The notes under the pieces: model-generated | Seen by the model: only the letters and a program-made list of their open reading frames with translations | Told to the model about the DNA's origin: nothing | Databases searched by the model: none | Made by a program: the position numbers and the translations under genes | Virus record (IMG/VR): IMGVR_UViG_3300036846_000743 | Coordinates: 124,001 to 188,000 of that record | DNA: 64,000 bases | Reading direction: 5' to 3' (one strand) | In this document: positions 1 to 64,000 of the stretch, one piece after another | Layout of the letters: each line of letters opens with the position of its first letter | Position numbering within the stretch: position 1 is the stretch's first letter

Positions 1-1329
1 GCCGTCGACACCGGCATGAAAGCTCTCCGGGGTGACCAGGGGATCGATCAGGCCGAAGTGCGACGGCTGAACGTTGCGAGCTTCGGCGGGGATTGCATCA
101 AGCGAAGGAATCCCTCCAGTGCCCAGCCGGCTGACCCGGGCCTGCTGGTCGAAGATCATGGCCGGGTTAATTCCCTCGGTGGGCTGGCCCAGGCCGCTGG
201 ACTGGATAGCGGCGTTGATATTCCGGGTCAGTAACTCGGCCGGGATGTGCTTGAGGCTCCCGGTCATGGACGCTTTCCAGAGGACCTTGCCCAGAAGCAT
301 GCGGTCCTTGCCGACCCGCTCGGATAACAGATCTTCGGGACCCATGGCGTACATGTAGGCCAGGTGATCACGGTCATCGGGTTCTGCTTCTTGTTTGTTT
401 ATCGCAGCCAGTTTCCTGGTGGTATCCAGCATCTGATCCAGCGAGACCTTGTCGTACGGCTTACCGAGGGTCCGCCTGGTGACCTCTGGGTCGAGCTTCA
501 TGGCCTCGAACGCTTCGCGGACTTCCTGCTCCTGGGTCTTGGTCGGATCAGGTTTGCGAACCAACCGGCTATGCAGCTTACCGATGACCGATGGATCATC
601 CTTGAGCATGTTGGGCTGGTAGAGATCACCCCAGGCTTCGCGAAGCTGCTTGTCGCTGGCCCCCATGGCATGGAGCAAGGACGTCAAGGGCATCTTGGAC
701 TGACCGACTTTGAGGCGGAACACGCCGGTCTCGGGCTCCATGAAGATCCGGTGCGCGGCACCCTGGCCGGGCATGACGTTCACATGGGCTTCGAGTTCGC
801 CGTTGGCCTGGCGGCGAGTAAAGACGCCGGGCCGGAGCCTGAGCTGGTGAGCCAGCGTATATTCGGACCCATTCTGGATAAAAGTCCCGTGATCGGTCAG
901 GTACGGGATCGTAGCCACGGTGGATCGTTTCTGATCGATGACCGCGCCGGTCGCGTTATCACGCAGCGTCCAGGTGCCCCGGAGCCGGGCCCCCAGACTG
1001 CGGCCTCCCAGGATGGCCTTCTTCCAGTCGGCCTTGCCGTACCGCTGCGCGCCTTCATAGCCGACGTCGTCAAGGGTCAGGGTGTGTCGCTGGTTCGAGA
1101 CCGGCGGGATCTTGCCAGCTGCCTCCTTGACGCGATCGAAGATCCGGCTCCGGATCGCGGCCGCATCGCCAAAGGCACGAAGGCCGGCCGGAGCGTGTGC
1201 CGGCAAGGCGGGTGATCGCTCAACACCCTGTTCCTTGTGCGTGCCGTCGTTGATCCTGCCGTCGCCGTCACCGTCTCGCGGGACGCTGGACAGCGATCCC
1301 AGGGCCGACTCTGCCAGAACGCTAGGCAC
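1..1329 (-). CDS. rpoB: Phage-encoded multisubunit RNA polymerase beta subunit (N-terminal part; runs off the left edge)
   Basis: Not in ORF track; translated by hand from GTG at 1329, with SD AGGAGG at 1335-1340 overlapping the upstream TAA. Contains IPYLTDHGTFIQNGSEYTLAHQLRLRPGVF (RpoB GTFIING..Q..R.PG), DDRDHL (DDIDHL) and NPAMIFDQQARVSRLGTGGIPSLDAIPAEARNVQPSHFGLIDPLVTPES (RpoB fork-loop region). Confidence 0.9.
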   Translation of the reverse strand, partial: MPSVLAESALGSLSSVPRDGDGDGRINDGTHKEQGVERSPALPAHAPAGLRAFGDAAAIRSRIFDRVKEAAGKIPPVSNQRHTLTLDDVGYEGAQRYGKADWKKAILGGRSLGARLRGTWTLRDNATGAVIDQKRSTVATIPYLTDHGTFIQNGSEYTLAHQLRLRPGVFTRRQANGELEAHVNVMPGQGAAHRIFMEPETGVFRLKVGQSKMPLTSLLHAMGASDKQLREAWGDLYQPNMLKDDPSVIGKLHSRLVRKPDPTKTQEQEVREAFEAMKLDPEVTRRTLGKPYDKVSLDQMLDTTRKLAAINKQEAEPDDRDHLAYMYAMGPEDLLSERVGKDRMLLGKVLWKASMTGSLKHIPAELLTRNINAAIQSSGLGQPTEGINPAMIFDQQARVSRLGTGGIPSLDAIPAEARNVQPSHFGLIDPLVTPESFHAGVDG

Positions 1330-1339
1330 AGGGCCCTCC

Positions 1340-2470
1340 TTACTTGGGGTGCGGCTGTACCAGTTGCTGTCCAGCGACGCGGCCCAGCGATCCAGCCAGG
1401 CTGGGTAATTGCGGCGGGGACGGCTCTGCCGGCTTCTCGGGCTTCGCCGGCTTGCCATCGGTCGGCGTCATGAGCCGGTTCCAGACGGCCATCTGATTGG
1501 CCTTGATCCGGTTCAGGAATTGGTCGGCCGCCTGGCCGACACTGGCGTGCTTCTCTTTCTTCGCCGGCTCCTCGTCTGGTTCCTTCCTGGCCCCGAACGC
1601 ACGGTGCCAGATCGACGGCTTCGGCCGCATGATCGGTGTCGGCATCGGGATCGCCATGATCGGGCTCGGGGCCTGCTCGGCAATCTGGGCCTGCCGCCGC
1701 TTCACTGCCTCCTCGACGGCCTTGTCCTCGGCCGTTGATCTGGCCCAGTGATAACCACCCAGGCCGGCACCCAGCATGAGGCCGCCGCCCAGCGTCAGGG
1801 CACCACCCATAAGCGGACCGTACCAGCCTTCTGCCTGCTTCTCGTAGAGACTGGCCAGCACATCGAGCGAGCTGGGCTTCGGATCTGCCGAAGCCAGCTT
1901 GCGCCGGCCGGCCAGCGCACTCTCGTAGCCCTTGCGCGCCTCTTCCAGCTCACTCTCCTGCTCGGCCGTCCGGGTCTTGTCGAGCAGATAGTCAGTCAGC
2001 TTCCAGCCGCCATAGCCACCGGCGCCGACGGCTGCGACGCCAGCCGGAATGGCCCATGGCATGTCCAACGGACTTTTCGCGCCCCAGCCCCCCAGCCAGT
2101 TCTGGGCCGTATTCGCCACCTGACCGGGCCGACGAAGCAGACCCATCCAGTCGGCCACATGCCGCATGTCAAAAGCCAGCTTGGCGAACTCGGCCTCCTT
2201 CTCCTCTGTCGCTGCGAGCATGGCATCTCGCTCCGCAGGAGTGCGGACTGCGACCGGCACCGGAATTCGCACGAACGACTGGCGCATCGGAGTCCGCGCC
2301 GGGCCGCCCAGGTTGCGACCCAGGAAGTTGCCGACACCGGACATGGCTCGCGATCCGGCCCCGAGCGCCGTTGCTCCAAGGCCCAGCCCGATGATGGTGC
2401 GAAGCGCATCCACCTGGGCCTGGTTGTTGGGGCCAAGTCCCGTGCGGCCGAACAGATCGTCTATGGACAT
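1340..2470 (-). CDS. Glycine-zipper protein with K-x-A motifs, putative virion/ejection protein
   Basis: 376 aa; three Gly-rich hydrophobic hairpins (GLGLGATALGAG, AGVAAVGAGGYGGW, GGALTLGGGLMLGAGLGGYHW); motifs AKLA, RKLA, EKQA, EKHA; SD AAGGAGG. Confidence 0.75.
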   Translation of the reverse strand: MSIDDLFGRTGLGPNNQAQVDALRTIIGLGLGATALGAGSRAMSGVGNFLGRNLGGPARTPMRQSFVRIPVPVAVRTPAERDAMLAATEEKEAEFAKLAFDMRHVADWMGLLRRPGQVANTAQNWLGGWGAKSPLDMPWAIPAGVAAVGAGGYGGWKLTDYLLDKTRTAEQESELEEARKGYESALAGRRKLASADPKPSSLDVLASLYEKQAEGWYGPLMGGALTLGGGLMLGAGLGGYHWARSTAEDKAVEEAVKRRQAQIAEQAPSPIMAIPMPTPIMRPKPSIWHRAFGARKEPDEEPAKKEKHASVGQAADQFLNRIKANQMAVWNRLMTPTDGKPAKPEKPAEPSPPQLPSLAGSLGRVAGQQLVQPHPK

Positions 2471-2485
2471 CGCTCGCCTCCTTGC

Positions 2486-2884
2486 TTACCCCAGCACGCT
2501 GAGATCATTTTCGCGCGACCGGACCATCATGCTGATGGCATCCGACTCCTTGGGAGCGACCCCGTAAACCTGGATCCACTCGAGCCAGATCCGATAGCCG
2601 CGCTTGACCGGGTTGTACATCTTCTCACGATCGATGACCTTGAACCAGCCGTTCACCGCCCGCTCCTGGACGTAAAGATATTCCCTGACGTCAGGTGCTT
2701 CCCACATCTCGAACCAGCGAGCGTGATAGGTGAACTTGTGCTCCAGCTCCTCGTACTCGTGCTGCTTCATTGCCCCGGCGACACGGCCCAGGATGGGGAA
2801 TCCCGCATCGGTGCCGGGCCACGTCAGGTGATCGCCGTGCCGCTCCCGTGATTGTTCGGCTCCGAACTTCTCCACCAGGCCCAT
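2486..2884 (-). CDS. Hypothetical protein
   Basis: 132-aa globular-looking ORF tightly packed in the minus-strand operon. Confidence 0.7.
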   Translation of the reverse strand: MGLVEKFGAEQSRERHGDHLTWPGTDAGFPILGRVAGAMKQHEYEELEHKFTYHARWFEMWEAPDVREYLYVQERAVNGWFKVIDREKMYNPVKRGYRIWLEWIQVYGVAPKESDAISMMVRSRENDLSVLG

Positions 2885-2893
2885 GGCATTCTC

Positions 2894-3337
2894 TCAGATC
2901 TTGTGGAAAGACCGGGGTCGTGGCTGAGCCGCAAGTGCGGCATCCATGATCGCCTTGCGCCGGGCCAGATCGGCCTGCGTGTTGTAGGTGGCGATCAGTT
3001 CTTCGCGCTGCACATCCTGGGGATCGATATCCCCCTCCCGCATCTTGCCAATCCCGTAACCGATGCCACCAGCACCGAGAGCTGCGGCGCCGAGGCCGAT
3101 GGGCACTCCTGTCGTGAGAGCCCAGGTAGGAACCCCCGTGATGACATCCCCCGCAGTGGATATCACCTTTTTCCCGATGTCCTTCGCCATATCCATGAGG
3201 AAGCCGTTGGCACGCTTCTCGAGCCCGCAGGCGGCACGCACCTCGGCCTGTTCGGCAGTCAGGCCCTCCTCGGCACAGCGAAGAAGGAAGCCATATTTGA
3301 ACCCTTCCCTGGGGGTCATCGCAGCCCTCCGTGTCAC
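2894..3337 (-). CDS. Small glycine-zipper membrane/virion protein
   Basis: 147 aa; EKRA motif followed by GVPIGLGAAALGAGGIGYGIG; ATGA overlap with upstream gene. Confidence 0.75.
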   Translation of the reverse strand: MTRRAAMTPREGFKYGFLLRCAEEGLTAEQAEVRAACGLEKRANGFLMDMAKDIGKKVISTAGDVITGVPTWALTTGVPIGLGAAALGAGGIGYGIGKMREGDIDPQDVQREELIATYNTQADLARRKAIMDAALAAQPRPRSFHKI

Positions 3338-3786
3338 TGAGAATTGTTATCATCAGGCAGGATAAGCGATGACATGCCGGCCACGCTCGTTCCAGTCGGT
3401 CGCCGTATCTCGCCCTGATAGCTGTAAACGACTTCAGGCATCATAACCTGCGTGGGTAGCCGACGCACGGCCTCGGTGATGCCCTCGCGGGTGTGCGGAT
3501 CGCCCTGGGCCCTGGCCTGGCGAGCCACCTTGACCATGTTCTCGACCAGCGTAACGATCTGGCCGCGCTCATCGGGATACTTCTCGCGCCACGCCTGGTC
3601 AGAGAGAGCCTTGGCCCGCAGTAGCCATTCTCTCACCGAACACTCGGTGTACTCGCCAGTCACCTCGTGGACCGTGTGGACCAGCCCGCGTTCGGCCCAG
3701 AACTTGGTCTGGCGGAAGTCGAAGACCTTGCGATTGGACGACGTCCGGACGTAGGGCGCCCGGCCGTTGTGTCGCTTACTCATCAC
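3334..3786 (-). CDS. Hypothetical protein
   Basis: 150-aa ORF with SD (GGAAAGGA) and overlap with next gene. Confidence 0.7.
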   Translation of the reverse strand: MMSKRHNGRAPYVRTSSNRKVFDFRQTKFWAERGLVHTVHEVTGEYTECSVREWLLRAKALSDQAWREKYPDERGQIVTLVENMVKVARQARAQGDPHTREGITEAVRRLPTQVMMPEVVYSYQGEIRRPTGTSVAGMSSLILPDDNNSQ

Positions 3787-3800
3787 GCATCCTTTCCAGC

Positions 3801-3814
3801 GTTACGCAGCGTAA
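3801..3814. promoter_or_regulatory. Palindromic intergenic element GTTACGCAGCGTAA (copy 1 of 4)
   Basis: Intergenic, 15 nt upstream of 3786; near-identical copies at 32473, 39590, 49956. Confidence 0.6.
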
Positions 3815-3826
3815 GCACCGAGAGCC

Positions 3827-4678
3827 TCAGCCAAGACCGGAAATGATAGCACGGCCGGTCTCTCGCGCGGTCAAGTAAGGACTGATACTGTGTGCCTTGG
3901 CGCCATTGTGAACAAGAAAGTTCTCGACGTAGGGACCGAATACCGGACGCAGATCCTTGACCAGCGCGACGATGTCACCGTCGTCGGCGATATTGAACCA
4001 CTGCTTCACCGTCATGCCTGGCCAGACGCCAAGCCCAACCACAGGAGCAGGCTGGAGCCGATCGAAGATCAGGTTCCTGATGCCCAGTGGCGATCCCAGC
4101 GTGATCAAGGTCGTGACTGGCCAATCATGATGGGCGCAGAGGCATTCATACGCGACCACGGACCCCAGCGAATGCCCGATCAGCACGCGGGTATCATCGG
4201 TGACTACCTTCTCGACATGCTCCAGCGCCATGCGGCGAAAGCCGTCATCCTGAAAGTACGCGGACACTTGCTTCAAGTTGAAGATGAGCGCCTTCTCTGC
4301 GAGCCCAGCGAAGAAACTAGAATGGCTCAGTGCCTCGAGAGCGCGCTGGACAAACCAGGAAGTGTGGCCCGTCACAAACCGATCGGGGGGTACAACCTTG
4401 TCAGGCTCGGCCTTGGCAGCGGCAAGGCACCAGGCGTTAAGCAGATCTTCCTCGAAAGGATCGGTGATGGAGTCCGCATCATAGAGCTGCTCGCTTGGCA
4501 TCAGGCCCTTGGGCCGGAAAAGCTCAGCATAAAAAGTACAGACCAGGTCCTCGGGCGCCGGAGGTGTTCCCCCGGCGAGCGAGATACCGTCGCACAGGGG
4601 CGCGAACCATTCCTGATGGAGAATGCTCGGCCCCTTGTACTGCTGGGCAATACCGTGGACGGCAACAATCCGGGACAA
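3827..4678 (-). CDS. Alpha/beta hydrolase
   Basis: VAVHGI oxyanion motif, GHSLG nucleophile elbow, LITLGSP, DGDIV acid and late AHS histidine. Confidence 0.85.
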   Translation of the reverse strand: MSRIVAVHGIAQQYKGPSILHQEWFAPLCDGISLAGGTPPAPEDLVCTFYAELFRPKGLMPSEQLYDADSITDPFEEDLLNAWCLAAAKAEPDKVVPPDRFVTGHTSWFVQRALEALSHSSFFAGLAEKALIFNLKQVSAYFQDDGFRRMALEHVEKVVTDDTRVLIGHSLGSVVAYECLCAHHDWPVTTLITLGSPLGIRNLIFDRLQPAPVVGLGVWPGMTVKQWFNIADDGDIVALVKDLRPVFGPYVENFLVHNGAKAHSISPYLTARETGRAIISGLG

Positions 4679-4694
4679 CTGGTCTTCTTCCTTG

Positions 4695-5189
4695 TTAGCC
4701 CCAAAGCCGATGAATACGACGGGCTACTAGCACGAAAACAAGCCCGATGGCGAATAACAAGAATGTACTCGGTTCCGGAACTCCGCCGCCGCCACCACCC
4801 GGCGGCATGACCGGCGGACATTCCGTCGCCAGGTCCTGCTTGATGAGCGCACCAAGCACGGGATGATAGTACGTGAACCTGGCCGGAGCTAGTTCGTACC
4901 TGTGGCGGAGCATGTCGAAGAACGGCGTGTTCGGCAGTTCGCCGACACATTCGGCAGGGGTGAACAGCCCGGCCAGGGCCGGATGAAAGTGATCGAAGCG
5001 CGTGGGATTGATCTCGTACCGGTGTTCCAGCTCGCGCCACTCGGTGACGAATGAGTGACGAACCGCCCTTCCATCCACGATCAAGCCATAGGTGAGCGGC
5101 ACATGGCCGTACTCTGAATATGACTCGACTCCAGCCAGATAGAAGGGCTGCTTGTACACGGGCTCCTGATGTACGAATACCGTTCCCAC
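4695..5189 (-). CDS. PEP-CTERM sorting-domain protein
   Basis: C-terminus GGGGGGVPEPSTFLLFAIGLVFVLVARRIHR = VPEP + TM helix + basic tail; internal duplication HRYExxPxRFxxxHPxLxxL twice. Confidence 0.85.
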   Translation of the reverse strand: MGTVFVHQEPVYKQPFYLAGVESYSEYGHVPLTYGLIVDGRAVRHSFVTEWRELEHRYEINPTRFDHFHPALAGLFTPAECVGELPNTPFFDMLRHRYELAPARFTYYHPVLGALIKQDLATECPPVMPPGGGGGGVPEPSTFLLFAIGLVFVLVARRIHRLWG

Positions 5190-5229
5190 GCGACAACCTC
5201 ACGCGGGGCCGACGACCGCCGGCACGAGC

Positions 5230-6000
5230 TTACCGACAACTGCCGCTCACGCAGACGCCACCAGCCCCAAAAAAGCCAGATGAGAATGTAGCTGGAGCCG
5301 CTGACCCGAAGCCGGCCGACCGGATCGATTGCCGGAAGCCGCCGAAGGGACCAATCCGGGTCTTCTCGCGGTAGACACCACCACCCATGGCCGGCATCGC
5401 GGAAAAGACCGGCATCGAAGAGTAGGTGACCGGGGCCGCAGCAAAGACCGGGGCCTCAGCATAGACCGGGGCTGCCCGATAGGTGACCTGGGGCGACGAG
5501 TAAACCGATGTCGGCGGCGAGTAAGACGATGAGTAGCAGCCATTCGAGCCCCCCTGGAAGACCATGGGCGGCGGCGCCGCGGAAACCGGCGGCGGTGCCG
5601 AGTAGGTCGGCGGCGATGAATAGGACTCCGAGTAGCAACTCGAACCGCCCTGGTAGGCCACCGGCATCTCCTCGATCCCGTTGCCGGAGACGATCGTCTG
5701 GACGGCCGGCCGCGCGGTGACGACCCGTGGCGCCGCCGATGCCACCGGGTCGCGCCGGGCCTGCGCCTTGACCTGGGCCCTGACCTGAGCCTTGACGTTG
5801 GCCAGCTCCCGAGTCAGCGTGCGCACTTGCTCGCGAGTCTCGGCCAGATCAGCAGCCAGGCCAGGAGCAATCTCTTCCTCGGTAGGCGCAGGTCCAAGCC
5901 TGACTCTTGGAATAGGATCAGGCTGGACCTGCGCGATCAGGTTATAGTCCGATGGCGTTTGCCCCGTCATGGTCAGGGCAAGAAGTAGCGCGTTCAACAT
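5230..6000 (-). CDS. Secreted low-complexity protein (signal peptide, coiled coil, Tyr/Ser/Pro-rich, Cys-containing C-terminus)
   Basis: N-terminus MLNALLLALTMTGQ; ends GGVCVSGSCR. The style recalls Planctomycete secreted proteins (inference). Confidence 0.75.
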   Translation of the reverse strand: MLNALLLALTMTGQTPSDYNLIAQVQPDPIPRVRLGPAPTEEEIAPGLAADLAETREQVRTLTRELANVKAQVRAQVKAQARRDPVASAAPRVVTARPAVQTIVSGNGIEEMPVAYQGGSSCYSESYSSPPTYSAPPPVSAAPPPMVFQGGSNGCYSSSYSPPTSVYSSPQVTYRAAPVYAEAPVFAAAPVTYSSMPVFSAMPAMGGGVYREKTRIGPFGGFRQSIRSAGFGSAAPATFSSGFFGAGGVCVSGSCR

Positions 6001-6302
6001 GATTGATCTGGCTCCTTTGGTTCTGTCATACCGGACAATACTACCAGCACATCATTCGCTGGTCCTGAATTACGCCCACTGTACCCGGTCGTGATGTAGG
6101 AGACTATGTAAGGATCGGCCGCTACTGCGCAGATGTCGACCGGCCCGGAGTCGAGATAACAGTCCTGGATATGGTCTGTCAGGGCAGGAAGCTGTGACTG
6201 GGGGAATAGAACTGGCTGCGACATGACTGGTTGCGACGGCGAGCGTCGCGCGCGCCGTCGTGCTGAGAGATGGGTCATCGGTCCGCACGGTATCTCTGAC
6301 AT
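5994..6302 (-). CDS. Hypothetical protein
   Basis: Fills the gap between neighbours with SD GAGGT; composition not clearly protein-like. Confidence 0.4.
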   Translation of the reverse strand: MSEIPCGPMTHLSARRRARRSPSQPVMSQPVLFPQSQLPALTDHIQDCYLDSGPVDICAVAADPYIVSYITTGYSGRNSGPANDVLVVLSGMTEPKEPDQSC

Positions 6303-6310
6303 GGTGCACC

Positions 6311-7252
6311 TCAGATCAGCATGTACTCCAGGTTGTCTTGGGGCGGATAACCAACGTATCCCGAAACGGCAAAGCTGTCACCTTCGCGGAGCATGGCGTC
6401 AACCGTGTCAGCGTCAACCCAGAAACTACCTTCCGGTTGTTCGTGTCGTCGCGGCCCGGTGATCCAGGTGGTTCCCCAGGAATTGATGCACAGCAGACCG
6501 GGGCGCTTGAAAGCATCGTCCACGCCAGCGAAGAGCATGCAGTGGGGCCACGATCCGTTGCGCTTGGCAAAGCCATCCTGATCACGCTTGGTCTGATTGC
6601 CACCCTGGCCATCGAAGCCGACCGTCGAGCAGACCGGAACCGGATAGCCGTTGGCGATCGCGTCCCTCGCTTCCGGATAGCCACGAACTAGCGAAGTCGT
6701 CTTGATCGGATGCTCACGAACTGCGGGCTCGAGCGGATCAGGAACACCGGCATTGGGGGCACCGAGCTTTTGTGCCGTCTGGCCGTTGTACGTTGTCAGG
6801 TCGAGCGATCCGTACTTGCCCCGGACGATCGTGCCGTACTTGGTCACGAATTGAGCCGCCCAGGCGCCGACCGAACCGTCCTGGAGGCCGCAGGCGCCCT
6901 TACCGATCTCGACGCGGCTGCCGGCATAGATGATCTCGCTGGCCTCTTCGCCAGGGAACTTGCCGGCTTGACTGGCCTGGATCTCGGCCCCTTGAAGAAC
7001 ATCGATGCCCAGGCTCCAGCCGTGGGAGACGCAGTCGCCGATGGTCTGCTTATGGATCGGGAACTTGCCGCCGCAGTGCTGCGCCAGGAACTGATATAGC
7101 AGCACGACCTTGCCGGCGCCCGTATCCTTGATCGGATAGGCAGCCGCGTAGAAGAGCGGCTGCGCCAGCGCGGCCATGGCCTGGTCGACTGCCGCCTTGA
7201 CGACCGCCAGGTCCTCGACACGTCCAAAGAGCTTCTCGAAGGGCTGGGGCAT
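6311..7252 (-). CDS. Papain-like (C1 family) cysteine peptidase
   Basis: QTIGDCVSHG (Gln and catalytic Cys), WPHCMLFAG (His), INSWG (Asn). Confidence 0.85.
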   Translation of the reverse strand: MPQPFEKLFGRVEDLAVVKAAVDQAMAALAQPLFYAAAYPIKDTGAGKVVLLYQFLAQHCGGKFPIHKQTIGDCVSHGWSLGIDVLQGAEIQASQAGKFPGEEASEIIYAGSRVEIGKGACGLQDGSVGAWAAQFVTKYGTIVRGKYGSLDLTTYNGQTAQKLGAPNAGVPDPLEPAVREHPIKTTSLVRGYPEARDAIANGYPVPVCSTVGFDGQGGNQTKRDQDGFAKRNGSWPHCMLFAGVDDAFKRPGLLCINSWGTTWITGPRRHEQPEGSFWVDADTVDAMLREGDSFAVSGYVGYPPQDNLEYMLI

Positions 7253-7268
7253 GCTCGGGATCTCCGTG

Positions 7269-8345
7269 TCAGGGTGCGGCTGCGCGTAGCCCGGCCGCGA
7301 TGTCCTGCCAGACCCCGATATGCCCGCCAGCGGTGGAGAGTGTAGTCGTGGATAACGGCTTCAGGATCCCGTTGAGCGCATTGAAGAACGGGACATACGG
7401 ATCGCGATCGCCAGCTACGGCCGCCCGGTTGGACGCGACAGTGGCATCGATGATCGCCTTGGGCTGCTTCAGGTGCGCATAGGCAGGAACGCCGGCCACG
7501 GCCTGGGAGACGTCGTTGGCGATAGTTTCGTGAGATACCGCCAGGGCAAGCACCTGGGCCTTGTGGTTCTTGATATCAGGGATGTACTGGATCGCCAGGT
7601 CCTTGACCTGCTGGGCCATGGCCGACAAGGGCGGCTGCGGTGGTATGTCCGGGTCTGGCGGCTTCGGATCTGGCGGCACCGGCCCTGGTCCTGGTCCTGG
7701 CCCAGGACCATCACCATCGCCAGGCTCGTTGGGATCAGCCCGGACCACGATCGTCGCCGTCGTCATATCGAAAGTATCGTCCTTGGCCACGTAGAGCGTG
7801 ACCCGGATCGTCTTGGGCTTCGTACCGGTAGCCAGGTTAAGTGACCGGCCGTCAGGACTACGATTGGTCCACTTATTGACCCATAAGGGCCAGATCTCCC
7901 ACCTGATCGACTGAGGATGATCACCGGCGATCGACTTGACGCACGTCAGACCGATCGGCACACCAAGCGGCCAAGCCTTGGGAGCGGGCTCGCCATTCAT
8001 TGTCGTGATGACGGCCTTGGCCAGCGGCCGCAGATCATCAGGTTCATCGGGTCCAGGCGGCTTGGGCGGCTTGGGTTCGTCCGGGCCAGGCGGCTTCGGT
8101 TTATCGGGCTCGTCCGGTTTGGGCGGTTCAGGCTGGGCAACCTTGGACTTGACTACTTTCTCCTGGGCCGGCGGCGCCGCTTCAGCCGGCGGCATCTCGT
8201 GAGTAGCATGAGTTGCTGCTACTTTCTCTGTAGCCTGTCGCGTGGCAATACGGACCGGCTGCCTGCGCATCCCGTTGCGGACGATGAACGGCGTGCCGAC
8301 GAGCAAACCGGCGGCTGCGGCAGCGATCAGGAGCATCCTACCCAT
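7269..8345 (-). CDS. Membrane-anchored or secreted proline-rich protein
   Basis: N-terminal hydrophobic helix; PKPPGPDEP and GPGPGPGP linkers separating a beta-rich and a helical domain. Confidence 0.75.
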   Translation of the reverse strand: MGRMLLIAAAAAGLLVGTPFIVRNGMRRQPVRIATRQATEKVAATHATHEMPPAEAAPPAQEKVVKSKVAQPEPPKPDEPDKPKPPGPDEPKPPKPPGPDEPDDLRPLAKAVITTMNGEPAPKAWPLGVPIGLTCVKSIAGDHPQSIRWEIWPLWVNKWTNRSPDGRSLNLATGTKPKTIRVTLYVAKDDTFDMTTATIVVRADPNEPGDGDGPGPGPGPGPVPPDPKPPDPDIPPQPPLSAMAQQVKDLAIQYIPDIKNHKAQVLALAVSHETIANDVSQAVAGVPAYAHLKQPKAIIDATVASNRAAVAGDRDPYVPFFNALNGILKPLSTTTLSTAGGHIGVWQDIAAGLRAAAP

Positions 8346-8371
8346 GTGAATCCTGCTGGGCTTCCGCCCGC

Positions 8372-8533
8372 TCAGATCGGCGTTTTCCCGAACTTCGCTT
8401 TTCCCGTTGCCGTTGACTCCGGTGTAGGCGCTTGCGGCACACTGGTCGCTGGAGTTTTCGACTGCGACTTGGACTTGTCCTTCTTGCCCTTGTCCTTGTC
8501 CTTGTCCTTGGACTTATTCGGCTTCTTTGTCAT
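8372..8533 (-). CDS. Small Lys-rich basic protein
   Basis: MTKKPNKSKDKDKDKGKKDKSKSQSK; start overlaps end of upstream gene. Confidence 0.45.
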   Translation of the reverse strand: MTKKPNKSKDKDKDKGKKDKSKSQSKTPATSVPQAPTPESTATGKAKFGKTPI

Positions 8534-9110
8534 CAGAGTTCTCCGGAATAGATGTTGAATTTCCCTCATGAGGCTCTCTGGCGATCATGGGTACAGGCAA
8601 CCAGCCAGTCTTGCGACCCCACAGGGCCTCCCATAGCTCCTTGTCCTTGACGGCGGCGCCTGCCGCCTCGATGGCCGCGCGGGATAGCCAGTACCGCCCC
8701 GTGTCATCGAGCTGAGCCACAGCCTCGGCAGGCAGACTGCGGGCAAACCGGCGCCGCAGCACACGGGCCAGCAGCCCGCGCTTCTTCTCGTCGGCCTCGA
8801 TCGTTTCGAGGGCCTTCATGATGCTCTCTTCGGGACAGCGATTGGTCACCGCGACAGCCAGGTCGACGAACACGATGAACCAGCTGCGGTCGAACCGGAC
8901 GGCAGTCTCGGGGGATAACTCGAGAAGCTGGTCCATGACCGCGACGGCAAACAGCTCGGCGGCGTCGGCCGGTACCAGCGGGCTGGTCAGGTCATCGAGG
9001 ATCACCTTGGTGACGGTTGCCCGCGCGGGCGTCTTCAGGGAGACCGCCCAGTCCTTCACCGGTATCTGCCCTTCACCCTTCGATGTTGCCTGGGATCTAG
9101 GTCTGCCCAT
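8514..9110 (-). CDS. Hypothetical protein
   Basis: 198 aa, SD GGAGG. Confidence 0.65.
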   Translation of the reverse strand: MGRPRSQATSKGEGQIPVKDWAVSLKTPARATVTKVILDDLTSPLVPADAAELFAVAVMDQLLELSPETAVRFDRSWFIVFVDLAVAVTNRCPEESIMKALETIEADEKKRGLLARVLRRRFARSLPAEAVAQLDDTGRYWLSRAAIEAAGAAVKDKELWEALWGRKTGWLPVPMIAREPHEGNSTSIPENSDDKEAE

Positions 9111-9158
9111 AAGGATCCTCCGGCTTGCAGAATACTGCGGCGCACAACAAGACGCAAC

Positions 9159-10385
9159 TCAGCGAAAGAGCGAATTAGCCACCCCGGTGATCAGTCCGCC
9201 CCAAACACCAAGGCTCTGGAGCTTCTCCTGAGCTTCCGGCTTGAGCCCGGCCAGCGCACCTAAGATCTTGCCTGCGGCCATGCCGGTAAGCCAGCCCTTG
9301 CCGGCGCCGATCGCTGCCGACGTCGCGACTTCGAACGGGCTCACCTCATTCGACTGGGTCGCCGCAGCCGTGCCTGACAGCAGGCCGGCCGTCGCGGCTG
9401 CCGCATAGGGCGGCGTATACATGGGCTGCTCGTTGGTCCCCCAGGGACTCTTGGTGCCAAAAGCATTGGCTGGGTTACGCACGTCATTCCAGATGACCTG
9501 GTTGAATGCATCAACTGGAATGCTGCGCATGAACAGGGCGCCAGTCTGGCCGAAGTCCTGGGCTGCTTTACGGAACCATGGGTTAATTCTGGGTTCAAGC
9601 GGATCAAGGACCGACGCTCGCTTGAGCCCGGGCAGCACAGGAGGCCCCATTTCCTCTTCGAGATCCTGATACGACACCTCGTGCTTCGGCAAGGGCGGAA
9701 GCGGCGTCCCTGGCGTACCCGGCGCACCGGTCGCTTCCGGCCCCATCAGGGGATGCCTGGTCCCCTGCATCCCCGGAAAGGCACCCAGTCCCTTGGCGCG
9801 TCGCTGAGCAGTCCACTGCCACAGCCCGGGCGCGGCACCCAGCCCGGCACCGGCCAGCCCCAGAGTGATTGGCAGGTGACCCCGCTCGGCATACTCCTCG
9901 GGGAGAAACTTCTCGGCCAGCCAGCCAGTACCATAGCCCAGGCCGCCGCCGATCAGGCTGTTGACGATCGCCGCGTGCAGCCCGGTGGGGTGCTTGCCAC
10001 CGATCAAGTGCTGGAGGGCAAAACCCGGGCGAGCCAGCGGCGCCAGATAGCCGTTGGCTGCCTTGACCAGGACCCAACCCTCGACAGGCGGCGGTGCAAT
10101 CGGCTCGACGTACAAGGCCACACCGGGCACATCCGGCACATCGGGCAGCGCCTCCCAGTCGGCCCGCTTCTCGATGTCGGCGACATGAGCCCAGGCGGTC
10201 CTGGTATCCGGATGCCACCACAGCTGATCCTCGGGGCCGGCAGCGCGCGTGGCCCAGGCTGCCAGCCGACATGCGGCCGGAGCAGCCTTCTTGTAGAGCG
10301 CCACGACCATATCGGGCACTCGCCGCCACGCTTCGTACTCGACGGCATCGACGATTGCGCCAAGCTGCTCTTCGAGCCGGCCCAT
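9159..10385 (-). CDS. Glycine-zipper protein with K-x-A motifs, putative virion protein
   Basis: 408 aa; motifs KKAA, EKRA, VKAA, LKRA, RKAA; Gly-zipper hairpins GGGLGYGTGW, GLAGAGLGAAPG, GAGKGWLTGMAAG. Confidence 0.75.
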   Translation of the reverse strand: MGRLEEQLGAIVDAVEYEAWRRVPDMVVALYKKAAPAACRLAAWATRAAGPEDQLWWHPDTRTAWAHVADIEKRADWEALPDVPDVPGVALYVEPIAPPPVEGWVLVKAANGYLAPLARPGFALQHLIGGKHPTGLHAAIVNSLIGGGLGYGTGWLAEKFLPEEYAERGHLPITLGLAGAGLGAAPGLWQWTAQRRAKGLGAFPGMQGTRHPLMGPEATGAPGTPGTPLPPLPKHEVSYQDLEEEMGPPVLPGLKRASVLDPLEPRINPWFRKAAQDFGQTGALFMRSIPVDAFNQVIWNDVRNPANAFGTKSPWGTNEQPMYTPPYAAAATAGLLSGTAAATQSNEVSPFEVATSAAIGAGKGWLTGMAAGKILGALAGLKPEAQEKLQSLGVWGGLITGVANSLFR

Positions 10386-10388
10386 CGA

Positions 10389-10670
10389 TCATCCTCCTGA
10401 CATCGTCGGGATCCCTGGCCCGAACAGGCCGTGCGCAGCAGGCTGGCTCTGCGTCATTCGCTGCCGGGCAAATGCCTGGTCCTGATGCCACCGATCCAGC
10501 GCTTCGTTCATGCGGCGGGCCTGATCACTCCAATGCTGTCGGGTGACAGCCTTGTCGATGCCGCGCGTCATGTTCTCGCCGATATTGGAGAGCAGGCCCT
10601 GCTGCGGGTTGTAGCGAACATCCTCGGCGAGAACATTCATGAACGGCTTCTTGACGATCTCGAACATCAC
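10389..10670 (-). CDS. Hypothetical protein
   Basis: 93 aa, SD GGAGG, packed between neighbours. Confidence 0.6.
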   Translation of the reverse strand: MMFEIVKKPFMNVLAEDVRYNPQQGLLSNIGENMTRGIDKAVTRQHWSDQARRMNEALDRWHQDQAFARQRMTQSQPAAHGLFGPGIPTMSGG

Positions 10671-10680
10671 GCCCTCCGTG

Positions 10681-13600
10681 TCAGCCGAAGAGACTCCAGG
10701 GCCGCTGATAGCCTGGCGACCCTACTCTGCGAAGAACTTCCCGGAATTGTTCGTTGAGTTCTTCTTTTCGCTCGGACATCCGCTCGAGCACCTCGTCGGC
10801 TGATGGCCGGGGCTTCTCGCCGAACACCTTGCCGAGCCAACCGGGCGGCGGCATCTTTGCAACAAACCGCTGTATCTTCACGTGTCGTAATTCCTCGGGC
10901 AAGCCTTCATGGCTGTCGAACCGCAGCCCGCGGCCGCGCGCCTGGCCAAGTCTGGCCTCATTCCAGTGCGGATCGAGTAGCTGGATCAGCTGGGTGCCCT
11001 TGGCCGAGATTCCCTCGGCGGCGGCTGGCCCCAGCAGGAGCACCCGGCTCCGGCCCGAGTTGTAGTCATCCAGCGCTTTCTTGCGGGCCTCTTCGGGCAT
11101 GCTGCCGTGGAATTGCCCGAACGGGATCTTGGCCTCAGCCAGGCCGGCGGCATAAGGCGTCAAGCCGGCGTCGATGAAGTTCGAATAGATAATGGCCTTG
11201 GCTCTCGGATCTTTCGCCAGAGTTTCTTGGAGATGGCTCATGGCCGACTGGAGCTTGGACGACGTCTGGAACGCCCGGATCGGGTCGTGCGACGAGTGAT
11301 ACGGATAGAGTGATAACGCAGCCTGACGTGGCCCCGTCATGAAGGCAGACAGATGGCCGATCTCCTGCTTGGTGAGCGGATAGTCGTTGGACAGCTTCCA
11401 GCGCATGAGCCAGGGGAGCTTGCCCCACATCAGCTTGTAGAAGTCCTGCTGCTCGGAGCCCATGTCGACTTCGACCCGCTCGTCCTTGGTCGAGACCCCT
11501 TCGGGAGTCCGGGACGGCTGATAGTCCACGTGCCCTTCGAGCATGCGCTCCAGGTCTTCCTCGTTCTGGATCTTGGGCACCTTGACCGGTTTGACGCCCT
11601 GGAGCCAGCCGAAGAACCCGGGATTGACCGTCTCGTTGCCAACATACTTCTTGGTGAACGCGCCCGGACTCATCTCCTCGCCGCGCAGGATCGATAGCGG
11701 CACGGCCAGATCACTGGGTGCGTTCACGATGGGCGTGCCCGAAAGCAAGATCCGGTGCGGGGCTCGCATGCCCAGCTCCATCGCGGCCCGGGCACCGGCC
11801 GACTGCGGGTTCCGGATCCGCTGAACTTCGTCCATGATGACGGTGTTCGGCGTGACCGATGGCTGCTTACCCATGCCAATCCCAGTATATGACATCACGT
11901 TGGTCGGTGTAGACTGATCAGTAAATTTACCTAATTCCTTGAGGTAATTACCTCTGAGGCTCGCCGGCACGACAGCTGTGAATGGCCCGCCGGTCTCCTC
12001 GGCGGCAGCCAGGCTGGCCAAGGACTTTCCTGAGCCCAGACCATGGTAGACCAGCAGGTTCTGGCCCTCGCCGACCCGTTTGGCCACGCGTTCCTGCTGG
12101 GGCTGGAGCCGGACCCAGGGCAGCAGGTCGGCCCGCTTCTCGCCCCAACTGTGACCACACCTGTTGCACTTACCGTCGTCCGGATCGCGCTCGAGCCGGG
12201 CATGGCACTTCGGGCAGCACTCGCCGGCCGGACACGGGTCGCCCTTCTCGTCGGTGGGGCTGCCGACGGCCCGGGCCCAGGCAGCAGCCTTCGCAGGCAA
12301 AAGCCTGATCCTGGACTTGTCGATCGGGTCTCCCTTCGGGGCCTTCTCTCCGTTATAGACCACGGCATCCAGGTCTTCCGGTGTCACGCGCACGGCCCTG
12401 ATATGACTCAGTCCCTCATCGATGTGCCGGGACAGGCGGTGCCGGCCATCCCAGAGCGTACCATCGATGCCAACCAGAATTGGCTTGTTCATGTTGACGG
12501 CAGCGTATCGCTTCTTCGAATAGCCAGTGCTTGCCGACCGGTTGGGCTTCTCGATGTCGCCCAGGGGAATGTTCTCGACCTTGCGCCCGGCCGTACGGCT
12601 GACCAGGTCATCGATGTCGTAGGTCTTGCCGCCCCTGCTGACGGTGTTGGTGCGAACCCAGTCGGCGACCTTGAGCCGACCACCGACCATGGCGAGGGAA
12701 GCATGGATCCTGAAGCCCGTCGGCTTGTGAGTCAGGCCGGCCATGTCCCGGATGGTCGAGTCGATCTTGAACTCACTGGGGCGCTCGTGGATCAGCCTGG
12801 AGAGGATCTGGTACTTGGCACGGTAATTCTTCCGGTCACTCTCGGCCTTGGCCAGCTTCAGGTCGGCCAGGGCCGGATGCACCTTGGCGGTCTTCTCTTC
12901 CTCTTCTTCGATCTGCTGGATGACCTCGGGGATGATCGCATTGGGTTTGCCCAAGAGCGATCCCTGGATCGCGTCCCACCATGATGGGGCCGGCGGCGGC
13001 AGCCGGCGACGACTGCGCGGGGTGACAACAGGAGGTGGCGGATCAGTGATCCCGAGCAGCCCGGCCAGCTTCAGCGTCGCAGCAGTGTCAGCATGGCTGG
13101 CCACCTTGTTGATGTCTTCGTGCAGGCCCAGGAACGACGGCACCCGCAGGGCGCCTGATGGCAGCTTCTGCTGCGCGCGGACCCGGGCCACCCGGCCGAT
13201 ATAAGCCGACGGGTCCCTGGCGATGTCGGCCAGGGTCTCGTCGCTGAAGCCCGTGCCAACCCGGCCCACGGTCTTGCCCGGCTCATGGCCGTAGGTCAGG
13301 CCGCCCACAGTCGCAGCCCGCTGGCCTTCGCCCGGAAAAGTCCCGGTGACGTGTACATCGTGTTCCTCGAAGAGCTTGGCCTTCGAGGGCACGCCGGTTC
13401 TGGGATGATAGACAATTCCCTCTTCGGTAAGAGGATGTTCACCCGATCGGATCATGTCCCAGAGCTTGGTTGCGCTTGCTGGATCTCTGAATTCCTCGGA
13501 GACGTGGAACTTATCTGAAGGCAGGTGTCCAGCAATCTCTTCAAGCATTCGCCGACGATCTGATCGGGATGTAACGGCGGGATCGATGGGCTTCTTGCCG

Positions 13601-16600
13601 TACTGCTGAACGTCGTAGAGCATGTTGCGAAGCGTGAGGCCCTTTGCCTTCTGGAGCTGGAGACTGCGCGCAATACTGGAATTAAGTAGCTGGCCGACAT
13701 CCTGGGGACCGGTTCGGCGAGTTGTGACTTCAGGATCGCCTGGAAGGCCAGCAGCCCCGCTGCCACGCGGTGTTCCGTTGGCGTGTACCGTTTCCAGCCC
13801 TTCATGGCCCGTACCCACATCCGGACCACCATCAGGCGATCTTCGTCCAGTCTCCGTATCCGGTTGCGTTGCCTTACTTCCTCCTCCTGGTTGTAGTCGT
13901 GAGGCATACAGCTCGCCCTTCAAGATCGATCCTTCGAGGTGCCTGGGGACCGGGACCTCGGGGCGCCCGCCAAACAGGCGTTCCGTGTGGAAGATGGGCC
14001 GGCCGGTTGTCTTCGACGTCCTGAAGGATAACGCCTCGGCATGACCGCCTGCTAGTCTGATGAGCTGACTGGCGCCATCGACCTTGGCTTCTACCGTGTC
14101 GCCTTCCTGCATAGCTTTCAGGGCTGGCTCGACATCTTCGGGCGCGATCTTCTTGTAGCGAACTTTTTCGTAAGGGACCTGGTCCCGAGGGGTCGTGTTC
14201 ATGAGCAGCCAGTTCTTGTTGCCCCAGCCCTTGGGCCGGACCAGCGTGAACCGCTCGGGATGTCTCTGATGGGCCGTCGTGAAGTGTATTGACTCAGGAG
14301 TGGCTTTCGTGATCAGGATCTGGCCCTTGGTATGGGTCTTGACCGTGCCCTTGCCGTAGCCCTGGGGAATTTCTCCCTCGAAATTCCCGTACTCATGCCG
14401 ATGCACGGGCTGCTGCACGGCAAGATGTCGTTCCCCCGGTGGGGGTACTCCCTTGCGCGCGGCCCAGGAGAGCAGGCCCATGTCCGGGTTGCCGAACCTG
14501 ATGTCATGATGAAGACCCGCGCGCTCGGCTTCGTGCCTTTGCACTATGTAGTCCAGCATCTGGCCAACCTGGAGCTTATCAAGCTGGCCCATGTTGGACC
14601 TGGACGGCAGCCCGGGAGCGTAGTCGGCTTCGGCCTTCTTGCCCAGCTGGTAAGCCAGCGCCGGCGCTGCGACGCCACCAGCGATCATGCCGAGCATCGA
14701 CATGAGATTGCGGCGGCGCTCCTGCCGGCGCCGCTCGTAGTAGTCAAGCTCATCCTCGTCGTCGGGCGACACGACCCCGCCCAGCGCGCCGCCGAGCAAG
14801 TGACCACCCAGGAGGCCGGCGCCAGCGGCCCCGGCCAGGGTCAAGACCCGGTTGCGGATCTCGGGATCGGCCCAGCTCTCGCGTACCCCTGCCCACATGC
14901 CGGCCTGGGTTGCCGGCCGCGCCGCCGCCAAGAAGTCGGCTGGCCTGGGCGACCCGGCCGCCCTGGCAGCCACCGCGATGGGATCCTGCGATAGCGCCGC
15001 TCCGGGGCCAAGGCCCAGCCAGCTGCGGGCCTGCTGCTGTACCGTGTTGGCCGTCTGTCTGGCGATCTGGGACTGCATCTCCGGGCGGCTCGCGATATCG
15101 ACGGCCATGCTCTGGAACTCGGGCTTCTGGGCCATCTCGAGCAGCTTTGCTTGCAGCGCCGGATTGTTTGCCGCCTGCGAGATAACTTTCTGCCCTTCCG
15201 GAGTGCTGGCGAAGTTCGTGAGCGCCTGCACGACTTCGGGCTTCTGGGCCATCTCGCCCAGCACTTTCTGTCCCTCCGGGGTGCTGGCATAGTTCGTGAG
15301 CGCTCCCGTGACTTCGGGCTTCTGGGCCATCTCGCCCAGTGTTTTTCGCCCTTCCGGAGTACCGACATACTTCGTGAGTGCCCCTACGACTTCGGGCTTC
15401 TGGGCCAGCCCGCTTATGGTCTTCTGTCCCTCCGGGGTACCAACATACTTCGTGAGTGCCCCCATGACTTTGGGCTGCTGCGCCAACCCGCCCAGCGCCT
15501 TCTGTCCCTCCGGGGTACCGGCGTAGTTGCCAATGGCCTCCGTAACTGCGGGCTGCTGCGCCAGCCCGCCCAGTGTCTTCTGTCCCTCCGGAGTACTGGC
15601 GAAGTTGGTGATGGCCTCTGTAACTTCGGGCCGCTGGAAGAACCCGCCTATGGTCTTCTGCCCCTCTGGGGTGTTGGCGTAATTGGTGATGGCCCCCATG
15701 ACTTCGGGCTTCTGGAAGAGCCCGCCTATGGTTTTCTGCCCTTCTGGAGTGCTGGCATAATTCGTGATCGCTTTCGTGACTTCGGGCTGATCAGCCAGTC
15801 CAGCCAAGGTCTTTTGCATATCCGGATTGGTCAAGGACTGGGTAAACGCTTTCTGTACTGCTGGGTTGGCCGCGGTATTCGCAAGGAACTGCTGCATCTT
15901 GGGATCGTTCAGGGTCTGCGACAGCATCGCCTGGCCCTGGGGATTGTTCAGCTGCTCCCCGATGAACTTCTGCGTCTCGGGACTGGTCACAAGCTGTTGC
16001 ACGCCCTTCTGGACAACCGGACTATCCATCACGTGCTGCCGCATCCGGGGATCGGTGAGTGTCCGGGTGAGCGGCTGAACGATCGGGCTGGTCATGCTGG
16101 CAATCGGGTTGGCCTTCATCTCGGGCGTGTACTTGGCTATGGCCTCATCGACAGCCTTCTGGTAAATGGGCGCGGGATCCTCCTTCATGGGGATGAACTG
16201 GCCGGCCGCACTCATCGCGAGACCGAACGGCGAGGCCAGCCGGGCAGCATCCACGAAGCCCATGGTATTGGGATACTTCTGGCGCGCCGTGTAATAGTCG
16301 TGCCGCAGGAACGGGATCGTGGACTTGGCAGCCACGTCGCCCACCATCTTGCCGATGGCCGACTCGTCGGGCTTGCCGGTAACCCAGCTCACTCCCGGAA
16401 TATTCCGGGAAGCCCAGCTCACTCCTGGAATTCTGTGCAGCAGCTGGGTTGCCACCGGGCCGCGCAGGCCCCGCAGTTCCTCCTTGGCCCACGGCTGCTT
16501 CAACTCCTTGATGCCTGCTTCCGACAATCCCAGCCCCCTGCCCAGCATGGTCGCTTCCTGGCTCTCGAAGACCGGCTGCGTCGCCATGTTGTAGCCGGCC

Positions 16601-19600
16601 AGGCCCAGGCCAGTACCGGTCGCAGCAGTGCTCCCGTAACGCAGCGTCTGGCCCAGCGCCTGCCGCTGCCAGTCCCAGCGACGCTGCGGTGGCTGCGGGG
16701 CAGGGTTATTCAGGAGCTTACTCCACGGAGTAGTCGCAGCTTGCGGAACGCCACCTTTCGGGATGGGGACTTTGGGAGTGACTTCCCGGTGCAGGCCCGG
16801 GATCTGCGGGCTGAAGGTGAACCTGGCAGCATTGCCGGCGCCGATAAGAGGGCGCTTCCAGCCCTCGCCACTCACGCCCCAGAACTGACCCGGCGCCGCG
16901 CCGGACATGTGATACGCGCCACGGCCTATGGCACCAAGGCCCCCCTTGGCCCGTGACCACAGTCCTCCCGCCTCCTTGGTCATCGCCACCTTGAGATTGG
17001 GATCAATCCTGGCGACGTTGTGAACGAGCCCCGGCATCCGCCTGGTCGCAGCACCCTCGATAACCTGCCAGTCCGGCGCTGCAAACATATCCTTCCAGTA
17101 CTGCTCGTCGTCACCAAGGTTGCTCGGATTCAGGGTGTTCCACCATGAGTTGACGTGGCCCTTGAACCAGTCCAGCGCCTTCTTGGCCTCGGCCGGCGAT
17201 GTCACTTCCCTGCCGGTGTTCTGGGCATATACCCGCTTGACGAGGGCCAGCCGGGGATCAAGCTCGTCGGGCGAAAAGAGATAGTTCAGGTTATGTTTCG
17301 GTCCGAATGACGGCGTACCGCCCAGCGTCTTGACCAGCTTCTGCCCCGACGACGTGATCTCCGGATCAATCTTCGCGAGATTGGCCAGCTCCTTGGCCGT
17401 GCCTCCACGCTCAAGGACCCGCTTGATCGGCGCCATCTGCATTCCCGAGTGCGTCAGCTCGTGCCCCACGGTTTGCTGCTGATCGTGCACATTGACCAGG
17501 CTGTCCTTCGGCATCGTGATGACTGCCGGTGGCGCTGCTGGCCTGTTGACCATAGGCGTGGTCACGCCGGCGTAAGTCTCGTTTTCCGCGCCCGGTATCG
17601 CGATCCCTTTAGGGAGCTTGACGGTCTTCCCGGGCACCTCGACGACCGGTACCTTGGTGTGAAGATCCTCAGCCTTCCAGGGAACCGAGGGGATCGACGG
17701 AGCATAGGGCACCTGCTTGCCTTCCGCTCGCCGGATGACCCCTTCGACACCGCCCTCCATCTTCCCGTAATACGGATCGAGGCTCTCGGCCAGGCTCTTC
17801 ATCTTCGCCCCGGGAGGTACCACGTAAGGCGCATCCGGCGCGGGAGCTACAGGCGGCTGCTGCTGTTGCTGCTGCTGTAGCCGCTGTGCCTTGGCCCTGC
17901 CGATGTAGTAGGCCCCGCCCAGGCCACCCAGACCGGCGCCGTAGATCACGTCGCGTAACGGGTCTTCGCTGCCGAAGAGCTTCCCGAGCCCCCAGCCGCC
18001 CAGGCCGCCGGCACCAGCGCCGATCAGCATCGGAGCATAGTCCTTGAAGTCGCCTTGCTTCTCGCCAAGCCGGGCCAGCCAGCCGACCGCGCGGCCCCTG
18101 TCACCGCGCTGCCGCAGCCGATCCATGAACTCGACCAAAGGATCGCTATCTTCGCCATCTTCGTCATCATCTTCGCCAGCGCCGTCTGGCTTGGGGAAGG
18201 ATATCCGGGTGATGGAGATTCGCTGTATCGAGATCGGTATCCTGATCTTACGTCCGCCGTTATCTTCGCCATTATGTACATCGTCGCTAGCCCCACTGTG
18301 TACATCTTCGTCATCATCTTCGCCGTCGGTGGTTGTAGCTACTTTGGCTATCGAGACGGTATTCCCAGCATCTCCTCGACCGTCCAGCCATTGTGCAACC
18401 GATCGTAGAGGGTGCTCACGGGAATACCCAGCTGCGATGCCCATTGACCGATTGTCTGTTTCTTTCCGTGGAAGGAGAACTGGCGCCGTGGCTGCTTTGG
18501 TCGTGAAAGCGGTATTCCCCGTGACAATCGATAAGTCACGTGTGCCCGCGAGCAACCCAGCAGACGAGCTGCGTCCGCCGTACTCATCTTCTGGCCGTCG
18601 AATTCGACCCAGTGAGTCGTCCGTCGGGGCCGACCACGTGGCGTTAGAATTGCCTCCTCGTCTGTCCAGCCGAGCCTCACTATGCGTCCGCGGAGTACCG
18701 TCGGATGCAAGCCAGTCCGTTCGGCCCACTCGGCGATCGTCCGAGTCTCGCCCTGGCATGTCAGCAGCCGATTGGTTCGCGTATTTCGTGCTTGCGCTTT
18801 CCGTGATGCCCAAATGCAGTTTGCTTTGGAATAGCCCTTGCTGTTTTCCTTTCGCTCGAGGGTCATTCCCGCCGGCCGATCTCCCATGTCCCGGTAGAAC
18901 GCCATGAAGCGCCGCTGCCAACTTTGACACACCGTAATTCCGCGCCCGCCATAATTCTTGTAACCGCGGCTCGTCGGATTCAGACAACGCTCCTTCATCT
19001 TGCACCAAGTCGTGTACGCTCGCGTCTTGACCAGACCGTGATACTGCCGTTTGATCATTGGCCGCCTTGCTGACTTCGTTAGGTTTGAGAACATTGCGAC
19101 GTCTTACACCTATAGTGATGTGAAATTCATGATCACCATTGGGCAAAGGAGTCAGACCATAGCTCTTCCGCAGGGCCTTGAGATCGGAAGAGCTAACCCG
19201 TACAAACCACGCCTTGGACATCTCGGGCCAGCCCTTGGGTTCGACTTCCATGATCGGTCCAAGTTGATAACTGAACGGATGACCACGTTCACTTATCTTG
19301 TCAGGACCACCGATCTTTTTGACATCCTGATCGGTGAGGGCGCTAATATGGGCGTTGAGCACGCCGTCTCGCAGCGGCAATTCAGCGCCTGGCGCTTCGA
19401 GCGCATCGAATAATCCCCTAACAAGTGCATTGGGGACGCTGACCAAACCCCAGCCGCTCGCACTGACATATAACCGACCATGGAGTATGGGTACCGCCAC
19501 CGGGGCGCCGCCTGCCTTGATCAACATACCGTAAGCTGCGGCGACCTGGTAATAGTCCAGGTCTTCGGCTGCCCGGCGGCGAGCCAGTGTGGCCGGATCG

Positions 19601-19614
19601 ATCGTGAGCGACAT
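10681..19614 (-). CDS. Giant multidomain polyvalent protein/polyprotein (2H phosphoesterase, Gly zippers, HExxH peptidase, helical repeats, LigD phosphoesterase, ATP-dependent DNA ligase, ParB-like, Zn finger, SNF2 helicase)
   Basis: 2977-aa uninterrupted ORF, SD AAGGAGG; domain motifs listed in the sub-features. Confidence 0.9.
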   Translation of the reverse strand: MSLTIDPATLARRRAAEDLDYYQVAAAYGMLIKAGGAPVAVPILHGRLYVSASGWGLVSVPNALVRGLFDALEAPGAELPLRDGVLNAHISALTDQDVKKIGGPDKISERGHPFSYQLGPIMEVEPKGWPEMSKAWFVRVSSSDLKALRKSYGLTPLPNGDHEFHITIGVRRRNVLKPNEVSKAANDQTAVSRSGQDASVHDLVQDEGALSESDEPRLQELWRARNYGVSKLAAALHGVLPGHGRSAGGNDPRAKGKQQGLFQSKLHLGITESASTKYANQSAADMPGRDSDDRRVGRTDWLASDGTPRTHSEARLDRRGGNSNATWSAPTDDSLGRIRRPEDEYGGRSSSAGLLAGTRDLSIVTGNTAFTTKAATAPVLLPRKETDNRSMGIAAGYSREHPLRSVAQWLDGRGDAGNTVSIAKVATTTDGEDDDEDVHSGASDDVHNGEDNGGRKIRIPISIQRISITRISFPKPDGAGEDDDEDGEDSDPLVEFMDRLRQRGDRGRAVGWLARLGEKQGDFKDYAPMLIGAGAGGLGGWGLGKLFGSEDPLRDVIYGAGLGGLGGAYYIGRAKAQRLQQQQQQQPPVAPAPDAPYVVPPGAKMKSLAESLDPYYGKMEGGVEGVIRRAEGKQVPYAPSIPSVPWKAEDLHTKVPVVEVPGKTVKLPKGIAIPGAENETYAGVTTPMVNRPAAPPAVITMPKDSLVNVHDQQQTVGHELTHSGMQMAPIKRVLERGGTAKELANLAKIDPEITSSGQKLVKTLGGTPSFGPKHNLNYLFSPDELDPRLALVKRVYAQNTGREVTSPAEAKKALDWFKGHVNSWWNTLNPSNLGDDEQYWKDMFAAPDWQVIEGAATRRMPGLVHNVARIDPNLKVAMTKEAGGLWSRAKGGLGAIGRGAYHMSGAAPGQFWGVSGEGWKRPLIGAGNAARFTFSPQIPGLHREVTPKVPIPKGGVPQAATTPWSKLLNNPAPQPPQRRWDWQRQALGQTLRYGSTAATGTGLGLAGYNMATQPVFESQEATMLGRGLGLSEAGIKELKQPWAKEELRGLRGPVATQLLHRIPGVSWASRNIPGVSWVTGKPDESAIGKMVGDVAAKSTIPFLRHDYYTARQKYPNTMGFVDAARLASPFGLAMSAAGQFIPMKEDPAPIYQKAVDEAIAKYTPEMKANPIASMTSPIVQPLTRTLTDPRMRQHVMDSPVVQKGVQQLVTSPETQKFIGEQLNNPQGQAMLSQTLNDPKMQQFLANTAANPAVQKAFTQSLTNPDMQKTLAGLADQPEVTKAITNYASTPEGQKTIGGLFQKPEVMGAITNYANTPEGQKTIGGFFQRPEVTEAITNFASTPEGQKTLGGLAQQPAVTEAIGNYAGTPEGQKALGGLAQQPKVMGALTKYVGTPEGQKTISGLAQKPEVVGALTKYVGTPEGRKTLGEMAQKPEVTGALTNYASTPEGQKVLGEMAQKPEVVQALTNFASTPEGQKVISQAANNPALQAKLLEMAQKPEFQSMAVDIASRPEMQSQIARQTANTVQQQARSWLGLGPGAALSQDPIAVAARAAGSPRPADFLAAARPATQAGMWAGVRESWADPEIRNRVLTLAGAAGAGLLGGHLLGGALGGVVSPDDEDELDYYERRRQERRRNLMSMLGMIAGGVAAPALAYQLGKKAEADYAPGLPSRSNMGQLDKLQVGQMLDYIVQRHEAERAGLHHDIRFGNPDMGLLSWAARKGVPPPGERHLAVQQPVHRHEYGNFEGEIPQGYGKGTVKTHTKGQILITKATPESIHFTTAHQRHPERFTLVRPKGWGNKNWLLMNTTPRDQVPYEKVRYKKIAPEDVEPALKAMQEGDTVEAKVDGASQLIRLAGGHAEALSFRTSKTTGRPIFHTERLFGGRPEVPVPRHLEGSILKGELYASRLQPGGGSKATQPDTETGRRSPDGGPDVGTGHEGLETVHANGTPRGSGAAGLPGDPEVTTRRTGPQDVGQLLNSSIARSLQLQKAKGLTLRNMLYDVQQYGKKPIDPAVTSRSDRRRMLEEIAGHLPSDKFHVSEEFRDPASATKLWDMIRSGEHPLTEEGIVYHPRTGVPSKAKLFEEHDVHVTGTFPGEGQRAATVGGLTYGHEPGKTVGRVGTGFSDETLADIARDPSAYIGRVARVRAQQKLPSGALRVPSFLGLHEDINKVASHADTAATLKLAGLLGITDPPPPVVTPRSRRRLPPPAPSWWDAIQGSLLGKPNAIIPEVIQQIEEEEEKTAKVHPALADLKLAKAESDRKNYRAKYQILSRLIHERPSEFKIDSTIRDMAGLTHKPTGFRIHASLAMVGGRLKVADWVRTNTVSRGGKTYDIDDLVSRTAGRKVENIPLGDIEKPNRSASTGYSKKRYAAVNMNKPILVGIDGTLWDGRHRLSRHIDEGLSHIRAVRVTPEDLDAVVYNGEKAPKGDPIDKSRIRLLPAKAAAWARAVGSPTDEKGDPCPAGECCPKCHARLERDPDDGKCNRCGHSWGEKRADLLPWVRLQPQQERVAKRVGEGQNLLVYHGLGSGKSLASLAAAEETGGPFTAVVPASLRGNYLKELGKFTDQSTPTNVMSYTGIGMGKQPSVTPNTVIMDEVQRIRNPQSAGARAAMELGMRAPHRILLSGTPIVNAPSDLAVPLSILRGEEMSPGAFTKKYVGNETVNPGFFGWLQGVKPVKVPKIQNEEDLERMLEGHVDYQPSRTPEGVSTKDERVEVDMGSEQQDFYKLMWGKLPWLMRWKLSNDYPLTKQEIGHLSAFMTGPRQAALSLYPYHSSHDPIRAFQTSSKLQSAMSHLQETLAKDPRAKAIIYSNFIDAGLTPYAAGLAEAKIPFGQFHGSMPEEARKKALDDYNSGRSRVLLLGPAAAEGISAKGTQLIQLLDPHWNEARLGQARGRGLRFDSHEGLPEELRHVKIQRFVAKMPPPGWLGKVFGEKPRPSADEVLERMSERKEELNEQFREVLRRVGSPGYQRPWSLFG
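10750..12135 (-). other. SNF2/SF2 helicase domain of polyprotein
   Basis: LQPQQ Q-motif, HGLGSGKS Walker A, IMDEVQRIRN, LLSGTP, IIYSNF, AEGISAKG, DPHWN, QARGRGLR. Confidence 0.9.
12150..12260 (-). other. Zinc finger in polyprotein
   Basis: CPKCHARLERDPDDGKCNRCGH (CxxC...CxxC). Confidence 0.7.
12340..12660 (-). other. ParB/Srx-like domain of polyprotein
   Basis: KPILVGIDGTLWDGRHRL, matching the ParB-N DG.HR signature. Confidence 0.7.
13100..14190 (-). other. ATP-dependent DNA ligase (adenylation + OB domains) of polyprotein
   Basis: EAKVDG (motif I), LKGELY (III), MLYDV (IIIa), EEGIVY (IV), KAK (V); OB fold with GRVGTGFSDE and ALRVPSF. Confidence 0.85.
13452..13907 (-). CDS. Possible nested +1-frame ORF within the ligase insertion
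   Basis: Over ~13700-13907 codon bias favours this frame (CAC GAC TAC AAC CAG GAG GAG) over the host frame (TCA CGA CTA CAA CCA GGA GGA). Confidence 0.4.
   Translation of the reverse strand: MPHDYNQEEEVRQRNRIRRLDEDRLMVVRMWVRAMKGWKRYTPTEHRVAAGLLAFQAILKSQLAEPVPRMSASYLIPVLRAVSSSRRQRASRFATCSTTFSSTARSPSIPPLHPDQIVGECLKRLLDTCLQISSTSPRNSEIQQAQPSSGT
14200..14620 (-). other. LigD-type 3'-phosphoesterase (PE) domain of polyprotein
   Basis: YIVQRHEAERAGLHHDIRF..LLSWAARKG..RHLAVQQPVH..EYGNFEGEIPQGYGKGTV matches the LigD_N consensus. Confidence 0.9.
15142..15765 (-). repeat. Eight tandem 78-nt (26-aa) coding repeats
   Basis: TNYAxTPEGQKTxGxLAQKPEVxxAL; first and last TPEG at 15750 and 15204 are 546 nt = 7x78 apart; degenerate 13-aa units extend to ~16050. 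Confidence 0.9.
17040..17700 (-). other. Zincin-like metallopeptidase domain of polyprotein
   Basis: VGHELTH (HExxH at 17449-17463) with downstream YLFSPDELDPRL as candidate third ligand. Confidence 0.6.
18348..19058 (-). mobile_element. HNH-type homing endonuclease gene overprinted in the +1 frame inside the polyprotein ORF
   Basis: WCKMKERCLNP..YKNYGGRGITVC..W..FMAFYRDMGDRPAGMTLERKENSKGYSKANCIWA..Q.RN, then two HTH-like repeats (GETRTIAEWA, GKKQTIGQWA); likely start ATG 19058 after AAGGCGG (track start 19094). Confidence 0.85.
19090..19510 (-). other. 2H phosphoesterase domain of polyprotein
   Basis: Two H-x-S/T motifs: NAHIS (19348) and FHITI (19120), with spacing typical of LigT/Acb1-like enzymes. 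Confidence 0.7.
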
Positions 19615-19628
19615 CAGCGACCTCCTTG

Positions 19629-20021
19629 TCAGTGCTCAATCGGAGGTGATCCCGGAGGCCCCTTGCTTCCATTGCGAACGGCCTTCACGGCGATCTCGGC
19701 CAGCTGCCGGGCAGCCGCAGCAGCCCGATCTTCAGGCCAGGGCTTGTCCTTGCCAGCGTCGGCCTGTCCCTGCAAATAGCTGACCTTGAGTGCGGCCTTG
19801 ATCTCCTCGGCGACTTCGTCGATCTGGACGTCTGCCTTTTCCAGGATCCGGGTGGATGTGCGCGCGATCAACCGCAGTAGCTCAGCTCGACCTTCGTCGT
19901 GCTGCTCGTTGATCTTGTCCTGCTTCTTGGCCAGCTGCGCCACCGACCAGCGTGTATAGACCTGCAACCCGGCAACGATCAAGAATGCAAGCAGCTGGTA
20001 GATATTGCTGATGTTTTCCAT
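19629..20021 (-). CDS. Single-TM membrane protein with coiled coil (holin/spanin-like unproven)
   Basis: IYQLLAFLIVAGLQVY TM; its RBS GACAAGGAGGTCGC is identical to that of the polyprotein gene. Confidence 0.7.
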   Translation of the reverse strand: MENISNIYQLLAFLIVAGLQVYTRWSVAQLAKKQDKINEQHDEGRAELLRLIARTSTRILEKADVQIDEVAEEIKAALKVSYLQGQADAGKDKPWPEDRAAAAARQLAEIAVKAVRNGSKGPPGSPPIEH

Positions 20022-20321
20022 CTTGCGACCTCCTTGTCACCAGAATTGATAATGTCAAGGGATCAAGCCCCTGGGATCCCCTACCCCAGGTCCGTCCGCC
20101 CTTGCGAGCGGCGCTACTCCTGTACCGGGAGCAGCCTGGCGCGGCATCTATTGGACACAGCCGTCGCCCTCCTCCCACGCGTCGACTTTCGTCAGAGCAA
20201 TGGTTGCCATGGCCCGTTGGTTCCTCCTTGAAACCGCCAGGCCGCCTAACCGGCCGGTGTCGCGGCCAACCTGATCCCCTGGACATATTGCGGCAGCGCC
20301 GAAAGCTCTGCCCCAGCCCGC

Positions 20322-20350
20322 ATTGTAGCAGCTGGGTGATCAGATGCCAG
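20322..20350 (-). promoter_or_regulatory. Putative sigma70-like promoter
   Basis: CTGGCA-17 nt-TACAAT with an extended -10 TG; upstream of a ~300-nt leader and the polyprotein operon. Confidence 0.35.
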
Positions 20351-21416
20351 CCTGCCCGCTGGGCGGCGCGTAAAGCCCGGGCGGCGAAATATCATCGTTG
20401 ATGCTCGCGCGCCAGTGCCGCGCGCCGTGCTCGATCCTGTCCTTGATGTAGCTCCAGACGGCGATCGGCGTGCAGAATTCCTGGAAGAAGAGCCAGGCGT
20501 TGTGGCTCATGGCCCTGGCCTCGTCGGGGTGGGCGTCGAGCCAGCGGACCAGATCGGGCACATCCAGGAAGTCCTGGCGGCAGGCCAGATAGTGAATACC
20601 TGGCTGGAGCAAGCCGTCGCAGCACTGCTCGTACAGGATCGGTGATATGGTCGGCATGCCCAGGCCGATCATCTGGAGCTGACCGCGCGCCATCTGGTTC
20701 TCCCAGTCGCCGGGCACCGACACGAAGCACAGAGCTTGCGCGGCCGCCTGGTGGAACACGTCCAGCGGCAGAATGTTGAATTCCGTGCGATCGCCGAAGA
20801 ACTTGTGCATCAGGCCCCTGACCATGAGCCGGCGACGGTAATTCCTGTCATTGGCGAAAGACAGGTGCTGATTGCACATGATGGTCCTGACCGTGTACGG
20901 GTCGCGCTGCTCGCGGACCTGCTGCTGGAGCTGATCATACCGGGCCCAGTCCGAGAAGCTGGTCATCGTGAGCGCACCCAGCTGGGGATAGGGCTTGCAG
21001 TTGGAATGGAACCGGAACCGGAGCCAGTGAGAGTATTGGAACGATAACCCGTTGAAGTTGTGGCCGTCGTTGAAGTCGATGATGACCGGAGTGCCGTCGA
21101 CCAGGATCGGGAAGCTCGACCAGTCGATCGGCTTCAGGTCATCCGACTCCCTGATAATAACTGTGTCTTTTCCCGAAAGATCGATCTTGGCCGGCGGGAA
21201 GCCGCGTACATAAGGCGGCGCCGGCTTCTGGCCTTCCAGCCGCCATTTGTCGACAGCCAGCCCCCTGGCCAGGTTGAAGATATGGTCAATATAGGTCACG
21301 CGATCGAACTTCTTGAAGTTCTGCTCGAGGACCGCGTCGGACGGGAAGATGATCTCTCTGGGCAAGGTCCTGACCCAGCTGTGGTCCGTGGCAGGGAATT
21401 GCGGCACCAGAGCCAT
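20340..21416 (-). CDS. Glycosyltransferase-like protein (GT-B C-terminal lobe, GT90/CgeB-like); paralog of the C-half of 21424..23736
   Basis: Start MALVPQF after SD GGAG; GMPTISP..LQPGIHYL..D..D...W...HPDEARAMSHNAW. Confidence 0.65.
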   Translation of the reverse strand: MALVPQFPATDHSWVRTLPREIIFPSDAVLEQNFKKFDRVTYIDHIFNLARGLAVDKWRLEGQKPAPPYVRGFPPAKIDLSGKDTVIIRESDDLKPIDWSSFPILVDGTPVIIDFNDGHNFNGLSFQYSHWLRFRFHSNCKPYPQLGALTMTSFSDWARYDQLQQQVREQRDPYTVRTIMCNQHLSFANDRNYRRRLMVRGLMHKFFGDRTEFNILPLDVFHQAAAQALCFVSVPGDWENQMARGQLQMIGLGMPTISPILYEQCCDGLLQPGIHYLACRQDFLDVPDLVRWLDAHPDEARAMSHNAWLFFQEFCTPIAVWSYIKDRIEHGARHWRASINDDISPPGLYAPPSGQAGI

Positions 21417-21423
21417 GCTGTGA

Positions 21424-23736
21424 TCACTCCAGAAGCGCCTTGGCCCCTTCGGGCGAATAGAGCCCGGGCGGACAGAGATCATTGTCGATCGTGTCCCGCA
21501 TGTGGCGGGGGCCATTATCGATGCGGTCCTTCACGTAGCTCCAGACGGCCAGCGGGGTACAGAACTCCTGGAAAAACAACCAGGCGTTATGCCCGATAGC
21601 AGCAGCTTCCTCGCGGTTCCGCTCGCACCAGTTGACCAGCTCCGGGATGTCCATGTAGTCCTGCCGGCACATCAGGTAGTGCACGTTGGGCTGGAGCAGG
21701 CCGTCGCAGCACTGATCGATCATGTAGGGCGAGATCGTGGGAATTCCCAGTCCCATCATCTGGAGCTGGCCCCGATCGAGGATATTCTCCCAGGAGCCCG
21801 GGACCTGGATATAGCACAGAGCGTTCACGGCTTTGGCGTGCCAGGTCTGGGCATCGGTGAACTCGAAGTCCATGCGATCGCCGAAGTAGTGGGCGAGCAT
21901 TCCCTGGACCATGAACCGGCGGCGCGCACGGCTGTCCTTGAACCCGTGCGTGTACTGGTTGTTCATGATCACGCTGGCCGTCATGGGATTGCGCCGCTCG
22001 CGCACCTGGCGCTGGATCCGGTCGTAATAGGCCCAGTCCATGAAGGTCGCTGGCGGAAAAGAACCTGCCCACGGATAGGCTTTGTAGCTGGAATGAAAAT
22101 GCATCCGGAGCCAGTGCTTGTGGTCGGCGGCGCCGGCCCTGATGATGTTCCAGTCGCCGTAGTCGACGACCACCTCGACGCCGTCCACCAGGCAGGGGAA
22201 ACTTGACCAATCTATAGGTTTCAAGTCTTCAGACTCCCGGACCACGGTCTTCACGGACGGGTCCACCCGGATCGGCGGGAATGCGCGCAGCGAGTTCCGG
22301 CCTTTCGGCTTCTCGCCGTCCAGCCGCCAGACGTCATCGGCAATCCCCCTGGCCAGCTTGACCACGAAGCCAACCAGGGCGTTATAGGCCCACTCGATGT
22401 AGTAAGCCTTGAGGCTGGCATCGGTCGGGAAGATGATCTCCTTGGGCAAGGTCCGGGGCTTGGCGGGATCCACGATCGGGAATACGTAGGGCTCGTAGTC
22501 CTTGGGATGCGGGCTCAACGGGTCCAGGGCCAGTTCCGGCGCTGCGAATCGCGACTGGATCGTACCGCACTGGGCAATCCGGGTCTTGACGTCTTCCGGG
22601 TAGTCCCACCCGGCAGCCACCTCTTCGAGATAATTGGCCCAGCGCTCGCACATGGCCGTGGCAGTCCAGTGCTTCCAGGCAGCTGCCTGCATCTTGGTCA
22701 GGATCGGGTTTGACCTGCCGTCCGCGGCGCGCTGGATCTGCTCGGCGGCCTCGTCCGCGTCGGTATCGTCCCCGTCGGCCGGCTGAAAGTTGACCTTCCA
22801 GCCGATCGGTCCCAACTCTTCTTCCATCTCGGGAATGGCACCGACTGAGGTGTGCACCAGGGGCAGCCCGGCAAAGAACGACTCCTTGACCGTCAGGCTG
22901 TCGGCCTCGCGGCGCGACAGATGCACCATGCAATCGGCCCCGGCCAGCGCATCACCGACGAACGGGATCGGTGGCAGGAACTTCACGCGGCCCTCGACGC
23001 CCAGCTCACGAACCAGCTCGACCAGGTCCGGCATCGGCTCCTCGGGCTTGTGCGCCTGGTTGCCGATCAGGATGAGCTTGTAATTACCGGGGAGCTTCGC
23101 CAGGGCGCGCACGGCTGCGTGCGGGTTCTTGACCGTGGCCTGACGGCCCAGGTAGAGCAGGACCTTGTCATCGGCCCCGACGCCCCACTGCTCACGCTGC
23201 CAGACGCGGCCCTTGCGCGGGCACGCCCGGTCAACCTCGATGCCGTTGGGTATAACGCGCACCGGGAACTGATCGGCATTGGGGGCGGCCGTGAAGAACT
23301 TGCAGGCAGCCTGCGAGACGCCCACTAGGTGAGTGACCCCGTTGATCTCCTGGTGCCACGGTTCGGAGCAGTGCGACACGCAGATCACCGGGATCGGCAC
23401 CCCGGCGGTGAACCGGGCCAGCGACAGCGAGCCCCAGGCAATAAGGGCATGCGCCGTGGAGCAGACATACTTGACCGCGTCGATCAGGGATTCGTAGTGC
23501 GTATCAACCTTGGGCCACTTGGACTTGGGCCACCGTCCCCACTGGGTATCCCCGTGCAGCGTGGTGTATCTGAGCATGTCGCAGCCCAGGTTCTCGTCGA
23601 GGCCGGCATGTCCCGCGACGGCAACGCCCGAGCAGGTTACCCTCGAGAGATCACTGTAGCGTAGCTGGATCAGGATGGTCCGCTCAGCGCCGCCAGGTTG
23701 CGCCAAGCTCGGGGTCAAGGCGGCAAAACGGATCAT
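21424..23736 (-). CDS. Bifunctional glycosyltransferase (GT4 + GT90/CgeB-like)
   Basis: VIPNGIE, YLGRQATVKN, SRREADSLTVKESFFAGLPLV (GT4 motif); C-half aligns by eye with the neighbouring gene. Confidence 0.85.
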   Translation of the reverse strand: MIRFAALTPSLAQPGGAERTILIQLRYSDLSRVTCSGVAVAGHAGLDENLGCDMLRYTTLHGDTQWGRWPKSKWPKVDTHYESLIDAVKYVCSTAHALIAWGSLSLARFTAGVPIPVICVSHCSEPWHQEINGVTHLVGVSQAACKFFTAAPNADQFPVRVIPNGIEVDRACPRKGRVWQREQWGVGADDKVLLYLGRQATVKNPHAAVRALAKLPGNYKLILIGNQAHKPEEPMPDLVELVRELGVEGRVKFLPPIPFVGDALAGADCMVHLSRREADSLTVKESFFAGLPLVHTSVGAIPEMEEELGPIGWKVNFQPADGDDTDADEAAEQIQRAADGRSNPILTKMQAAAWKHWTATAMCERWANYLEEVAAGWDYPEDVKTRIAQCGTIQSRFAAPELALDPLSPHPKDYEPYVFPIVDPAKPRTLPKEIIFPTDASLKAYYIEWAYNALVGFVVKLARGIADDVWRLDGEKPKGRNSLRAFPPIRVDPSVKTVVRESEDLKPIDWSSFPCLVDGVEVVVDYGDWNIIRAGAADHKHWLRMHFHSSYKAYPWAGSFPPATFMDWAYYDRIQRQVRERRNPMTASVIMNNQYTHGFKDSRARRRFMVQGMLAHYFGDRMDFEFTDAQTWHAKAVNALCYIQVPGSWENILDRGQLQMMGLGIPTISPYMIDQCCDGLLQPNVHYLMCRQDYMDIPELVNWCERNREEAAAIGHNAWLFFQEFCTPLAVWSYVKDRIDNGPRHMRDTIDNDLCPPGLYSPEGAKALLE

Positions 23737-23751
23737 CCATACCAGCCTTTC

Positions 23752-26700
23752 TCACTGTGCTTGGGCAGCCTCGACAACCTGGAGCAGATCATAAACGTCG
23801 GCCGGCGTGAGCGTCGGGTTCCCGACCGCATCCTGCACCATCTTGGTGGCTGCGGCCGGGTCTTGCTGCCATTTGCTTCGCACGGCGTTGAATTTTGTTG
23901 TGAGCGGTATCCTGCCACTCCAGATGCCACCCTTCGCCGCGTCTTCGGCTAGCATGCTCTTCACGCGCTGGGTTTTGTCAGCCATCGGCAGGGCCCTAAG
24001 ATTGGCCACGGTCGCCGGATCTTTGAACGAGTCCATGGTGATCTCGTCAGGAACCGTCGCTGTGGCTTGCGCCGGGGCCACTGGGGCTGCCGGTTCTGCC
24101 GCCGCTGGTGCTGGCGCAGGTGCTGCCGGAGCTGCCGGAGCTGTCGGAGCTGTCGGAGCTGTCGGCGTGGCTGCTGGTGTTGTGGCTGGAGCTGTCGGTG
24201 CTGGCGCAGGTGCCGCTGGCGCTCCTGTTGGAGCCGGAACCGCCGGGGTCGTTGCCGGCGCCGCTGGCACTCCGGCTGCGGCTGCTCCTGCCGCCCCTGC
24301 GCCCGCTCCTGTCGCTGCCGTTCCCGGTGGCGGCTTGAGGGCCCCCGCCTGGGTACCACCTGCGGCGAGATGGCTCAGGCCGAACCCGCTCAAGATGTTA
24401 TTGATCAGATCCTGCACACCGCCGGGCAGCATGTTCCCCTGGTGCAACCCGCCGATGACGCCGGCGCCACCCAGAAGCGTCATCAGCATCGAGCCCATGC
24501 CGCCTTCGCCCATGAACGAGTTCATGAGCCCGAAGAGAGCTACTGGCAAACCGAGACCGACCATCAGCTGGCCAGCCGTGCCCAGGCCGTCCCACATGCC
24601 CTTGACGGCCGAGATCGGGTCGGGATACTCACCTGCCTCGGTCTTCTGCTTGGCCTCATCGGCTAGCCCTGTCTGCGGGTTCTGGACGGCCTTGGCCATT
24701 CCCTGCGGTCCCGTGTTCTGCTCCTTCATCGCCTGCATGTTGCCGTAATACGGCTCCTGCTGGGCCTTCAGCAGCAGGAATGACTGCGAGGCATTGTGGG
24801 CCGCATCCGTGGCCTGGGCAGGGTCGACGCCGGCCTTCTGCATGGCCACCATATCCTCCGGAGTCAGCGGCTCCTGCTGCGTGATCCGCATCGATGTCTC
24901 CGGAGGCAGCTTCTTAGCCATGATCTCGAGTGTCTCGTTAGCCTGCCGGTTCACGTGGCCCACACCCTCCGCACGACCTGGCGAACTCATCCACTTTCTC
25001 GTATCCGTGGGATTGTAGTCCGGACCGGAAAGATCGATCTTGCCCTTCGCCTGCATCCCGGGCACTGTTTTGTCGACGAAATTCTTCCGCTGCGCAGTAT
25101 ATTGGTTGATCACCTCGCTCCGGACCGTCTTTTCGGTCTGAGCGATCTGCTCCGGGGTCAACGGTACGCCCGTGTTGATCAGAGATTGCTCGTTGGCGGC
25201 ATTGACCCGTCCCTGCGCGATCTGGCCTGCATAGGTGCCCCACTGCTCCATGTCCAGGCCGGCCGGCGTCGGCCCTTTGCCCAGCCGCTGGTCCTCCTGC
25301 ATCCGTTCCACCTGGCGGGCCGTCATGTTGCCCTTTCCCGGCGTCAATCCCTCCATCATGGCGCCCCATGTTGCAAAGCCGCCCGGCACGGATAGCTCGG
25401 GAATGGCTTTCGCCGCCTGTATCGCCCGGCTGAGCATCGGAATACGGCCGAGCAGCCCCGCCGCGGCCGGGGCGGCAGCGCCGGCCTCACCAGCCGCAGC
25501 ACCACCTCCTGCACCGCCCAGGCGACTGTAGCCCGCAATGTTGGCGATCAGGTCGTACTGCTTCGCCAGATCCGAAGCGCCCCCGGCAATGTATTGCATC
25601 GGAGTCGATGTGCCCGGAGCTGTCGCATAGTCTTCGAGATTCTTGGACCAGCGCGGCATGACCTGGCCCGAGAAGCTGAGCCCGCCCGGCCTCGCAGCTC
25701 GCGCATCCTGGGGGCCATAAGCCGCAAACGGGATCGACGCGAAGTCCCGCCAGGCCGACCGGGAATTCGTCAGGCTCGGGTCCATGTTGTAAAGGTCGGA
25801 GGCTGCGCCAAGGACCTGACCGTAGAGCGCAGGATAAGTCTTGGTCAGCACGTTCTTGGTAGTCCCGAGCGCATAGCTCTGGAGCGTCGGATCGTTCTGT
25901 GCCGACGAAAAATTCAGGCGCTGTGCCAGCGCCGGGTTCATGCCTTCATTGATCCGCTTGGCCATCAGCTCCTGGTCGGTCTTGACGCCGGAAACCGTGG
26001 GCATCCACTGCGTGGTACCCATTTCCTTGCCGAGGGCTTCGGTGGCCGCATCGAGGACCTCTTGCTGGCGAGCATCACGGAGATTGCGCATCTCCAGCTG
26101 ACCCGGAACCGGCCGATTGGCCCCGGCCACACCAGCCGCTTCACCCCCGGCCGGTTCCGCAGCCAAGACCCTCTGGTAGTTGGCGCGGGCATCGACTTGC
26201 TCCTCCGGAGAGAGACCAGGGGTGCTCAGAGCGCGGCTGGCCTCATCAACCTGCTTCTGCCACATCCGGCGCATCACGATATCCCTGTTGGAGGGCGCCC
26301 TCGCCATGTCCTTCTGGATCTGGGTCATGCCGGCATAAGGGTCGACGGGCGGTGCCGGAGCCGCAGCCGCAGCCGGTTCCGGTGCCGCAGCCGGTGCCAC
26401 GGCCCTGGCGCCCGGCGTGGCTGCTGCCACCGATGCTGGCGGTGCCACTCCTGGTGCTGGTGCCTGCGGCGGCACCGGCGCCTTGGGCGCCGCTGTTCCG
26501 GTCACGCCCGGCACAGGGGGTATGCCCTGTGCCGCGGTCTGCGGCGTAGCCTGCTGACCAGCCCGCTGCGCCGCGGCTGCGGCATCTTCCGCGCCGCCGC
26601 CAGTACTCTGAAGTGGATTGACCTTGACCTTCTTGATCGGGTCCTGGGCGGCCTTGGTCAATCCCGACGTGGCTCCGGCCTCAAGCCCCGCCGCACCGAC

Positions 26701-27585
26701 GAAAAAACGTGTCCACTCGTCGGCGATATCATCGGAGAGAGCCGCACACTTCTCGACAGCCATCCGGACCTCCGTGCCGGTAAGACCTCGCTCACCGCAG
26801 CGCGCCAGGAAGCCGATCTGGATCGGGAACTCGGCCGCCAGCTTGACCATGGCCGCCTTGGGATGCATGCCCTCCAGGAGCGCCTGCTCTTCCTCTTCCT
26901 GCTCGCGATCACGCTTGTTCTTGTACCACAGGCCCAGCCCGCCCAGGCCCAGACCAATCCCGAGCGCAGGCAGATAATGCTTCGGCTGCACGAGCCAGTC
27001 CCGGCCCTTGCCGACTGTGCTTGCGAATTGGTCCATGACCCCCGGCACCTTGGGAGTGGGATTGACGGCTGCATCCGTGGCAGCCCGCTGCGCCGCTTCC
27101 TCCTGGAGCTTCTTGTAGCCGGCCCGAATTTTCATGTCGGCATTTTCACCGCCTCCGACAATCGCGTTCCAGGCTTCGCCAGCATGAGTCTTTTCAGCGA
27201 TCTGGTTGCCGGCAGTTCGAAAGGCTTCCGGCAGCGCACTCCCGATCTCACGAACCGCGCGCGGCGCATCGGCGATGCCCTGGCCAAGCTGCCGGAACGA
27301 CTGTGCCGCCGTGTTGTAGGCTTGCGGCATCCTGGGACCAACCGCGCTGCCCAGCGCGGTACCGGCTTCCGGCACCCCGAACAGGTAACTCCCGCCGAGT
27401 GCGCCACCCAGGGCGGCACCTCCGAGCGCGCCGGTCGTCCGACGGTTTCGCTGTATCCAGGGACTGGGCTTTGACCAGGCCCCCAGCCGCCGCATCCAGC
27501 CAGGAGCGGCAGACTTGACCATGCCGTCCGCGGCCAGGACATTCCAGGCCGATGCATAAGGGCGAGGACACGTCATGACGCTCAT
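23752..27585 (-). CDS. Large Ala/Gly/Pro-rich glycine-zipper protein, putative virion/ejection protein
   Basis: 1277 aa; motifs VKSA, PKAA, VKLA, EKCA, TKAA; several Gly-zipper TM-like segments; PAT/APA linker near C-terminus. Confidence 0.8.
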   Translation of the reverse strand: MSVMTCPRPYASAWNVLAADGMVKSAAPGWMRRLGAWSKPSPWIQRNRRTTGALGGAALGGALGGSYLFGVPEAGTALGSAVGPRMPQAYNTAAQSFRQLGQGIADAPRAVREIGSALPEAFRTAGNQIAEKTHAGEAWNAIVGGGENADMKIRAGYKKLQEEAAQRAATDAAVNPTPKVPGVMDQFASTVGKGRDWLVQPKHYLPALGIGLGLGGLGLWYKNKRDREQEEEEQALLEGMHPKAAMVKLAAEFPIQIGFLARCGERGLTGTEVRMAVEKCAALSDDIADEWTRFFVGAAGLEAGATSGLTKAAQDPIKKVKVNPLQSTGGGAEDAAAAAQRAGQQATPQTAAQGIPPVPGVTGTAAPKAPVPPQAPAPGVAPPASVAAATPGARAVAPAAAPEPAAAAAPAPPVDPYAGMTQIQKDMARAPSNRDIVMRRMWQKQVDEASRALSTPGLSPEEQVDARANYQRVLAAEPAGGEAAGVAGANRPVPGQLEMRNLRDARQQEVLDAATEALGKEMGTTQWMPTVSGVKTDQELMAKRINEGMNPALAQRLNFSSAQNDPTLQSYALGTTKNVLTKTYPALYGQVLGAASDLYNMDPSLTNSRSAWRDFASIPFAAYGPQDARAARPGGLSFSGQVMPRWSKNLEDYATAPGTSTPMQYIAGGASDLAKQYDLIANIAGYSRLGGAGGGAAAGEAGAAAPAAAGLLGRIPMLSRAIQAAKAIPELSVPGGFATWGAMMEGLTPGKGNMTARQVERMQEDQRLGKGPTPAGLDMEQWGTYAGQIAQGRVNAANEQSLINTGVPLTPEQIAQTEKTVRSEVINQYTAQRKNFVDKTVPGMQAKGKIDLSGPDYNPTDTRKWMSSPGRAEGVGHVNRQANETLEIMAKKLPPETSMRITQQEPLTPEDMVAMQKAGVDPAQATDAAHNASQSFLLLKAQQEPYYGNMQAMKEQNTGPQGMAKAVQNPQTGLADEAKQKTEAGEYPDPISAVKGMWDGLGTAGQLMVGLGLPVALFGLMNSFMGEGGMGSMLMTLLGGAGVIGGLHQGNMLPGGVQDLINNILSGFGLSHLAAGGTQAGALKPPPGTAATGAGAGAAGAAAAGVPAAPATTPAVPAPTGAPAAPAPAPTAPATTPAATPTAPTAPTAPAAPAAPAPAPAAAEPAAPVAPAQATATVPDEITMDSFKDPATVANLRALPMADKTQRVKSMLAEDAAKGGIWSGRIPLTTKFNAVRSKWQQDPAAATKMVQDAVGNPTLTPADVYDLLQVVEAAQAQ

Positions 27586-27621
27586 GGAACCTCCTTGTCT
27601 CTGAGCTAACCGGATACGCGA

Positions 27622-27843
27622 TCACCCACCAGGATGCAACTTGGCCCTGACCGCGGCGTCCTTGGCTTCCAGGAGCTTCCTGAGCGCCACGGTCCGCTCA
27701 GGCCCTGACTCTATCTGCGCACAAATGATCTGCGCCAGGTTCGAGAAGCACGACGATACTTCCTGGAGATGCTTTGGAAGGTGAGCGAACTCGAACCACT
27801 TCAGCATGCGGTCAGGTTGGTCAGGCATTATTTCCTCCGGCAT
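27622..27843 (-). CDS. Conserved small phage helical-hairpin protein
   Basis: WFEFAHLPKHLQEVS..F..LA......GPERTVALRKLLEAKDAAVRA, a recognisable widespread phage family. Confidence 0.8.
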   Translation of the reverse strand: MPEEIMPDQPDRMLKWFEFAHLPKHLQEVSSCFSNLAQIICAQIESGPERTVALRKLLEAKDAAVRAKLHPGG

Positions 27844-28766
27844 CAGCTTACCGTATCGGCGGTCGCAACGGAATCAGCCGGGGCCTCCTCGAGCACGGGC
27901 TGGATCTTCGAGACGGGCGCCAGCCTGTTGTACCGCACCAGCAGCTGGGGCTGGCTCGAGATATGCGGCCATTGGATCTCGGAGGCATAGTGCACACACA
28001 GGGCGTCGCCGCAGGCTTCGTGAATTCGAGACTGGGCAGCCGGCATCCGCAGGCAGATCCACTGCTCCTCGTGCACATGGGGCGGGCAGATCCCCCGCCA
28101 GATGACGAAGTCGCGGCCGAACCAGCTGAGCAGATTGGCATCATTATGCTCGCCGGCGCCAAAGACATGCCGGCCCAGAGCTGTCCAGGGCCTTAGCAGG
28201 GCTTCCTGGTTGCCGCCGTGGGCAATCGCTTCGGCCGTCTGGAGAATGGCCTCGTGCGCAGCCAGCCCGGCCGGGAATGACTGCCGGTTGGTGCGGTGAT
28301 TGATCGCATAGCTGATCGGAAACCCCGGATTGAAAGCCCCGTGCTTCTGGTGCAGGTGCATGAACCTGGAGCTATTCACGATGTTCCCGTAGACCAGATA
28401 CGCATCCGGATACCGGACCCGGTGCGCCAGCAGCTTCTCGAGACAGCCCTCGACCATCCAGACGACATCGTCGTCGATGCGGATATAGATCGTCCGGGTG
28501 TCGATCGCGAACACGTAGAACCGGCCGATGGTCATGGCCCGATGCCAGTAGTTCATCGGCCCTGGCAGCGAGATCGTGCGATAGAACTCAGGGGCAGCGC
28601 GCTCCAGGCCCCGGAAGTATTCCTGGTCTTGCTGGTCCGGCGTGTTCAGCCACCAGTGGAATTCGTCCACGGCCGGCCGTGCCAGCTCGACGTGCCGGCG
28701 CATCAGGTCGGCCACGTGGCGCCGGCCTGCTGGACACACGACAACAACTCGGTAGCCCTCGAACAT
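27843..28766 (-). CDS. GT-A fold glycosyltransferase-like protein
   Basis: VVVVCPAGRR, YIRIDDDVVW (DxD), YGNIVN, HYAS. Confidence 0.7.
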   Translation of the reverse strand: MFEGYRVVVVCPAGRRHVADLMRRHVELARPAVDEFHWWLNTPDQQDQEYFRGLERAAPEFYRTISLPGPMNYWHRAMTIGRFYVFAIDTRTIYIRIDDDVVWMVEGCLEKLLAHRVRYPDAYLVYGNIVNSSRFMHLHQKHGAFNPGFPISYAINHRTNRQSFPAGLAAHEAILQTAEAIAHGGNQEALLRPWTALGRHVFGAGEHNDANLLSWFGRDFVIWRGICPPHVHEEQWICLRMPAAQSRIHEACGDALCVHYASEIQWPHISSQPQLLVRYNRLAPVSKIQPVLEEAPADSVATADTVS

Positions 28767-29488
28767 CAGAAGACCTCGATGGCACGGACTTCAAGATCGG
28801 CGATGATGCTTCGGATCTGGTCGAGCGTGTGCCTGTGCGCATTCCAAGCCGGTTCAGCCGGCGGCTGGTTGTTCCGCCACTCCCATCGCTTGGCGTACCG
28901 GGCCGCCACCCGCTCCGCACTCATGTAGTGATAATGCAGCAGCTTCAGGCCCGGGTACGGCAGCATCAGGATAGTGCCTGAAGGAGCGTTGAAATGCGCC
29001 CCCACATAGTAGCCGATCTCGTGGATCTTCTTAGGGTTGAAGCAGCAGTTCTTCGAGTACATGGGGGAGATCTCGCCGCGGCGCACCGCGTAGGGGAGTG
29101 GCTGGTCCGCGATGGGCGGATGGGGCGAGACCATCTGGTAGCCGCTAGGCGACAGAATGGTAGCCTTGAGTTCCCGGGCATGCCGGAGCGCGCCGACCAG
29201 GTCCTCATGATAGAGAAACTCGTCCACGTCGACCACGATCATCCAGTCGTACTGATCACGCCACTTTTTCCAGCCGTCATTCTTGACCCACAGCAGACGA
29301 TATTCGAGTTCCGGTTCGTGCTGCGAAAGCGACAGTACCGTGGCGCCTTCGGCACGCGCCACGGCGGCCGTGTCGTCGTCGCTCTGGTCGTCCCAGATCG
29401 TCACATCGCTGAACTGGCGGTAATACCGGACGAAGTGAAGGACCATATCCTGCTCATTGCGCGCCATCGCAACGGTCAGAATTTTCAT
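28766..29488 (-). CDS. Family 2-like glycosyltransferase
   Basis: Start MKILTVAMARNE; WDDQSDDDT, IVVDVDEFL, LLHYHY. Confidence 0.85.
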   Translation of the reverse strand: MKILTVAMARNEQDMVLHFVRYYRQFSDVTIWDDQSDDDTAAVARAEGATVLSLSQHEPELEYRLLWVKNDGWKKWRDQYDWMIVVDVDEFLYHEDLVGALRHARELKATILSPSGYQMVSPHPPIADQPLPYAVRRGEISPMYSKNCCFNPKKIHEIGYYVGAHFNAPSGTILMLPYPGLKLLHYHYMSAERVAARYAKRWEWRNNQPPAEPAWNAHRHTLDQIRSIIADLEVRAIEVF

Positions 29489-29489
29489 G

Positions 29490-30221
29490 TCAGACGACGT
29501 CGGCGGCCTGGGCGTCGAGCGCGGCGACGACTCCTCGCACGTACTCGGGGGTGTCCGCCAGTTCTCGCCAATAAGTGAACGGTCTATCACGGTCCTGCCA
29601 TGTCCTGTTACGCCGTGCGTAACGCTCGAGGGTGTACTCCACGCCCAGGTAATGATAGTGCAGCAGCTTCAGGCCCGGATAGGGCAGGAGCGTGACGCCG
29701 GCCCCCGTGGGCGCAGTGTAATGCCCGCCGATGTCGAAGTTGATCTCATCGATCTTCAAGGGATTGAAGCAGCAGAGTTTCGAGTACAAGGGAGAGATCA
29801 CGCCGCGGCAGATCTCGTTGGTGATCAGGCCCGAGCCGCGCGGCGGTCGGTCCGAGACCATCTGGTAGCCGCAGGGCGCCAGGACCGTAGCCTCGAGTTC
29901 CCGGGCGCGCCGCAGCACATAGCTCATGTTCTCGTGGTAGAGAAACTCATCGACATCGACGGCGATGATCCAGTCCACGGTCTCCCGGACCGGCTTCCAG
30001 GCGTGATTCTTGGCCCGCAACAGCCGTTCCTGGAGCCCCAGGCTGTCGTCTTCGTCATCGACCGGCCGGACACTGGCCCCCTCGGTGGCTGCGATCGCCG
30101 CAGAATTGTCGGTGCTATGATCATCGAAGATCAGCACGTCGCTGAACTGGCGGTAGTGCCTCACGAAGTAAGGCACTATCGGAGCGTCGTCGCGCATCAT
30201 CGCGATGGTCAAGACCTTCAT
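29490..30221 (-). CDS. Family 2-like glycosyltransferase (tandem paralog)
   Basis: Start MKVLTIAMMRDD; FDDHSTDNS, IAVDVDEFL, LLHYHY; TGATG overlap upstream. Confidence 0.85.
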   Translation of the reverse strand: MKVLTIAMMRDDAPIVPYFVRHYRQFSDVLIFDDHSTDNSAAIAATEGASVRPVDDEDDSLGLQERLLRAKNHAWKPVRETVDWIIAVDVDEFLYHENMSYVLRRARELEATVLAPCGYQMVSDRPPRGSGLITNEICRGVISPLYSKLCCFNPLKIDEINFDIGGHYTAPTGAGVTLLPYPGLKLLHYHYLGVEYTLERYARRNRTWQDRDRPFTYWRELADTPEYVRGVVAALDAQAADVV

Positions 30222-30655
30222 CAGATGCGACCTGACCAGGACACTACCGGGATCCATACGGGCTGCATGCCAAACGTTCCGACATAAGCGACGATCCAGT
30301 AGCCTGGCAGCCCCTGGTCTGGCGGCTGCGGCACATGCCCTGGACTGGTATCCCAGGACAGCTGGACCCAGCCCCACCTGTAACTGTTGTCGCTCGCGAG
30401 GACGTGAGCGCAGAAGCCTGGACTGTTCAGGTCGGGCAAGACGGGTGGTCGTTCCTCGGGCGGCGCCGGCGGGATCACGATCGGATGCGATGGTCCCGGC
30501 ACGATCGGGTGTTCAACATGGCCTGGCCACCACGGAGGCAGATCAGGCGGTTGGGGTGGCCAGATCTCGGGCGGATAGTAGATGGGGGGCTCCGGATGAG
30601 CCCCGAGAGTGGGCAGAAATACCGTCGTCTTCTCCCATACCTCATTGAACGGCAT
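30221..30655 (-). CDS. Short Pro-rich protein, paralog of 30750..31994
   Basis: Start MPFNEVWEK; shares C-terminal PDLxSPG..GLPG.W..Y.G.FG.Q..WIP. Confidence 0.7.
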   Translation of the reverse strand: MPFNEVWEKTTVFLPTLGAHPEPPIYYPPEIWPPQPPDLPPWWPGHVEHPIVPGPSHPIVIPPAPPEERPPVLPDLNSPGFCAHVLASDNSYRWGWVQLSWDTSPGHVPQPPDQGLPGYWIVAYVGTFGMQPVWIPVVSWSGRI

Positions 30656-30749
30656 CGCTGCGCCTCGAACATCAGATGGACGAGGGGCCGGCATCTGGTA
30701 CATGCCGGCCCCCGGAAGACGTCGTGAACCAACAAACCGGCGCCTTAGC

Positions 30750-31994
30750 TCAATGCTTGGGCCCAGATCCAGGCCCAGACCCGATATGCTTCTCTGGTTT
30801 CTCCGCTTTCTCCGACCTTGCCTTGGCAGGCTCTGTCGGCGGAGGTTCCACCGGTGGTGGCGTCGCCGGCGTCGGGATCCACGCGGACTGTGCCCCGAAC
30901 GCCCCTGCATAAACGTCCATCCACGTGCCGGGTAGGCCCGTGGTAGGCGGCTTGGGCTCGTGATCAGGACCACTAATAACTGCCGTCTGGATGAAGCCCA
31001 GCGTGCGCGAAACATCATCCACGACGATACACCAGTAACCCGGGCTCGCCAGATCCGGCGGCCCCGACGGGGATTCCGACGGTGGTTGGATATCAGGCGG
31101 CAAAGGCCCAAAGATCGGCGGCGGCTCGGGATGCGGCCGCTCCGGTGGCGTCCCGGGCCAGAAGCCCGGCGGATAGCCACCACCGCCACCGGGCGGATAG
31201 AAGATCGGCGGCATCACCCACGGAGGAAGACCGCCGGCTCCACCCCAGATGCCCGGAGGTGAACCACCACCGCCACCACCACCGCCCGGAGCGATTGGTG
31301 GCATGACCCACGGAGGAAGACCACCGGCTCCACCCCAGATCCCAGGCGGGTAGTAAATGGGTGGCATGATTCCCGGTGGCAAGGGCCGAGCCCACGGCGG
31401 TGAATACCCCGGATCAACCGGGATCGGCGGCCCTGGTCTCGGCGGTGGGTCGCCAGGCCAGAAGCCCGGAGGGCCGGGCCGGCCAAAGCCAGGATCGGGC
31501 GGATAGAAGATCGGCGGCATGATGCCCGGCCCTGGTGGAAATGGTCCCGGCTGGCCGCCACCGCCGCCCCAGGTTGGCGGCGGACCGGGGCGCGGCGGAG
31601 GCGTCCCGGGCCAGAAGCCCGGAGGGCCCGGTTGCCCGAAGCCGGGATCGATCGGGTTGTAGATGGGTGGCATGATACCCGGCCCTGGTGGAAATGGTCC
31701 CGGCTGTCCGGCGCCACCCCATATACCCCAAGGCGGATGAGGCCGTTCCGGAGGTGTTCCCGGCCAGAAGCCCGGAGGGCCCGGCACACCCCAACCGGGA
31801 TCGATCGGGATCGGTGGTCCCGGCCTTGGTGGCGGCGTCCCCGGCCAGAAGCCCGGAGGGCCCGGCACGCCGAAGCCCGGATCAACCGGCCCACCGGGAC
31901 CCGGCGGCGGAACGATCGGACCGCCACCGATACCAGTCCCCGGAGGCGGCGGAATGTAAAAAACCTTCTTCTCCCACACTTCTTGGAACGGCAT
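30750..31994 (-). CDS. Pro/Gly/aromatic repeat protein
   Basis: DPG[FW]GxPGPPGFWPG[TD]PP four times, GIMPPI three times, GIWGGAG three times; small C-terminal domain. Confidence 0.8.
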   Translation of the reverse strand: MPFQEVWEKKVFYIPPPPGTGIGGGPIVPPPGPGGPVDPGFGVPGPPGFWPGTPPPRPGPPIPIDPGWGVPGPPGFWPGTPPERPHPPWGIWGGAGQPGPFPPGPGIMPPIYNPIDPGFGQPGPPGFWPGTPPPRPGPPPTWGGGGGQPGPFPPGPGIMPPIFYPPDPGFGRPGPPGFWPGDPPPRPGPPIPVDPGYSPPWARPLPPGIMPPIYYPPGIWGGAGGLPPWVMPPIAPGGGGGGGGSPPGIWGGAGGLPPWVMPPIFYPPGGGGGYPPGFWPGTPPERPHPEPPPIFGPLPPDIQPPSESPSGPPDLASPGYWCIVVDDVSRTLGFIQTAVISGPDHEPKPPTTGLPGTWMDVYAGAFGAQSAWIPTPATPPPVEPPPTEPAKARSEKAEKPEKHIGSGPGSGPKH

Positions 31995-32062
31995 GATGAA
32001 TTCCCTTATTCCTGAGACCTGAAAAAGTTATTCCCCGAGGGACCGCAAGACACTCACAGCGG

Positions 32063-32458
32063 TCAATCCATGGTGGTCACCTCCTGCGCTTTGGCATACT
32101 GTTCGTGTTGATAGCGCCGGCATCCTTCCTCGAATTCCGGGCGGGACGGCAGGTCCGGCTCGGTCGCAGGTGTCACCTCAAGACAATCTGCGAGCTGATG
32201 AAAGAGATCAGGGTAATACCAGCAGCGCTCGTTGCCCTGCTTGTCCAGCCATTCTTGAACAATCCGCCTGGCTTCGACCAGATGACCAACATCCGTCGTC
32301 CCCAGTATCTCGGCGCAGACTGCTATCATGAGCCGCCGGTTCTGCTCGGGCACTTCGGCCCATGGCCTGGCTGACTCTTTCCGGGTTTCATATCCAAACG
32401 CCGGAGCAAGTCGCTCGTAAGTCTCGTGGAACCGTTGCGCCAGCTGCTCAGCAGCCAT
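32063..32458 (-). CDS. Conserved phage hypothetical protein
   Basis: AQRFHETYERLAPAFGYETR..SA.PW..VPE.N..LMIAVC; SD GGAGG. Confidence 0.75.
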   Translation of the reverse strand: MAAEQLAQRFHETYERLAPAFGYETRKESARPWAEVPEQNRRLMIAVCAEILGTTDVGHLVEARRIVQEWLDKQGNERCWYYPDLFHQLADCLEVTPATEPDLPSRPEFEEGCRRYQHEQYAKAQEVTTMD

Positions 32459-32472
32459 GGATCCTCCACTTG

Positions 32473-32487
32473 GTTACGCAGCGTAAC
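32473..32487. promoter_or_regulatory. Palindromic element GTTACGCAGCGTAAC (copy 2; perfect 7-1-7 palindrome)
   Basis: Intergenic, 15 nt upstream of 32458. Confidence 0.6.
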
Positions 32488-32489
32488 GC

Positions 32490-32786
32490 TTACTTGGACT
32501 TTTTCTTCTTACCTTCGCCGACCTTGCCGCCGCCGCGAGCCTCGTAGTGAACCTTGGACGGGATTCGTGTCGCGGCCAGCCGCTTGACCAGGGAAGGATG
32601 TGGGACTTCGAACGGCTCGCACACGACCATGATGCCAAAGGGCGGATCGGCTTCGGGCAGCTCAGCGATCAGAGCGCCCAGCAGGTCCTCGTCACTGCCG
32701 GCCTCAGCCGCAGGGTCATAGTCCGCGTTCTCGAATTCCTTCCACTCTTCCGGTTCGCCGGGGACCAGCGTCGTTTCGCTCGCCAT
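32490..32786 (-). CDS. Hypothetical protein (acidic N-terminus, Lys-rich tail)
   Basis: Start MASETT after SD AAGGAG. Confidence 0.6.
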   Translation of the reverse strand: MASETTLVPGEPEEWKEFENADYDPAAEAGSDEDLLGALIAELPEADPPFGIMVVCEPFEVPHPSLVKRLAATRIPSKVHYEARGGGKVGEGKKKKSK

Positions 32787-32854
32787 GTTTCGTGTCTCCT
32801 TTCTCATGGATGACCAGCGCTCCGGCGCCGGCCTTCTCAGGGTAGCAGTCAAAC

Positions 32855-33688
32855 TCAACTCGTGGAAGCACCCAGCACCCAGATTGCCTCGTGCACCGGT
32901 GAGAACGGCCTGAGTTCCGGAGAATATTTCCTGATCGCCACTGGCCCCGGATCGATCTGGCTGACATAGATCCCCACCAGATCGACCTTCTGGTTCTGCT
33001 GGCGCACGGGAAACGCGATTCGCTGCGGCTCGAACGGGACGGCTCGCGCGAAGAAGTCCCGCAGCCCCTGGCGCCGGACATCATACTGGCAAGCGTAAGG
33101 CAGGTCTTCATAGAACCGGACGTCGAAGAGGCCGCGCAGCTCGGTGATGTTCTCCAGGATTGTCTCCCGGATGATCAGATGGTCGACATGGCCGCCGATG
33201 CCAATGGGACAATACAGCCCGGGCAAGCCCCCGACGGGCAGAACGGCGAGATCACGAATATGCCGCATGACGGTGAAGGCCATATCGCCGTAGTCCCGGG
33301 AGACGATCGCGGGATCGAATGGGTGGCAATCACGCAGCGTGGCTTCATCGAGATTGCAGTACTCGTACTTCAAGCTGGTCCGCTCGGCGAACTTCTTGTC
33401 CTCGGCAAGCCTGGTGGTCGAGGCCAGCGCGATCTGAGCTTCGAGCGGCAGCTCGAGGAACCTCTCGGCCTTGATCATCGCGGTATTGCCCAGGAACTTC
33501 GAGCGCGAGCAGACCCCCAGTAAAGTTCCTTCGCCCCGCTCGGCGACATGACAGCCCAGTGAGAAACAGATATCGTCGCAGTGCGGCGAGATGTAGACAT
33601 CGTGCTCGCTGGACGGCCCCAGCTGGTGTATCGGCAGGAACGAGCACATGTCCCGACCGATCTCGAGCAGCTCGGTCATCTTGGTCAT
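32855..33688 (-). CDS. PIG-L/LmbE family deacetylase
   Basis: ISPHCDDICFSLG (PHxDD), GIGGHVDH (HxDH), FYEDLPYA. Confidence 0.85.
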   Translation of the reverse strand: MTKMTELLEIGRDMCSFLPIHQLGPSSEHDVYISPHCDDICFSLGCHVAERGEGTLLGVCSRSKFLGNTAMIKAERFLELPLEAQIALASTTRLAEDKKFAERTSLKYEYCNLDEATLRDCHPFDPAIVSRDYGDMAFTVMRHIRDLAVLPVGGLPGLYCPIGIGGHVDHLIIRETILENITELRGLFDVRFYEDLPYACQYDVRRQGLRDFFARAVPFEPQRIAFPVRQQNQKVDLVGIYVSQIDPGPVAIRKYSPELRPFSPVHEAIWVLGASTS

Positions 33689-33885
33689 GGGTCCCGCCAG
33701 GATGCTTGGTCTACTGGACCAGGCTTATCGTGATCAGCCTGCCCTGATTGCTTTGTTTGCGCATCGGCTGTGACAGCCGGCACGAAGACACCATGACCGC
33801 AAAGCGGGCAAAGATCAAGAAAGCAGTTCAAGCCGCCCTTGATCTTGATGCCGCAGCATGTACAGCACATCGGTATTCTGCGCAT
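33685..33885 (-). CDS. Small zinc-ribbon protein
   Basis: CTCCG...CPLCGH. Confidence 0.55.
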   Translation of the reverse strand: MRRIPMCCTCCGIKIKGGLNCFLDLCPLCGHGVFVPAVTADAQTKQSGQADHDKPGPVDQASWRDP

Positions 33886-33890
33886 GGATA

Positions 33891-36800
33891 TTACCGGCCA
33901 GCTGGCGAGGACAGGGCCAGGGAAGCTGCCTGATGGCCCAGCGCTCCGGCCTTGGTGCCGAAGTGGTCATACATCGGGTCGTCTTTCACGGAGTCAGCGC
34001 CCTTGCCCTTCCAGGCATACTGGCCCCTGTTGGTCCTGACTTCCGGGCCGTGAATCACGCGGACTTTCTGCTTGGGACCGGTGCCGCAAGCTGCGCAAGT
34101 CGAACAGCCGCAGCCGCACTTCAGGGCGGCTGCCCGCTTGACGATGCCCGCCAGCACCCAGGGCAGATAAGCCTCAGCGTGCTTGCGCCTCATGCGCCGC
34201 CTGGAAGTTGCACGCTGCTTGCCCTGGTGCTTGCGGCTCTTCTTGCAGCCCGGATAGTGACTTTCCTTCTCGTGGCCTTCGTGATGTTGCTTTCGCTGTT
34301 TCTCCTGTGCGGCCTCCTCGTGCAGGCGCTGGGCCTCCCCGTAGCCGGCCAGGCCGCCCAGCCCGCCGCCGAGAGCCAGACCGGCAATCTGGCCCGGACC
34401 GCTGACACCGAATATGTCGGGAGACTGCGGCTCGTCGGCCAGCACCCGGCCGCCAATACCGCCCAGGCTGGCCAGGGAGCCGCCCATCATGCCCGTCATC
34501 ATGCCAGTCCCCAGGCCCCGCCCGGCCCCTTCCCAGCGATGACCCTTGCCGGCCATGAGCGCACCCAGCGGCGCCCCGATCGCTGCACCGCCAAGTGTGG
34601 TCGCCCCGATGAGTGGCAGGGTGCCCATGGCGGTCTTGACCCGGCCCTGCTTGGTGCGGCCGTCGGACTCGGACTTGTCATCATCCTTGTCCGACCATTC
34701 CCAGCTCGGCTTGCCCAGCATCCAGTTGCCCAGACCATAACCGCCGGCGCCGCCGCCCAGGGCACCGAGCCCGGCACCGACCGGGACCGCCAGGCCCCGG
34801 AGCCGCTCGGGCAGATACTCGCTCAGGCGATCGCCGGCCAGACCACCCATCAGGCCGCCAGCCGCGCCCAGCGTGCCGACGTTGCTGCCCACCAGGATGC
34901 CGCGGCCCAATCCCTCGCGCTTCTTGCCGTGCGGGGCCATGGTGCTCCCGAGCGTACCGCCGACAAGTCGCCCGGCGCCGCCGCCGATCATGGGGCCGGC
35001 CATGAGCCCTGCGGCCAAGGGGAGTGAAATAGCGCCCTTCTTGGTCATGGGCTTGTGGGGCTTACTGGGCTTTCCCACCTTATGAGGCAGACGGCCCAGA
35101 TGCTCGATGAGTTTCATGACCCGGTAAAACTGGGCTGGATTCACGCTCTCCTTGACCATGGCTTCCTTCCCGGTTGCCTCGGCCTCGATGATCTCGGCCA
35201 GCCGGCGGCGACGTTCGAGCAGCTTGCGCTTGCGCTCCTGCTCGGGCGTCTCCTGGTTCAAGTACGAATATAGCCCGTAGCCGCCGGCACCCAGGGCGCC
35301 CAGTCCGGCGCCGACCGCATAGGGCAGCGGCCAGTTCTTGATGTCCTGCATGGCACCCTGGCCCCAGCCCTGGACCTTGTTCCAGGCGCCCTGGCCCATC
35401 GTCTTGGCCTGGTCCCACCACGGCGGCGACGCCGGACCAGGCGTGGTTATGCTCGAAGTCATCGCGGCGCCGGGCGAACCACCAGTTGGCGCCGGGTTGA
35501 GATCACCTGTCGCGATTGCCCCGCCAGCAGCCGGTGCCGGCGTATCGTCGGGGAGCTTCGCACGATCACTCACACCAATCTGGCTTCGCTTCTCATATAC
35601 TCTTCCCCCTATGGGGGAAGAGTACATGCCAGCTCCCTTTTCGGCCATCGGTGCGGCCATGACGGCCTTGGTGTCGATGCCTGACAGCTGGGGGCTCGGG
35701 GCGAACGCGTCGCACATCTGGGTGGGGGCCACAGGCGTCTGCAAGAGCTGGCAGTCCTGGCCGGTGAAATTCACGCACGAAGCACACGAGACGGCCGCCG
35801 AAGTCGCATCCCGCAGGTTCACGTCTTCAGGGCTAGGCGCGTTATCACCGCCGTCTCCGCCGCCATCACCGTCGTGCTGGTTCGGGGCCGGCGGCATGGC
35901 CACGTCGCCAGGCTCGGGGTTCAGGGGCATGCCCATAGGGCGGTCCTCGTCGTCTTCCATGGGGCCGGCGAGCTTGGATAGCCAGGCCAGCTTGATAAGC
36001 CGGGCTCGAAGCGGCACAAGCTGCGCTGCACTCTTCTTGTGCGGCTTGTGATCTTTGTCTCCCTGCTGGGCTTGCTGCCGACTCGCGTCGAGAGCCACAC
36101 GAAATGACTTGGGAAGATAGAGCGGCTCGGTCATCCGGTTCCAGAGATTGGGCTGCGTCCGGTACTCGTCGATCCGCATGGGGTTGAGGTTGACATGCCC
36201 GATATGCTCGGGCTGGCGCGGACTGGGCATTATCATCGGATAATACTCGTCCTTGTGCTTGTCCTTGGTCACGGTATGCATGGGCTTGCCATAGCCGAAG
36301 AGCCCTCGCTTCTCGCGAGACTTCTTCTTGCCCTTGCCAGCCGGCTCGCCCAGCATGCCGCCTGATAGCCGCCAGCCGCCGTAGCCGCCCAGACCGGCAC
36401 CCAGCGTACTGCCAAGCGTGGTAGCGGCATTAGTCGGGATCGCACTGGTCAGACCGGAAAGAGCGCGGCCTCCGAGAGCGCCTGCCAGACCGCCCAGACC
36501 GGCACCCAGGCCCGTGGCTGATCCCCGGATCACGCCCCGACCAAGACCTTCAGGCGCATTACCGCGGCCAAGACCTAGCAAGCCACCCGCGGTACCACCC
36601 AGTGCTCCACCCGCAAGAGCCAGCCCGGGAATACCGAACGCGCCGAAATTCGCAAACGACTGCGATGGATCGTCGCCGTGATAGTCCGGCGGATAATAAG
36701 GCGTCCGGGTCGTCCCATCCGGCGACACCTTCCAGCCGAATGGCGCATCCTCGATGCCGGCTTTCTTCTGTCGTTTCTTCCTGTCTGGAGTACCAGCACC

Positions 36801-38612
36801 GACTGGTTCGCCCATCGTGTGGCTGGCCAGGCCCCAGCCGCCCAGGCCACCGAGGCCGGCTCCGAGCGCGCCGCCAGCCAGGGTCCCGCCAACGCCGCCG
36901 CCCAGCGCATTCCCTGCTGCGGCGCCCAGGCCAGCACCCAGGCCAATCCCGCTGCCAGTCAGTCCACCCCGGATCATGCCCCGGCCCAGGCCCTCGGACA
37001 CGTTACCACGGCCAGCGCCGACCAGGCTGCCGCCCAGACCGCCTGCGCCCGTGCCAGCCAGCCCGCCCAGGGCACCGGCGCCCAGACCAGCGGCGCCCAG
37101 TGCTGCTGGACCGGCCCAGCCGGGAACACCTCCTCCCGCGTATTCGCCCAGTCTTCCTATTCCCTCACTCAGCGCTTGCAGCGCCTCCATCGGATAACCC
37201 TGTGGATCACCCTGGGCTCGTTTGGCCAGGGCACTGCTCTTGGTGACGCCCAGCCCAGTGGCCCTGGGACCGTTCAGGTTGGCCAGGCCGCCAGAGATCA
37301 TGCTCGGGCCGGGTTTGATCGCTCCAGCCCCAGGGACGGGCATTCCCGGGGCTCCTGGCCGCATTCCCATCCTGGGCACGGCTGTGGGCGGGACCCTGGG
37401 AGCCAGCAAGTTCTGATTGCTCGCCACGGCGGCCGGTCCAAGGCGGGGCTGCATGGCCACTTGCTGCATGGTTGCACCCGGGCGAGTAGCCGCAACACCC
37501 ATGACGTTAGCGAACTTAGGCAATCTGGGTAAGTTATTTGTAGCTTGGTGATAAGTGGATGGATGCGTGGATTGACCAACTGATGCCCATTTGTCTTCTG
37601 AGCCTCGAACAGCTAGTCCACCGCCGATATTGGTGCCGATACCGGTCCAGGCTTGCCGGTTGAGATCACCCGACACGGCCGGATCGGCGATATAGTCCCG
37701 CTTGGTCGCCCCGGCCGGCATTCGCTTCATCAGGTCCGTGAGCCCCTGGTTCTGGGCGTTCCGGGCGTGATAACTGACCAAGCCTCCCAGCCCCGCCCCT
37801 CCCAGTCCCATCGCAGCGCCAGCGATTGGATTGCCGCCGGTTGCAGCCAGACCAAGGCCACCACCTAACAGACCACCCAGGCCCGCGCCCCCCGCCCCGG
37901 CCCAGCCTGGGCTCGACATCATCTCGGGCAAGGGAGTGCCATAACCCTGGAAGATGGTCGGGAAGATGCGCGACTGCGCGCGCTCGATGGCCTCTTCCTC
38001 GTCCGGTCTGAGCGCACGATGCAGCGGGCGAGGCGCCGCCTGCTTCGAAGCACCGGTCTTCTGTCCCCACCGGCTGGCCAGGTTCTCCCGGCGTGGAGAC
38101 AGCGCAGGATCACGCAGCGGGGTCAAGCCCGGATCGGCCTGCTTCGCGGAGCTACCCCAGTCGTCCATGGCAGCTCGAAGTGCCGCCATCTTCATGCCAC
38201 CAGCCTGGGGCGGGCCCGTGGGGGGCTGCGCGCCGGGCGGCAAGGCCGCGCCCTGGGCCTGGGCAGCCTGCTGCTGCTGGGCCTGCATCTTGATCGCACA
38301 CTCGGCGCCTTGCTGGCTGTTGGGGTCGGCCACCGAGCAGGCAATCGCGTCGGGGGGCGGTGGCGGCGGGGGCATCGGCTGTCCGGTGGCCGGGTCTACC
38401 GGTGGAGCACCGCCGCCGCCAGCCATAGCATTCGGGTCCATGCCTGGGGGTGGAGCACCACCAGGCGGCGGCTGTCCCCCGCCCTGCTGCTGGGCTTGCA
38501 GTGCTTGCTGGGCCAGTTGCATCTGGACATCAGGCGTCGCGGCCTGGGGGTCCATGCTGGGAGTAATTATGGCCAGCTTGGTGAGTCGCTGCGTCAGATC
38601 GGCGCGCATCAA
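33891..38612 (-). CDS. Large modular glycine-zipper polyprotein, putative virion/ejection protein
   Basis: 1573 aa; four paralogous Gly-zipper modules containing EG[LA]GRG; many K-x-A motifs between modules; Cys clusters (CASC..C..C and CGCGCSTCAAC). Confidence 0.85.
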   Translation of the reverse strand: MMRADLTQRLTKLAIITPSMDPQAATPDVQMQLAQQALQAQQQGGGQPPPGGAPPPGMDPNAMAGGGGAPPVDPATGQPMPPPPPPPDAIACSVADPNSQQGAECAIKMQAQQQQAAQAQGAALPPGAQPPTGPPQAGGMKMAALRAAMDDWGSSAKQADPGLTPLRDPALSPRRENLASRWGQKTGASKQAAPRPLHRALRPDEEEAIERAQSRIFPTIFQGYGTPLPEMMSSPGWAGAGGAGLGGLLGGGLGLAATGGNPIAGAAMGLGGAGLGGLVSYHARNAQNQGLTDLMKRMPAGATKRDYIADPAVSGDLNRQAWTGIGTNIGGGLAVRGSEDKWASVGQSTHPSTYHQATNNLPRLPKFANVMGVAATRPGATMQQVAMQPRLGPAAVASNQNLLAPRVPPTAVPRMGMRPGAPGMPVPGAGAIKPGPSMISGGLANLNGPRATGLGVTKSSALAKRAQGDPQGYPMEALQALSEGIGRLGEYAGGGVPGWAGPAALGAAGLGAGALGGLAGTGAGGLGGSLVGAGRGNVSEGLGRGMIRGGLTGSGIGLGAGLGAAAGNALGGGVGGTLAGGALGAGLGGLGGWGLASHTMGEPVGAGTPDRKKRQKKAGIEDAPFGWKVSPDGTTRTPYYPPDYHGDDPSQSFANFGAFGIPGLALAGGALGGTAGGLLGLGRGNAPEGLGRGVIRGSATGLGAGLGGLAGALGGRALSGLTSAIPTNAATTLGSTLGAGLGGYGGWRLSGGMLGEPAGKGKKKSREKRGLFGYGKPMHTVTKDKHKDEYYPMIMPSPRQPEHIGHVNLNPMRIDEYRTQPNLWNRMTEPLYLPKSFRVALDASRQQAQQGDKDHKPHKKSAAQLVPLRARLIKLAWLSKLAGPMEDDEDRPMGMPLNPEPGDVAMPPAPNQHDGDGGGDGGDNAPSPEDVNLRDATSAAVSCASCVNFTGQDCQLLQTPVAPTQMCDAFAPSPQLSGIDTKAVMAAPMAEKGAGMYSSPIGGRVYEKRSQIGVSDRAKLPDDTPAPAAGGAIATGDLNPAPTGGSPGAAMTSSITTPGPASPPWWDQAKTMGQGAWNKVQGWGQGAMQDIKNWPLPYAVGAGLGALGAGGYGLYSYLNQETPEQERKRKLLERRRRLAEIIEAEATGKEAMVKESVNPAQFYRVMKLIEHLGRLPHKVGKPSKPHKPMTKKGAISLPLAAGLMAGPMIGGGAGRLVGGTLGSTMAPHGKKREGLGRGILVGSNVGTLGAAGGLMGGLAGDRLSEYLPERLRGLAVPVGAGLGALGGGAGGYGLGNWMLGKPSWEWSDKDDDKSESDGRTKQGRVKTAMGTLPLIGATTLGGAAIGAPLGALMAGKGHRWEGAGRGLGTGMMTGMMGGSLASLGGIGGRVLADEPQSPDIFGVSGPGQIAGLALGGGLGGLAGYGEAQRLHEEAAQEKQRKQHHEGHEKESHYPGCKKSRKHQGKQRATSRRRMRRKHAEAYLPWVLAGIVKRAAALKCGCGCSTCAACGTGPKQKVRVIHGPEVRTNRGQYAWKGKGADSVKDDPMYDHFGTKAGALGHQAASLALSSPAGR

Positions 38613-38636
38613 CGAGCCCTCCTTGGCGGTAAAGAC

Positions 38637-38870
38637 TTATGTTCGGTCCAGGCCAAGCATCGCGGCCCCCGCCCGGATGCCCAGCAGCTCCGAGACGGAC
38701 CTGGCCTGCTTCTCCAGCTCGGCCACGGCCTGGGCGCCCTTCACGTGCTCGGGCAGCTTCTTGATGCTCGGAGTCTTGTGTGCCCATTCCTCGCAATTCC
38801 AGCCTTTGGCCTGACCGCGGCCCTTCATTGCGAAGCATTTTTTTGCCTGGGCTTTACTTGTAAACGGCAC
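38637..38870 (-). CDS. Small phage protein of MPF[KT]SKAQ type
   Basis: MPFTSKAQ N-terminus, EWAHKTP..KKLPEHV, EKQA motif. Confidence 0.7.
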   Translation of the reverse strand: MPFTSKAQAKKCFAMKGRGQAKGWNCEEWAHKTPSIKKLPEHVKGAQAVAELEKQARSVSELLGIRAGAAMLGLDRT

Positions 38871-38886
38871 GATATGTTCCTCCGTG

Positions 38887-39525
38887 TCAGGGGGTATTCA
38901 ACCAGAGGCCCTTGCGCCGGCAACCAAGAACGTACTGGCAGCCGCAAGGACACCGGGCCGGGTTAATATCCTTGGTTTCCTTGTCGTAAAGCATGCCTTC
39001 GATCTTCTCGAGATCCGCCCTGACGGAGTCAGGATTGCGAATGGCCGGGATCTCGATCTCGCCGGAGAAGAGCCGCTTCCAGCGCTCCTGGGCTCGCATC
39101 CAGCGCTCGGGGATCACGCCGGTGTTTTCCCCCGTGTCGTCATCAGCCGGCCGGGAAAACTGACTGGCAGACAACGAAGGCGCATCGCCGGCCGGTCGCC
39201 GGTTAAGCTCCCGCTGGATCGACTCGCGCAGGTCGGACATGCCGTGAACAGCAGCGAGTTCATCAGGCATCATGTCCTCACTGATACACCTGCCAAAGTT
39301 CGCTGACTCGTCGACCAGCTCGTTCACATCGATCATCTCGACCATGGGCCGGAGATCGGGATTGATCGGCTCGAAACAGCGCTCCCTGCCGGCGTACGAG
39401 TCCTGCGGGCCCTGGATACCAGGCACCATCGGGTCCAGCAATTCGCAAAGCTCGGCCTTCTGGGCAGGCGTCATGGCCCGGACACAATTCAGCAGTCCTT
39501 CAGGTCGAAGCAGCATCAGCTTCAT
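38887..39525 (-). CDS. Hypothetical protein
   Basis: 212 aa, SD GGAGG, C-terminal CPCGC. Confidence 0.65.
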   Translation of the reverse strand: MKLMLLRPEGLLNCVRAMTPAQKAELCELLDPMVPGIQGPQDSYAGRERCFEPINPDLRPMVEMIDVNELVDESANFGRCISEDMMPDELAAVHGMSDLRESIQRELNRRPAGDAPSLSASQFSRPADDDTGENTGVIPERWMRAQERWKRLFSGEIEIPAIRNPDSVRADLEKIEGMLYDKETKDINPARCPCGCQYVLGCRRKGLWLNTP

Positions 39526-39589
39526 CCTCCGTGCAGAGCGGGCTCACACAGTATCAGCGACCAAGGCTCAGCCCGCAAGCACCTCAGTC

Positions 39590-39603
39590 GTTACGCGGCG
39601 TAT
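39590..39603. promoter_or_regulatory. Palindromic element GTTACGCGGCGTAT (copy 3)
   Basis: In the spacer immediately after the stop of 39603..40256. Confidence 0.5.
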
Positions 39604-40256
39604 CACGTGTCGATGACCCGCACTCGCGGCGGTCTCGGTACAGCAATTCCCGGCTCAGGGGCCGGTAGTTTCACATTCTCGACCAGGGCGGCGAACTTGC
39701 CCGAGGCCAGCATGCCGTTATCGGCGGCCTCCTGCAAGACCAGGTCCCTGTCGATGCCGTCGTTGTTGCCGGCCGCCAGCTTGATCAGGTCCCGCATCAC
39801 GGACTTGAGCGGCCTGAGCTGGACGGTCGAATCCCAGTCCACCGGCGTCCCGAAGGGCTTCGTGACCGGCGGAAGCGGATTGTCGAACCCCTTGGACCAG
39901 GCCCAGGGCGACATCCCCAGCGCGAGCAAAAACGGCGGCACGATCTCGCGCTCGATCAGCTCCCGGACGCCGGTCTCGATCAGGTCCAGGAGCGTGTCGA
40001 TGTGCAGGGCAAGGCAGCGACACCGGAAGTCGACAGCGAGCACGCCGTCGGTCGTCTTCTGGGGCCGGCTCACTTCCATGCGCTCGATGATCCGCTCGTG
40101 CTCCCACCATTCATTGGGGATCACGACCCCCGGGGTGAGCACCCCGCGGCCCATGATCCGCAAGTAAGGATCAGCCTTGGCCTGACGCCGCAGTTCCGTG
40201 TGCAGCTCCGAGAGGATGACCGACGCGACCGGCGTGCCTGGCGGCGGAGCAGCCAT
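39603..40256 (-). CDS. Hypothetical protein with C-terminal RVRVIDT tail
   Basis: 217 aa, SD AGGAG. Confidence 0.75.
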   Translation of the reverse strand: MAAPPPGTPVASVILSELHTELRRQAKADPYLRIMGRGVLTPGVVIPNEWWEHERIIERMEVSRPQKTTDGVLAVDFRCRCLALHIDTLLDLIETGVRELIEREIVPPFLLALGMSPWAWSKGFDNPLPPVTKPFGTPVDWDSTVQLRPLKSVMRDLIKLAAGNNDGIDRDLVLQEAADNGMLASGKFAALVENVKLPAPEPGIAVPRPPRVRVIDT

Positions 40257-40267
40257 GTCCTGGTCTC

Positions 40268-40759
40268 CTACGTGTCGATGATCCTGCGGCGAGGTGCAGC
40301 CAGCTTCGGCTGGCCAATGGACGATGGCGACTTGGGCTGGGGCGGCGGTCTGGATACTGGCTTCTTCTGCACGTTGTGAATCACGGCCGTGTCGGGCAGC
40401 GGCTTGAGCCCCGGCCCCGACTTCGCCAGGAAGTCCCTGGCCTGGAGCGGGGCCGACTGCATCACGATGACCTCGCCGGGCCGGACATGCGCGGATCGCT
40501 TGATCGCGACGGAGTACGGCCTGTTGGAATACGCCGCGGTCATGGCCAGCTGATCGAGCACGTTGAAGACGTCGGGCGCGGCCACGAAGATGGTGCCCGG
40601 CGCGGCGGTATTGAGCAGATCATTGAGCTGACTGACGTTCACGGACATCAAGCTACCCTGCTTCAAAGGGCACCAGGACAGCAGCGGCGAGAAAGTCGCT
40701 AAACGCCGCTGCCACCCCGGACCGCCGGAGTGCACGACGGTGCCGTCGATCCTACTCAT
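40268..40759 (-). CDS. Hypothetical protein with C-terminal RRRIIDT tail
   Basis: Start at 40759 (overlapping upstream stop) or at 40648. Confidence 0.65.
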   Translation of the reverse strand: MSRIDGTVVHSGGPGWQRRLATFSPLLSWCPLKQGSLMSVNVSQLNDLLNTAAPGTIFVAAPDVFNVLDQLAMTAAYSNRPYSVAIKRSAHVRPGEVIVMQSAPLQARDFLAKSGPGLKPLPDTAVIHNVQKKPVSRPPPQPKSPSSIGQPKLAAPRRRIIDT

Positions 40760-40985
40760 TCACGACCCGGGCCGCTATCTCACGAATTCTCAGGTCCAAG
40801 ATCAGGTCCATGGAGCCCCGGGGCTGAGCTTTGCGCTCGTGGTGCAGGCAGAGCGCCTGGATCAGCAGATCGGGATAGGCAATGCAGCCCTTGTCCATGC
40901 TGTAGATCGCCACCGCCGGGCTATCGCACAGCGAGCAGTGCAGGACAGGGCCAAGGCCCCGACCGGGGCTGTCACCGCAGGGCAA
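40752..40985 (-). CDS. Small Cys/His-containing hypothetical protein
   Basis: CSLC...C...CLHH; packed in operon. Confidence 0.5.
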   Translation of the reverse strand: MPCGDSPGRGLGPVLHCSLCDSPAVAIYSMDKGCIAYPDLLIQALCLHHERKAQPRGSMDLILDLRIREIAARVVNE

Positions 40986-41423
40986 TCACCTGGCCTTGCG
41001 GGGCTGCGCGCCCACGTTTCCCGTCGTGATCGGCATGGAGCTGTCCCGGACATCCATGTTCCTCATGCCCTTGGTCTCCCTGGGCATGGTGATCGGGATC
41101 GTGCTGTCGGGCCGTGGCCGCGGCAGCTTCCCGGGCTCGGTGTCCACGACGGGAACAGCCATACCCCCCTGGAAGACCAGGGAGAACTGACCATCGACGA
41201 CGCCGGTCGAGATGACCGGATGCTCCTTCAGGTACGCGCAGCCGATCTTGATGAAGCGCTCGATGTGCTCCCACGACTCCTGGGGCGGGGAGCCCGGCAG
41301 GAAGCTCCCCAGGTAGACGTTGTGCAGCAGATCCAGCAGGTCGATGCCGATGTATGGCTCGTCATCGCCGCCGGACGTGCCGGCGACCTGTCCCTGCTTC
41401 TGTGCGAATTCGTGCGGGTCCAT
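40986..41423 (-). CDS. Hypothetical protein
   Basis: 145 aa, TGATG overlap. Confidence 0.7.
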   Translation of the reverse strand: MDPHEFAQKQGQVAGTSGGDDEPYIGIDLLDLLHNVYLGSFLPGSPPQESWEHIERFIKIGCAYLKEHPVISTGVVDGQFSLVFQGGMAVPVVDTEPGKLPRPRPDSTIPITMPRETKGMRNMDVRDSSMPITTGNVGAQPRKAR

Positions 41424-41767
41424 CAGGTGTCAACTATCCTCCGGCGAATGGAAGGGACCGCAACCGGTGACTTCGCCCCTGGGCCGGTAGCAGAACTAAC
41501 CGGCTGGTCATCCAGCGATGAAGGCGGCTGCGGTTGTATCACAGTTTTCTGGGGCCCTGCGTTGATGATCACGGGCTTCTCGGCGATGGTCTTGTAGAAT
41601 GGCTTGACTTTCACGGGCTTGCCCGTATCGACGTCAAGTCCCACCAGGCCATTCGCCGCGGGAGCCAGCTGGACCACGTAGCCACTGTCCAGCTCGACTG
41701 GCTCGGTGGCGGCCAGCTCGGCCCCGACTTGCTCGAAGAAGTCCCGCAAGCATAGCTGCGTTGACAT
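41423..41767 (-). CDS. Hypothetical protein with C-terminal RRRIVDT tail
   Basis: 114 aa. Confidence 0.7.
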   Translation of the reverse strand: MSTQLCLRDFFEQVGAELAATEPVELDSGYVVQLAPAANGLVGLDVDTGKPVKVKPFYKTIAEKPVIINAGPQKTVIQPQPPSSLDDQPVSSATGPGAKSPVAVPSIRRRIVDT

Positions 41768-41771
41768 TTAC

Positions 41772-41984
41772 TCACTCCGGCGACTCGTGATCTTCCGGGT
41801 GCTGCTGGATGTGCTCGCCCTGCTTCAAGACCTTGTAGTGCATGGCATCGTCCTTGATGGCGAGTGTGACCTGGAAAGTGGTACCGACAGGATCAACCCG
41901 GTTGATCTGGAACGAGATCGTTTCCCCTGTCTTTACATTAACACAGTGTACCCATCGGCCGCACTTTCGCCTTACCATGAGCAT
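41772..41984 (-). CDS. Small beta-rich hypothetical protein
   Basis: 70 aa, SD-like AAGGG. Confidence 0.55.
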   Translation of the reverse strand: MLMVRRKCGRWVHCVNVKTGETISFQINRVDPVGTTFQVTLAIKDDAMHYKVLKQGEHIQQHPEDHESPE

Positions 41985-42006
41985 CGGTCAAAAGCCCTTC
42001 CGTGGT

Positions 42007-42636
42007 TCACGTCCTTGCGACATCTGATCGGACAGCACTACGAGCAGCCCGCGCGTCATCGATCCCGTGCGAGACCTTGGTCAGCGAATCTCGTGCTGCA
42101 TCGATCAGCGCCATGAGCGACTTGTGCCCGACCAGTCTGGGCATTGCCTGGAGAAGCTGGCCATGGCGTTCGATGATGTGCTTGAGCTGCTGGCCATGAC
42201 GCAGATACTCTCCCGGGGTGAGGTCAGTTAGCACCTTGTGCGCGAATGCAGCGATCTCGGCGAGCTTGATCAGCTGAGCTACCTCGGAGGCCAGTCCGAG
42301 AGCCTCGCGTAGCTTGAGATGACGGGTAGGCTCGGTCATGCGGTTGTCGGGCGTCACCTGGGCCAGCAAGTTCGCGACTTCCGGGCTGGCCAGCCCGCAG
42401 ATCTCCTCGAAGGTAAGACCGTAGCCATCCATGGCGTAGATCAGGATGCCGGCGCAGCGCGCCACAATCACGGAGCTGGTCTCGCCGTCGTAGAGGTGAG
42501 CCCGGCGCCCGACGTACTGTTCGGCAAAACGCCCTACGCCCGGCGGATCGGCCCGGCATGGGACGGCGTCTCGCACGACCAGGTCTCTGTGCGGTAAATA
42601 AACATATAGCTCCAGCGCAGTTGGGTCGAGTGGCAT
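42007..42636 (-). CDS. Degenerate HD-domain ((p)ppGpp hydrolase/Mesh1-like) protein
   Basis: LTFEEICGLASPEVANLLAQVTPD and AQLIKLAEI match the HD_4 scaffold, but the HD/ED positions read IYAMDG; start after GGAGGA. Confidence 0.55.
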   Translation of the reverse strand: MPLDPTALELYVYLPHRDLVVRDAVPCRADPPGVGRFAEQYVGRRAHLYDGETSSVIVARCAGILIYAMDGYGLTFEEICGLASPEVANLLAQVTPDNRMTEPTRHLKLREALGLASEVAQLIKLAEIAAFAHKVLTDLTPGEYLRHGQQLKHIIERHGQLLQAMPRLVGHKSLMALIDAARDSLTKVSHGIDDARAARSAVRSDVART

Positions 42637-42710
42637 TGGATCCTCCAATGGTAAATTCCATGAAGATGCCTCCCGCACCTTACCCAACAAGCACTTGGAG
42701 CTTCAATGCG

Positions 42711-43709
42711 TTACTTCTTGTGTTCCGGCGGCTTATGTTCCGGCGGCCGATGCGTTTCGGGTGACCTGGCATGGTGCTCGGCCGGCTTGGCATGGTGCTC
42801 GGCCGGCTTGGCATGGTGCTCGGCCGGCTTGGCATGGTGCTCGGCCGGCTTGGCGTGATGTTCCGCCTGCTTGGCCGCCGCCTCCTTCTTTTCGGCCTCG
42901 CCTTCGGTCTGGAGCCTGGGCGGCTCGACGAACGAACCATCGGGATGGACCGTGCCCTGGGCTGGCACGCTGCCGAAGCTGGCCCGCCGGGGCAGCCCAA
43001 ACGCCCCGGTGATGCCGCCACCAGCACTGGGCGGAGTCACAGGCGCGCCGGCCGAGCCGCCAGGTGCTTCCGGCTGGAAATGGCCATCCGGCGTCCTGGC
43101 CGACACGGTACGCATTGTCTTGGGCGCCATCTTGGCCTGTTCGAGCGCCGTGACGACGCGCGAGCCCCGCGGGGTCACAACCGGGGTGACTGCGCGCACA
43201 ACCGGCACGCCGCCGGCGATGCCCGTGCCGCTGTGGGTCGGGACCGTCATGTTCGCCATGGCTCGCAGCCGGGGATCGGCCTTGGCGATCTCATCCTCGT
43301 CCATCTCGGCCAGTATATTCATGACTTCGACGCGGGCACGTAGCCGGTCACGGTAGCCAATCTGGTTCTGCCGGTAGCCATCACCGCCGACGGTATAGGC
43401 CGTGCTGTAGCCGCCGCCTCGCTGCCCCTTGGTGGCAACCTGTGGTACTCCGACGTTGCGCAGCTTGGGACGGTTGGGATAGCGGCGGCCGCTGCGTCCC
43501 ACGATCGCATCGGGATAACCGTCGCGATCGTAGTCGATCATGACCGGGCTGACCGCCCTGGCGCCGCGCTCGACCCGGGCATCGAAGCTCTCGATAGGTC
43601 CGCCGCCAGCAGCAGCATCACCATTCTCGATCGCCTCCTTGCGGCGAGCCTTTTCTTCGGGCGTCAGCTGACGATGACCTTTGTGCGCTGTCTCGTGTGC
43701 TTTGGCCAT
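42711..43709 (-). CDS. Hypothetical protein with DxDxDG motif and His-rich C-terminal repeats
   Basis: DYDRDGYPD; AKPAEHH repeats; SD AAGGAG. Confidence 0.75.
   Translation of the reverse strand: MAKAHETAHKGHRQLTPEEKARRKEAIENGDAAAGGGPIESFDARVERGARAVSPVMIDYDRDGYPDAIVGRSGRRYPNRPKLRNVGVPQVATKGQRGGGYSTAYTVGGDGYRQNQIGYRDRLRARVEVMNILAEMDEDEIAKADPRLRAMANMTVPTHSGTGIAGGVPVVRAVTPVVTPRGSRVVTALEQAKMAPKTMRTVSARTPDGHFQPEAPGGSAGAPVTPPSAGGGITGAFGLPRRASFGSVPAQGTVHPDGSFVEPPRLQTEGEAEKKEAAAKQAEHHAKPAEHHAKPAEHHAKPAEHHAKPAEHHARSPETHRPPEHKPPEHKK
42771..42875 (-). repeat. 21-nt tandem repeat: four exact copies plus one variant (AKPAEHH)
   Basis: Unit atggtgctcggccggcttggc at 42771, 42792, 42813 and 42834. Confidence 0.95.
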
Positions 43710-43801
43710 GGGAGCGAACTCCTTCTCAAGGATCGGCCTTCCGAACGACTGAACAACGGATCTCTTATCTTACGCATCAGCACGGTGTGACGGTAGAGCG
43801 T

Positions 43802-44458
43802 TCAGAAATGCGCCGCCACAACTCCCGGTTGGTGAATCACTGGCAGCTTGTGCGCGCAGCGCAGATAAGCCCCGAAATAGTCGGCGTCATGCCGCTCCTG
43901 TGCGTGCTTGAAAACGCCCAGCTCACAGGCCCTGATCGTGGGGAAAGCCATGCAGGTCAGATCAACTTCGCCGGGCCTGAGATCATCGACCGGGTGCTTG
44001 CGGCTCGGCCGCACGCCCAGATACATGGGATGCGGCAGCAAGACCTGGGGATTGTATTCGCGCGTCACCCACCAGTCGATGTCGACCAGCGACAAACAGC
44101 CAGGCACCCTGGCGATGTTCTCGGCGTGGGCCAGTAAGTAGTCAGGATACAGCATACAGTCGTGTCCGATGATCACCGTGTAGTCGCCGGTCGCCAGCTC
44201 CAGCCCGCGGCGGCGTGAGACATTGCCCCATTTACCCGGCGCGCTGGGTAAGGTAACGAAGCTGAACCGCTCGGGCATGCCCGGTTCCATCAGCGTCGTG
44301 AGAAAGTCATCGAAGATAGCGCGGGCAACAGGGTGCGCGCCGTCGGCCACGAAGATCACGTTCCAGTCAGCCAGCTTTTGCCGCAATATCGTGGAAAGAA
44401 TATTGGGCATGAGCCCTTCCCGCTCATAAACCGTGACGACGATGGTGAACTGGCTCAT
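43802..44458 (-). CDS. Family 2 glycosyltransferase
   Basis: Start MSQFTIVVTVYERE; FVADG, GNVSRRRGLELATGDY..IGHDC. Confidence 0.85.
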   Translation of the reverse strand: MSQFTIVVTVYEREGLMPNILSTILRQKLADWNVIFVADGAHPVARAIFDDFLTTLMEPGMPERFSFVTLPSAPGKWGNVSRRRGLELATGDYTVIIGHDCMLYPDYLLAHAENIARVPGCLSLVDIDWWVTREYNPQVLLPHPMYLGVRPSRKHPVDDLRPGEVDLTCMAFPTIRACELGVFKHAQERHDADYFGAYLRCAHKLPVIHQPGVVAAHF

Positions 44459-45171
44459 AGCGCGACCCACGGCTTGATCGGGTGATGTCGGCAGCGGAAG
44501 AACGGGTTCCCCAGCCGTTGCTTGTTCCAGGGATCCCTGGTGCGGCCCGGCGAGAGCGAAATGCACTGCATATTCAACCGCCACAGACAGTACGCAAATG
44601 ACAGCTGGTCGCGCCGGCTGCCACGCTCGATCTCGCCCCACCACAGCTCGGAAAGCCGTCTGAGCTGCCCGCTGTGCCGCCGCAACAAGATCGATGTTTC
44701 GTGCAGCTTGTAACCCTTGCTGTCAAAGCCTTCCTCGCAGTAGCGCAGCATCTGGGCCTGAACCACGGCCGGATCGTCAACCGGGATGGAGATGACCTGC
44801 TCGGCTTCTTCTTCGAGCGTATTCCGCGAAGGATGCCGGAAGCTGGCGATGTCCGGCCCCCGCAGGAACCATTCGGGGAACCAGGAGATATCGGCCACCG
44901 GTTCGTAATTTGCGTCCATCCAGATCGAGTATTCGTACTCCGGAAAACACTCCATGGGATTGTGCTTGTGCCAGCGGGCCGTACGCACCGGATCGGTCGC
45001 GTGTCGCCAGAGCAGCGGCCGCACGACCCACGGCGCTGTGCTGATCTGGGGATCAAGCTCCTTATCGAGGAAAAGCACATAGTCGAACTGAGGACAGACG
45101 AACGATACCTGCGGGCAAGGATCTCGGTCGGCGACGATGCAGGTGTAAAAGACCGTCTTCATGCTGATCAT
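44455..45171 (-). CDS. DUF616 (TOD1/MUCI70-like) glycosyltransferase
   Basis: VFYTCI, RWHKHNP, YSIWMDA, FRHPSR, RDQLSFAYCLW. Confidence 0.8.
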   Translation of the reverse strand: MISMKTVFYTCIVADRDPCPQVSFVCPQFDYVLFLDKELDPQISTAPWVVRPLLWRHATDPVRTARWHKHNPMECFPEYEYSIWMDANYEPVADISWFPEWFLRGPDIASFRHPSRNTLEEEAEQVISIPVDDPAVVQAQMLRYCEEGFDSKGYKLHETSILLRRHSGQLRRLSELWWGEIERGSRRDQLSFAYCLWRLNMQCISLSPGRTRDPWNKQRLGNPFFRCRHHPIKPWVAL

Positions 45172-45992
45172 CCGCGGTAATGGTGGGTGATGTCCTCGTG
45201 GAGCCGGGCCAGGGACATCTCACGGACTTCTCCTCGCCAGTGATAGTCGGCTTCGACGGCGTCATTCCCCGTGTGGATGTGATAACACCGGGCGATGCTC
45301 CGGCACATGTTCTCGTGCAGGAGCCTGAGCTGTCGGTGCGAGTTGAAGTCATGCCCGAGCCGGATCAGTAATTCGATCTTGTCGAGATGGCCGAAATGAT
45401 AGGACTCATCGTAGCGAATGCCCAGGTTCCAGCCGTGCCGAGTGATGATGAGCTGAGGCTCGTCCAGCTCAGCAGTCGGCACTGGCACACCTGCCAGCGC
45501 AGCATTCCAGGATGCATGACTGATCCGGAGCATCGGCAGCGAGTAGGCCAGCTTGCCTTTGCCGTCGACGTGATCACTCACGATCTCGGCCATGACTTCT
45601 TCCCATAGGTCCCATGTAAACCCGCAGTCGCCATCCAGGACGGCTGCGAACTGGGCGCCATGCTCATCGAAAGCGATGCGGAGGCCCTCGTTGCGGGCGT
45701 GGTTAATTCCGGGGCAGTAAAGCAAGCGATCGTCGCGACCCTTGGCCTTGAAGTAGGGATCTTCCCTGAACACCAGTTCGCGAAGTCGGCCCCGGTACCC
45801 GGGCGCGAGCAGCTTGCAGTAGGCCGCGACCAGCTCCGGGTTCCAGACCCGGTTGATGATCCAGTACTTGGTCACGCCGCCCAGTTCTGGCTCCCTGAGT
45901 AATTGCTCGAGCACGACCAGCCTGCTGCCTGGCAGATCACGAGGTGGCAGCTCATTGCCCAGGATCCTGATCACGAAGAAAAGCGGTCTCAT
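45168..45992 (-). CDS. GT-A fold glycosyltransferase-like protein
   Basis: Start MRPLFFVIRILGN; INHARN, AVLDGDC. Confidence 0.65.
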   Translation of the reverse strand: MRPLFFVIRILGNELPPRDLPGSRLVVLEQLLREPELGGVTKYWIINRVWNPELVAAYCKLLAPGYRGRLRELVFREDPYFKAKGRDDRLLYCPGINHARNEGLRIAFDEHGAQFAAVLDGDCGFTWDLWEEVMAEIVSDHVDGKGKLAYSLPMLRISHASWNAALAGVPVPTAELDEPQLIITRHGWNLGIRYDESYHFGHLDKIELLIRLGHDFNSHRQLRLLHENMCRSIARCYHIHTGNDAVEADYHWRGEVREMSLARLHEDITHHYRG

Positions 45993-47026
45993 CGCGTCTT
46001 CCACACCTCCCGCGGAACAGCGTCTAACCATGCGGCCTCGAAGTCAAGCCGCCGCTGTTCCAGACCGATCGAGCAGCCTGCGGATATCCGCGACAATTCG
46101 GCCGGTTCGGTGAGGAGCATGAGCGCGTCGATCAGGCTCTGTCGATCTGCCGGCATGAGCAGTGTCAGCTCATCGGGGACGAAACTGGCAGCCGAGCAGG
46201 GAACCAGTATCGAATTCCTGGGGTTTGCCAGCTCATCGAGCGTCTGGGTGTCGAACCCCACGATGGGCGTTCCCATGTGGAGCGAGAACAAGGCCCACAT
46301 GCCGAAGTTGTAGATGGTCGACGAGAGCAGAGTTACCGAGTGCTCGCCACAGCGCAGAAGCTGTTGCTGATAGTTCACCGGCCGATCGAGAGTCAGCCGG
46401 GGCTCGATCTTCGCCAGGTTTTCGAGCCGCTTGACCAGGACACCGCGGCGACCATCCATCGAAACTGTAACCTGAACAGACTGATCATATTCGAACAACG
46501 CCTCGACGACATCGATGACCGAGCCGTCACCGCTATCTTCCGGTCGGTCGACCGGGGGCACGTAAACCTTGAGTGATCCATCGGGTTGCCGGTTCGTGAC
46601 CGGCAGCATCGGGCTCCACGGACATAAGGTCGCATTGCGCAAGCCGCGATCCTTGAGTATATGGACCCAGTGCTGACTGGGAGCCATGACCCGCCAGAAC
46701 TGCCGACCAGCTTCACCGATCGCGCGCAGATCATCCCAGTCAGGTACCAGGATAGCGCGCTTGCCAGCCTTGGCCACCCAGGTCGGCTGAGCTGGCTGCG
46801 GGCAAAATGTCCAGATCACGATATCGAGCGTGGCCGCCCAGTCAGTAAACCGGATCTGCGAATCATGCCGGACCCGTTTGTCCCAGAAACTGCTCACCAG
46901 TGGCTTCCTGGGCGTCGGCGTCAGGATGGTCACATCATGCTGCCACTGGCTCATCAGATCGGCGATCTGGATGGCCGCGTAGGTTGAGATCCGACGTTGC
47001 CATCGGGTATAGATGCCGACGTTCAT
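45989..47026 (-). CDS. GT-B fold (GT4-like) glycosyltransferase
   Basis: VMAPSQHW, FGMWALFSLHMGTPIVGFD (GT4 C-terminal motif variant). Confidence 0.65.
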   Translation of the reverse strand: MNVGIYTRWQRRISTYAAIQIADLMSQWQHDVTILTPTPRKPLVSSFWDKRVRHDSQIRFTDWAATLDIVIWTFCPQPAQPTWVAKAGKRAILVPDWDDLRAIGEAGRQFWRVMAPSQHWVHILKDRGLRNATLCPWSPMLPVTNRQPDGSLKVYVPPVDRPEDSGDGSVIDVVEALFEYDQSVQVTVSMDGRRGVLVKRLENLAKIEPRLTLDRPVNYQQQLLRCGEHSVTLLSSTIYNFGMWALFSLHMGTPIVGFDTQTLDELANPRNSILVPCSAASFVPDELTLLMPADRQSLIDALMLLTEPAELSRISAGCSIGLEQRRLDFEAAWLDAVPREVWKTR

Positions 47027-47039
47027 TCACCACCCCGGC

Positions 47040-47927
47040 TCAACCAGCCTTCGGCCGGACTTGCTGCGACCGGTGCGGCATATCCTTTCCGCGATCATAA
47101 AGGACCCAATCCAGGTCTTCCGGAAGCGACGCCGCGATGGCGTCTGCCACACCCGGTTCGAGTAGCTCGCGCCACTCGTCAACAGTTGAATGGTCTAGTC
47201 CCACCGGCCGCGCCTTGCGCTGCTCTTCGACCCAGTGCGGATAAGTGAACATGGTCTTCCCGTCCTGCGCGTAGCTGTTCGCCGGGCTCGTCATGGCCGG
47301 GTCGTAGTCGATCCCGATGAACTCAGCGATCCGTGACATCTGCTGCTCGGGAAAGAGCACCACATCCTCGAATCGCACCAGCAGGACCGGCCTGTCAGCA
47401 TCCAGCGCAGCCACGGCATCACTGGTCATGTGTGCGTAACGGTGCGCGGCGCTGACGGGGTTTTCCTTGTACCAGGGTCGCTTGCACCACGAGCAGTAAA
47501 CTGCTCGCGGATCTCTGACCATGACGAGCGTCGGTATGTCCGGCATTTTGGAAAAGACGTGGCTGATCAGGTAGCCGATGTAGAAAACGCTCCTGTCGAC
47601 CAGGATATCCCGATCATGGATCCCGTAGTGCGCAACTATATGGTCGAAGACTTCCGCGTACATGCTTTGCCAGCTACCAGTGGCCCTGATGGTCTTGTCG
47701 GCAATCTTCTCCAGTTCGGCTTCAGTTATGACTCGGCCGAGCGGTGGCAGGGGCCCTTCCCCCGATATTGGCGCAAATGGATCTACGTATGGAGGTTTGG
47801 TGTTAATGTTTAGAATCCCCACCTCAGTCTCCGCGAGGATCCGGGGATGAGCCCGCAGCAGGTCCAGCATCAAGGTGGTGCCGCTGTTCGTGACCCCGCA
47901 AAGAGCCAAGACCTTTGTAAGTAGCAT
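47040..47927 (-). CDS. Sulfotransferase family protein
   Basis: LCGVTNSGTTLM (5'-PSB loop), MVRDPRAVYCSW (3'-PB), LLVRFEDVV. Confidence 0.85.
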   Translation of the reverse strand: MLLTKVLALCGVTNSGTTLMLDLLRAHPRILAETEVGILNINTKPPYVDPFAPISGEGPLPPLGRVITEAELEKIADKTIRATGSWQSMYAEVFDHIVAHYGIHDRDILVDRSVFYIGYLISHVFSKMPDIPTLVMVRDPRAVYCSWCKRPWYKENPVSAAHRYAHMTSDAVAALDADRPVLLVRFEDVVLFPEQQMSRIAEFIGIDYDPAMTSPANSYAQDGKTMFTYPHWVEEQRKARPVGLDHSTVDEWRELLEPGVADAIAASLPEDLDWVLYDRGKDMPHRSQQVRPKAG

Positions 47928-47951
47928 TGGTCGTCTCCGTTCGCTGGCAGC

Positions 47952-49946
47952 TCAGACATCCACTATCCGCACCCGCCGAGGTCGCTTCAGCATCAGCCCC
48001 GTCGGCACCGGCAGCGGTGCCGCCGCGCCTTGCTTGCCATACTGCTGGGCTAGTACCTGCTGTCCTCCCTGCATCTGGGCCTCCTGCTTCTGGTCGTCCA
48101 TCCGCGACTTGACGAGCGCGTGCAACGTAGGATCAGTCTTCTTGAGGGAGATCAGCTCGCTCTGTCGCTGACTGTCGGGCAGGCTCTGAAGCTGGCCCGC
48201 GATCTCCTCGGCCTTGGCCATCAGTTCCTGGGGTGTAACCGGCGTATTGGCACCACCACCTGCTGCGCCAGCGGCCCCTCCACCGCCTGGAGGCGCGCCA
48301 CCCGGAGGAGCGCCGCCACCGCCGCCAGCGTCCGGAGGTGCACCTCCTGCTGGAGCACCTCCCGGCGGCGCTCCACCCGCAGCAGCGCCTTGGACCGCCT
48401 GTTGCATCTGTGCTTCATCGGCCATCTCCTCCTGCATCTTCTGGGTCTCGTCGGCAACGAACTTCTCTTCCTCCAGCATCTGCTTCTGCTCATCCTCGAA
48501 GTCCATGCCGACCGAGCGAAGCCCGGTGGTTTGCGAGATCTGCTTGCCCATCATGAGCTGGAGCTTGGCCGCCTGACGGTTCATGTCGTCGGCGTGAGTG
48601 ACCTTCATGAGCCGCGCGGTGACTGGCTCCCAGTTCAAAGCCTTGGCGAGCGATTCGACCAGCCAGCCCAGGAAGCCATTCATGTTGTGCGTGAGCGGTG
48701 CCCAGTAGCTCTCGAAGAGCCGCAGGGCCGGCGGAGCCGCCGACATGGTCAAGGTCCCCTTGTACATGTCGGCCGGGATACCAGCTGCGTTCAACAGGTG
48801 ATCAATGCCCTGGTCAAGCAGGTCCTTGGGTGCCAGCTGGTTGGCATCGCCACCCATGGCCTTGTATTCCAGTGGGAACGGGATCACGTTCCAGCGGGCT
48901 GGATCTTTGCGGCGCGCCGCCAGCATGCGGTTCACCCGCGAGACGAACGTACCCATGTTGGCACCGAGCACGGGATCCTGGGCCGCCGGATCGGCAGCCC
49001 CGCCCTTGGACGCCGGCATGATCACCCGGAATGGGATCACGTAGTCCAGGGCGATGGCTTCGTTGTATCTGTGCAGGACCTGGACGTACCAAGCCTGGCC
49101 GAAGTTCGACAGGACTTTCGAGATGCCCCAGCCCTTGTTGCGGACACCGGCTAGAGCATCGTCTTTCATGTGATAGATGATGCCGGGGTCGAACTGGAGC
49201 ATCTTGTTGTTCTTGACCGCCTGGATCACTTCCCAGTTGGCACGCTCGAGATGGAACAGCTTGCCGCGGCGAATGTCCTGCCGGTAGTCCTCGGGGATCT
49301 TCCAGATGTAGGACGTATCGTCGGTCAACGTGTCATAGAGGATCTCCATGTAGTGGGGGTCCCACCGCTTGACATGAACGTCCGCTTCCTCGCCAGAGCG
49401 ACGATCGATGTGATGCCAGGCGCCGTTGTAATTGCACTCCGAGTTGGGACACTTGGCATGGAAGTCGAAGTCCTGCCACTGAAAGTGGAAGTCAGGTGTG
49501 CTGTAAACTTTTCGTAAGGGCCACTCGGTATAGCAGCGAGGGCAGCTCAGATAGCGCCGGAACGGTATAACTACAGATGTGAATGAGTTTCCGTAGCATG
49601 CATAGTCCGTGGCCACGTAGTTCAGGACGCTCTTGTAGTCGATCGTCTCGTCAAGGAACTCCTTGAATTTATCTTTCTCCTCGCGGCTGGCATCCTGGGA
49701 GCTGACTTCGATATCGGTGATGAAGTAAGAGACGATGCGCCTCATGGCCTCCCGGTACACGCCCATCTTGCTAAAGATGAACTCGCACCAGTACATTATA
49801 TCTCTGGGATGCTCAGGCATCACAGTTGAAGCCATGTCGCAAAATGGATCTGGGAAATTCTCGCTGCCTCGCATCGTGAAGTTCCCCGATGCGAAGAGCT
49901 TGTTGTCGCTGACGGTAAGACTCATCGTGTCGTCCTTGACGGCCAA
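47952..49946 (-). CDS. Probable portal protein with zinc-ribbon insertion
   Basis: DYACYGNSF and IYHMK..LAG...WGISKV resemble portal motifs; CPRC..CPNSEC insert; Q/E coiled coil and G/P-rich tail; possible start at 49925. Confidence 0.6.
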   Translation of the reverse strand: MAVKDDTMSLTVSDNKLFASGNFTMRGSENFPDPFCDMASTVMPEHPRDIMYWCEFIFSKMGVYREAMRRIVSYFITDIEVSSQDASREEKDKFKEFLDETIDYKSVLNYVATDYACYGNSFTSVVIPFRRYLSCPRCYTEWPLRKVYSTPDFHFQWQDFDFHAKCPNSECNYNGAWHHIDRRSGEEADVHVKRWDPHYMEILYDTLTDDTSYIWKIPEDYRQDIRRGKLFHLERANWEVIQAVKNNKMLQFDPGIIYHMKDDALAGVRNKGWGISKVLSNFGQAWYVQVLHRYNEAIALDYVIPFRVIMPASKGGAADPAAQDPVLGANMGTFVSRVNRMLAARRKDPARWNVIPFPLEYKAMGGDANQLAPKDLLDQGIDHLLNAAGIPADMYKGTLTMSAAPPALRLFESYWAPLTHNMNGFLGWLVESLAKALNWEPVTARLMKVTHADDMNRQAAKLQLMMGKQISQTTGLRSVGMDFEDEQKQMLEEEKFVADETQKMQEEMADEAQMQQAVQGAAAGGAPPGGAPAGGAPPDAGGGGGAPPGGAPPGGGGAAGAAGGGANTPVTPQELMAKAEEIAGQLQSLPDSQRQSELISLKKTDPTLHALVKSRMDDQKQEAQMQGGQQVLAQQYGKQGAAAPLPVPTGLMLKRPRRVRIVDV

Positions 49947-49955
49947 GGTGCATCA

Positions 49956-49969
49956 ATACGCTGCGTAAC
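49956..49969. promoter_or_regulatory. Palindromic element ATACGCTGCGTAAC (copy 4, inverted orientation)
   Basis: Intergenic directly upstream of the portal gene. Confidence 0.55.
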
Positions 49970-49976
49970 GCCGAAC

Positions 49977-50156
49977 TCACCCTGTCTTCAGCTTATCCTT
50001 GACCATGTCGGAGTCTCGCTTGTGCTGATCTTGCTGATCCAGCTCTTCCACAGTCTTCCTGGGCTGAACCGCAGCCTCCTTGGGGCTCAGTGACTTGGGA
50101 TTGCTAAGATCAGGCGTGATGTCAGGACCAATCACGCCGCGTTTTTCCATGCTCAT
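49977..50156 (-). CDS. Small hypothetical protein (59 aa, below track cutoff)
   Basis: MSMEKRGVIGPDITPDLSNPKSLSPKEAAVQPRK...; ATGA overlap and SD GGGAGG. Confidence 0.6.
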   Translation of the reverse strand: MSMEKRGVIGPDITPDLSNPKSLSPKEAAVQPRKTVEELDQQDQHKRDSDMVKDKLKTG

Positions 50157-51130
50157 GACTCGCCTCCCTGTGATACGCGTTCCTCGATCAGCAAACTGAC
50201 GTAGGTTCGACCCGTATCCGGGTCCGTGAATGATTGATCAGGCCAGACCAGCTTGTAGTCCATCGGGTCGCCTTCGACTCGAGCGGCAAACGGTCCATCG
50301 ATCTGGGGGAGATACTTGTTGCCGCCCTGGTATCGCTCATCGTAAACCAGGACGAATTGCTGGTTGCTGATGATGACCCGGTGATAGTAGGCTTCATGCA
50401 GCCCGAAGCCAGGCACGCCAAAGGTCACTTTCTTGGTCGGCGGGCTGACCGGCATGGATGCCGCTGCGACTTCGACAGGCTGCGCGCGGGACTTCTGAAA
50501 AGCACCAAGCAAACCGCCTTGCGGTTCGCCGGACTTTGTTTGAGGCTGGGTCTGGACGACCGTGTTATTGAAGCTCGCGGCCTTGATGGTTCGTGGGCCA
50601 GTTTCTGGCGGGGCCGACGGGATTGACCCCTGAACATCATTCTGGGGAACCGTGATGACCTGCTTGGGCTCGGGCGATTGTGGCGGTGCTGGAGCATCCT
50701 GGGATCGCTGGGAAGCGCCGATCAGATGGAAGGCAGCCGCACCCTGGAGCCGTACCTGCTCGATTGCGGGAAGCTGACTGCCGTGTTTTTCTGCGTATTC
50801 CCTACCCAAGGTCGCGGCCTCCTCAGCAATGTCCTGAGTAACCCGATCCAGGTCCACGACGACCGACTGGCCTTCGATATGGGGGTCGATGTGAATGCGC
50901 CTGTGCGGCGGCTTGTGCGGGTCGTAAGCCCTTGATCCACCAAGTGGTTTGGCATGCGGAACCACTACCCCGCGCAGTTGTTTCCCGCCGACCGACGACG
51001 GCATGTACCTGGCCAAGCTGGTGCCGTCGTCGAAGCCGACTTGTTCGGGCCGCTGGTATTCCGCGGATGCTTGCCGGTCCGTCTGATCGATGAACGGATG
51101 CAGCGAGATGCCCATAATGCCGCCTTTCAA
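50153..51130 (-). CDS. Hypothetical protein (two domains joined by a P/Q-rich linker)
   Basis: About 320 aa; alternative start at 51115. Confidence 0.75.
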   Translation of the reverse strand: MKGGIMGISLHPFIDQTDRQASAEYQRPEQVGFDDGTSLARYMPSSVGGKQLRGVVVPHAKPLGGSRAYDPHKPPHRRIHIDPHIEGQSVVVDLDRVTQDIAEEAATLGREYAEKHGSQLPAIEQVRLQGAAAFHLIGASQRSQDAPAPPQSPEPKQVITVPQNDVQGSIPSAPPETGPRTIKAASFNNTVVQTQPQTKSGEPQGGLLGAFQKSRAQPVEVAAASMPVSPPTKKVTFGVPGFGLHEAYYHRVIISNQQFVLVYDERYQGGNKYLPQIDGPFAARVEGDPMDYKLVWPDQSFTDPDTGRTYVSLLIEERVSQGGES

Positions 51131-51693
51131 TTGACTTTGGATCCTTTGCGCAGGTTATCGTCGCGCCACAGCGGTTGCAAGTTAGTCAGGGCCCAACAAG
51201 CCACAAAGTCAGGATCATCAACTGTTCTATACTTGAACTTCGCTTGAGGAATGACATGGTCAATATGCCATTCACCATAATTATCCCAAGTCATGCCTGG
51301 GAGGAATCTCGACTCCAAATGGGTCTTGAGTTCCTGAACCGTATAGCCGACGAGCCCAAAGCAGCGGCCGCGGCGCAACCCTCGTTTGATGGTGTGGCTG
51401 ATCGTCGTTGCAATACCAGTCCGGATCCGCCAATTGATGCTGCGTCTCTGCCACGCCCTCGTGTTCGCCAGAACTTTAGCCGTGTTCTTGCGATAATATC
51501 CCCTCACAGACTTTCTGACAGAGCTGCGATAACGCTCGAGATTCGCTGGATTCGCCAACCATTGACCTTGGTAGTTTTTCTTGCATTCCTTGCAATAGGT
51601 ATCCAGACCATCCTTTCGCCGCAACAACTTGTGAAAGTCGGCAACTGGTTTCGTGCGCTTGCATCGATAACACGACTTCACAAGCACCTTCAC
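51127..51693 (-). mobile_element. Free-standing HNH homing endonuclease
   Basis: CYRC..DG....CKEC, HLESRFLPGMTWDNYGEWHIDHVIP, NLQPLWRDDNLRK; AT-richer than flanks. Confidence 0.9.
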
Positions 51694-51725
51694 CTCCTTG
51701 GGACCTACTCTAGCATCGAATAGCT

Positions 51726-51782
51726 AAAAAAAAGAGGCCGGCTGCCGCTTGACCCCTGATGGGACCAAACAACAGCCGACCC
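51726..51782 (-). terminator. Rho-independent terminator
   Basis: About 22-bp hairpin (GGGTCGGCTGTTGTTTGGTCCC-ATCA-GGGGTCAAGCGGCAGCCGGCCT, several G:U pairs) followed by C then T8. Confidence 0.85.
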
Positions 51783-51872
51783 GTCCCCACGTCACCACCA
51801 CGCGACGCGTACCTGGTTAATTCTTGCACCCAAGCGATCTTCACCGCCCGAAGACGACCAGAGCGTCGACGA

Positions 51873-52433
51873 TCAGTTGAGTTCAGCCTCAGCCTTGGCC
51901 TTGGCTCGTGCAGCTGCCGCCTGGTTAGCCGCCTGGTCAGCAGCCTTCTCTTTGGCATCCCTCTTGGCCTTGGCATCCTTGATGAACTTCTTGGCCTTCT
52001 TGGCCATCTCTGCCGCTTCAGCTTTGGCTTGGGCTTGAACCTTGTGCTTGTGCTCCGTGACAGCCATGGTCCTCGCGGTGAGATCTCTGAGCATCGAAGT
52101 AGCTGCCTGCGTAACCTGCATGTCACCGTCCGCTGCAAGTACCAGGTCGGCGACCAGCGAGACCAGCATGGCCGCGCCTGGCTGACTATTCTCGCAGAAC
52201 CGCCAAGACATCTTCTGGAGTTCGATCATATCGGTTGCGACCTGCGCGCCGAATCGCTTGGTCAGTTCGCTGCGCATGGACTCCCACCGCTGTATCATCC
52301 CCTGATGGTACTGATCATGATCCTGCCAGATCTTGGCGTCGCTCATGGGCGGAAACCCGAAATGCGAACCAATTAACTCGAGAATGATCATCAGCCCCGG
52401 TGGGATATCATCGTCGTTCTTGCGCGTTTTCAA
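51873..52433 (-). CDS. Hypothetical helical protein with Ala/Lys-rich tail
   Basis: TTG start after AAGGAGG. Confidence 0.7.
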   Translation of the reverse strand: MKTRKNDDDIPPGLMIILELIGSHFGFPPMSDAKIWQDHDQYHQGMIQRWESMRSELTKRFGAQVATDMIELQKMSWRFCENSQPGAAMLVSLVADLVLAADGDMQVTQAATSMLRDLTARTMAVTEHKHKVQAQAKAEAAEMAKKAKKFIKDAKAKRDAKEKAADQAANQAAAARAKAKAEAELN

Positions 52434-52486
52434 GGCATACCTCCTTCGTAGGGAACGAGAACAGGACATGGCAGAGCCACAGCGGC

Positions 52487-52870
52487 TCACCGCTTGTCGG
52501 CCTGGAAGCCGTAGTAGAGCCTGGGTCGATGGGTAAAGTAAAGTGACCCCAGCTGATTGTCCACCAGACGACGAACCACGAGCATCGGGGCCGCGAAGCC
52601 GACCGGCTCGAAGTGTTCGGAGAGTTCCTTGGTGTTGAAGACGTTGTCCTTGCCGTGCTGAGCTTCGAGTTGTGCGCGGAGCAATTCCTCGGCCATGTCG
52701 TCGCGCGCTCTGAGAAGCTCCTGGGCTTCTTCGTCGGTCACCTCGGTCGTCCCGGCCGCCTCTGCGGCCTGGATGATCATTGCGCCGGCCGTGGCCAGCG
52801 CATCATGCGCTGGCTGGTTGACCTCCGGCAACAGCTCTCGCCTTCTCGCTTCAGTCGGATCGGTGCTCAT
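52487..52870 (-). CDS. Conserved phage hypothetical protein
   Basis: F.T.EL...FE..GFAAP..VVRR..D...GSL.F.H.PR.Y.GF. Confidence 0.8.
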   Translation of the reverse strand: MSTDPTEARRRELLPEVNQPAHDALATAGAMIIQAAEAAGTTEVTDEEAQELLRARDDMAEELLRAQLEAQHGKDNVFNTKELSEHFEPVGFAAPMLVVRRLVDNQLGSLYFTHRPRLYYGFQADKR

Positions 52871-53172
52871 GGAAGATGCTCCTTGGCAGTTAAAGTACGT
52901 TCGATCATCTCGTCCTTGAGCCGATGCCTGGCCACTGTGAACCAGAGAATCTTGTACTCATGATTGGTCAGGAGATGGTCCATCTCCCCCGGAGTGGTGA
53001 CCCAGAGAGCACGCGTATGCGCCTCGTTCCGCGGTCCGGGATTCCGGATCACCGCAATCAAGGCGAACCGCTCGCTCTCGGGCCACTCCGGAGCACGATG
53101 AACCTTCCCGATCATCACGCTGCGAGCCCAGTCAGCCGGCTCAACTGATAACTGAAGCAGATGCACGGCCAT
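52867..53172 (-). CDS. Hypothetical protein
   Basis: 101 aa, overlaps both neighbours. Confidence 0.6.
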   Translation of the reverse strand: MAVHLLQLSVEPADWARSVMIGKVHRAPEWPESERFALIAVIRNPGPRNEAHTRALWVTTPGEMDHLLTNHEYKILWFTVARHRLKDEMIERTLTAKEHLP

Positions 53173-54421
53173 GATCGAAACTCCCTGTTGGCCGCCCCAT
53201 AGCCGGCACTACCCGGCTGGCCCAGATCCGCTTGGTGGAATACAGATCCACATGACCGCCAGGGAACTGCCAGGTCAATGCGTCAGGCCGCGGCGGGATG
53301 TTATAACGCACCACGCGCACACCAGTCGCATGCGACAGGGTCATGGGCAAGTGCGGATCATCGAGGGCCGCCTTGATGTCCGCGTCCGTGGCCATCTCGC
53401 TGTTGCGGCCCAGCTCCTGCCTCATCATTCCGACCAGCACCTCGATGATCGTGTCATTGGCTTCGAGAGCATCGAGAAGCTGTCGATCCAAGTTCGCGAT
53501 ATCGGGAGCCGCCATGAACTGCGGATAGCTCAGATCGGCTGGGAAGAAGCTGTTCGCTCTCAGCACCGTGAAGGCCGGGTTGCGAAATGGCCTCCCGAGT
53601 ACAGTTGCCATGTTGGCGTAGACTCGATGCGGTCGCTGAGCGCCAGGGTTCCACCGGCCATCGCCAAAATACCACAGTCCCTTCCATTGCCCTGATGAGC
53701 CGGCCTCATCAGGACGAGTACTGCCGTCAACGGGATGCACAGGGTAGTCGCCCTGGCGCGCAAAGTAGCGTTGCGGCAGCAAAATACAACCATTCTCCTC
53801 GAAGCTGTGAGCCCAGAAGAAGTCCTCCAGTTCCTGATCGGTGATGTCGTCGATTGCCTTACCAAGAGCAGACGATGCCTCACGCTTGATCACGGCTCCT
53901 CGCTCGAAGACGGGTCTTTGAAGAAACGCACAGTAGAATTCCGGCAGGGTAGGCTGATGGGGGATTGGTTCATCAGCCTCGACGACCCTGTTGGCCTCTC
54001 GGGCCAGCATGACCGCCAGGTGAGCCGCAGTCTTGTTCTGGTCGGGGTCAAGATGGTGGCGACACGCGCCCCATGTGCTGCGAGGCAGCGCGCAGTCAAA
54101 AACTGCTGGGCTGCACTCCTCGTTCTGCTTCGCGTCCACGTAGACTCGGCCACTATGGACATCAAAGGCGAACTTCAGCGTGAGTAGAATGACCGACCGC
54201 TGCGGGGTTTTGGCATCTGGCCGCATTGTACGCTGCCAGCGCATGACGAACATCGTCGGGCCGGATAAAGGAGTAAGTCCGTGCTCGGCGAACGAGTCGC
54301 TCCGGCGGCTCGGTGGCCGGAACCCGATCGCGATGAGCCCGGAAAGTGTGGTCCAGCGGACCTCGTCAACAGACGTAAGCTCAGGAAAAGCGCTAGACTT
54401 GAGACGTCTGGGATTGAACAA
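53141..54421 (-). CDS. Hypothetical protein
   Basis: 426 aa, TTG start after AGGAGGA; no motif recognised. Confidence 0.7.
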   Translation of the reverse strand: MFNPRRLKSSAFPELTSVDEVRWTTLSGLIAIGFRPPSRRSDSFAEHGLTPLSGPTMFVMRWQRTMRPDAKTPQRSVILLTLKFAFDVHSGRVYVDAKQNEECSPAVFDCALPRSTWGACRHHLDPDQNKTAAHLAVMLAREANRVVEADEPIPHQPTLPEFYCAFLQRPVFERGAVIKREASSALGKAIDDITDQELEDFFWAHSFEENGCILLPQRYFARQGDYPVHPVDGSTRPDEAGSSGQWKGLWYFGDGRWNPGAQRPHRVYANMATVLGRPFRNPAFTVLRANSFFPADLSYPQFMAAPDIANLDRQLLDALEANDTIIEVLVGMMRQELGRNSEMATDADIKAALDDPHLPMTLSHATGVRVVRYNIPPRPDALTWQFPGGHVDLYSTKRIWASRVVPAMGRPTGSFDHGRASASVIS

Positions 54422-54475
54422 GATAAGATCCTCCTGACTGACATCCCCTCATTAGTCTCGTACCGAAATGTAGGG

Positions 54476-54504
54476 TCAGTGCATGGCGGATCACCTCCTT
54501 CCTT
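54476..54504 (-). promoter_or_regulatory. Maximal Shine-Dalgarno (AAGGAGGTGATCC) followed by ATG-CAC-TGA minigene
   Basis: Plus strand 54488-54500 GGATCACCTCCTT equals the 16S rRNA 3' end; ATG at 54484. Confidence 0.5.
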
Positions 54505-54581
54505 GGCAAGGGCGCAGAATCTCCGGGCACACCGCCGGATAGCGCTGCTCATTAGTAGATGACAGGTTTTGCTACGAATCT

Positions 54582-55172
54582 TCAGTCGTCGTCTTCGACG
54601 CCTTCATCTTCATCTTCGTCGTCATTGCCTTCATCATCGAAGTCATCATCATCGTCAGCGTGATCGAGCACTTCCACGTCGGGCGCAAGTATCTCGACAA
54701 CGCTGGCTGCCGGCGCAGGGACCGGCTGGAGAATGGGTGGGACCGGGCCGATAAAGCCATCCACGTCAACTTCAGTCTCGTCATCACTCACGAACAAGGG
54801 ATAGCGGCCTTCCGGTGCTACCAGATAATGCCCGCCTCGGGATGGCAGCAAGAGATCGCCGCGAAAGGCAAACATCTGCCCGCCCTGCGAGCGACGTGCA
54901 CGCATCGTGGTCAATAGTTCATCGAATGTGTTCAGGGTCGTGACAGTCCCTTTGCCGTAGTCGTCGGGGACATGCACGAGGTGGCACTTGGCCGGCGGGG
55001 TCAAGAGCGACGCCCTGGCGCGTTGCAGCGCATCAGCTAGCAAGTCCAGAAGCATGATCGGGCGACTGGACAGGTAAAGTCGCAGCAGCTCGGTCATCTG
55101 ATCGAGATCATCGGCACTGGATTGATCACCGTCAAGCGACGGTTCCTGGATCTGCTCTTGAGCTACGCTCAC
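54582..55172 (-). CDS. Hypothetical protein with very acidic C-terminus
   Basis: Ends DDDDDFDDEGNDDEDEDEGVEDDD. Confidence 0.75.
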   Translation of the reverse strand: MSVAQEQIQEPSLDGDQSSADDLDQMTELLRLYLSSRPIMLLDLLADALQRARASLLTPPAKCHLVHVPDDYGKGTVTTLNTFDELLTTMRARRSQGGQMFAFRGDLLLPSRGGHYLVAPEGRYPLFVSDDETEVDVDGFIGPVPPILQPVPAPAASVVEILAPDVEVLDHADDDDDFDDEGNDDEDEDEGVEDDD

Positions 55173-55888
55173 GGGATCTTCTCCTCGGCTTCCTGGATCT
55201 TCTGTTTGATGTCGGCTGGATCGGCCGGCTTCACTTCTAGCGTCTCCATGAGCGGGGCCATGTCACCGGCCAGGATAGCCTCGCCGACTCGTTTTGTCTC
55301 CGGGCGAATCGGCAGATGAACGACCGCCGCCGTATCTTGCGGGTTAGCCGTTCGCGCTGCGAAGCCCACGTGATAGTGGGTCCCGTCGATCCCGAAGGCC
55401 GTGATGGTTATCGTGGGGGGCCTGGGTTCCGCGATGATCGCGTTGTAGACGGCCAGGTAGTCGACGATCTCCAGCTCCTGCGCAACCGGCTGCGCATAAC
55501 GGCCCCGTTTGCGATCGACCAGGCCGGTCTGCGCGATGAAGGTCCGCAGATCTTCCCAGTACTCCAGGGGCGTGGCAAGCAGCACATTCTCGACCTCATG
55601 CGGATCCGCTTTCCAGCCTGGCGGGCACATGCCGCTGAAGAATGGCCTTATGGACTGGAGTCGCATCACCGAGCAATCTGGGTCTCCGTGACGGCTGGTG
55701 AACTCAGCGACAATATCGCGATCAAGCCCGCCGTAAGTGTAGATGCATCCGACCGAGAAAAACATCCAGTCAGACGTCATCTCCTTCCAGCTGCCCGCAG
55801 CTCGCAACGTGTCGTCACAGTGAAGCGCGATCCGGTTGGTCCGATCGACTCCTGAGATACCTTCGGGCAAGAGCGGCTTCCATCCCAT
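55169..55888 (-). CDS. Hypothetical protein
   Basis: 239 aa, SD AGGAG, GTGA overlap. Confidence 0.75.
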   Translation of the reverse strand: MGWKPLLPEGISGVDRTNRIALHCDDTLRAAGSWKEMTSDWMFFSVGCIYTYGGLDRDIVAEFTSRHGDPDCSVMRLQSIRPFFSGMCPPGWKADPHEVENVLLATPLEYWEDLRTFIAQTGLVDRKRGRYAQPVAQELEIVDYLAVYNAIIAEPRPPTITITAFGIDGTHYHVGFAARTANPQDTAAVVHLPIRPETKRVGEAILAGDMAPLMETLEVKPADPADIKQKIQEAEEKIP

Positions 55889-55903
55889 GAGTGATCACTC
55901 CTG

Positions 55904-56137
55904 TTAGTTCCGCTTCCGGTAAGTCAATCCCAGGTTAGTGTGCAACGCACCGCATGAACAGCGTTTGCCGCCCCCGGCAAGCGACCAGACGAACGCCTTG
56001 GTCTCCGCCTGACAGAAGGGGCAGGTGATGTAACAATGAGAACGACCGAAGGCCGAATAGACGCCTGTGCGCTGATGCACGGCGCTCTCGGTCTTCGTGT
56101 TCTGAATGTCCTTGTAAGTCGTTTTTGGCATGTACAC
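55904..56137 (-). CDS. Small zinc-ribbon protein
   Basis: CPFC...CSCG. Confidence 0.7.
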   Translation of the reverse strand: MYMPKTTYKDIQNTKTESAVHQRTGVYSAFGRSHCYITCPFCQAETKAFVWSLAGGGKRCSCGALHTNLGLTYRKRN

Positions 56138-56154
56138 CCCGCATGCTGGCGGCC

Positions 56155-56178
56155 GCCGGCCGGCAATTGCCGGCCGGC
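56155..56178. repeat. Perfect 24-bp palindrome
   Basis: GCCGGCCGGCAATTGCCGGCCGGC, intergenic. Confidence 0.9.
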
Positions 56179-56188
56179 ATGCTCACCA

Positions 56189-56704
56189 TCAGGACAAGCG
56201 ATCGAGCATGGCCCGGATGTCTTCCTCTTTCAGCTCCGTAGTGCGGATCTCGACGTCGGTGTGCTTGACGTAACAGGTCCAGTGAAAGTCCACCATGCCT
56301 GGCCGCTCGTGCGACACGGCACCGACCACGAGCAGCTGCTCGCATTCCACCCTGGTATTTCCGTGCTCGGGTAGTTCCGGGGTAGCATCCGAGAAGCCAT
56401 CGGTAGGATATTCCTCATCCTCGAAAATGGCCTTGAGCCGCGCACGTTGCTCGGATGGAACATCGAAGTCCTTGTCATCTTCCTTGCCGGACTCGAAGTA
56501 TTCCACGACATAGTCGTGATAGGTCATCTCGTAGAGTGCATCGTCCAGCTTGTGAGCTGCCCGCCAGTAACCAGCTCGATGTAGGAGCTGATCGATCATG
56601 GGCTTGCCCAGGGTCAGGGTAGCGAAGAACGGCCCGAAGGCATCTCCGCCACCGTGAACCGACAGCATCAGCCTGATCATCTTGGAGCTACGAGTCTTCG
56701 GCAT
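56189..56704 (-). CDS. Hypothetical protein
   Basis: 171 aa, SD GGAGG. Confidence 0.75.
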   Translation of the reverse strand: MPKTRSSKMIRLMLSVHGGGDAFGPFFATLTLGKPMIDQLLHRAGYWRAAHKLDDALYEMTYHDYVVEYFESGKEDDKDFDVPSEQRARLKAIFEDEEYPTDGFSDATPELPEHGNTRVECEQLLVVGAVSHERPGMVDFHWTCYVKHTDVEIRTTELKEEDIRAMLDRLS

Positions 56705-56757
56705 CTTCTTCCTCCACGAGGAATATCAGGTCGACCTTGCTCGGGTTGGTTCCGACT

Positions 56758-57123
56758 TCACTCTGCGGCGGGCGTCGGCTCCTGGAGGACCGGCTTGTAG
56801 ACGATGGCCTTCCGGCCGCTCTTGTTGCGCCGGGTGACGCCGGTATCGTACAACTTGTTCATCAGAACCAGCTCCCGGATCCGGGCCGATACCGTCTGAT
56901 GCTTCGCGGCCAGGATATCCTCGATCTCCTCGCAGGTTGCCCCGTCGGGCTGCTCCGCGATCGCATCGAGGACGATCTGGCCGAGCTGGCTCGCGACGGT
57001 CCGCATCGAGATCGCAGCCGCCCATGACGTTGGCTTTCCGACGTGCGGTGGCGTCCCATCGTAGAGGTTGTATTCACCATCTGTGGTTACCATCGGCCGT
57101 ACCTCACGAAAGACGAACTTCAT
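56758..57123 (-). CDS. Winged-helix DNA-binding protein
   Basis: GATCEEIEDIL..KHQTVSARIRELV....YDTGVTRRNKSGRKAIV. Confidence 0.8.
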   Translation of the reverse strand: MKFVFREVRPMVTTDGEYNLYDGTPPHVGKPTSWAAAISMRTVASQLGQIVLDAIAEQPDGATCEEIEDILAAKHQTVSARIRELVLMNKLYDTGVTRRNKSGRKAIVYKPVLQEPTPAAE

Positions 57124-57428
57124 CCACCATCGGCCTCATCATCCTCCTCCTCCTCGTCATCGTCATCATCCACAGGAAAGATCAGGTCGGGGCGAGCCTT
57201 CGGATCAGGCTCGCCAAGCAACTCGTGCGTGCCCTCCTGGGGGTCGTAGTCATCTTGGTCGCACCAGTCATGACTGGTGCCGTCGACTTCCTCGTAGATA
57301 TCGGTGAGCCTTCCCTTGATCACCTCGTCGGTCCAGCCTTCAGGGACCGCCACGGTGAGCGTGACGGTCCGCGGGTGAAGCTGCTGAAACTGGATCTGGA
57401 CCAGCCGTGTCGGTCTAGCCATCTGCAA
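57120..57428 (-). CDS. Hypothetical protein (tandem paralog of 57415..57735)
   Basis: RLVQIQFQ..VAVPEGWTDEVIKGRLTDIY. Confidence 0.7.
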   Translation of the reverse strand: MQMARPTRLVQIQFQQLHPRTVTLTVAVPEGWTDEVIKGRLTDIYEEVDGTSHDWCDQDDYDPQEGTHELLGEPDPKARPDLIFPVDDDDDEEEEDDEADGG

Positions 57429-57735
57429 TCTCCTCGTGATCGAAGGTCACGTCGGCCTGGGGCTTGGCCTCGCCCAGTAACTGATGGTCGCCTTCTCCGT
57501 CAGTCATGGCCTCTTCGTCCTCCCAGAGCCCTGCAAACTCCGCGTACGGCGCAGCTTGCTGGTAGATGGTAGACAGTCGGGCCTTGACCTGATCGTCGGT
57601 CCATGTGGCGGGAACCGCCACATTGAGTCTGGCGAATTGCGGGACCCACCGCTGGAGGCGAATCGCGACCAGTCGCCGCTCGATCTTGGGCTTCTTGCCC
57701 TTCTTCTTGTCTTTCTTCTTGCTGTTCTTCCCCAA
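57415..57735 (-). CDS. Hypothetical protein with Lys-rich N-terminus (tandem paralog)
   Basis: RLVAIRLQ..VAVPATWTDDQVKARLSTIY. Confidence 0.7.
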   Translation of the reverse strand: MGKNSKKKDKKKGKKPKIERRLVAIRLQRWVPQFARLNVAVPATWTDDQVKARLSTIYQQAAPYAEFAGLWEDEEAMTDGEGDHQLLGEAKPQADVTFDHEEIADG

Positions 57736-57753
57736 TGCACATTCTCCTTGTCG

Positions 57754-58173
57754 TTAGTCGAGCATGTGCACCCCGCACCTTTCACCATCGAGCAGCCGCT
57801 CCGAGAGCTGCACGAACCCTTTGCTCCGGGGTGATCCGCTCTGATCTGCGGAATTGAAGAGAAAGATCGGGTGCTTTTCGCAGATATCCAGGAACCGAGT
57901 GATGAAGTGGATCGCCACACGTTCACTGACGTGCTGGATATCACGACGACCAGGGTGCCGGTATGTATGCACCTCCCAGTAGTAAGTCGTGGCCTGACCA
58001 CCACGTACCCGGAACTTGAAAGACAGCTCGCGCTGATAGCCATACTGGTCGAGTATCTGAACTTCGAGCTTGGGCACGGCCCCGTCTTTCCCGGGTACGT
58101 GCTCGACGTTGTAGATCACGGTCGCCTGCTCGAACTCGTAGAACTTGCGCTCGGTAGGTAAGTCGTCTCTCAC
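57754..58173 (-). CDS. Hypothetical protein
   Basis: 139 aa. Confidence 0.65.
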   Translation of the reverse strand: MRDDLPTERKFYEFEQATVIYNVEHVPGKDGAVPKLEVQILDQYGYQRELSFKFRVRGGQATTYYWEVHTYRHPGRRDIQHVSERVAIHFITRFLDICEKHPIFLFNSADQSGSPRSKGFVQLSERLLDGERCGVHMLD

Positions 58174-59102
58174 TCATCCTCCTCCTCTTCATCTTCGTCT
58201 TCGTAGTTATCCAGAGTGTCGCTAATGGTCTCCCAGTTCTTGGCAGCCTTGCCCAGGCGCGCCTTGGCGTCCTCCTCGCGCGTCATGGCCTCGGCCCAGG
58301 TGGCATCGTCGCGGTGGTTGCCGATGGCATCCTGGATCAACGTCACAAGTACGGCCGGGTCCAGAGCGTCAAGCTCCCACGACTCATCGCCGTGGAGCGC
58401 CTGATAGCCCACGAACCGGGCATCAGTCACCTTGGCCGGGTTAGGCGGCGGATGGTACTGCTGGACCTGGTCCATGTTTAGGGCTAGCCGCTTGAACTCG
58501 ACGTTCACTCCGAAGATCTTGAGCCGATCCACGATGTCCCGGGACATGTCAATCCCGGACGGATCGTGATCGCCCAGATGCAGGATCAGGATCTTCTGCC
58601 CGTCGCGCTTCCACTTCTTGAGCCTCATCGCAGCCGACCAGACTTCACTGATCGATGTATAGCCGCGGCAGCTGAAGTAAGGGACATCGAGCGGCTCGCA
58701 AGCCGACTCCAAGATGCCCACCAGCGCATCCTTCTCGATCCAGACTTCGATGCGGTAGTCCTGATCTTCCCACTTATCGTAGGCGAACGAGGAAGCTGCC
58801 GACTTGATGATGTCGGCCGGGGAATCCCAGTGAGAGTTGCTTCGTAGATTGCGCGTGCGATCCGTGATCGCTTCCCAGTCGATCAATCCCAACAAGCGAC
58901 CATCAGCGATGGTATCACCGAGCTTCTTGTATTCGGTGTCCTTATTGGGGATCAATCCACGCGCGACAAACTGATAATAAAGTTGGCGAAGAGTCAAGTC
59001 GAATCCTTGCGCCTGATACTCGTCAATGATCTCATTCGCCTTACTGATGACGTTGAGACGATCTTGAGATAGTCTCTTCGTGATATACCGTATCTTCGGC
59101 AA
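58170..59102 (-). CDS. Topo VI-A/Spo11/JetD-like CAP + Toprim protein
   Basis: TLRQLYYQ (CAP domain Tyr), EVWIEKDAL, LHLGDHDPSG (Toprim E and DxD). Confidence 0.85.
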   Translation of the reverse strand: MPKIRYITKRLSQDRLNVISKANEIIDEYQAQGFDLTLRQLYYQFVARGLIPNKDTEYKKLGDTIADGRLLGLIDWEAITDRTRNLRSNSHWDSPADIIKSAASSFAYDKWEDQDYRIEVWIEKDALVGILESACEPLDVPYFSCRGYTSISEVWSAAMRLKKWKRDGQKILILHLGDHDPSGIDMSRDIVDRLKIFGVNVEFKRLALNMDQVQQYHPPPNPAKVTDARFVGYQALHGDESWELDALDPAVLVTLIQDAIGNHRDDATWAEAMTREEDAKARLGKAAKNWETISDTLDNYEDEDEEEEDE

Positions 59103-59297
59103 AGCTGTGGTCCTTCCAGGCTATGGCCACGGCTGTCTCGTCCGCGTACTTGGGTTTCCAAGCCGGACGTGTATGGACCCTCGAGTTTCTGTAGCGGCGC
59201 TTGGCCGCGACCGGAAGCCCCATACATCGTTTCTCCGACAAGACCCTTCTTTCGGCGACCGTCCAGCCAAACGGCCAGACAGTGTAAACGAGTTGCT

Positions 59298-59585
59298 TCA
59301 GATCTTCGTGGACTTCTTCGACACGCCTACCTCCTTTCTGCTTTCACCGGCAAGCAGCCGCAGAACATGGGTCTGGCTAATGTGGTATTTCCTCGCCAAT
59401 GCCGCCTGCTTCCCGCGAACCGGATCGGCAGCATACTCAGCGCGCAACGCAGCAACCTGCGCATCGTCGAGTTTCACCATCGGATGCTTTTCTCCGCGCA
59501 GGCCGGGCCCGCCACCACGAACAAACGGGCTAGCCTCATCAGCGATATCGCTGATCGTCTGCCGTTTCGCCTTTGCTCTCGACAT
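59298..59585 (-). CDS. HTH protein (HNH-associated HTH type, without nuclease domain)
   Basis: GEKHPMVKLDDAQV..LR..Y....QAALARKYHISQTHV. Confidence 0.7.
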   Translation of the reverse strand: MSRAKAKRQTISDIADEASPFVRGGGPGLRGEKHPMVKLDDAQVAALRAEYAADPVRGKQAALARKYHISQTHVLRLLAGESRKEVGVSKKSTKI

Positions 59586-59588
59586 CGC

Positions 59589-59819
59589 TCAGATCTCCAG
59601 GATGTCTTCCCTGACGAACTTCGCCAGGAACGCGGCTGCATTGATAATTCTCTCCTGCCTGTCCTGCGAAGTTCTGCTGAACCAGCGGGAAGCAGCAGCA
59701 GTAGTCTTGCCCGAAAGGGCACTGTCAATCTGCTCGACAGCTTCGACCAGCATTGTGTACTCCGTATGCGTGATGTTGAACATCACATCCGCACTCTCTC
59801 CGATAGCGGGTGCTTCCAT
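59589..59819 (-). CDS. Small hypothetical protein (tandem paralog of 59822..60031)
   Basis: EY..L.EA...RW.S...IINAAAFLAKF; start after AAGGAG. Confidence 0.65.
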   Translation of the reverse strand: MEAPAIGESADVMFNITHTEYTMLVEAVEQIDSALSGKTTAAASRWFSRTSQDRQERIINAAAFLAKFVREDILEI

Positions 59820-59821
59820 AG

Positions 59822-60031
59822 TTACTCCTTGGGCCCGGTGATATTCTCCTTGGCGAATCTCGCCAGGAACGCAGCTGCTTTGATGATCTTCACCTGATCG
59901 ACATACCTGCTGTCGCTGAGCCAACGCATGATTGTCTGGGCGTCGTTGTTCCGGACAGTACTGTAAACTAGGTCAGTAGCTTCGATCAGCTTCTCATACT
60001 CATCTCGTGTGAGTTCGAGCTGTATCTTCAT
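59822..60031 (-). CDS. Small hypothetical protein (tandem paralog)
   Basis: EYEKLIEA...RWLS...IIKAAAFLARF. Confidence 0.65.
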   Translation of the reverse strand: MKIQLELTRDEYEKLIEATDLVYSTVRNNDAQTIMRWLSDSRYVDQVKIIKAAAFLARFAKENITGPKE

Positions 60032-60399
60032 CAGTTGTCCAGGGTCGGGGGCCTGTATGGTTGTTCCTCGGGCTCTCGTTCGAGTGCTTCATTCACCTCC
60101 TTTAATGCCGCTTCCTTCACCTTCCTGCCGTTTGCGAATTGTTCGACCCATTTCTGGTACGCCTGGACGGAGCCGTGGCAGGCAGCCGGGACTTCGTTGT
60201 GGAAGTAGGCACAGAAGGCCGGCAGGTTTTCCAGGTTCTCGTCGTCGGCACGTCCGATGACGATGAACACGTCACGATGACAGATCAATGCTTCGAGGAA
60301 ACCACCTTCCTCGACTGGCCAGCCTTCGTCGACGTAATTCCTGATCGTGACCATCATGCGGTCCGGGACGTAGTACTTACGGAACCTGTACTCTGCCAT
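60031..60399 (-). CDS. Conserved phage hypothetical protein
   Basis: GFLEALI..D...IGRADDENL.NL..F..Y..NEVP..C.GS. Confidence 0.75.
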   Translation of the reverse strand: MAEYRFRKYYVPDRMMVTIRNYVDEGWPVEEGGFLEALICHRDVFIVIGRADDENLENLPAFCAYFHNEVPAACHGSVQAYQKWVEQFANGRKVKEAALKEVNEALEREPEEQPYRPPTLDN

Positions 60400-60662
60400 C
60401 AAGGTCGCCTCTTGTTGATGTTGATACCGATCGGGACGAAGTCCAGGACATAGAGATGAAAGATGTCCTGTTCGTCGACCAAGTCCTCGACCGGCGGGAA
60501 GAACTGGATGGCCCACTTGCCGGGATAGCGATCCCGGAAGACTTCCCATGCTTCGCGCCAGGAAAGCGAACCGTAATTCTCACGGCGGATGCGAATGTAG
60601 AGCACTTCGCCGAGATCCGTCGTGACTGGGCCCATCTCCTGGACGAACGCGAAGTTGACCAT
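60399..60662 (-). CDS. Conserved phage hypothetical protein
   Basis: IRIRR..LSWRE.W....YPGKWAIQFFPP..DLVDEQDIFHLYV. Confidence 0.75.
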   Translation of the reverse strand: MVNFAFVQEMGPVTTDLGEVLYIRIRRENYGSLSWREAWEVFRDRYPGKWAIQFFPPVEDLVDEQDIFHLYVLDFVPIGININKRRP

Positions 60663-60671
60663 GAAAGCTCC

Positions 60672-60953
60672 TCATACTTCATAAGGAACCACATAAGCGA
60701 TGTAGCGACCCTCGAAACCAGGAACCTCAAGAGTCTGATACGCTTTGGTGCAGTAAAGCTCTTGAAGGGCGTCGTAGGCTTCCTGATGTTCCTCGTTCTC
60801 GGGCTTCTGCCAGTCTTCTTCGGTCTCGTGCACCCGGAACATCTCCAGGTGATGACTGACGCCGAGGATCTCGATCGTGCCCAGAAGCCGGCTACCGTCC
60901 TTCTCCTCGGAAACGTCCCTGGGCTCCTGGATAACCTTGAGTCTGATCCTCAT
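60672..60953 (-). CDS. Hypothetical protein
   Basis: 93 aa, ATGA overlap. Confidence 0.7.
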   Translation of the reverse strand: MRIRLKVIQEPRDVSEEKDGSRLLGTIEILGVSHHLEMFRVHETEEDWQKPENEEHQEAYDALQELYCTKAYQTLEVPGFEGRYIAYVVPYEV

Positions 60954-61711
60954 GACAGCTCCTCACTGAGCATCTCCTCGATATGGTTCTTGGCCTCGGT
61001 AAACTGATCATCGGCGTAAGCAAAAGACTGAGCAGCACGCTGAAGTCGTTCGGTCGCTGAATTGCGCCGTTCCTCGAATTCGCGCAGATAAGCGGCAGCA
61101 GCTTCTTCTCGCGAACCAGCACCTCCTTCTTCGATAAAGGTCCTGGTTCGCTTCTCGATCTCGCGGCCACTGCCGAGCTTGTAGGTTATCTTGCCGCCGC
61201 CCTGCTTGACGATCTTGCCTTCGGCGAACTTGTATTTACCGTCTTCGTCGCGAAAGACCCGGTAGACGCAGTCGGATTCGATCCGGGGATGCATGACTTT
61301 CTTAGCTGGGTCCCGCGGCGGCGGCCCATCGACTTCGCCCGGCTCGTCGAGCAGGAGCGTATGCTTCAAACTAACTAATTCAAGCGGGAATTCGGTCTGT
61401 AAGTGACTGTAGATCTCAAGAGCGATCTCTTCCCACTTCGCCCTGGTCATGCGCCCTTCTGCGAGGGCTTTCTGCCTGCACCCACTGCCATCGTCAGTCG
61501 GGTAAATGGCGATCTCCGTCGCCCCGTAGTAGCGACCAGCACCGATGCCTCCCCAGTGCTTGGAGCCGCCGACGTGGATGAGCTGAACCTTGATTCGCCC
61601 CTTCTTGGGATGCGTGATCGTGTTCTGGACCAGAACCGAGCGACGGCCACAACCATAGTCGCAGCCATTCTCATGCTGTGGCCGGACGATCTGCTCGTCT
61701 GCATACCTCAT
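60950..61711 (-). CDS. Hypothetical protein
   Basis: 253 aa, C-terminal coiled coil. Confidence 0.7.
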   Translation of the reverse strand: MRYADEQIVRPQHENGCDYGCGRRSVLVQNTITHPKKGRIKVQLIHVGGSKHWGGIGAGRYYGATEIAIYPTDDGSGCRQKALAEGRMTRAKWEEIALEIYSHLQTEFPLELVSLKHTLLLDEPGEVDGPPPRDPAKKVMHPRIESDCVYRVFRDEDGKYKFAEGKIVKQGGGKITYKLGSGREIEKRTRTFIEEGGAGSREEAAAAYLREFEERRNSATERLQRAAQSFAYADDQFTEAKNHIEEMLSEELS

Positions 61712-62163
61712 GGACTTTCCTTCCGCCGAGGTCCCTCCAACTGTAAGTGTTGCTCATTGAGAATTTGGAAGACAGTCCGGTCGCCGTCCAGGAGGAGATA
61801 CGGCAGCATGACTTCGTCAACAGTTACCAGCCCTGCTTCCACAAGTGCCATCTGCACTTCGACCCAATTGAGCAAGATCCGCCAGGCCACACGAGTAGCA
61901 TGCTCCCGCGTGGCCTGGCTGTTCGTGACCTTGCGACGTTTACGATGTTGCTGGAGTGTACGCTCCACGCCGTCGATATTTGCGGGCAGTCGGAATGGCC
62001 GGTCGCCATGCCGGGTCGCGATCGTGAACGAGAGCCCGCTGGGCTGACGATCTTGACCGTACTCGACCAGGATCCTCGATGCACCGTGCGCGCTCAGGAC
62101 CTTACTGATCTGACCGACAGTGCGATCAGCACTGATCGAAGTGGTGTAGTTCAGGAGCGGCAT
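61708..62163 (-). CDS. Conserved phage hypothetical protein
   Basis: MPLLNYTTSI..RT.G.I...L..HGA...F.LPA...A.RVAWRI..WV..Q.A...EV.LPY. Confidence 0.85.
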   Translation of the reverse strand: MPLLNYTTSISADRTVGQISKVLSAHGASRILVEYGQDRQPSGLSFTIATRHGDRPFRLPANIDGVERTLQQHRKRRKVTNSQATREHATRVAWRILLNWVEVQMALVEAGLVTVDEVMLPYLLLDGDRTVFQILNEQHLQLEGPRRKESP

Positions 62164-62503
62164 CTGATGGATCCTCCTTCTTGCAGCCGGGGCAACCCAG
62201 CCGTTCCCATTCGCGGTGCGTCAAAGCATGCGCCCCGCACAGAGTGCACTGTAGCGGTTGGGGAAGCTGGCCAGAGAGTGGCAAGTTTTCCCACTGGAAT
62301 ACCTTGATCGGTTTCCACTCATGGGCCCTGGGGACACATGGCGGATCATCTCTGCTGGGTATGTCGGCGTACGTACAATAGCCGCACTTCATACAGCGCA
62401 GAACGCCGAGTTTGCCATCATCCATGCGGATGCTGATGGCCCGTGTGAACACATGCTGTTCAGGGAACAACATGCGCATCACGGCCGCGATCAACCTATT
62501 CAC
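62126..62503 (-). CDS. Zinc-finger protein
   Basis: CMKC, CTLC, CPGC. Confidence 0.6.
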   Translation of the reverse strand: MNRLIAAVMRMLFPEQHVFTRAISIRMDDGKLGVLRCMKCGYCTYADIPSRDDPPCVPRAHEWKPIKVFQWENLPLSGQLPQPLQCTLCGAHALTHREWERLGCPGCKKEDPSDAAPELHHFDQC

Positions 62504-62573
62504 ATACCCTCCAGATAGGTACTGGGCGTCCTTGCCCTGGTTCGAGAGATCGAACAGCTATGGTGATTCGCTC

Positions 62574-62813
62574 TTACCTGGACTTGCGCTCTGGACCGTG
62601 GCCCAGCGGGCAAAACCATTTTCCGGCGAATGAACCATCTGGCTCGTAGGCAGGTTCCATACGGTGGCATGGACCTCCCTTATGGTTACAGTAAAACACA
62701 TCGCTTGGATCGGTGTGTTTGGCGATCTCCCAGATCTTGGTTCCATCTGCCAGTTTATTGCCCTTGGCGTCGCAATAACCACGGTCTGGGGAACCAACGA
62801 TGATCAACTTCAT
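62574..62813 (-). CDS. Small Cys/His-rich hypothetical protein
   Basis: True start MKLIIVG after AGGAG; C-terminal part of the track ORF 62574..63023. Confidence 0.6.
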   Translation of the reverse strand: MKLIIVGSPDRGYCDAKGNKLADGTKIWEIAKHTDPSDVFYCNHKGGPCHRMEPAYEPDGSFAGKWFCPLGHGPERKSR

Positions 62814-62856
62814 GAAACCAACTCCTGAAAAACGAAAAAGGGACAGACACCACGAA

Positions 62857-63372
62857 CTAGGACAGCAAGTAACGCACGCCGCCCACGACCAGGGACTCAA
62901 GAGTGCGGTGATCGACCAGCCGCAGGTTATCATCCTGCTCGAGTTCGAGATCGAGGCAGAGGCAGCGGCCGAACTTCTCTTCGTGGCGAATGAGGTAGCC
63001 GCGCAGCACGCGCTGCTGGCCATCCTTCTTGACGAAAGCCACGGTGAACGGCACGCCGAAGCTGGTAGTCAGGATCTCGACCATCTGGCTCTTGCTGATC
63101 CGGACTGTGTCGGCGAAATAGTCGGCCGAGGCCAGGCCGACGATCATGTCGCGGCCGTCGATAGTGAACTCGCCGCCATCGATCAGGTCCTTGACGGTCA
63201 TGGACTCGGCGCCAGCGGTCACGTCCAGGACCTGCACGTAATTGCGAATGCAGAGAATATTGCCCTTCTCGATCTTGTCGGGATCGAGTGGATGCGTAGG
63301 CCGGTCATGGACTGGATCGGGCTTGGGAAGCGGCTCGTCCATGTTGTCGAACTTCTTGGTCGCCTTGGCCAT
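62857..63372 (-). CDS. Hypothetical protein
   Basis: About 170 aa; VAFVKKDGQQRVLRGY and LRLVDHRTL resemble SH3-like phage domains. Confidence 0.75.
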   Translation of the reverse strand: MAKATKKFDNMDEPLPKPDPVHDRPTHPLDPDKIEKGNILCIRNYVQVLDVTAGAESMTVKDLIDGGEFTIDGRDMIVGLASADYFADTVRISKSQMVEILTTSFGVPFTVAFVKKDGQQRVLRGYLIRHEEKFGRCLCLDLELEQDDNLRLVDHRTLESLVVGGVRYLLS

Positions 63373-63926
63373 CAATATCTCCTTCGCGGTTGAAGTAACG
63401 GACTGGACGGCCGGCGCCGGCGAAGCTCCACAGCCATCGCCGCTCGCTTCTCGTCCGGTCCTGGTGCACGCAAGTTTTCATCCCACAACAGCTGCCAGAG
63501 CCTGGAGTATAGCTCGCCGGTCTTATGGGCTTCCATGATCGCACCAAGCCCGGGCGCCGAGATGATATCGGACTGTTGCTGATTCTGCCCACAGTAGAAG
63601 AACGCGCATCCGAAAGGCGCATTCTCGTGGATCTCGCAGCGGCCGTTCTTCAGCCAGTGACAGGCCATGCCGCCCGTGATGTGGGCCGGCACCAACGTGC
63701 CGATCTGGATCACCTGCCGTTCGCCAGTTGCATTGTTGATGCGTAGGATCTTGGCGCCAGGTGAAGCCCGCAAGTGCTCACGGGCCCAGGTCTCCGGATC
63801 GGCCTCGGGCGGAATCATCCGCCCAAGGTCATCCGGGATCAGGTAGCCAGGTATGAACTGACAGTTCAGCACACAGTGCTGGCAGGTACACGCGTTGCGG
63901 TTGAAGCCGAATTCGGTCCGGGGCAT
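63372..63926 (-). CDS. YkgJ-like Cys-cluster (Zn/Fe-S chelating) protein
   Basis: CTCQHCVLNC, CHWLKNGRCEIHENAPFGC. Confidence 0.7.
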   Translation of the reverse strand: MPRTEFGFNRNACTCQHCVLNCQFIPGYLIPDDLGRMIPPEADPETWAREHLRASPGAKILRINNATGERQVIQIGTLVPAHITGGMACHWLKNGRCEIHENAPFGCAFFYCGQNQQQSDIISAPGLGAIMEAHKTGELYSRLWQLLWDENLRAPGPDEKRAAMAVELRRRRPSSPLLQPRRRY

Positions 63927-64000
63927 GGGTCCTCCTGAGAACCTGTGGTCTGGTTCTTGGGGGTAAGCTGCTTGAGCGTCTCACAGAGACACTTGTAGTT

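What the first reader, a model, noticed from the sequence alone, without database searches (positions are those of the whole stretch)
3801..49969. Recurrent intergenic palindrome GTTACGC-N-GCGTAW upstream of four genes: candidate phage promoter or operator
Seen at 3801-3814, 32473-32487 (perfect 7-1-7), 39590-39603 and 49956-49969, all in short spacers. Two copies sit exactly 15 nt upstream of start codons and one precedes the portal. Half-sites (GCGTAW on the coding strand) occur near 27615 and 43760. It can fold as a 6-bp stem with a 3-nt loop. Inference: a site for a dimeric regulator, or a promoter element for the phage RNAP (N4 virion RNAP uses small hairpin promoters, cited as analogy only).
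Basis: partly seen in the sequence, partly recalled or inferred. Interest (0 to 1): 0.6.

Follow-up and report, generated by a model that had tools for sequence, protein, structure and literature searches.

The report
Conserved 17-bp palindrome at phage gene starts
A 17-base palindrome recurs 14 times, almost always squeezed between genes, in an uncultivated 226-kb soil phage that encodes its own RNA polymerase and sigma factor; it is a real, selected protein-recognition site, most likely a transcription control signal, but its exact job cannot be settled without experiments.

Summary
All four window sites are real. The full element is a 17-bp dyad, CGTTACGC-N-GCGTAACG. The whole 226-kb phage genome has 14 copies against 0.26 expected, and only 2 one-mismatch variants. 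Ten copies lie between co-directional ORFs, two lie in the first ~10 codons of genes, and two are deep inside genes. Copies are spaced more evenly than chance. A 75%-identical relative keeps the motif at 8 orthologous junctions while the flanks diverge.

The phage is not N4-like. It encodes split beta/beta' RNAP genes and a divergent sigma-70-family factor. Its cultured distant relative Arash packs such proteins in virions. More distant relatives lack this palindrome but carry their own 12-20-nt signature motifs. Two G006 copies sit at the same orthologous junctions.

RNA hairpin, intrinsic terminator, N4 hairpin promoter, REP/RAYT, ParB and host-regulon readings are each weakened. Best reading (about 0.5): a duplex-DNA site bound by a phage-encoded symmetric factor that controls transcription at the heads of gene blocks. 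Promoter and operator roles cannot be separated without TSS or binding data.

The parts
3800..3816 (.). Palindrome copy (G000 127800-127816). It lies 10 nt after the upstream stop and 13-16 nt before the start of a 149-aa gene. That gene heads a block running into the RNAP beta/beta' genes.
32472..32488 (.). Near-perfect palindrome copy (G000 156472-156488). It lies 1 nt after the upstream stop and 13 nt before the ATG of a 131-aa gene, in a 31-nt gap.
39589..39605 (.). Palindrome copy (G000 163589-163605). Its outer triplet is the TGA stop of the upstream gene. The next start is 72 nt downstream.
49954..49970 (.). Palindrome copy (G000 173954-173970). It lies 6 nt after the stop of a 59-aa gene and 28 nt before the portal ATG.
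29607..29624 (.). Variant copy with both 8-nt arms but a 3-nt spacer. It overlaps the 3' end of one ORF and sits just upstream of a family-2 glycosyltransferase-like gene.
1..1329 (-). 3' part of a 1156-aa gene (G000 121859-125329). It is one of three adjacent genes matching jumbo-phage RNA polymerase beta/beta' families, so it is a candidate reader of the signal.
47952..49925 (-). Portal gene, downstream of the 49954-49970 copy. It was used to anchor the search for relatives.

Best explanation
The element is a 17-bp dyad-symmetric recognition site on duplex DNA (8-1-8, CGTTACGC-N-GCGTAACG). It is read with high specificity by a phage-encoded factor that binds symmetrically, most simply a homodimer. 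It marks the 5' boundary of roughly a dozen gene blocks on a genome whose genes nearly all run one way. These blocks include the portal, the sigma-factor/baseplate block and the block leading into the RNAP genes. Binding there controls transcription entering or starting at the downstream gene. It could recruit the phage's own sigma-containing RNAP so that transcripts begin at the 3' edge of the site, or it could gate or repress transcription there. Shown: reality, selection, symmetry, specificity and placement of the site. Inferred: that a protein dimer binds it, and that the output is transcriptional. Within this reading I put about 55:45 on activating/promoter-defining versus repressing/operator.
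For: Over-representation: 14 copies against 0.26 expected, the top hit of an unbiased palindrome screen in G000 and G001. All-or-none: 14 exact cores against 2 one-mismatch variants, with a control of 8. Information is confined to 17 symmetric positions, with no flanking element. Either half may be the weaker one, with no orientation bias relative to genes. Placement: 10 of 14 copies lie between co-directional ORFs in a genome that is 91-92% coding. 5 of those 10 sit in gaps of 60 nt or less, which offer only 5.6% of non-coding placements. 2 more lie in the first ~10 codons of genes. The centre-to-start distance peaks at 20-23 nt. Spacing is over-dispersed: minimum gap 7.1 kb (P 0.0006), CV P 0.003. 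Purifying selection: at 8 orthologous sites in G001 the motif is 88% identical against 64% for the flanks (Fisher 2e-8), and the centre base varies freely. Machinery: split RNAP beta/beta' genes and a divergent sigma-70-family gene directly downstream of one copy. In the cultured relative Arash, beta, beta' and sigma are abundant in virions (PMC10585845). Family context: relatives lack this palindrome but have their own signature motifs at gene heads. Two G006 copies occupy the same orthologous junctions as G000 copies, upstream of the portal and of g130 (hypergeometric P 0.01). Arash's signature, GGTATAAGTA, is directional: 25 of 26 copies lie on the strand of the next gene, mostly 15-60 nt upstream of its annotated start (one precedes a tRNA, one is ~146 nt away), like a sigma-type extended -10 promoter.
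Against: No TSS or expression data exist; only the source soil DNA run holds the sequence. A palindrome is unusual for a promoter, and sigma-type promoters are bipartite and asymmetric; nothing conserved lies where a -10 or -35 partner would be. An all-or-none site set is unusual for a repressor regulon. In the longer gaps the site hugs the upstream stop codon (0-12 nt) rather than the downstream start. Two copies lie deep inside genes. One relative (G009) has a palindrome, AGATATCT, spread through coding DNA (29 of 42 copies inside genes), so palindromic signatures in this family need not be transcriptional. Gene calls are from my own simple caller.
Confidence: 0.5

Rival explanations
1. Self-sufficient promoter read as an extruded DNA hairpin (N4-like mechanism), or otherwise directly by the phage RNAP, with initiation about 9-11 nt from the dyad centre.
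For: The site is strictly conserved and all-or-none, like phage-RNAP promoters. SD sequences start 1-5 nt after the 17-mer. One G000 gene (g130) has an SD-less ATG 2 nt after it. G006 and G010 have similar SD-less starts at or just after their motifs. The 3-nt-spacer variant keeps the arms. The two G001 variants give T-G rather than C-A mismatches only on the template strand.
Against: There is no single-subunit vRNAP. 9 of 14 copies can form only a 4-5-bp stem. There is no orientation preference. The copies are genome-wide rather than clustered at an early end. Two copies lie downstream of well-supported start codons. The core is GC-rich and hard to melt.
Confidence: 0.12
2. RNA-level element in polycistronic mRNA: a small hairpin acting as a processing site, 3'-end stabiliser, terminator or translational operator.
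For: It lies in intercistronic gaps, usually 0-12 nt after the upstream stop. One copy (G000 219342) sits in a 13-bp stem of -24.4 kcal/mol, z -4.4.
Against: Folds of seven other sites are no better than shuffles, and several do not form the expected hairpin. Sequence, not pairing, is conserved. The outer positions are unpaired in most copies without compensation, and both G001 variants create C-A mismatches in the mRNA sense. There is no U-tract, while canonical hairpin-plus-T-run terminators exist elsewhere in the genome. No Rfam family matches.
Confidence: 0.08
3. DNA-level site unrelated to transcription, such as a target for nicking, modification, recombination, topoisomerase or genome organisation. 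It would be placed in gene junctions only because a 17-bp fixed sequence is hard to fit in coding DNA.
For: Spacing is regular. Specificity is all-or-none, like enzyme recognition sites. The cores contain type-II-like palindromes (GCNGC here, CCGCGG in G006, GATATC in G009). G009's motif lies mostly inside genes. Three to four G000 copies lie in coding DNA.
Against: The sites prefer the tightest gene junctions over the large non-coding regions that hold most free space. The centre-to-start distance is shared across lineages. Positions are orthologous with G006's different motif. Arash's and G010's signatures are directional at gene heads.
Confidence: 0.2
4. Selfish or neutral repeat (REP/MITE-like) or a homing-endonuclease target that has spread through intergenic DNA.
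For: It is lineage-specific, intergenic and palindromic. In G001 a low-GC ORF with a weak, sub-threshold HTH match and an endonuclease-like tail (judged by eye, not family-tested) occupies exactly the portal-upstream junction where G000 has the motif.
Against: No RAYT/Y1 transposase is present. Only 17 bp are shared, with no flanking repeat. 8 of 9 alignable sites are kept in G001 under clear constraint. 14 self-targets would be hazardous to the phage.
Confidence: 0.05

Closest known systems
Lambda-type 17-bp operators bound by HTH dimers (Cro/CI); from general knowledge
   Same: 17 bp, two 8-bp arms around a free central base pair. One arm is often weaker. It sits at gene heads.
   Different: 14 dispersed, nearly identical copies rather than clustered graded operators. 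No repressor gene and no adjacent promoter consensus were found.
Global regulon sites of plasmid RK2 (KorB OB 6-1-6 palindrome, about 12 copies; KorA operators); from general knowledge
   Same: A short, exact palindrome with a free centre, about a dozen copies across the replicon. Some are promoter-proximal and some lie inside genes. Orientation does not matter.
   Different: No ParB_N/KorB-like protein in G000, G001, G006 or G007. The replicon is a lytic-type jumbo phage with its own RNAP.
Phage-RNAP-specific promoters (T7-group 23-bp promoters; phiKZ-type early promoters); from general knowledge, plus the Arash signature seen here
   Same: Highly conserved and lineage-specific, one per gene block, immediately upstream of the SD or start. 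The phage encodes the polymerase.
   Different: Those promoters are asymmetric and directional. This element is a palindrome with no orientation bias, and two copies lie after start codons.
   Same: A small inverted repeat with a potential 3-nt loop upstream of genes.
   Different: There is no N4-like RNAP. Most copies form only 4-5 bp. There are 14 genome-wide copies rather than three at the early end.
T4 PeSL mobile regulatory cassettes / REP elements; from general knowledge
   Same: Repeated intergenic palindromic sequences at gene boundaries, many next to lineage-specific genes.
   Different: Only 17 bp, with no promoter-plus-stem-loop cassette, no RAYT, low copy number, and strong positional conservation.

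Membership tests
N4-type hairpin promoter | Phage encodes a giant single-subunit virion RNAP | tested here: not met
   PF00940 is absent, although the control genomes also gave no match. The 2977-aa ORF carries 2H/LigD/ligase/SNF2 domains. The RNAP genes are split beta/beta' types.
N4-type hairpin promoter | 5-7-bp stem with a 3-nt loop at every promoter, in one orientation, clustered upstream of early genes | tested here: not met
   9 of 14 copies pair only 4-5 bp. Folds are no better than shuffles. The copies are spread over the whole genome.
HTH-dimer operator | Dyad symmetry of about 14-18 bp with a non-specific centre | tested here: met
   8-1-8 layout. The centre base varies within and between genomes.
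HTH-dimer operator | Cognate DNA-binding regulator encoded by the element | tested here: inconclusive
   No HTH_3 or ParB_N above threshold. The ORF at window 56758-57123 has sub-threshold HTH_20/MarR hits but no G001 homologue. Most of the proteome has no family match.
HTH-dimer operator | Overlaps or adjoins a promoter | not testable with these tools
   No conserved flanking element and no RNA data.
Phage-RNAP-specific promoter | Conserved motif at a fixed short distance upstream of genes, specific to the phage lineage | tested here: met
   Centre-to-start distance peaks at 20-23 nt. The motif is absent from relatives, which have their own motifs.
Phage-RNAP-specific promoter | Directionality consistent with downstream genes; transcripts start there | tested here: inconclusive
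   The palindrome shows no bias in which arm is stronger. G006 and G007 motifs occur in both orientations. G010 and Arash motifs are directional. TSS cannot be tested.
Intrinsic terminator | Stable GC-rich hairpin followed by a U-tract | tested here: not met
   Stems are weak and there is no T-run. True terminator-like sites lie elsewhere.
REP/RAYT element | Y1 (RAYT) transposase present; high-copy palindromes with a conserved 5' tetranucleotide | tested here: not met
   PF01797 is absent from four genomes. There are only 14 copies.
ParB/KorB-parS/OB system | ParB_N-domain protein | tested here: not met
   PF02195 is absent from G000, G001, G006 and G007, with positive controls.
Host regulon operator (e.g. 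LexA-type box) | The same box recurs at many loci in some bacterial genome | tested here: not met
   The 17-mer gives 90 scattered single hits across 185,579 species genomes, about chance level by my rough estimate, with no genome showing dispersed copies.

The most novel reading that the evidence does not exclude
The palindrome is itself the promoter signal of a virion-type, sigma-containing phage RNA polymerase, or of a dimeric specificity factor that recruits it. That would be a dyad-symmetric promoter architecture that has diversified lineage by lineage across a large uncultivated family of ~200-kb phages. Transcripts would start at its 3' edge, some of them leaderless.
Probability: 0.22. 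Interest if true: 0.8.

Novelty: new variant of a known kind. Interest (0 to 1): 0.55.

Why it matters
This phage belongs to a large, almost wholly uncultivated family. There are 152 portal relatives in IMG/VR, many on contigs of ~185-230 kb. In all five relative genomes examined, nearly all genes lie on one strand and the phage RNAP genes are present; a sigma-factor homologue was found in four of them. How such phages schedule about 250 co-directional genes is unknown. A handful of exact, lineage-specific signals at the heads of gene blocks is the most visible handle on that programme. If the palindrome proves to be a promoter or a gate for the phage polymerase, it would supply an orthogonal, highly specific DNA signal-and-reader pair. 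It would also give a rule for annotating transcription units in related metagenomic phages. The distant cultured relative Arash offers a laboratory entry point.

Tried and rejected
1. Near-identical search of the phage collection with 20 kb of the window: no match.
2. N4-like identity: rejected.
3. Literature word search for the half-sites: nothing relevant.
4. RNA or TSS evidence: only one DNA run, the likely source soil metagenome, holds the sequence.
5. Whole-record pattern search of metagenome contigs behind L152/L153/L160/L164: not held. The IMG/VR copies were used instead.
6. Idea that the portal-upstream gap is a family-wide regulatory hot spot: rejected. Most relatives have a 10-20-nt gap with no motif there.
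7. Idea that G007's motif is a hairpin with covarying outer pairs: my script mis-indexed the pairs. A hand recount found 5 of 12 sites extend the stem, about chance, so the idea was dropped.
9. ParB_N, HTH_3 and RAYT family searches: negative.
10. Host-regulon scan: chance-level hits.
11. Rfam: nothing in the window.
12. Pfam/PHROG scans of genes next to the sites: mostly no hits.
13. Not run for lack of a defined candidate: protein-complex prediction, structure prediction and the large protein searches.
14. Only 125 of 181 kb of Arash and 180 of 194 kb of G010 were examined.
Full report
WHAT THE WINDOW IS. The window is bases 124001-188000 of a 226,073-bp IMG/VR virus record, G000 (61% GC). 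It came from a soil metagenome. Nearly all genes lie on the minus strand. It is not an N4-like phage. The 2977-aa ORF at window 10681-19614 carries 2H-phosphoesterase, LigD, ligase and SNF2-helicase domains. No T7/N4-type RNAP domain was found, although the control genomes also gave no match for that family. Three adjacent genes (G000 116389-118338, 119827-121803 and 121859-125329, the last reaching window 1-1329) match jumbo-phage RNA polymerase beta families. One of them is 33% identical over its full length to the annotated RNAP beta gene of Salmonella phage Arash. G000 70212-71003 encodes a divergent sigma-70-family protein. It hits PHROG 351 at 9.5e-7, several NCBIfam sigma families at about 1e-6, PDB SigA chains at 1e-3, and the Arash sigma gene gp10 at 3e-5. 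In Arash virions, beta, beta' and this sigma factor are among the most abundant proteins (PMC10585845).

THE OBSERVATION. The conserved unit is longer than reported: 17 bp, CGTTACGC-N-GCGTAACG. All information lies in these positions and none in the flanks. The genome holds 14 exact cores (TACGC-N-GCGTA) against 0.26 expected. This is the top hit of an unbiased screen of all 5- and 6-nt-arm palindromes (P 7e-20). Only two one-mismatch variants exist, fewer than the eight given by a reversed-pattern control, so the site set is all-or-none. A fifteenth copy (window 29607-29624) keeps both arms but has a 3-nt spacer.

PLACEMENT. Coding density is 91-92%.
- Ten copies lie between co-directional ORFs.
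- Two lie within the first ~10 codons of genes (G000 38962 and 197315). Both are in the same frame, encoding T-Q/P-R-N/K, and the same holds in the relative G001.
- Two are deep inside genes: 90243, and 101171, which encodes RRYAAY in a Cys-rich protein.

Five of the ten intergenic copies sit in gaps of 60 nt or less. Such gaps offer only 5.6% of possible non-coding placements. In two cases the outer triplet of the motif is the stop codon of the upstream gene. The distance from dyad centre to start codon peaks at 20-23 nt. One gene (g130) has an SD-less ATG 2 nt after the motif. In the longer gaps the site lies next to the upstream stop (0-12 nt). Either arm can be the weaker one, with no bias relative to gene direction. 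Copies are spaced more evenly than chance: minimum gap 7.1 kb (P 0.0006) and coefficient of variation P 0.003. Downstream genes include the portal, the sigma-like gene heading a baseplate block, a block running into the RNAP genes, a MazG-like gene and a gene at the edge of the replication module.

CONSERVATION. G001 is a 161-kb IMG/VR contig: portal 90% identical in protein, about 75% in DNA, collinear with G000. It has 10 exact cores plus 2 one-mismatch copies. At eight orthologous junctions the motif is kept (113 of 128 positions) while the flanks diverge with indels (331 of 519; Fisher 2e-8). The central base changes freely. One G000 site, upstream of the portal, is replaced in G001 by an inserted low-GC ORF with a weak, sub-threshold HTH match and an endonuclease-like tail judged by eye. 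G001 has four sites that G000 lacks. Turnover therefore exists but is slow.

FAMILY CONTEXT. The portal finds 152 relatives in IMG/VR, many on contigs of ~185-230 kb. Five large ones lack the palindrome. Each of the four I then examined, and Arash, has its own over-represented signature.
- G006: a 20-bp quasi-palindrome with a CCGCGG core. It has 12 copies, in both orientations, just 5' of starts.
- G007: GGTTCTTATTTACC. It has 12 copies in both orientations, some right after terminator hairpins.
- G010: a 7-3-7 palindrome, GACTTAA-AAA-TTAAGTC. It has 18 copies, 17 in the gene direction. They follow terminators and directly precede an SD, or contain the ATG itself.
- G009: AGATATCT, 42 copies, mostly inside genes.
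- Arash: GGTATAAGTA, 26 copies in 125 kb. 25 lie on the strand of the next gene, mostly 15-60 nt upstream of its annotated start (one precedes a tRNA, one is ~146 nt away). There are many one-mismatch variants, like a sigma-type extended -10 promoter.

G006's motif occupies two junctions orthologous to G000 sites, upstream of the portal and of g130. Given 93 shared genes, this has P 0.01. The lineage-specific signatures therefore look like functional counterparts that change together with whatever reads them.

TESTS OF READINGS.
- RNA hairpin: seven of eight site folds are no better than shuffles, outer positions are unpaired without compensation, and both G001 variants give C-A mismatches in the mRNA sense.
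- Intrinsic terminator: there is no U-tract, and real hairpin-plus-T-run sites lie elsewhere.
- N4 hairpin promoter: the polymerase type is wrong, most stems are too short, and the copies are not clustered.
- REP/RAYT and ParB/KorB: the defining proteins are absent.
- Host regulon: the 17-mer occurs at about chance level across 185,579 species genomes.
- No Rfam family matches in the window.

BEST EXPLANATION AND ITS LIMITS. The symmetry, the free centre, the exactness and the orientation-independence point to a symmetric protein reading duplex DNA. The tight placement at gene heads, the shared centre-to-start distance across lineages, the positional orthology with G006, and the directional promoter-like signatures of Arash and G010 all point to transcription control by the phage's own machinery. 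I put about 0.5 on this. Within it I lean slightly toward a promoter-defining or activating site over a repressor or gate.

Three points argue against a plain promoter: the palindrome itself, the two copies downstream of start codons, and the stop-proximal position in long gaps. Two points argue against a plain operator: the all-or-none site set and the lack of any nearby promoter consensus. A DNA-level role unrelated to transcription keeps about 0.2, because of the regular spacing, the enzyme-like specificity and the G009 case.

All gene coordinates outside annotated records come from my own codon-bias caller, and several starts were corrected by hand.

NOVELTY. Dispersed exact palindromes that control gene blocks are known from plasmids and temperate phages. 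Lineage-specific promoters are known for phage polymerases. A dyad-symmetric, all-or-none signal in a phage family with a sigma-containing virion-type RNAP matches none of them fully. I file it as a new variant of a known kind. The more novel reading, a palindromic promoter for that polymerase, has about 0.22 probability.

Noticed in passing
window 54556-54565 (minus); also G000 9429-9438, 52283-52292, 53181-53190: A second conserved intergenic motif, AAAAC-CTGTCAT(A/C)TA. It is always in the gene direction, lies in larger gaps, and is kept at orthologous places in G001 (3 copies). It looks like a directional, extended -10-like promoter class distinct from the palindrome.
   Followed up: partly
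G000 70212-71003 (outside the window; locus L144:10212-11003, minus): Divergent sigma-70-family factor at the head of the baseplate block, directly downstream of a palindrome copy. It is conserved in G001, G006, G007 and G009 and is homologous to Arash gp10, which is packed in virions.
   Followed up: yes
window 10681-19614 (minus): 2977-aa polyvalent protein with 2H phosphoesterase, LigD phosphoesterase, DNA ligase OB, SNF2 helicase and GerD-like segments. It is conserved in G006 and G007.
   Followed up: partly
window 51733, 41993 and 62839 (minus sense); G000 15119, 55296, 199610: Canonical intrinsic-terminator-like sites (GC-rich hairpin plus T-run) in intergenic gaps. Termination signals therefore exist separately from the palindrome.
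   Followed up: partly
G001 about 155,300-156,000 (locus L274): A low-GC ORF of about 200 aa, with a weak, sub-threshold HTH match and an endonuclease-like tail judged by eye, is inserted between the small conserved gene and the portal. It sits exactly where G000 carries a palindrome copy.
   Followed up: partly
G009 (loci L276-L286), whole genome: The palindrome AGATATCT (with W flanks) occurs 42 times against about 1.5 expected. It is over-dispersed and mostly inside genes in all three frames. This is a DNA-level signal of unknown role in a relative.
   Followed up: partly
G009 115,520-116,050: A long tandem array with 15-nt periodicity (units such as CAGTTCGGTACCYAG), probably a repeat-containing gene.
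   Followed up: no
window 21424-23736 and 28766-29590 (minus): Glycosyltransferase genes (GT1/GT4-like and GT2-like) inside the structural region. They may be involved in DNA or virion glycosylation.
   Followed up: no
G000 209681-213331 (locus L149:1681-5331, minus): A 1216-aa protein joining a uracil-DNA-glycosylase-superfamily domain to a family-A DNA polymerase.
   Followed up: no
G000 27519-29459 and 32858-35819 (plus strand): Plus-strand genes in an otherwise one-stranded genome. Those at 27519-29459 and 32858-34024 are conserved in G001 and G006. One palindrome copy (29761) lies at the convergent junction.
   Followed up: no
Sorangium sp. chromosome NZ_CP150363.1 (locus L304:2352-2388): Two copies of the exact 17-mer lie 20 bp apart in a bacterial genome. 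This was the only multi-copy hit of the genome scan and is probably a local repeat.
   Followed up: no

What the first reader, a model, noticed from the sequence alone, without database searches (positions are those of the whole stretch)
10750..14620. NHEJ-like repair kit (LigD phosphoesterase + ATP ligase + ParB + Zn finger + SNF2) fused into a probable virion-delivered protein
Seen: LigD-PE, ligase, ParB-like and SNF2 motifs in series, in the same chain as membrane glycine zippers. Established: LigD-PE heals 3' ends for ligation, and phage polyvalent proteins often carry SNF2, ParB and metallopeptidase domains. A PE-ligase pair inside such a protein is unusual to my knowledge. Inference: the enzymes are injected with the genome to circularise it or to repair nicks and breaks from restriction, CRISPR or other nucleases before phage gene expression.
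Basis: partly seen in the sequence, partly recalled or inferred. Interest (0 to 1): 0.72.

Follow-up and report, generated by a model that had tools for sequence, protein, structure and literature searches.

The report
Giant phage protein carrying DNA-repair enzymes
One 2977-residue protein of an uncultivated 226-kb soil phage joins an intact DNA end-cleaning enzyme and the phage's only DNA ligase to a ParB-like domain, a zinc ribbon and a SNF2 motor; gene context suggests it travels in the virion with the phage RNA polymerase, but it is not a true NHEJ system.

Summary
Window 10681-19614 (-) is one ORF of 2977 aa. Its C-terminal half, which is the flagged stretch, holds five parts in series:
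- a LigD-type 3'-phosphoesterase (PE);
- a minimal ATP-dependent DNA ligase;
- a ParB/Srx-fold domain;
- a Cys6 zinc ribbon;
- a SNF2 ATPase.
All catalytic motifs are intact.

Upstream in the same chain lie a 2H phosphoesterase, two glycine-zipper hydrophobic pairs, an invariant HExxH region and 26-aa repeats.

- The genome has no Ku and no LigD polymerase domain, so this looks like end healing plus nick sealing, not NHEJ. Circularisation was not tested.
- Virion delivery gains indirect support. The gene lies between the portal and RNA polymerase genes. The only isolate homologue of its SNF2 part, Salmonella phage Arash gp217, is abundant in purified virions.

New findings:
- PE-ligase is a mobile ~450-aa cassette. 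It has 644 clusters at 50% identity and occurs on about 65 IMG/VR contigs, but in none of 50,697 deposited phage records (mostly isolates).
- The cassette stands alone or is fused repeatedly, in either order, to SNF2, 2H, peptidases, InPase and once to RNA polymerase beta'.
- It often sits beside the phage multisubunit RNA polymerase.
- It is the only ligase detected in this genome.

Verdict: a new variant of the polyvalent-protein kind.

The parts
10681..19614 (-). Whole ORF, 2977 aa plus stop (P0001): a polyvalent multidomain protein.
   Evidence: Relatives of 1716-3517 aa share the architecture. The database gene call starts later, at M391 (2587 aa). However, the 2H domain lies upstream in the same frame and is N-terminal in relatives.
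19090..19371 (-). 2H phosphoesterase domain (2H-SAK), aa 82-175, with both HxS/T motifs (H89-I-S and H165-I-T).
   Evidence: Pfam PF22547 at E 1e-9. Motif positions.
17887..18033 (-). First glycine-zipper pair, aa 528-576 (overlapping GxxxG motifs).
16975..17697 (-). Zincin-like region, aa 640-880, with invariant H-E-L-x-H (aa 718-722) and an invariant downstream glutamate.
   Evidence: Alignment of 7 copies (A6). No Pfam match at E<=1, so this rests on motifs only.
15186..15789 (-). Array of 78-bp (26-aa) tandem repeats, 7.7 copies (TPEGQK...), inside a GerD-like helical region at aa ~1195-1500.
14650..14847 (-). Second pair of glycine-zipper hydrophobic segments, aa 1590-1612 and 1637-1655.
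   Evidence: Hydropathy peaks of 1.47 and 1.57.
14197..14559 (-). LigD-type 3'-phosphoesterase (PE), aa 1686-1806. Residues H1694, H1702, D1704, R1706 and H1738 are invariant in 91 homologues; Y1742 is nearly invariant.
13108..14160 (-). Minimal ATP-dependent DNA ligase (nucleotidyltransferase plus OB), aa 1819-2169. Motif I is K1844-V-D-G. The other conserved positions are R1865, E1901, E2065-G, K2078/K2080 and R2157. A disordered insert spans aa 1922-1960.
   Evidence: It is the only phrog_114 match in the genome.
12655..13017 (-). Conserved region of unknown function after the ligase, aa 2200-2320. It follows the cassette in many relatives.
   Evidence: Local phmmer 'lnk' hits. No family match.
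12364..12648 (-). ParB/Srx-fold domain, aa 2323-2417, with invariant D-G-R-H-R (aa 2389-2393).
   Evidence: (phrog_17560).
12157..12234 (-). Zinc ribbon, Cx4CCx2C...Cx2C, aa 2461-2486. These are the only cysteines in the protein.
10732..12135 (-). SNF2-family ATPase, aa 2494-2961. Motifs: GLGSGKS at 2525, DEVQ at 2595, QARGRG at 2891.
   Evidence: Full-length homologue of Arash gp217 (32% identity).
47952..49946 (-). Context: portal protein homologue, upstream on the same strand.
   Evidence: tblastn to Arash gp204 (portal), E 1e-58.
1..1458 (-). Context: start of the multisubunit RNA polymerase beta gene, which runs out of the window. The rest of beta and beta' follow downstream.
   Evidence: Arash gp206 at E 7e-91 and 1e-111; gp216 at E 3e-46.

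Best explanation
P0001 is a polyvalent, polyprotein-like protein of a jumbo phage that encodes its own multisubunit RNA polymerase.

Shown:
- Its C-terminal half carries a catalytically intact 3'-phosphoesterase fused to a minimal ATP-dependent DNA ligase, a ParB/Srx domain, a zinc ribbon and a SNF2 ATPase.
- The PE-ligase pair is a conserved, mobile ~450-aa cassette and is the only ligase detected in this genome.
- The cassette and the SNF2 module are repeatedly fused to each other, and the cassette is linked by position or fusion to the RNA polymerase genes.

Inferred:
- The protein is made late and packaged with the RNA polymerase and SNF2 module in the head.
- It is possibly cut at its linkers by its own zincin-like domain or by the head protease.
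- It enters the cell with the DNA.
- There the PE domain removes 3'-phosphates or 3'-ribonucleotides from damaged ends, and the ligase seals the resulting nicks.
- The SNF2 motor and the ParB/zinc-ribbon parts load on or travel along the incoming DNA.
- The result is that the genome stays intact and transcribable before phage genes are expressed.

This is healing and sealing of nicks and clean breaks, not Ku-dependent end joining.
For: Enzymes:
- Searches give the PE and ligase folds, with every catalytic residue invariant in 91 homologues.
- Searches give the ParB/Srx fold.
- One search gives the zinc ribbon and the glycine zippers.

Polyvalent syntax:
- The same cassette is fused to 2H-SAK, SNF2, InPase, NUDIX, GNAT, C39 and zinc peptidases, in varying order.
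- On a tree of 61 loci the architecture changes at least 21 times.
- These partners are the repertoire described for injected polyvalent proteins in PMC5512222.

Virion link:
- The gene lies between the portal and the RNAP beta/beta' genes on one strand.
- Arash gp217 matches only this SNF2 domain in the genome. It sits next to RNAP beta' inside the head gene block.
- It is abundant in purified virions: 38 peptides and 1148 spectra, against 1333 spectra for the major capsid protein (PMC10585845).

RNA polymerase link:
- 24 of 65 cassette loci have RNAP within 10 kb, all on the same strand.
- In L064 the fused beta-beta' RNAP gene ends 6 nt before the cassette gene.
- The L020 ORF is RNAP beta' C-terminus plus PE plus ligase in one frame.

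Separate role from replication:
- 8 of 23 related large records keep the cassette although they also carry a second ligase, NAD-dependent or ATP-dependent.
Against: - There is no direct evidence of packaging, processing or timing for this uncultivated phage.
- The Arash virion proteome also lists obvious non-structural enzymes, so carry-over is possible.
- In 21 of 61 loci the cassette is a stand-alone gene, and in about two thirds of the records it is the only ligase. Both fit an ordinary intracellular ligase.
- The RNA polymerase neighbourhood may be inherited synteny within one clade rather than a functional link.
- The zincin assignment rests on motifs only.
- Promoter and terminator scans gave nothing above chance.
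Confidence: 0.42

Rival explanations
1. The PE-ligase is the phage's ordinary intracellular replication and recombination ligase. It seals Okazaki fragments and repair nicks, with PE cleaning blocked 3' ends. Its fusion to SNF2, ParB and the rest is an expression convenience, and the protein acts after synthesis in the infected cell, not from the virion.
For: - It is the only ligase detected in a genome that CheckV rates 100% complete and that has its own DNA polymerase, primase and helicases.
- 15 of 23 related records also show no second ligase.
- The cassette stands alone in 21 of 61 loci.
Against: - 8 of 23 relatives keep the cassette beside a canonical NAD-dependent or ATP-dependent ligase.
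- The gene sits in the portal-to-RNA-polymerase block, not with the replication genes.
- It shares a chain with glycine-zipper hydrophobic segments, a peptidase-like region and counter-defence-type domains.
- The SNF2 homologue is abundant in virions.
Confidence: 0.3
2. The kit works on RNA or on nucleotide signals rather than on DNA breaks. 2H plus PE would heal 2',3'-cyclic-phosphate or 3'-phosphate RNA ends left by host anticodon nucleases, and the ligase would reseal them. Alternatively, 2H degrades cyclic-oligonucleotide immune signals.
For: - The 2H-SAK domain co-occurs with the cassette in about 30 of 159 representative proteins (Pfam-confirmed in P0040 and P0049).
- One relative also carries LigT_PEase, RNA_ligase and AAA_33 hits.
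- The 2H-SAK family is named after RNA-repair proteins (PMC7824862).
- The cassette is tied to an RNA polymerase.
Against: - The ligase has the OB domain and motif VI of DNA ligases, and it matches DNA ligases in both sequence profile and fold.
- P0001 has no 5'-kinase domain.
- PMC5512222 notes that the 2H domains of polyvalent proteins do not associate with RNA ligases and proposes RNase or signal-degrading roles instead. The 2H domain may therefore act independently of the ligase.
Confidence: 0.13
3. True NHEJ-type joining of the genome's two ends, or of double-strand breaks. The phage or host would supply an end-bridging factor.
For: - PE followed by ligase is the arrangement found in bacterial LigD (my own knowledge).
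- Mycobacteriophages Corndog and Omega use a phage Ku with host LigD to circularise (my own knowledge: Pitcher et al. 2006; not retrieved here).
Against: - The genome has no Ku and no LigD polymerase domain.
- The ligase is no closer to LigD than to archaeal, Lig1-type or phage ligases.
- 8 of 23 relatives assemble with direct terminal repeats, which points to terminal redundancy rather than end joining.
Confidence: 0.07
4. The long ORF is an artefact: fused neighbouring genes, a chimeric assembly or a read-through.
For: - The database gene call is shorter, at 2587 aa.
- Residues 180-520 are low-complexity.
Against: - The frame is open for 8934 nt.
- Independent relatives from other samples have the same order of domains, including the N-terminal 2H.
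- An independent Logan assembly of a soil run holds 99% of the sampled words of window 12000-16000.
Confidence: 0.03

Closest known systems
Bacterial DNA ligase D (LigD) with Ku: prokaryotic NHEJ
   Same: - A PE domain lies directly upstream of an ATP-dependent ligase domain.
- The PE catalytic residues correspond to P. aeruginosa LigD H42, H48, D50, R52, H84 and Y88. The alignment to 3n9b is; the residue roles are from my own knowledge of the Shuman laboratory's work.
   Different: - No primase-polymerase domain and no Ku.
- The PE is closest to archaeal stand-alone PEs (3p4h, 3p43).
- The ligase scores best against archaeal Lig1-type ligases, and LigD does not reach E 0.01 in the profile search.
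- It is embedded in a 2977-aa phage protein.
Polyvalent proteins of phages and conjugative elements (Iyer et al. 2017, PMC5512222); archetype: phage P1 DarB/DdrB
   Same: - Many unrelated enzymatic domains in one giant polypeptide.
- SWI2/SNF2, ParB/Srx, 2H and metallopeptidase-type domains, with shuffled domain order.
- Encoded near virion genes. P1 DarB is a head component that protects the injected DNA.
   Different: - It carries a PE-ligase cassette, which that study does not report.
- No DNA methylase accompanies the SNF2.
- The canonical Pfam MPTase is not matched.
- The SNF2 is the RNA-polymerase-linked type.
RNA-polymerase-linked SNF2 helicase of jumbo phages (PMC7824862); Salmonella phage Arash gp217
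   Same: - 32% identity over the full 472 aa of gp217, and it is the sole homologue in this genome.
- It is encoded in the portal and RNA polymerase head block.
- The Arash protein is abundant in virions.
   Different: - In Arash it is a stand-alone 472-aa protein next to RNAP beta'.
- Here it is the C-terminal module of a 2977-aa protein, about 9 kb upstream of RNAP beta.
- Arash has no PE-ligase cassette.
Archaeal stand-alone LigD-PE homologues (Candidatus Korarchaeum 3p4h, Methanosarcina barkeri 3p43)
   Same: They are the best sequence matches for the PE domain (E 9e-22 and 2e-19 with the profile).
   Different: They are stand-alone small proteins of cellular organisms and are not fused to a ligase in the solved constructs.
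Minimal ATP-dependent DNA ligases (Chlorella virus, Lig E) and the T4 and archaeal ligases
   Same: A nucleotidyltransferase plus OB core, with motifs I, III, IV, V and VI.
   Different: - A PE domain replaces the N-terminal DNA-binding domain.
- A disordered insert of about 40 aa sits in the nucleotidyltransferase domain.

Membership tests
LigD / Ku NHEJ system | 3'-phosphoesterase domain with its His/Asp/Arg/Tyr active site | tested here: met
   LigD_N at E 6e-14. H1694, H1702, D1704, R1706 and H1738 are invariant and Y1742 is nearly invariant in 91 homologues.
LigD / Ku NHEJ system | ATP-dependent ligase domain | tested here: met
   Profile and fold matches, with motifs I-VI invariant.
LigD / Ku NHEJ system | Primase-polymerase (AEP) domain | tested here: not met
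   PF21686 has no match in the genome at E<=1, and none appears in P0001.
LigD / Ku NHEJ system | Ku end-binding partner | tested here: not met
   PF02735 has no match in the complete 226-kb genome at E<=1. Host Ku cannot be assessed.
Polyvalent proteins (Iyer et al. 2017) | Several biochemically unrelated domains in one large polypeptide of a phage or mobile element, with variable order among relatives | tested here: met
Polyvalent proteins (Iyer et al. 2017) | Zincin-like MPTase hub domain | tested here: inconclusive
   HELxH and a downstream Glu are invariant in 7 copies, but there is no Pfam match at E<=1. The Atlas search gives only weak LPD leads at 0.83.
Polyvalent proteins (Iyer et al. 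2017) | Encoded by a portal-terminase phage in a virion gene context | tested here: met
   TerL, portal and baseplate genes are present. The gene lies between the portal and the RNA polymerase genes.
Polyvalent proteins (Iyer et al. 2017) | Packaged in the virion and delivered with the DNA | not testable with these tools
   Only indirect evidence: the SNF2 homologue is in Arash virions.
ParB/Srx superfamily | ParB/Srx alpha+beta fold with a conserved active-site arginine | tested here: met
   All 50 best Foldseek matches are ParB/Srx-fold proteins (probability 0.9-1.0 for most, E about 2e-3 at best). DGRHR is invariant. There is no Pfam ParB match.
SNF2 ATPases | Two RecA-like lobes with Walker A, DExx and motif VI | tested here: met
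   SNF2-rel_dom plus Helicase_C; phrog_62 at E 3e-29; GLGSGKS, DEVQ and QARGRG present.
RNA repair (healing and sealing, T4 Pnkp/Rnl type) | RNA ligase (no OB domain) with a 5'-kinase | tested here: not met
   The ligase is of the DNA-ligase type with an OB domain. P0001 has no kinase domain.

The most novel reading that the evidence does not exclude
The PE-ligase cassette is a dedicated partner of the virion-borne multisubunit RNA polymerase and its SNF2 motor. Together they would form a LigD-like 'polymerase, phosphoesterase, ligase' machine delivered with the genome. In it, the RNA polymerase plays the part of the missing LigD polymerase by filling in or extending with ribonucleotides at nicks and gaps, PE trims to a ligatable 3' end, and the ligase seals. 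That would be a transcription-coupled repair system for incoming phage DNA.
Probability: 0.12. Interest if true: 0.85.

Novelty: new variant of a known kind. Interest (0 to 1): 0.62.

Why it matters
Phages are known to carry proteins into the cell that block restriction or start transcription. A delivered enzyme pair that physically mends the incoming genome would be a different kind of counter-defence: repair rather than evasion.

The cassette defines a large family with no experimental characterisation that I could find. It has 644 clusters at 50% identity and occurs on about 65 viral contigs. It is confined to uncultivated jumbo phages that encode RNA polymerases, and it is absent from 50,697 deposited phage records (mostly isolates).

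Its repeated fusion to the RNA-polymerase-linked SNF2 motor, and once to RNA polymerase itself, gives a concrete and testable link between phage transcription and DNA nick repair. The cassette is small enough (~450 aa) to express and assay directly.

Tried and rejected
- Nucleotide searches of the gene against phage and plasmid records found no match.
- A protein search of aa 1660-2977 against phage records hit only the SNF2 part and nothing for PE-ligase.
- PHROG and Pfam scans of ten neighbouring ORFs found only glycosyltransferases.
- A Pfam whole-genome search with PF01068 missed even the known ligase domain, so it is a weak negative. It was replaced by phrog_114.
- The ParB region gave nothing by Pfam or by profile against PDB sequences. 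It needed a fold model.
- The genome-contig scan for cellular relatives failed with the alignment and found none with the single protein.
- Sigma-70 promoter and terminator scans were at chance level.
- Literature searches for phage LigD, PE or polyvalent combinations returned nothing relevant.
- The 2016 RNA-repair paper that named the 'Swiss army knife' proteins is not held.
- Only one sequencing run, a soil metagenome that is probably the source, holds the sequence, and no RNA run does.
- No complex prediction was run, because the RNA polymerase subunits exceed the size limit and no binding claim depends on it.
- I considered and rejected the ideas that the ORF is a chimera and that the domains are catalytically dead.

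Full report
**What is there**

The flagged stretch 10750-14620 lies inside one ORF, window 10681-19614 on the minus strand. It encodes 2977 aa (P0001).

The window is part of a 226,073-bp IMG/VR virus record from a soil metagenome:
- CheckV rates it 100% complete; it has 61% GC and no tRNA genes.
- It has phage hallmarks: large terminase, baseplate wedge, portal, ribonucleotide reductase, DNA polymerase, primase and one multisubunit RNA polymerase set.

**Domains, from the N terminus**

- 2H phosphoesterase (2H-SAK), aa 82-175, with both HxS/T motifs.
- A disordered acidic region.
- A glycine-zipper pair, aa 528-576.
- A region with an invariant HELxH and a downstream Glu. It is zincin-like at motif level only.
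- A run of 26-aa repeats.
- A second hydrophobic glycine-zipper pair, aa 1590-1655.
- Then the flagged series, described next.

**PE domain, aa 1686-1806**

It matches LigD_N at E 6e-14. With a 91-sequence profile it matches the archaeal PE structures 3p4h and 3p43 at E 9e-22 and 2e-19. H1694, H1702, D1704, R1706 and H1738 are invariant, and Y1742 is nearly invariant. These align with the active-site residues of P. aeruginosa LigD PE (the residue roles are from my own knowledge).

**Ligase, aa 1819-2169**

It is weak by single-sequence Pfam but clear by other means:
- phrog_114 at E 1e-14.
- The profile matches P. furiosus ligase 2cfm at E 1.5e-8 across the nucleotidyltransferase and OB domains.
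- The model has pLDDT 88 and pTM 0.81, and its best Foldseek matches are ATP-dependent DNA ligases.
- Motif I (K1844-x-D-G), R1865, E1901, E2065-G, K2078/K2080 and R2157 are conserved.

**ParB/Srx domain, aa 2323-2417**

Pfam does not find it, but it is confirmed by fold. All 50 best PDB matches are ParB/Srx-fold proteins, such as ParB N-domains, sulfiredoxin and Noc. DGRHR is invariant.

**Zinc ribbon and SNF2**

The zinc ribbon uses the only six cysteines in the protein. The SNF2 ATPase, aa 2494-2961, has all its motifs.

**The cassette is a mobile unit**

A full-library search with aa 1670-2200 found 644 clusters (at 50% identity) with E<=1e-30. The 150 best align over the whole PE-ligase unit at 42-80% identity, in proteins of 390 to 2913 aa. 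About 65 IMG/VR contigs, many of 150-226 kb, carry the full unit in ORFs of 430 to over 1800 aa. None of 50,697 deposited phage records (mostly isolates) carries it at E<=1e-5.

Of 61 usable loci, 21 have it alone and 40 have it fused at the N side, the C side or both. The architecture changes at least 21 times on the cassette tree.

Fusion partners:
- 2H-SAK, and SNF2 in either order (SNF2-PE-ligase and PE-ligase-...-SNF2);
- ParB, InPase, NUDIX and GNAT;
- C39 and zinc peptidases, and histidine phosphatase.

This is the vocabulary and the shuffling described for polyvalent proteins (PMC5512222). That paper does not mention LigD or a DNA ligase as cargo, and my literature searches found no description of phage PE-ligase fusions.

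**Not NHEJ proper**

The genome has no Ku and no LigD polymerase domain. The ligase is no closer to LigD than to other ligases. Eight of 23 related records assemble with direct terminal repeats. I therefore read the pair as end healing plus nick sealing.

**Only ligase**

phrog_114 hits only this gene in the genome, and no NAD-dependent ligase is found. This supports the rival that it is simply the phage's ligase. Against that, 8 of 23 related large records keep the cassette beside a second ligase. Three of those have an NAD-dependent ligase and five have another ATP-dependent one.

**Link to the virion and to RNA polymerase**

- The only isolate homologues of the C-terminal region hit the SNF2 part. 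The best are Salmonella phage Arash gp217 and a Pseudanabaena phage helicase. gp217 aligns over its full 472 aa with aa 2498-2961 and with nothing else in this genome.
- In Arash, gp217 follows RNAP beta' (gp216) inside the block from the portal to the major capsid gene. LC-MS/MS of purified virions found it with 38 unique peptides and 1148 spectra. For comparison, gp216 gave 1210 spectra and the major capsid protein 1333 (PMC10585845). That proteome also lists clearly non-structural enzymes, so carry-over cannot be excluded.
- This genome shares with Arash the portal (window 47952-49946), RNAP beta and beta' (just below the window) and a structural protein, all on one strand. P0001 lies between the portal and the RNA polymerase.
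- Independently, 24 of 65 cassette loci have a multisubunit RNAP gene within 10 kb, always on the same strand.
- In five loci a stand-alone cassette gene lies just downstream of a giant fused beta-beta' RNAP gene. In L064 the gap is 6 nt.
- In L020, RNAP beta' C-terminus, PE and ligase share one 1436-aa ORF.
- Twenty-two of 23 large cassette-bearing records encode RNAP beta, and the 23rd has an RNAP hit by tblastn.
- Related genomes share synteny, so these counts are not independent events. The fusions, however, are.

**Mechanism**

Shown: intact PE, ligase, ParB/Srx, zinc ribbon and SNF2 in one chain. Also shown: a mobile cassette, repeated fusion of the cassette with SNF2, and fusion or adjacency of the cassette to the RNA polymerase genes.

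Inferred: packaging with the RNA polymerase, possible cleavage at linkers, delivery with the DNA, removal of 3' blocks and sealing of nicks so that the incoming genome stays intact and transcribable.

My confidence in the enzymatic assignments is about 0.9. My confidence in the whole model is 0.42.

Rivals:
- ordinary intracellular ligase, 0.30;
- RNA- or signal-directed kit, 0.13;
- true end joining or circularisation, 0.07;
- artefact, 0.03.

**Possible processing sites**

A short motif K-[VLAMI]-A-[ATMSG] occurs 7 times in P0001, against 1.8 ± 1.4 in shuffles. All seven lie at domain boundaries: after 2H, after the zincin-like region, twice just after the ligase, after ParB, and twice in the disordered region. 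Among homologues it follows the ligase end in 22 of 95, with 15 of those at +2 to +5. It also precedes the PE start at -8 to -12 in 15 of 101. I defined the pattern after seeing it, so it is a lead, not a result.

**Novelty**

This is a polyvalent protein, which is a known kind, with a cargo that has not been described: a PE-ligase cassette tied to the phage RNA polymerase and SNF2 module. I rate it a new variant of a known kind, with interest 0.62.

Noticed in passing
window 10681-19614; aa 231, 373, 424, 875, 2170, 2182, 2442 of P0001: A short motif K-[VLAMI]-A-[ATMSG] recurs at the boundaries of unrelated domains: 7 occurrences against 1.8 ± 1.4 in shuffles. The same motif flanks the PE-ligase cassette in many homologues. 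These may be proteolytic processing sites or a linker signature. The pattern was defined after it was seen.
   Followed up: partly
window 15186-15789 (-): An array of 78-bp (26-aa) tandem repeats, 7.7 copies, inside the ORF (TPEGQK... units). Pfam reads it as GerD-like. Its function is unknown.
   Followed up: partly
L078:400-9072, L064:3372-9728, L059:13-5676, L021:31-5478, L025:28-4506: Related jumbo phages encode beta and beta' of the multisubunit RNA polymerase as one giant fused polypeptide, up to 2891 aa. Several carry LAGLIDADG (intein-type) inserts. The stand-alone PE-ligase gene lies just downstream.
   Followed up: partly
L020:7190-11497: A single 1436-aa ORF joins an RNA polymerase beta' C-terminal domain (Rpb1_5) to the PE-ligase cassette.
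   Followed up: yes
L014:9674-15295: The closest IMG/VR relative (1874 aa, 76% identity in the cassette) has an intein splicing-domain hit inside its SNF2 domain, at aa ~1471-1493.
   Followed up: no
window 47952-49946 (-) and 1-1458 (-): A portal homologue and the start of RNA polymerase beta bracket the region. The gene order portal ... RNAP beta, beta', structural protein is shared with Salmonella phage Arash.
   Followed up: yes
window 21424-23736 (-) and 27843-28766 (-): Two glycosyltransferase-like genes lie just upstream of the giant gene (770 aa with Glycos_transf_1; 307 aa with a weak PHROG hit). A glycosyltransferase holds the same position in the relative L013. This may reflect DNA or virion glycosylation.
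   Followed up: no
window 23752-27585 (-) and 33891-38612 (-): Two further very large ORFs (1277 and 1573 aa) on the same strand have no Pfam or PHROG match.
   Followed up: no
tails after the ligase domain in homologues such as P0013, P0026, P0027, P0032, P0034 and P0035: A second recurring short motif, roughly (S/T)-(D/E)-L-x-(D/E)-L-G-I, follows the cassette in many homologues. It could be a docking peptide.
   Followed up: no
window 18445-19614 (aa 1-390): The public gene call for this protein starts at M391 (2587 aa). That start would cut off the in-frame 2H domain, which relatives carry at their N terminus.
   Followed up: yes
whole genome G000: A 226-kb phage genome with no tRNA genes and 77% of its ORFs on one strand. 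It shows only one detectable RNA polymerase set, unlike phiKZ-type phages, which have two (the phiKZ comparison is from my own knowledge).
   Followed up: partly

Follow-up and report, generated by a model that had tools for sequence, protein, structure and literature searches.

The DNA examined here (the window) is a 64,000-nucleotide stretch, positions 124,001 to 188,000, of the IMG/VR record IMGVR_UViG_3300036846_000743, which represents an uncultured 226-kb phage. It encodes on the minus strand a 2977-residue protein (10681..19614) in which many unrelated enzymatic domains are joined in one chain. An initial annotation noted that the tripeptide Lys-x-Ala or Lys-x-Gly marks most of its domain boundaries and recurs in other virion-like proteins, and inferred that a K-x-A-specific maturation protease releases enzymes and membrane peptides from precursor polyproteins. 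This raises the question of whether the placement of K-x-A is non-random and, if so, which enzyme might recognize it.

K-x-A in the giant protein: frequency and placement

Pfam searches of the giant protein identified 2H-SAK (3e-8), LigD_N (5e-12), ligase OB, SNF2 and Helicase_C domains, and PHROG searches identified helicase and ligase. Together with the mosaic architectures of 12 homologues of 1716-3517 aa, which carry rearranged, inserted and lost modules, this places it among the polyvalent proteins described by Iyer et al. 2017 (PMC5512222). All 13 motif instances named in the initial annotation were present (IKAG 33, SKAA 183, AKVA 424, EKQG 519, LKVA 875, TKEA 880, GKKA 1659, NKVA 2170, LKLA 2182, EKTA 2241, LKVA 2315, AKAA 2442 and EKRA 2493), and every one is conserved as K-x-[AG] in homologues even where one flank is unrelated.

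The frequency test that had been proposed for the motif failed for this protein. Using global shuffles and 50-residue local shuffles, K-x-A was found 18 times against 16.9 expected and K-x-[AG] was depleted (23 against 34.5). Across the rest of the window the observed/expected ratio was 1.04. Placement, however, was far from chance. Among the giant protein and its 12 homologues, 57 of 104 well-supported homology breakpoints lie within 8 residues of a K-x-A, against 12.7 expected (p=2.5e-25). K-x-A was the best of all 400 a-x-b motifs, the next best reaching only p=4e-5, and the runners-up, AxD and AxA, extend the motif to K-x-A-A-D. Breakpoints in homologous proteins are not fully independent observations, but after merging junctions whose two flanks are both alike, 51 of 88 junction classes still carried the motif against 10.7 expected. 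A test for avoidance of internal sites in the polyvalent family was uninformative, as many joins are not detectable as breakpoints with only 13 sequences.

Individual junctions of the giant protein

The module limits deduced from the homology breakpoints suggest the following products if the protein is cut at K-x-A: a leader (1-35), the 2H phosphoesterase (36-185), a module of residues 186-426, an acidic module (427-521), a glycine zipper plus HExxH module (522-877), a repeat-rich module (883-1661), a LigD phosphoesterase plus ATP-ligase (1662-2172), two small modules (2185-2243 and 2244-2317), a ParB-like module (2318-2444), a zinc finger (2445-2495) and an SNF2 helicase (2496-2977). All the junction coordinates below are on the minus strand.

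The first site, K33-A-G (19510..19518), lies at the end of a roughly 33-residue N-terminal leader before the 2H domain, and K-x-[AG] was found at residues 31-36 in all 8 homologues that have this N-terminus, including the distant L015 and L016. K183-A-A (19060..19068) ends the 2H module and is conserved as SKAA(A)D in homologues P0002, P0004, P0011, P0013 and L016, with unrelated sequence downstream. K424-V-A (18337..18345) ends a 241-residue module that is absent from P0004 and P0011; in these two, the KAA that ends the 2H module is followed directly by the acidic module, which in the window follows KVA 424. K519-Q-G (18052..18060), at the start of the glycine zipper plus HExxH module, aligns with KQA in P0003 and KVA in P0006. 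At the end of the HExxH module (K875-V-A and K880-E-A, 16969..16992), K and A are invariant in all 7 copies of the module, 8-10 residues after the conserved RMPGLV, and the downstream sequence differs between copies.

At K1659-K-A (14632..14640), the start of the LigD-PE/ligase module, K-x-A-(A)-D-Y-A-P-G-L-P follows at least 6 unrelated upstream contexts (breakpoint support of 7). K2170-V-A and K2182-L-A (13063..13107) delimit the end of the ligase module and a 12-residue spacer (breakpoint support of 9), with INKVA and KLAG(L/F)FG conserved in homologues and a predicted pLDDT below 50 in this stretch. At the K2241-T-A junction (12886..12894), EEKTA, EKAGA, EKQGA or EKQNA precedes the HPALADL module in all homologues. 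K2315-V-A (12664..12672), before the ParB-like module, has a breakpoint support of 4, and GR(L/V/A)K(V/A/S)A is conserved with different downstream modules. K2442-A-A (12283..12291) ends the ParB-like module, with LLPAKAA conserved; in P0006 and P0007 it is followed 3 residues later by the KLA that precedes the helicase, and the zinc-finger module is absent. Finally, K2493-R-A (12130..12138) lies immediately before the helicase module (DLLPW...), with a breakpoint support of 5. K-x-A, or K-x-S/G-A, is kept in front of the helicase in about 17 metagenomic relatives at only 45-55% identity and with different GC content.

The motif also marks fusion and fission points, as stand-alone helicases keep a 20-40 residue leader ending in K-x-A. 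At the DNA level only AAG-NNN-GCN is shared between junctions, so selection acts on the protein, and a DNA-level recombination signal was rejected. Some K-x-A are conserved inside folded domains, for example helicase K2845 and K2253, which lies in a pLDDT-97 helix, and the motif alone therefore cannot be sufficient for cutting. An AF2 model of residues 2100-2560 was poor (pLDDT 59) and gives only weak support for linkers, placing only 4 of 6 junction sites in low-confidence stretches.

K-x-A in other proteins of the window

The picture was mixed for the other proteins. The glycine-zipper-rich protein of 1573 aa (33891..38612) contains 18 K-x-A among 76 Lys, exactly as initially counted, against 10.1 expected (p about 0.01), as well as 9 K-x-G. 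A scan of IMG/VR with this protein found only the window's own contig, but its family is module-shuffled, and K-x-G (36 against 12.9) and K-x-A (49 against 24.7) rank first and second of 400 motifs at its breakpoints. It is a second candidate polyprotein, one that would yield membrane peptides. The 376-aa protein with glycine-zipper segments (1340..2470; 7 K-x-A, 3.0 expected) and the 408-aa protein (9159..10385; 6 K-x-A, 2.3 expected) were marginal (p about 0.02); in relative L015 the homologue of the latter is fused to the helicase C-terminus through K-x-A joins. The proteins at 2894..3337, 38637..38870 and 49977..50156, in which the initial annotation had also noted the motif, were at chance. 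The 1277-aa protein (23752..27585) is depleted overall but has K-x-A at residues 24, 243, 248, 279 and 311, then none in the remaining roughly 960 residues. A 332-aa protein not listed initially (42711..43709) has 8 K-x-A (2.7 expected), five of them in tandem KPAEHHA repeats at the C-terminus. The portal protein homologue of 664 aa (47952..49946), which matches the portal gp204 of Salmonella phage Arash by tblastn (2e-7), has no K-x-A at all against 3.8 expected, but has one KQG-AA at residues 638-642 (nt 48027..48035), 27 residues from its C-terminus.

A candidate prohead protease encoded outside the window

Pfam and PHROG scans of about 68 window proteins found glycosyltransferases, a sulfotransferase, a topoisomerase, endonuclease VII and HNH but no capsid, protease or terminase, and megablast of the window against cultured phages gave no match. 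The left end of the window (1..1329, minus strand) contains the start of a multisubunit RNA polymerase beta-like gene that runs off the window and matches Arash gp206 (tblastn, 8e-35). It is the first gene of a block leading to the head-morphogenesis module. We walked the source contig to the left and, as the initial annotation had suggested looking for, found a candidate prohead protease of 499 residues about 16 kb from the window (contig positions 106808-108307).

The assignment of this protein as T4 gp21-like rests on weak fold and profile matches. Its AF2 model has a pLDDT of 80, and the best PDB match by Foldseek is T4 gp21 (5jbl), with a probability of 0.93 but an E-value of 0.07 and a target-normalised TM-score of 0.39 over 117 columns. 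Matches in BFVD were stronger and include phage G Gp19 (1e-8), listed as a head maturation protease in PMC12484599, and many entries annotated as prohead protease. The Arash orthologue gp222 matches the PHROG family phrog_18299 'head maturation protease' at 2e-6, while the protein of the window's phage matches only phrog_2774, of unknown function. No Pfam hit was found, and PDB sequence searches with Arash gp222 and with the protease profile found nothing relevant. His103 and Ser164 are invariant in 50 homologues and may be catalytic, although no sequence alignment to gp21 could be obtained.

The candidate protease gene lies three genes upstream of the major capsid protein gene, whose product matches Arash gp226 (5e-35) and phrog_2522 (2e-7), and is flanked by genes for acidic proteins rich in the motif. 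The protease itself carries 12 K-x-A against 2.5 expected, neighboring scaffold-like proteins carry 13 against 3.7 and 9 against 2.5, and two further head-module proteins carry 5 against 1.8 and 4 against 0.9. In 119 protease homologues K-x-A is the most over-represented a-x-b pair (1629 against 454, ratio 3.6) and sits in conserved columns, 99% at reference residue 39 and 92% at 243, with the sites at 243 and 451 falling in stretches with pLDDT below 50.

The major capsid protein has a single K-x-A, at residues 16-18. In 132 capsid-protein representatives this column reads K (85%) - x - A (85%) - A (46%) - D (45%), and 125 of 132 have K-x-A in the first 45 residues, whereas the mature part is depleted (76 against 134.7 expected). 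The sites align between the window's phage and Arash at about 27-36% identity in the capsid protein, the protease, the gp220-like protein and the gp218-like protein, and Vibrio phage D181 shows the same pattern. Interestingly, the preference for A/G/S/D after the Ala is seen alike in junctions, capsid protein and protease self-sites. Arash virions contain the helicase homologue Gp217 and RNA polymerase subunits, as shown by mass spectrometry (PMC10585845), although the Arash helicase has no K-x-A leader.

A model for processing of the polyvalent protein

Taken together, these data support the inference made in the initial annotation and favor, with fair but not full confidence, a model where K-x-A followed by a small or acidic residue (most often A, then G/S/D) is the recognition motif of the phage's own prohead protease. 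During head assembly, this enzyme would trim the short N-terminal leader of the major capsid protein, chop the scaffold-like proteins and itself, and cut cargo proteins built into the prohead. The 2977-residue protein, with K-x-A at almost every join, would be such a cargo, and cutting would release about a dozen separate products, among them the 2H phosphoesterase, HExxH module, LigD-phosphoesterase/ligase, ParB-like module, zinc finger, SNF2 helicase and several glycine-zipper membrane peptides, which would then be ejected into the host with the DNA. That cleavage occurs at all is inferred, as no experimental cleavage data exist for any member and the Arash supplementary table holds sequences but no peptides from which it could be read. 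Packaging of the giant protein is likewise inferred, as is the position of the scissile bond after the Ala, by analogy with the P3-x-P1 sites of the T4, phiKZ and herpesvirus proteases.

One cannot rule out that the HExxH (zincin-like) module embedded in the giant protein cuts at K-x-A in cis or in trans, without any part played by the prohead protease. Autoproteolytic release by embedded metallopeptidases was predicted for polyvalent proteins by Iyer et al. (PMC5512222), and the module has an invariant HELTH, is itself always followed by K-x-A, and is carried by several homologues, twice in P0002. This is unlikely, as its peptidase nature rests on HExxH alone, with no match in Pfam (where MPTase-PolyVal was not detected), PHROG or PDB sequence searches. 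The module has no tblastn match in any cultured phage, including Arash and D181, which nevertheless show the K-x-A pattern in their head proteins. In addition, homologues P0005, P0007, P0008, P0009 and P0010 keep K-x-A joins without the module in the same polypeptide, and the strongest enrichment and conservation is found in the capsid protein, the scaffold-like proteins and the gp21-like protease.

It is similarly unlikely that K-x-A(A) is an uncleaved linker or module-exchange signature, tolerated at domain ends and surviving recombination, with the giant protein working as one polypeptide. Modules are clearly shuffled by recombination, some K-x-A sites lie in structured helices, and some polyvalent proteins in other systems, such as the N4 virion RNA polymerase, ArdC and TraC1, are delivered uncut (PMC5512222). 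However, AAG-NNN-GCN is too little for homology-driven exchange, the same extended motif sits at the N-terminal leader of most of the diverged capsid proteins and is depleted in their mature part, and it is concentrated 3- to 5-fold in the protease and scaffold-like proteins, which are not shuffled multidomain proteins. An origin by chance and composition in a 62% GC genome rich in Ala and Gly, with boundaries chosen after the motif had been seen, would fit the overall counts in the giant protein, the window and several small proteins but is rejected by the independently defined BLAST breakpoints (p about 1e-24 to 1e-25) and by retention of the motif in low-GC relatives with 6-9% Ala.

Comparison with known systems and implications

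Among the closest known systems is that of T4, in which gp21 appears to cleave after L/I-x-E in gp23, gp22, gp24, internal proteins and Alt. As in T4, the protease gene sits in the head module, the motif is short with two fixed positions separated by one free residue, and sites are found at the capsid leader, in scaffold or core proteins, in the protease and at the end of short leaders on putative cargo. Here, however, the fixed residues are Lys and Ala, the capsid leader is only about 16-30 residues, the 499-residue enzyme has a long helical C-terminal half, and the putative substrates include a polyprotein with about 12 internal sites. The phiKZ gp175 and SPN3US gp245 proteases, which cleave after S/A/G-x-E or A-x-E, belong to jumbo phages with virion RNA polymerase and many ejected proteins processed by the prohead protease, some with multiple motif copies (PMC10052503), but in SPN3US nearly all cuts remove N-terminal propeptides, whereas here the sites lie between full-size enzymatic modules along one chain. 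Herpesvirus assemblin, probably of the same fold class as T4 gp21, would likewise have Ala at P1 followed by a small residue, with a hydrophobic P3 in (V/L)-x-A and only the scaffold and the protease itself as substrates.

The giant protein resembles the polyvalent proteins of Iyer et al. in its disparate domains, its extensive domain shuffling and the location of its gene next to virion genes. That work predicted delivery into the host and proteolytic release but proposed embedded peptidases and gave no cleavage motif, whereas here a defined tripeptide marks the joins and points to the prohead protease. Polyproteins of eukaryotic RNA viruses, an analogy also drawn by Iyer et al., are similarly cut at short conserved junction motifs into separate enzymes, but the protease here would be a separate capsid-maturation enzyme of a tailed dsDNA phage and cutting would occur inside the prohead. 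No earlier description of a K-x-A prohead-protease motif was found, although our literature coverage was incomplete.

Prohead-protease motifs are known for only a few phage groups (T4, phiKZ/SPN3US, HK97-like). It is somewhat more likely than not that a large, mostly uncultured clade of big phages, with at least 800 protease and 1000 capsid-protein representatives and including Arash, D181 and possibly Bacillus phage G, uses a prohead protease with Lys-x-Ala specificity, and that in part of this clade the protease doubles as a polyprotein-processing enzyme. Giant polyvalent proteins would then be modular cassette trains in which any enzyme module ending in K-x-A can be spliced in by recombination, packaged through one shared leader and released as an independent ejected effector. 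This would give the first defined processing code for polyvalent proteins and would allow mature virion and ejected-protein sets to be predicted from sequence alone. It would also explain how proteins with a dozen unrelated enzymes can work, as polyproteins cut inside the capsid and not as single giant enzymes, turning a 2017 bioinformatic hypothesis into one that can be tested directly in Arash, and why modules can be shuffled so freely, each carrying its own cut site. It also flags the 2H/ligase/helicase/ParB set as likely early-acting ejected counter-defence enzymes.

A giant polyvalent protein with K-x-A at its module joins

The window covers positions 124001-188000 of a 226,073-bp IMG/VR viral contig, and nearly all of its genes lie on the minus strand. 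The ORF at 10681..19614 (minus strand) encodes 2977 residues in which Pfam detected 2H-SAK, GerD-like repeats, LigD_N, ligase OB, SNF2 and Helicase_C, while PHROG detected helicase, ligase, and two families of unknown function. An invariant HExxH module is also present. This is the architecture that was named a polyvalent protein by Iyer et al. 2017 (PMC5512222). The public gene call (P0001) starts at Met391 and gives a protein of 2587 aa. However, the upstream 390 residues carry the 2H-SAK domain and the leader and are conserved in homologues, making the long ORF the better call. The GerD core match (2.5e-20) comes from an array of about 35-residue repeats (TPEGQKT.GGLAQKPEV...) at window ~15100-16040 (minus strand), residues ~1190-1500 of the giant protein. 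No K-x-A occurs between residues 883 and 1658, although this stretch is about a quarter of the protein.

The initial annotation had proposed that K-x-A marks most domain boundaries of the giant protein and recurs in other virion-like proteins. Every motif instance it listed is present, and its count of 18 K-x-A among 76 Lys in 33891..38612 (minus strand) is exact. Frequency alone, however, does not support the claim, as the giant protein has 18 K-x-A against 16.9 expected and 23 K-x-[AG] against 34.5, and the rest of the window has an observed/expected ratio of 1.04. Interestingly, K-x-G is strongly under-represented in the polyvalent family: over 13 proteins, K-x-[AG] outside junction zones is 206 against 269 expected, while K-x-A alone is not depleted. 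This remains unexplained but could reflect glycine-rich segments poor in Lys or the avoidance of a secondary site.

The decisive evidence came from homologues. Twelve relatives of 1716-3517 aa, from contigs up to 231 kb, are rearranged module by module, and the ends of the BLAST alignments fall on K-x-A. To quantify this, we collected all internal alignment ends from an all-against-all comparison, clustered them into breakpoints, and asked for each of the 400 a-x-b motifs how often a breakpoint lies within 8 residues of it. K-x-A scored 57 of 104 against 12.7 expected (p=2.5e-25). The next motifs, AxD (4e-5) and AxA (5e-4), simply extend it to K-x-A-A-D. After merging junctions with both flanks alike, 51 of 88 classes carried K-x-A against 10.7 expected. 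Breakpoints in related proteins are not fully independent. The DNA shares only AAG-NNN-GCN.

Individual joins illustrate the pattern. The ligase-phosphoesterase module always begins K-x-A-(A)-D-Y-A-P-G-L-P, after at least six unrelated upstream sequences, and the helicase always begins K-x-A-D-L-L-P-W. In the two homologues where the zinc-finger module is missing (P0006 and P0007), the KAA that ends the ParB module and the KLA that precedes the helicase lie three residues apart. Where the giant protein has an extra 241-residue module after the 2H domain, that module is bracketed by KAA and KVA. All homologues with this N-terminus have K-x-[AG] at residues 31-36, about 12 residues before the 2H domain, and this is a leader. 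The variants K-x-G-A-A and K-Q-N-A-A occur at some joins.

Distribution of the motif among relatives

A metagenome scan with the helicase module uncovered 30 loci at 27-84% identity. In relatives at 45-55% identity, many of them low in GC and Ala, the helicase is still preceded by K-x-A, or by K-x-S/G-A, and the joins to other modules (2H, zinc finger, P-loop kinase, NUDIX, glycine-zipper proteins) carry K-x-A too. Modules also occur as separate genes, and several stand-alone helicase reading frames carry K-x-A 20-40 residues upstream of the helicase. In L015, a locus from a 229-kb relative, the homologue of the separate window gene 9159..10385 (minus strand) is fused to the helicase C-terminus. 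In the same relative (L015:9270-12325), the 2H module (ending KAA) and the helicase (preceded by KIA) lie in different reading frames about 60 nt apart, representing either two genes or a frameshifted fusion.

The 1573-aa glycine-zipper protein encoded at 33891..38612 (minus strand) has 23 homologues that are also module-shuffled. At their breakpoints, K-x-G (36 against 12.9) and K-x-A (49 against 24.7) rank first and second of the 400 motifs. A 332-aa protein (42711-43709, minus strand) owes its K-x-A excess (8 against 2.7) to five tandem KPAEHHA repeats at its end, followed by PEHK repeats. At least six glycosyltransferase genes and a sulfotransferase gene (43802-47927, 21424-23736, 27843-30377, minus strand) are interspersed among the portal, glycine-zipper, and large structural-looking genes, suggesting glycan modification of virion or host-surface components. 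A 164-aa protein (4695-5189, minus strand) ends in a PEP-CTERM motif (Pfam 1.9e-6), a sorting signal of exosortase systems of Gram-negative bacteria that is unusual in a phage and may hint at the host.

A probable prohead protease encoded near the capsid gene

Nothing in the window resembles a protease by Pfam or PHROG. The nearest cultured relative of the helicase module is gp217 of Salmonella phage Arash, at 32% identity. The gene lies among virion genes, and Arash structural proteins looked rich in K-x-A. The Arash portal and RNA polymerase beta subunit match window 47952..49946 (minus strand) and the left edge of the window, respectively. We then proceeded to walk the contig leftwards. In order, we found split RNA polymerase subunit genes, an 863-aa gp218-like protein, a 457-aa gp220-like protein with 9 K-x-A against 2.5 expected, a 367-aa glycine-zipper protein, a 499-aa orthologue of Arash gp222 (tblastn 1.5e-32) with 12 K-x-A against 2.5, a 450-aa acidic protein with 13 against 3.7, a 137-aa protein with 5 against 1.8, a 205-aa protein with none, the 299-aa major capsid protein, and a 142-aa protein with 4 against 0.9. 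The capsid protein matches Arash gp226 at 5e-35 and phrog_2522 'major head protein' at 2e-7, and has a single K-x-A at residues 16-18. The RNA polymerase beta-like gene (window 1-1329, minus strand, and positions 719-6221 of L037, a locus on which genes were called during the walk) carries a roughly 350-residue insertion after the GDK motif. The insertion begins with Cys and has a weak LAGLIDADG_3 match (7.6e-4), so it looks like an intein. As the ORF ends soon after the insertion and the rest of beta continues in the next ORF, the subunit appears both intein-interrupted and split.

The AF2 model of the 499-aa protein has a mean pLDDT of 80, and its best PDB match is the T4 capsid assembly protease gp21, with a probability of 0.93 but an E-value of 0.07. 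BFVD matches include phage G Gp19 (1e-8) and many proteins annotated as prohead or capsid maturation protease. Arash gp222 matches PHROG 'head maturation protease' at 2e-6, and phage G gp19 is listed as a head maturation protease in PMC12484599. Pfam and PDB sequence searches, however, found nothing. Support for the fold is moderate, and we therefore regard this protein as a probable, not proven, gp21-type prohead protease. His103 and Ser164 are invariant. One homologue (P0022) is 863 aa long and carries Hint_2 and LAGLIDADG_3 Pfam domains, an intein inside the protease gene.

K-x-A in the protease, capsid and scaffold-like proteins

To determine if the motif behaves like the site of such an enzyme, we examined 119 homologues of the protease, taken from at least 801 hits. 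K-x-A is the most over-represented of all a-x-b pairs (1629 against 454) and occupies conserved columns, with 99% at reference residue 39, 92% at 243, and 82% at 413 and 470. The sites at 243 and 451 fall in the two low-confidence linkers of the model. A search of 1.84 billion representatives with the capsid protein gave 1093 hits. In 132 full-length representatives, at most 50% identical to each other, one N-terminal column reads K (85%) - x - A (85%) - A (46%) - D (45%), and 125 of 132 have K-x-A within the first 45 residues. The part after the site is depleted, with 76 against 134.7 expected, and none of 500 shuffles was as low.

Pairwise alignments between the window's phage and Arash, at about 27-36% identity, place K-x-A at the same positions in the capsid protein, the protease (two sites), the gp220-like protein (six sites), and the gp218-like protein. 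Vibrio phage D181 repeats the whole pattern. Bacillus phage G (gp14-gp28) shows a weaker version: its protease gp19 has 8 K-x-A against 2.5 expected, gp20, gp21, and gp22 have K-x-A at residues 3-12, and the portal has one at 18-20, but the capsid protein gp27 has none. The motif may extend to phage G in modified form. The residue after the Ala is A, G, S, or D in the junctions, the capsid protein, and the protease self-sites alike. These are the known signatures of T4 and phiKZ/SPN3US prohead-protease motifs (PMC10052503), with different letters.

A model for processing at K-x-A

The best-supported reading, although it rests on comparative inference without any observed cleavage product, is that the prohead protease recognizes K-x-A. 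By analogy with the P3-x-P1 sites of gp21, gp175/gp245, and assemblin, it would cut after the Ala. It would process the capsid protein, the scaffold-like proteins, and itself, and would also dissect cargo proteins built into the prohead. That cargo would include the giant polyvalent protein, the glycine-zipper proteins, and possibly the portal tail at KQG-AA and the N-terminal parts of 23752..27585 (minus strand). Packaging of the helicase homologue and the RNA polymerase subunits in Arash virions is published (PMC10585845), whereas packaging of the giant protein itself is inferred. Not every K-x-A can be a site, as K2845 in the helicase and K2253 are conserved inside folded regions. Accessibility must therefore matter. 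The model of the multi-junction stretch is poor.

One alternative is that the embedded HExxH module processes the polyprotein itself. This is unlikely as the module is unrecognizable as a peptidase beyond HExxH, is absent by tblastn from Arash, D181, and all other cultured phages, and is missing from several homologues that keep the joins. An uncleaved linker, or a scar left by recombination, is also unlikely and cannot explain the capsid, scaffold, and protease data. Chance is excluded by the breakpoint statistics of the polyvalent and glycine-zipper families and by the protease and capsid protein families.

Prohead-protease maturation and polyvalent proteins are both known, but we found no earlier description of this motif in a literature search that was not exhaustive. 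What would be new here is the K-x-A specificity, its spread across a large and mostly uncultured clade, and its use as the punctuation of shuffled polyproteins.
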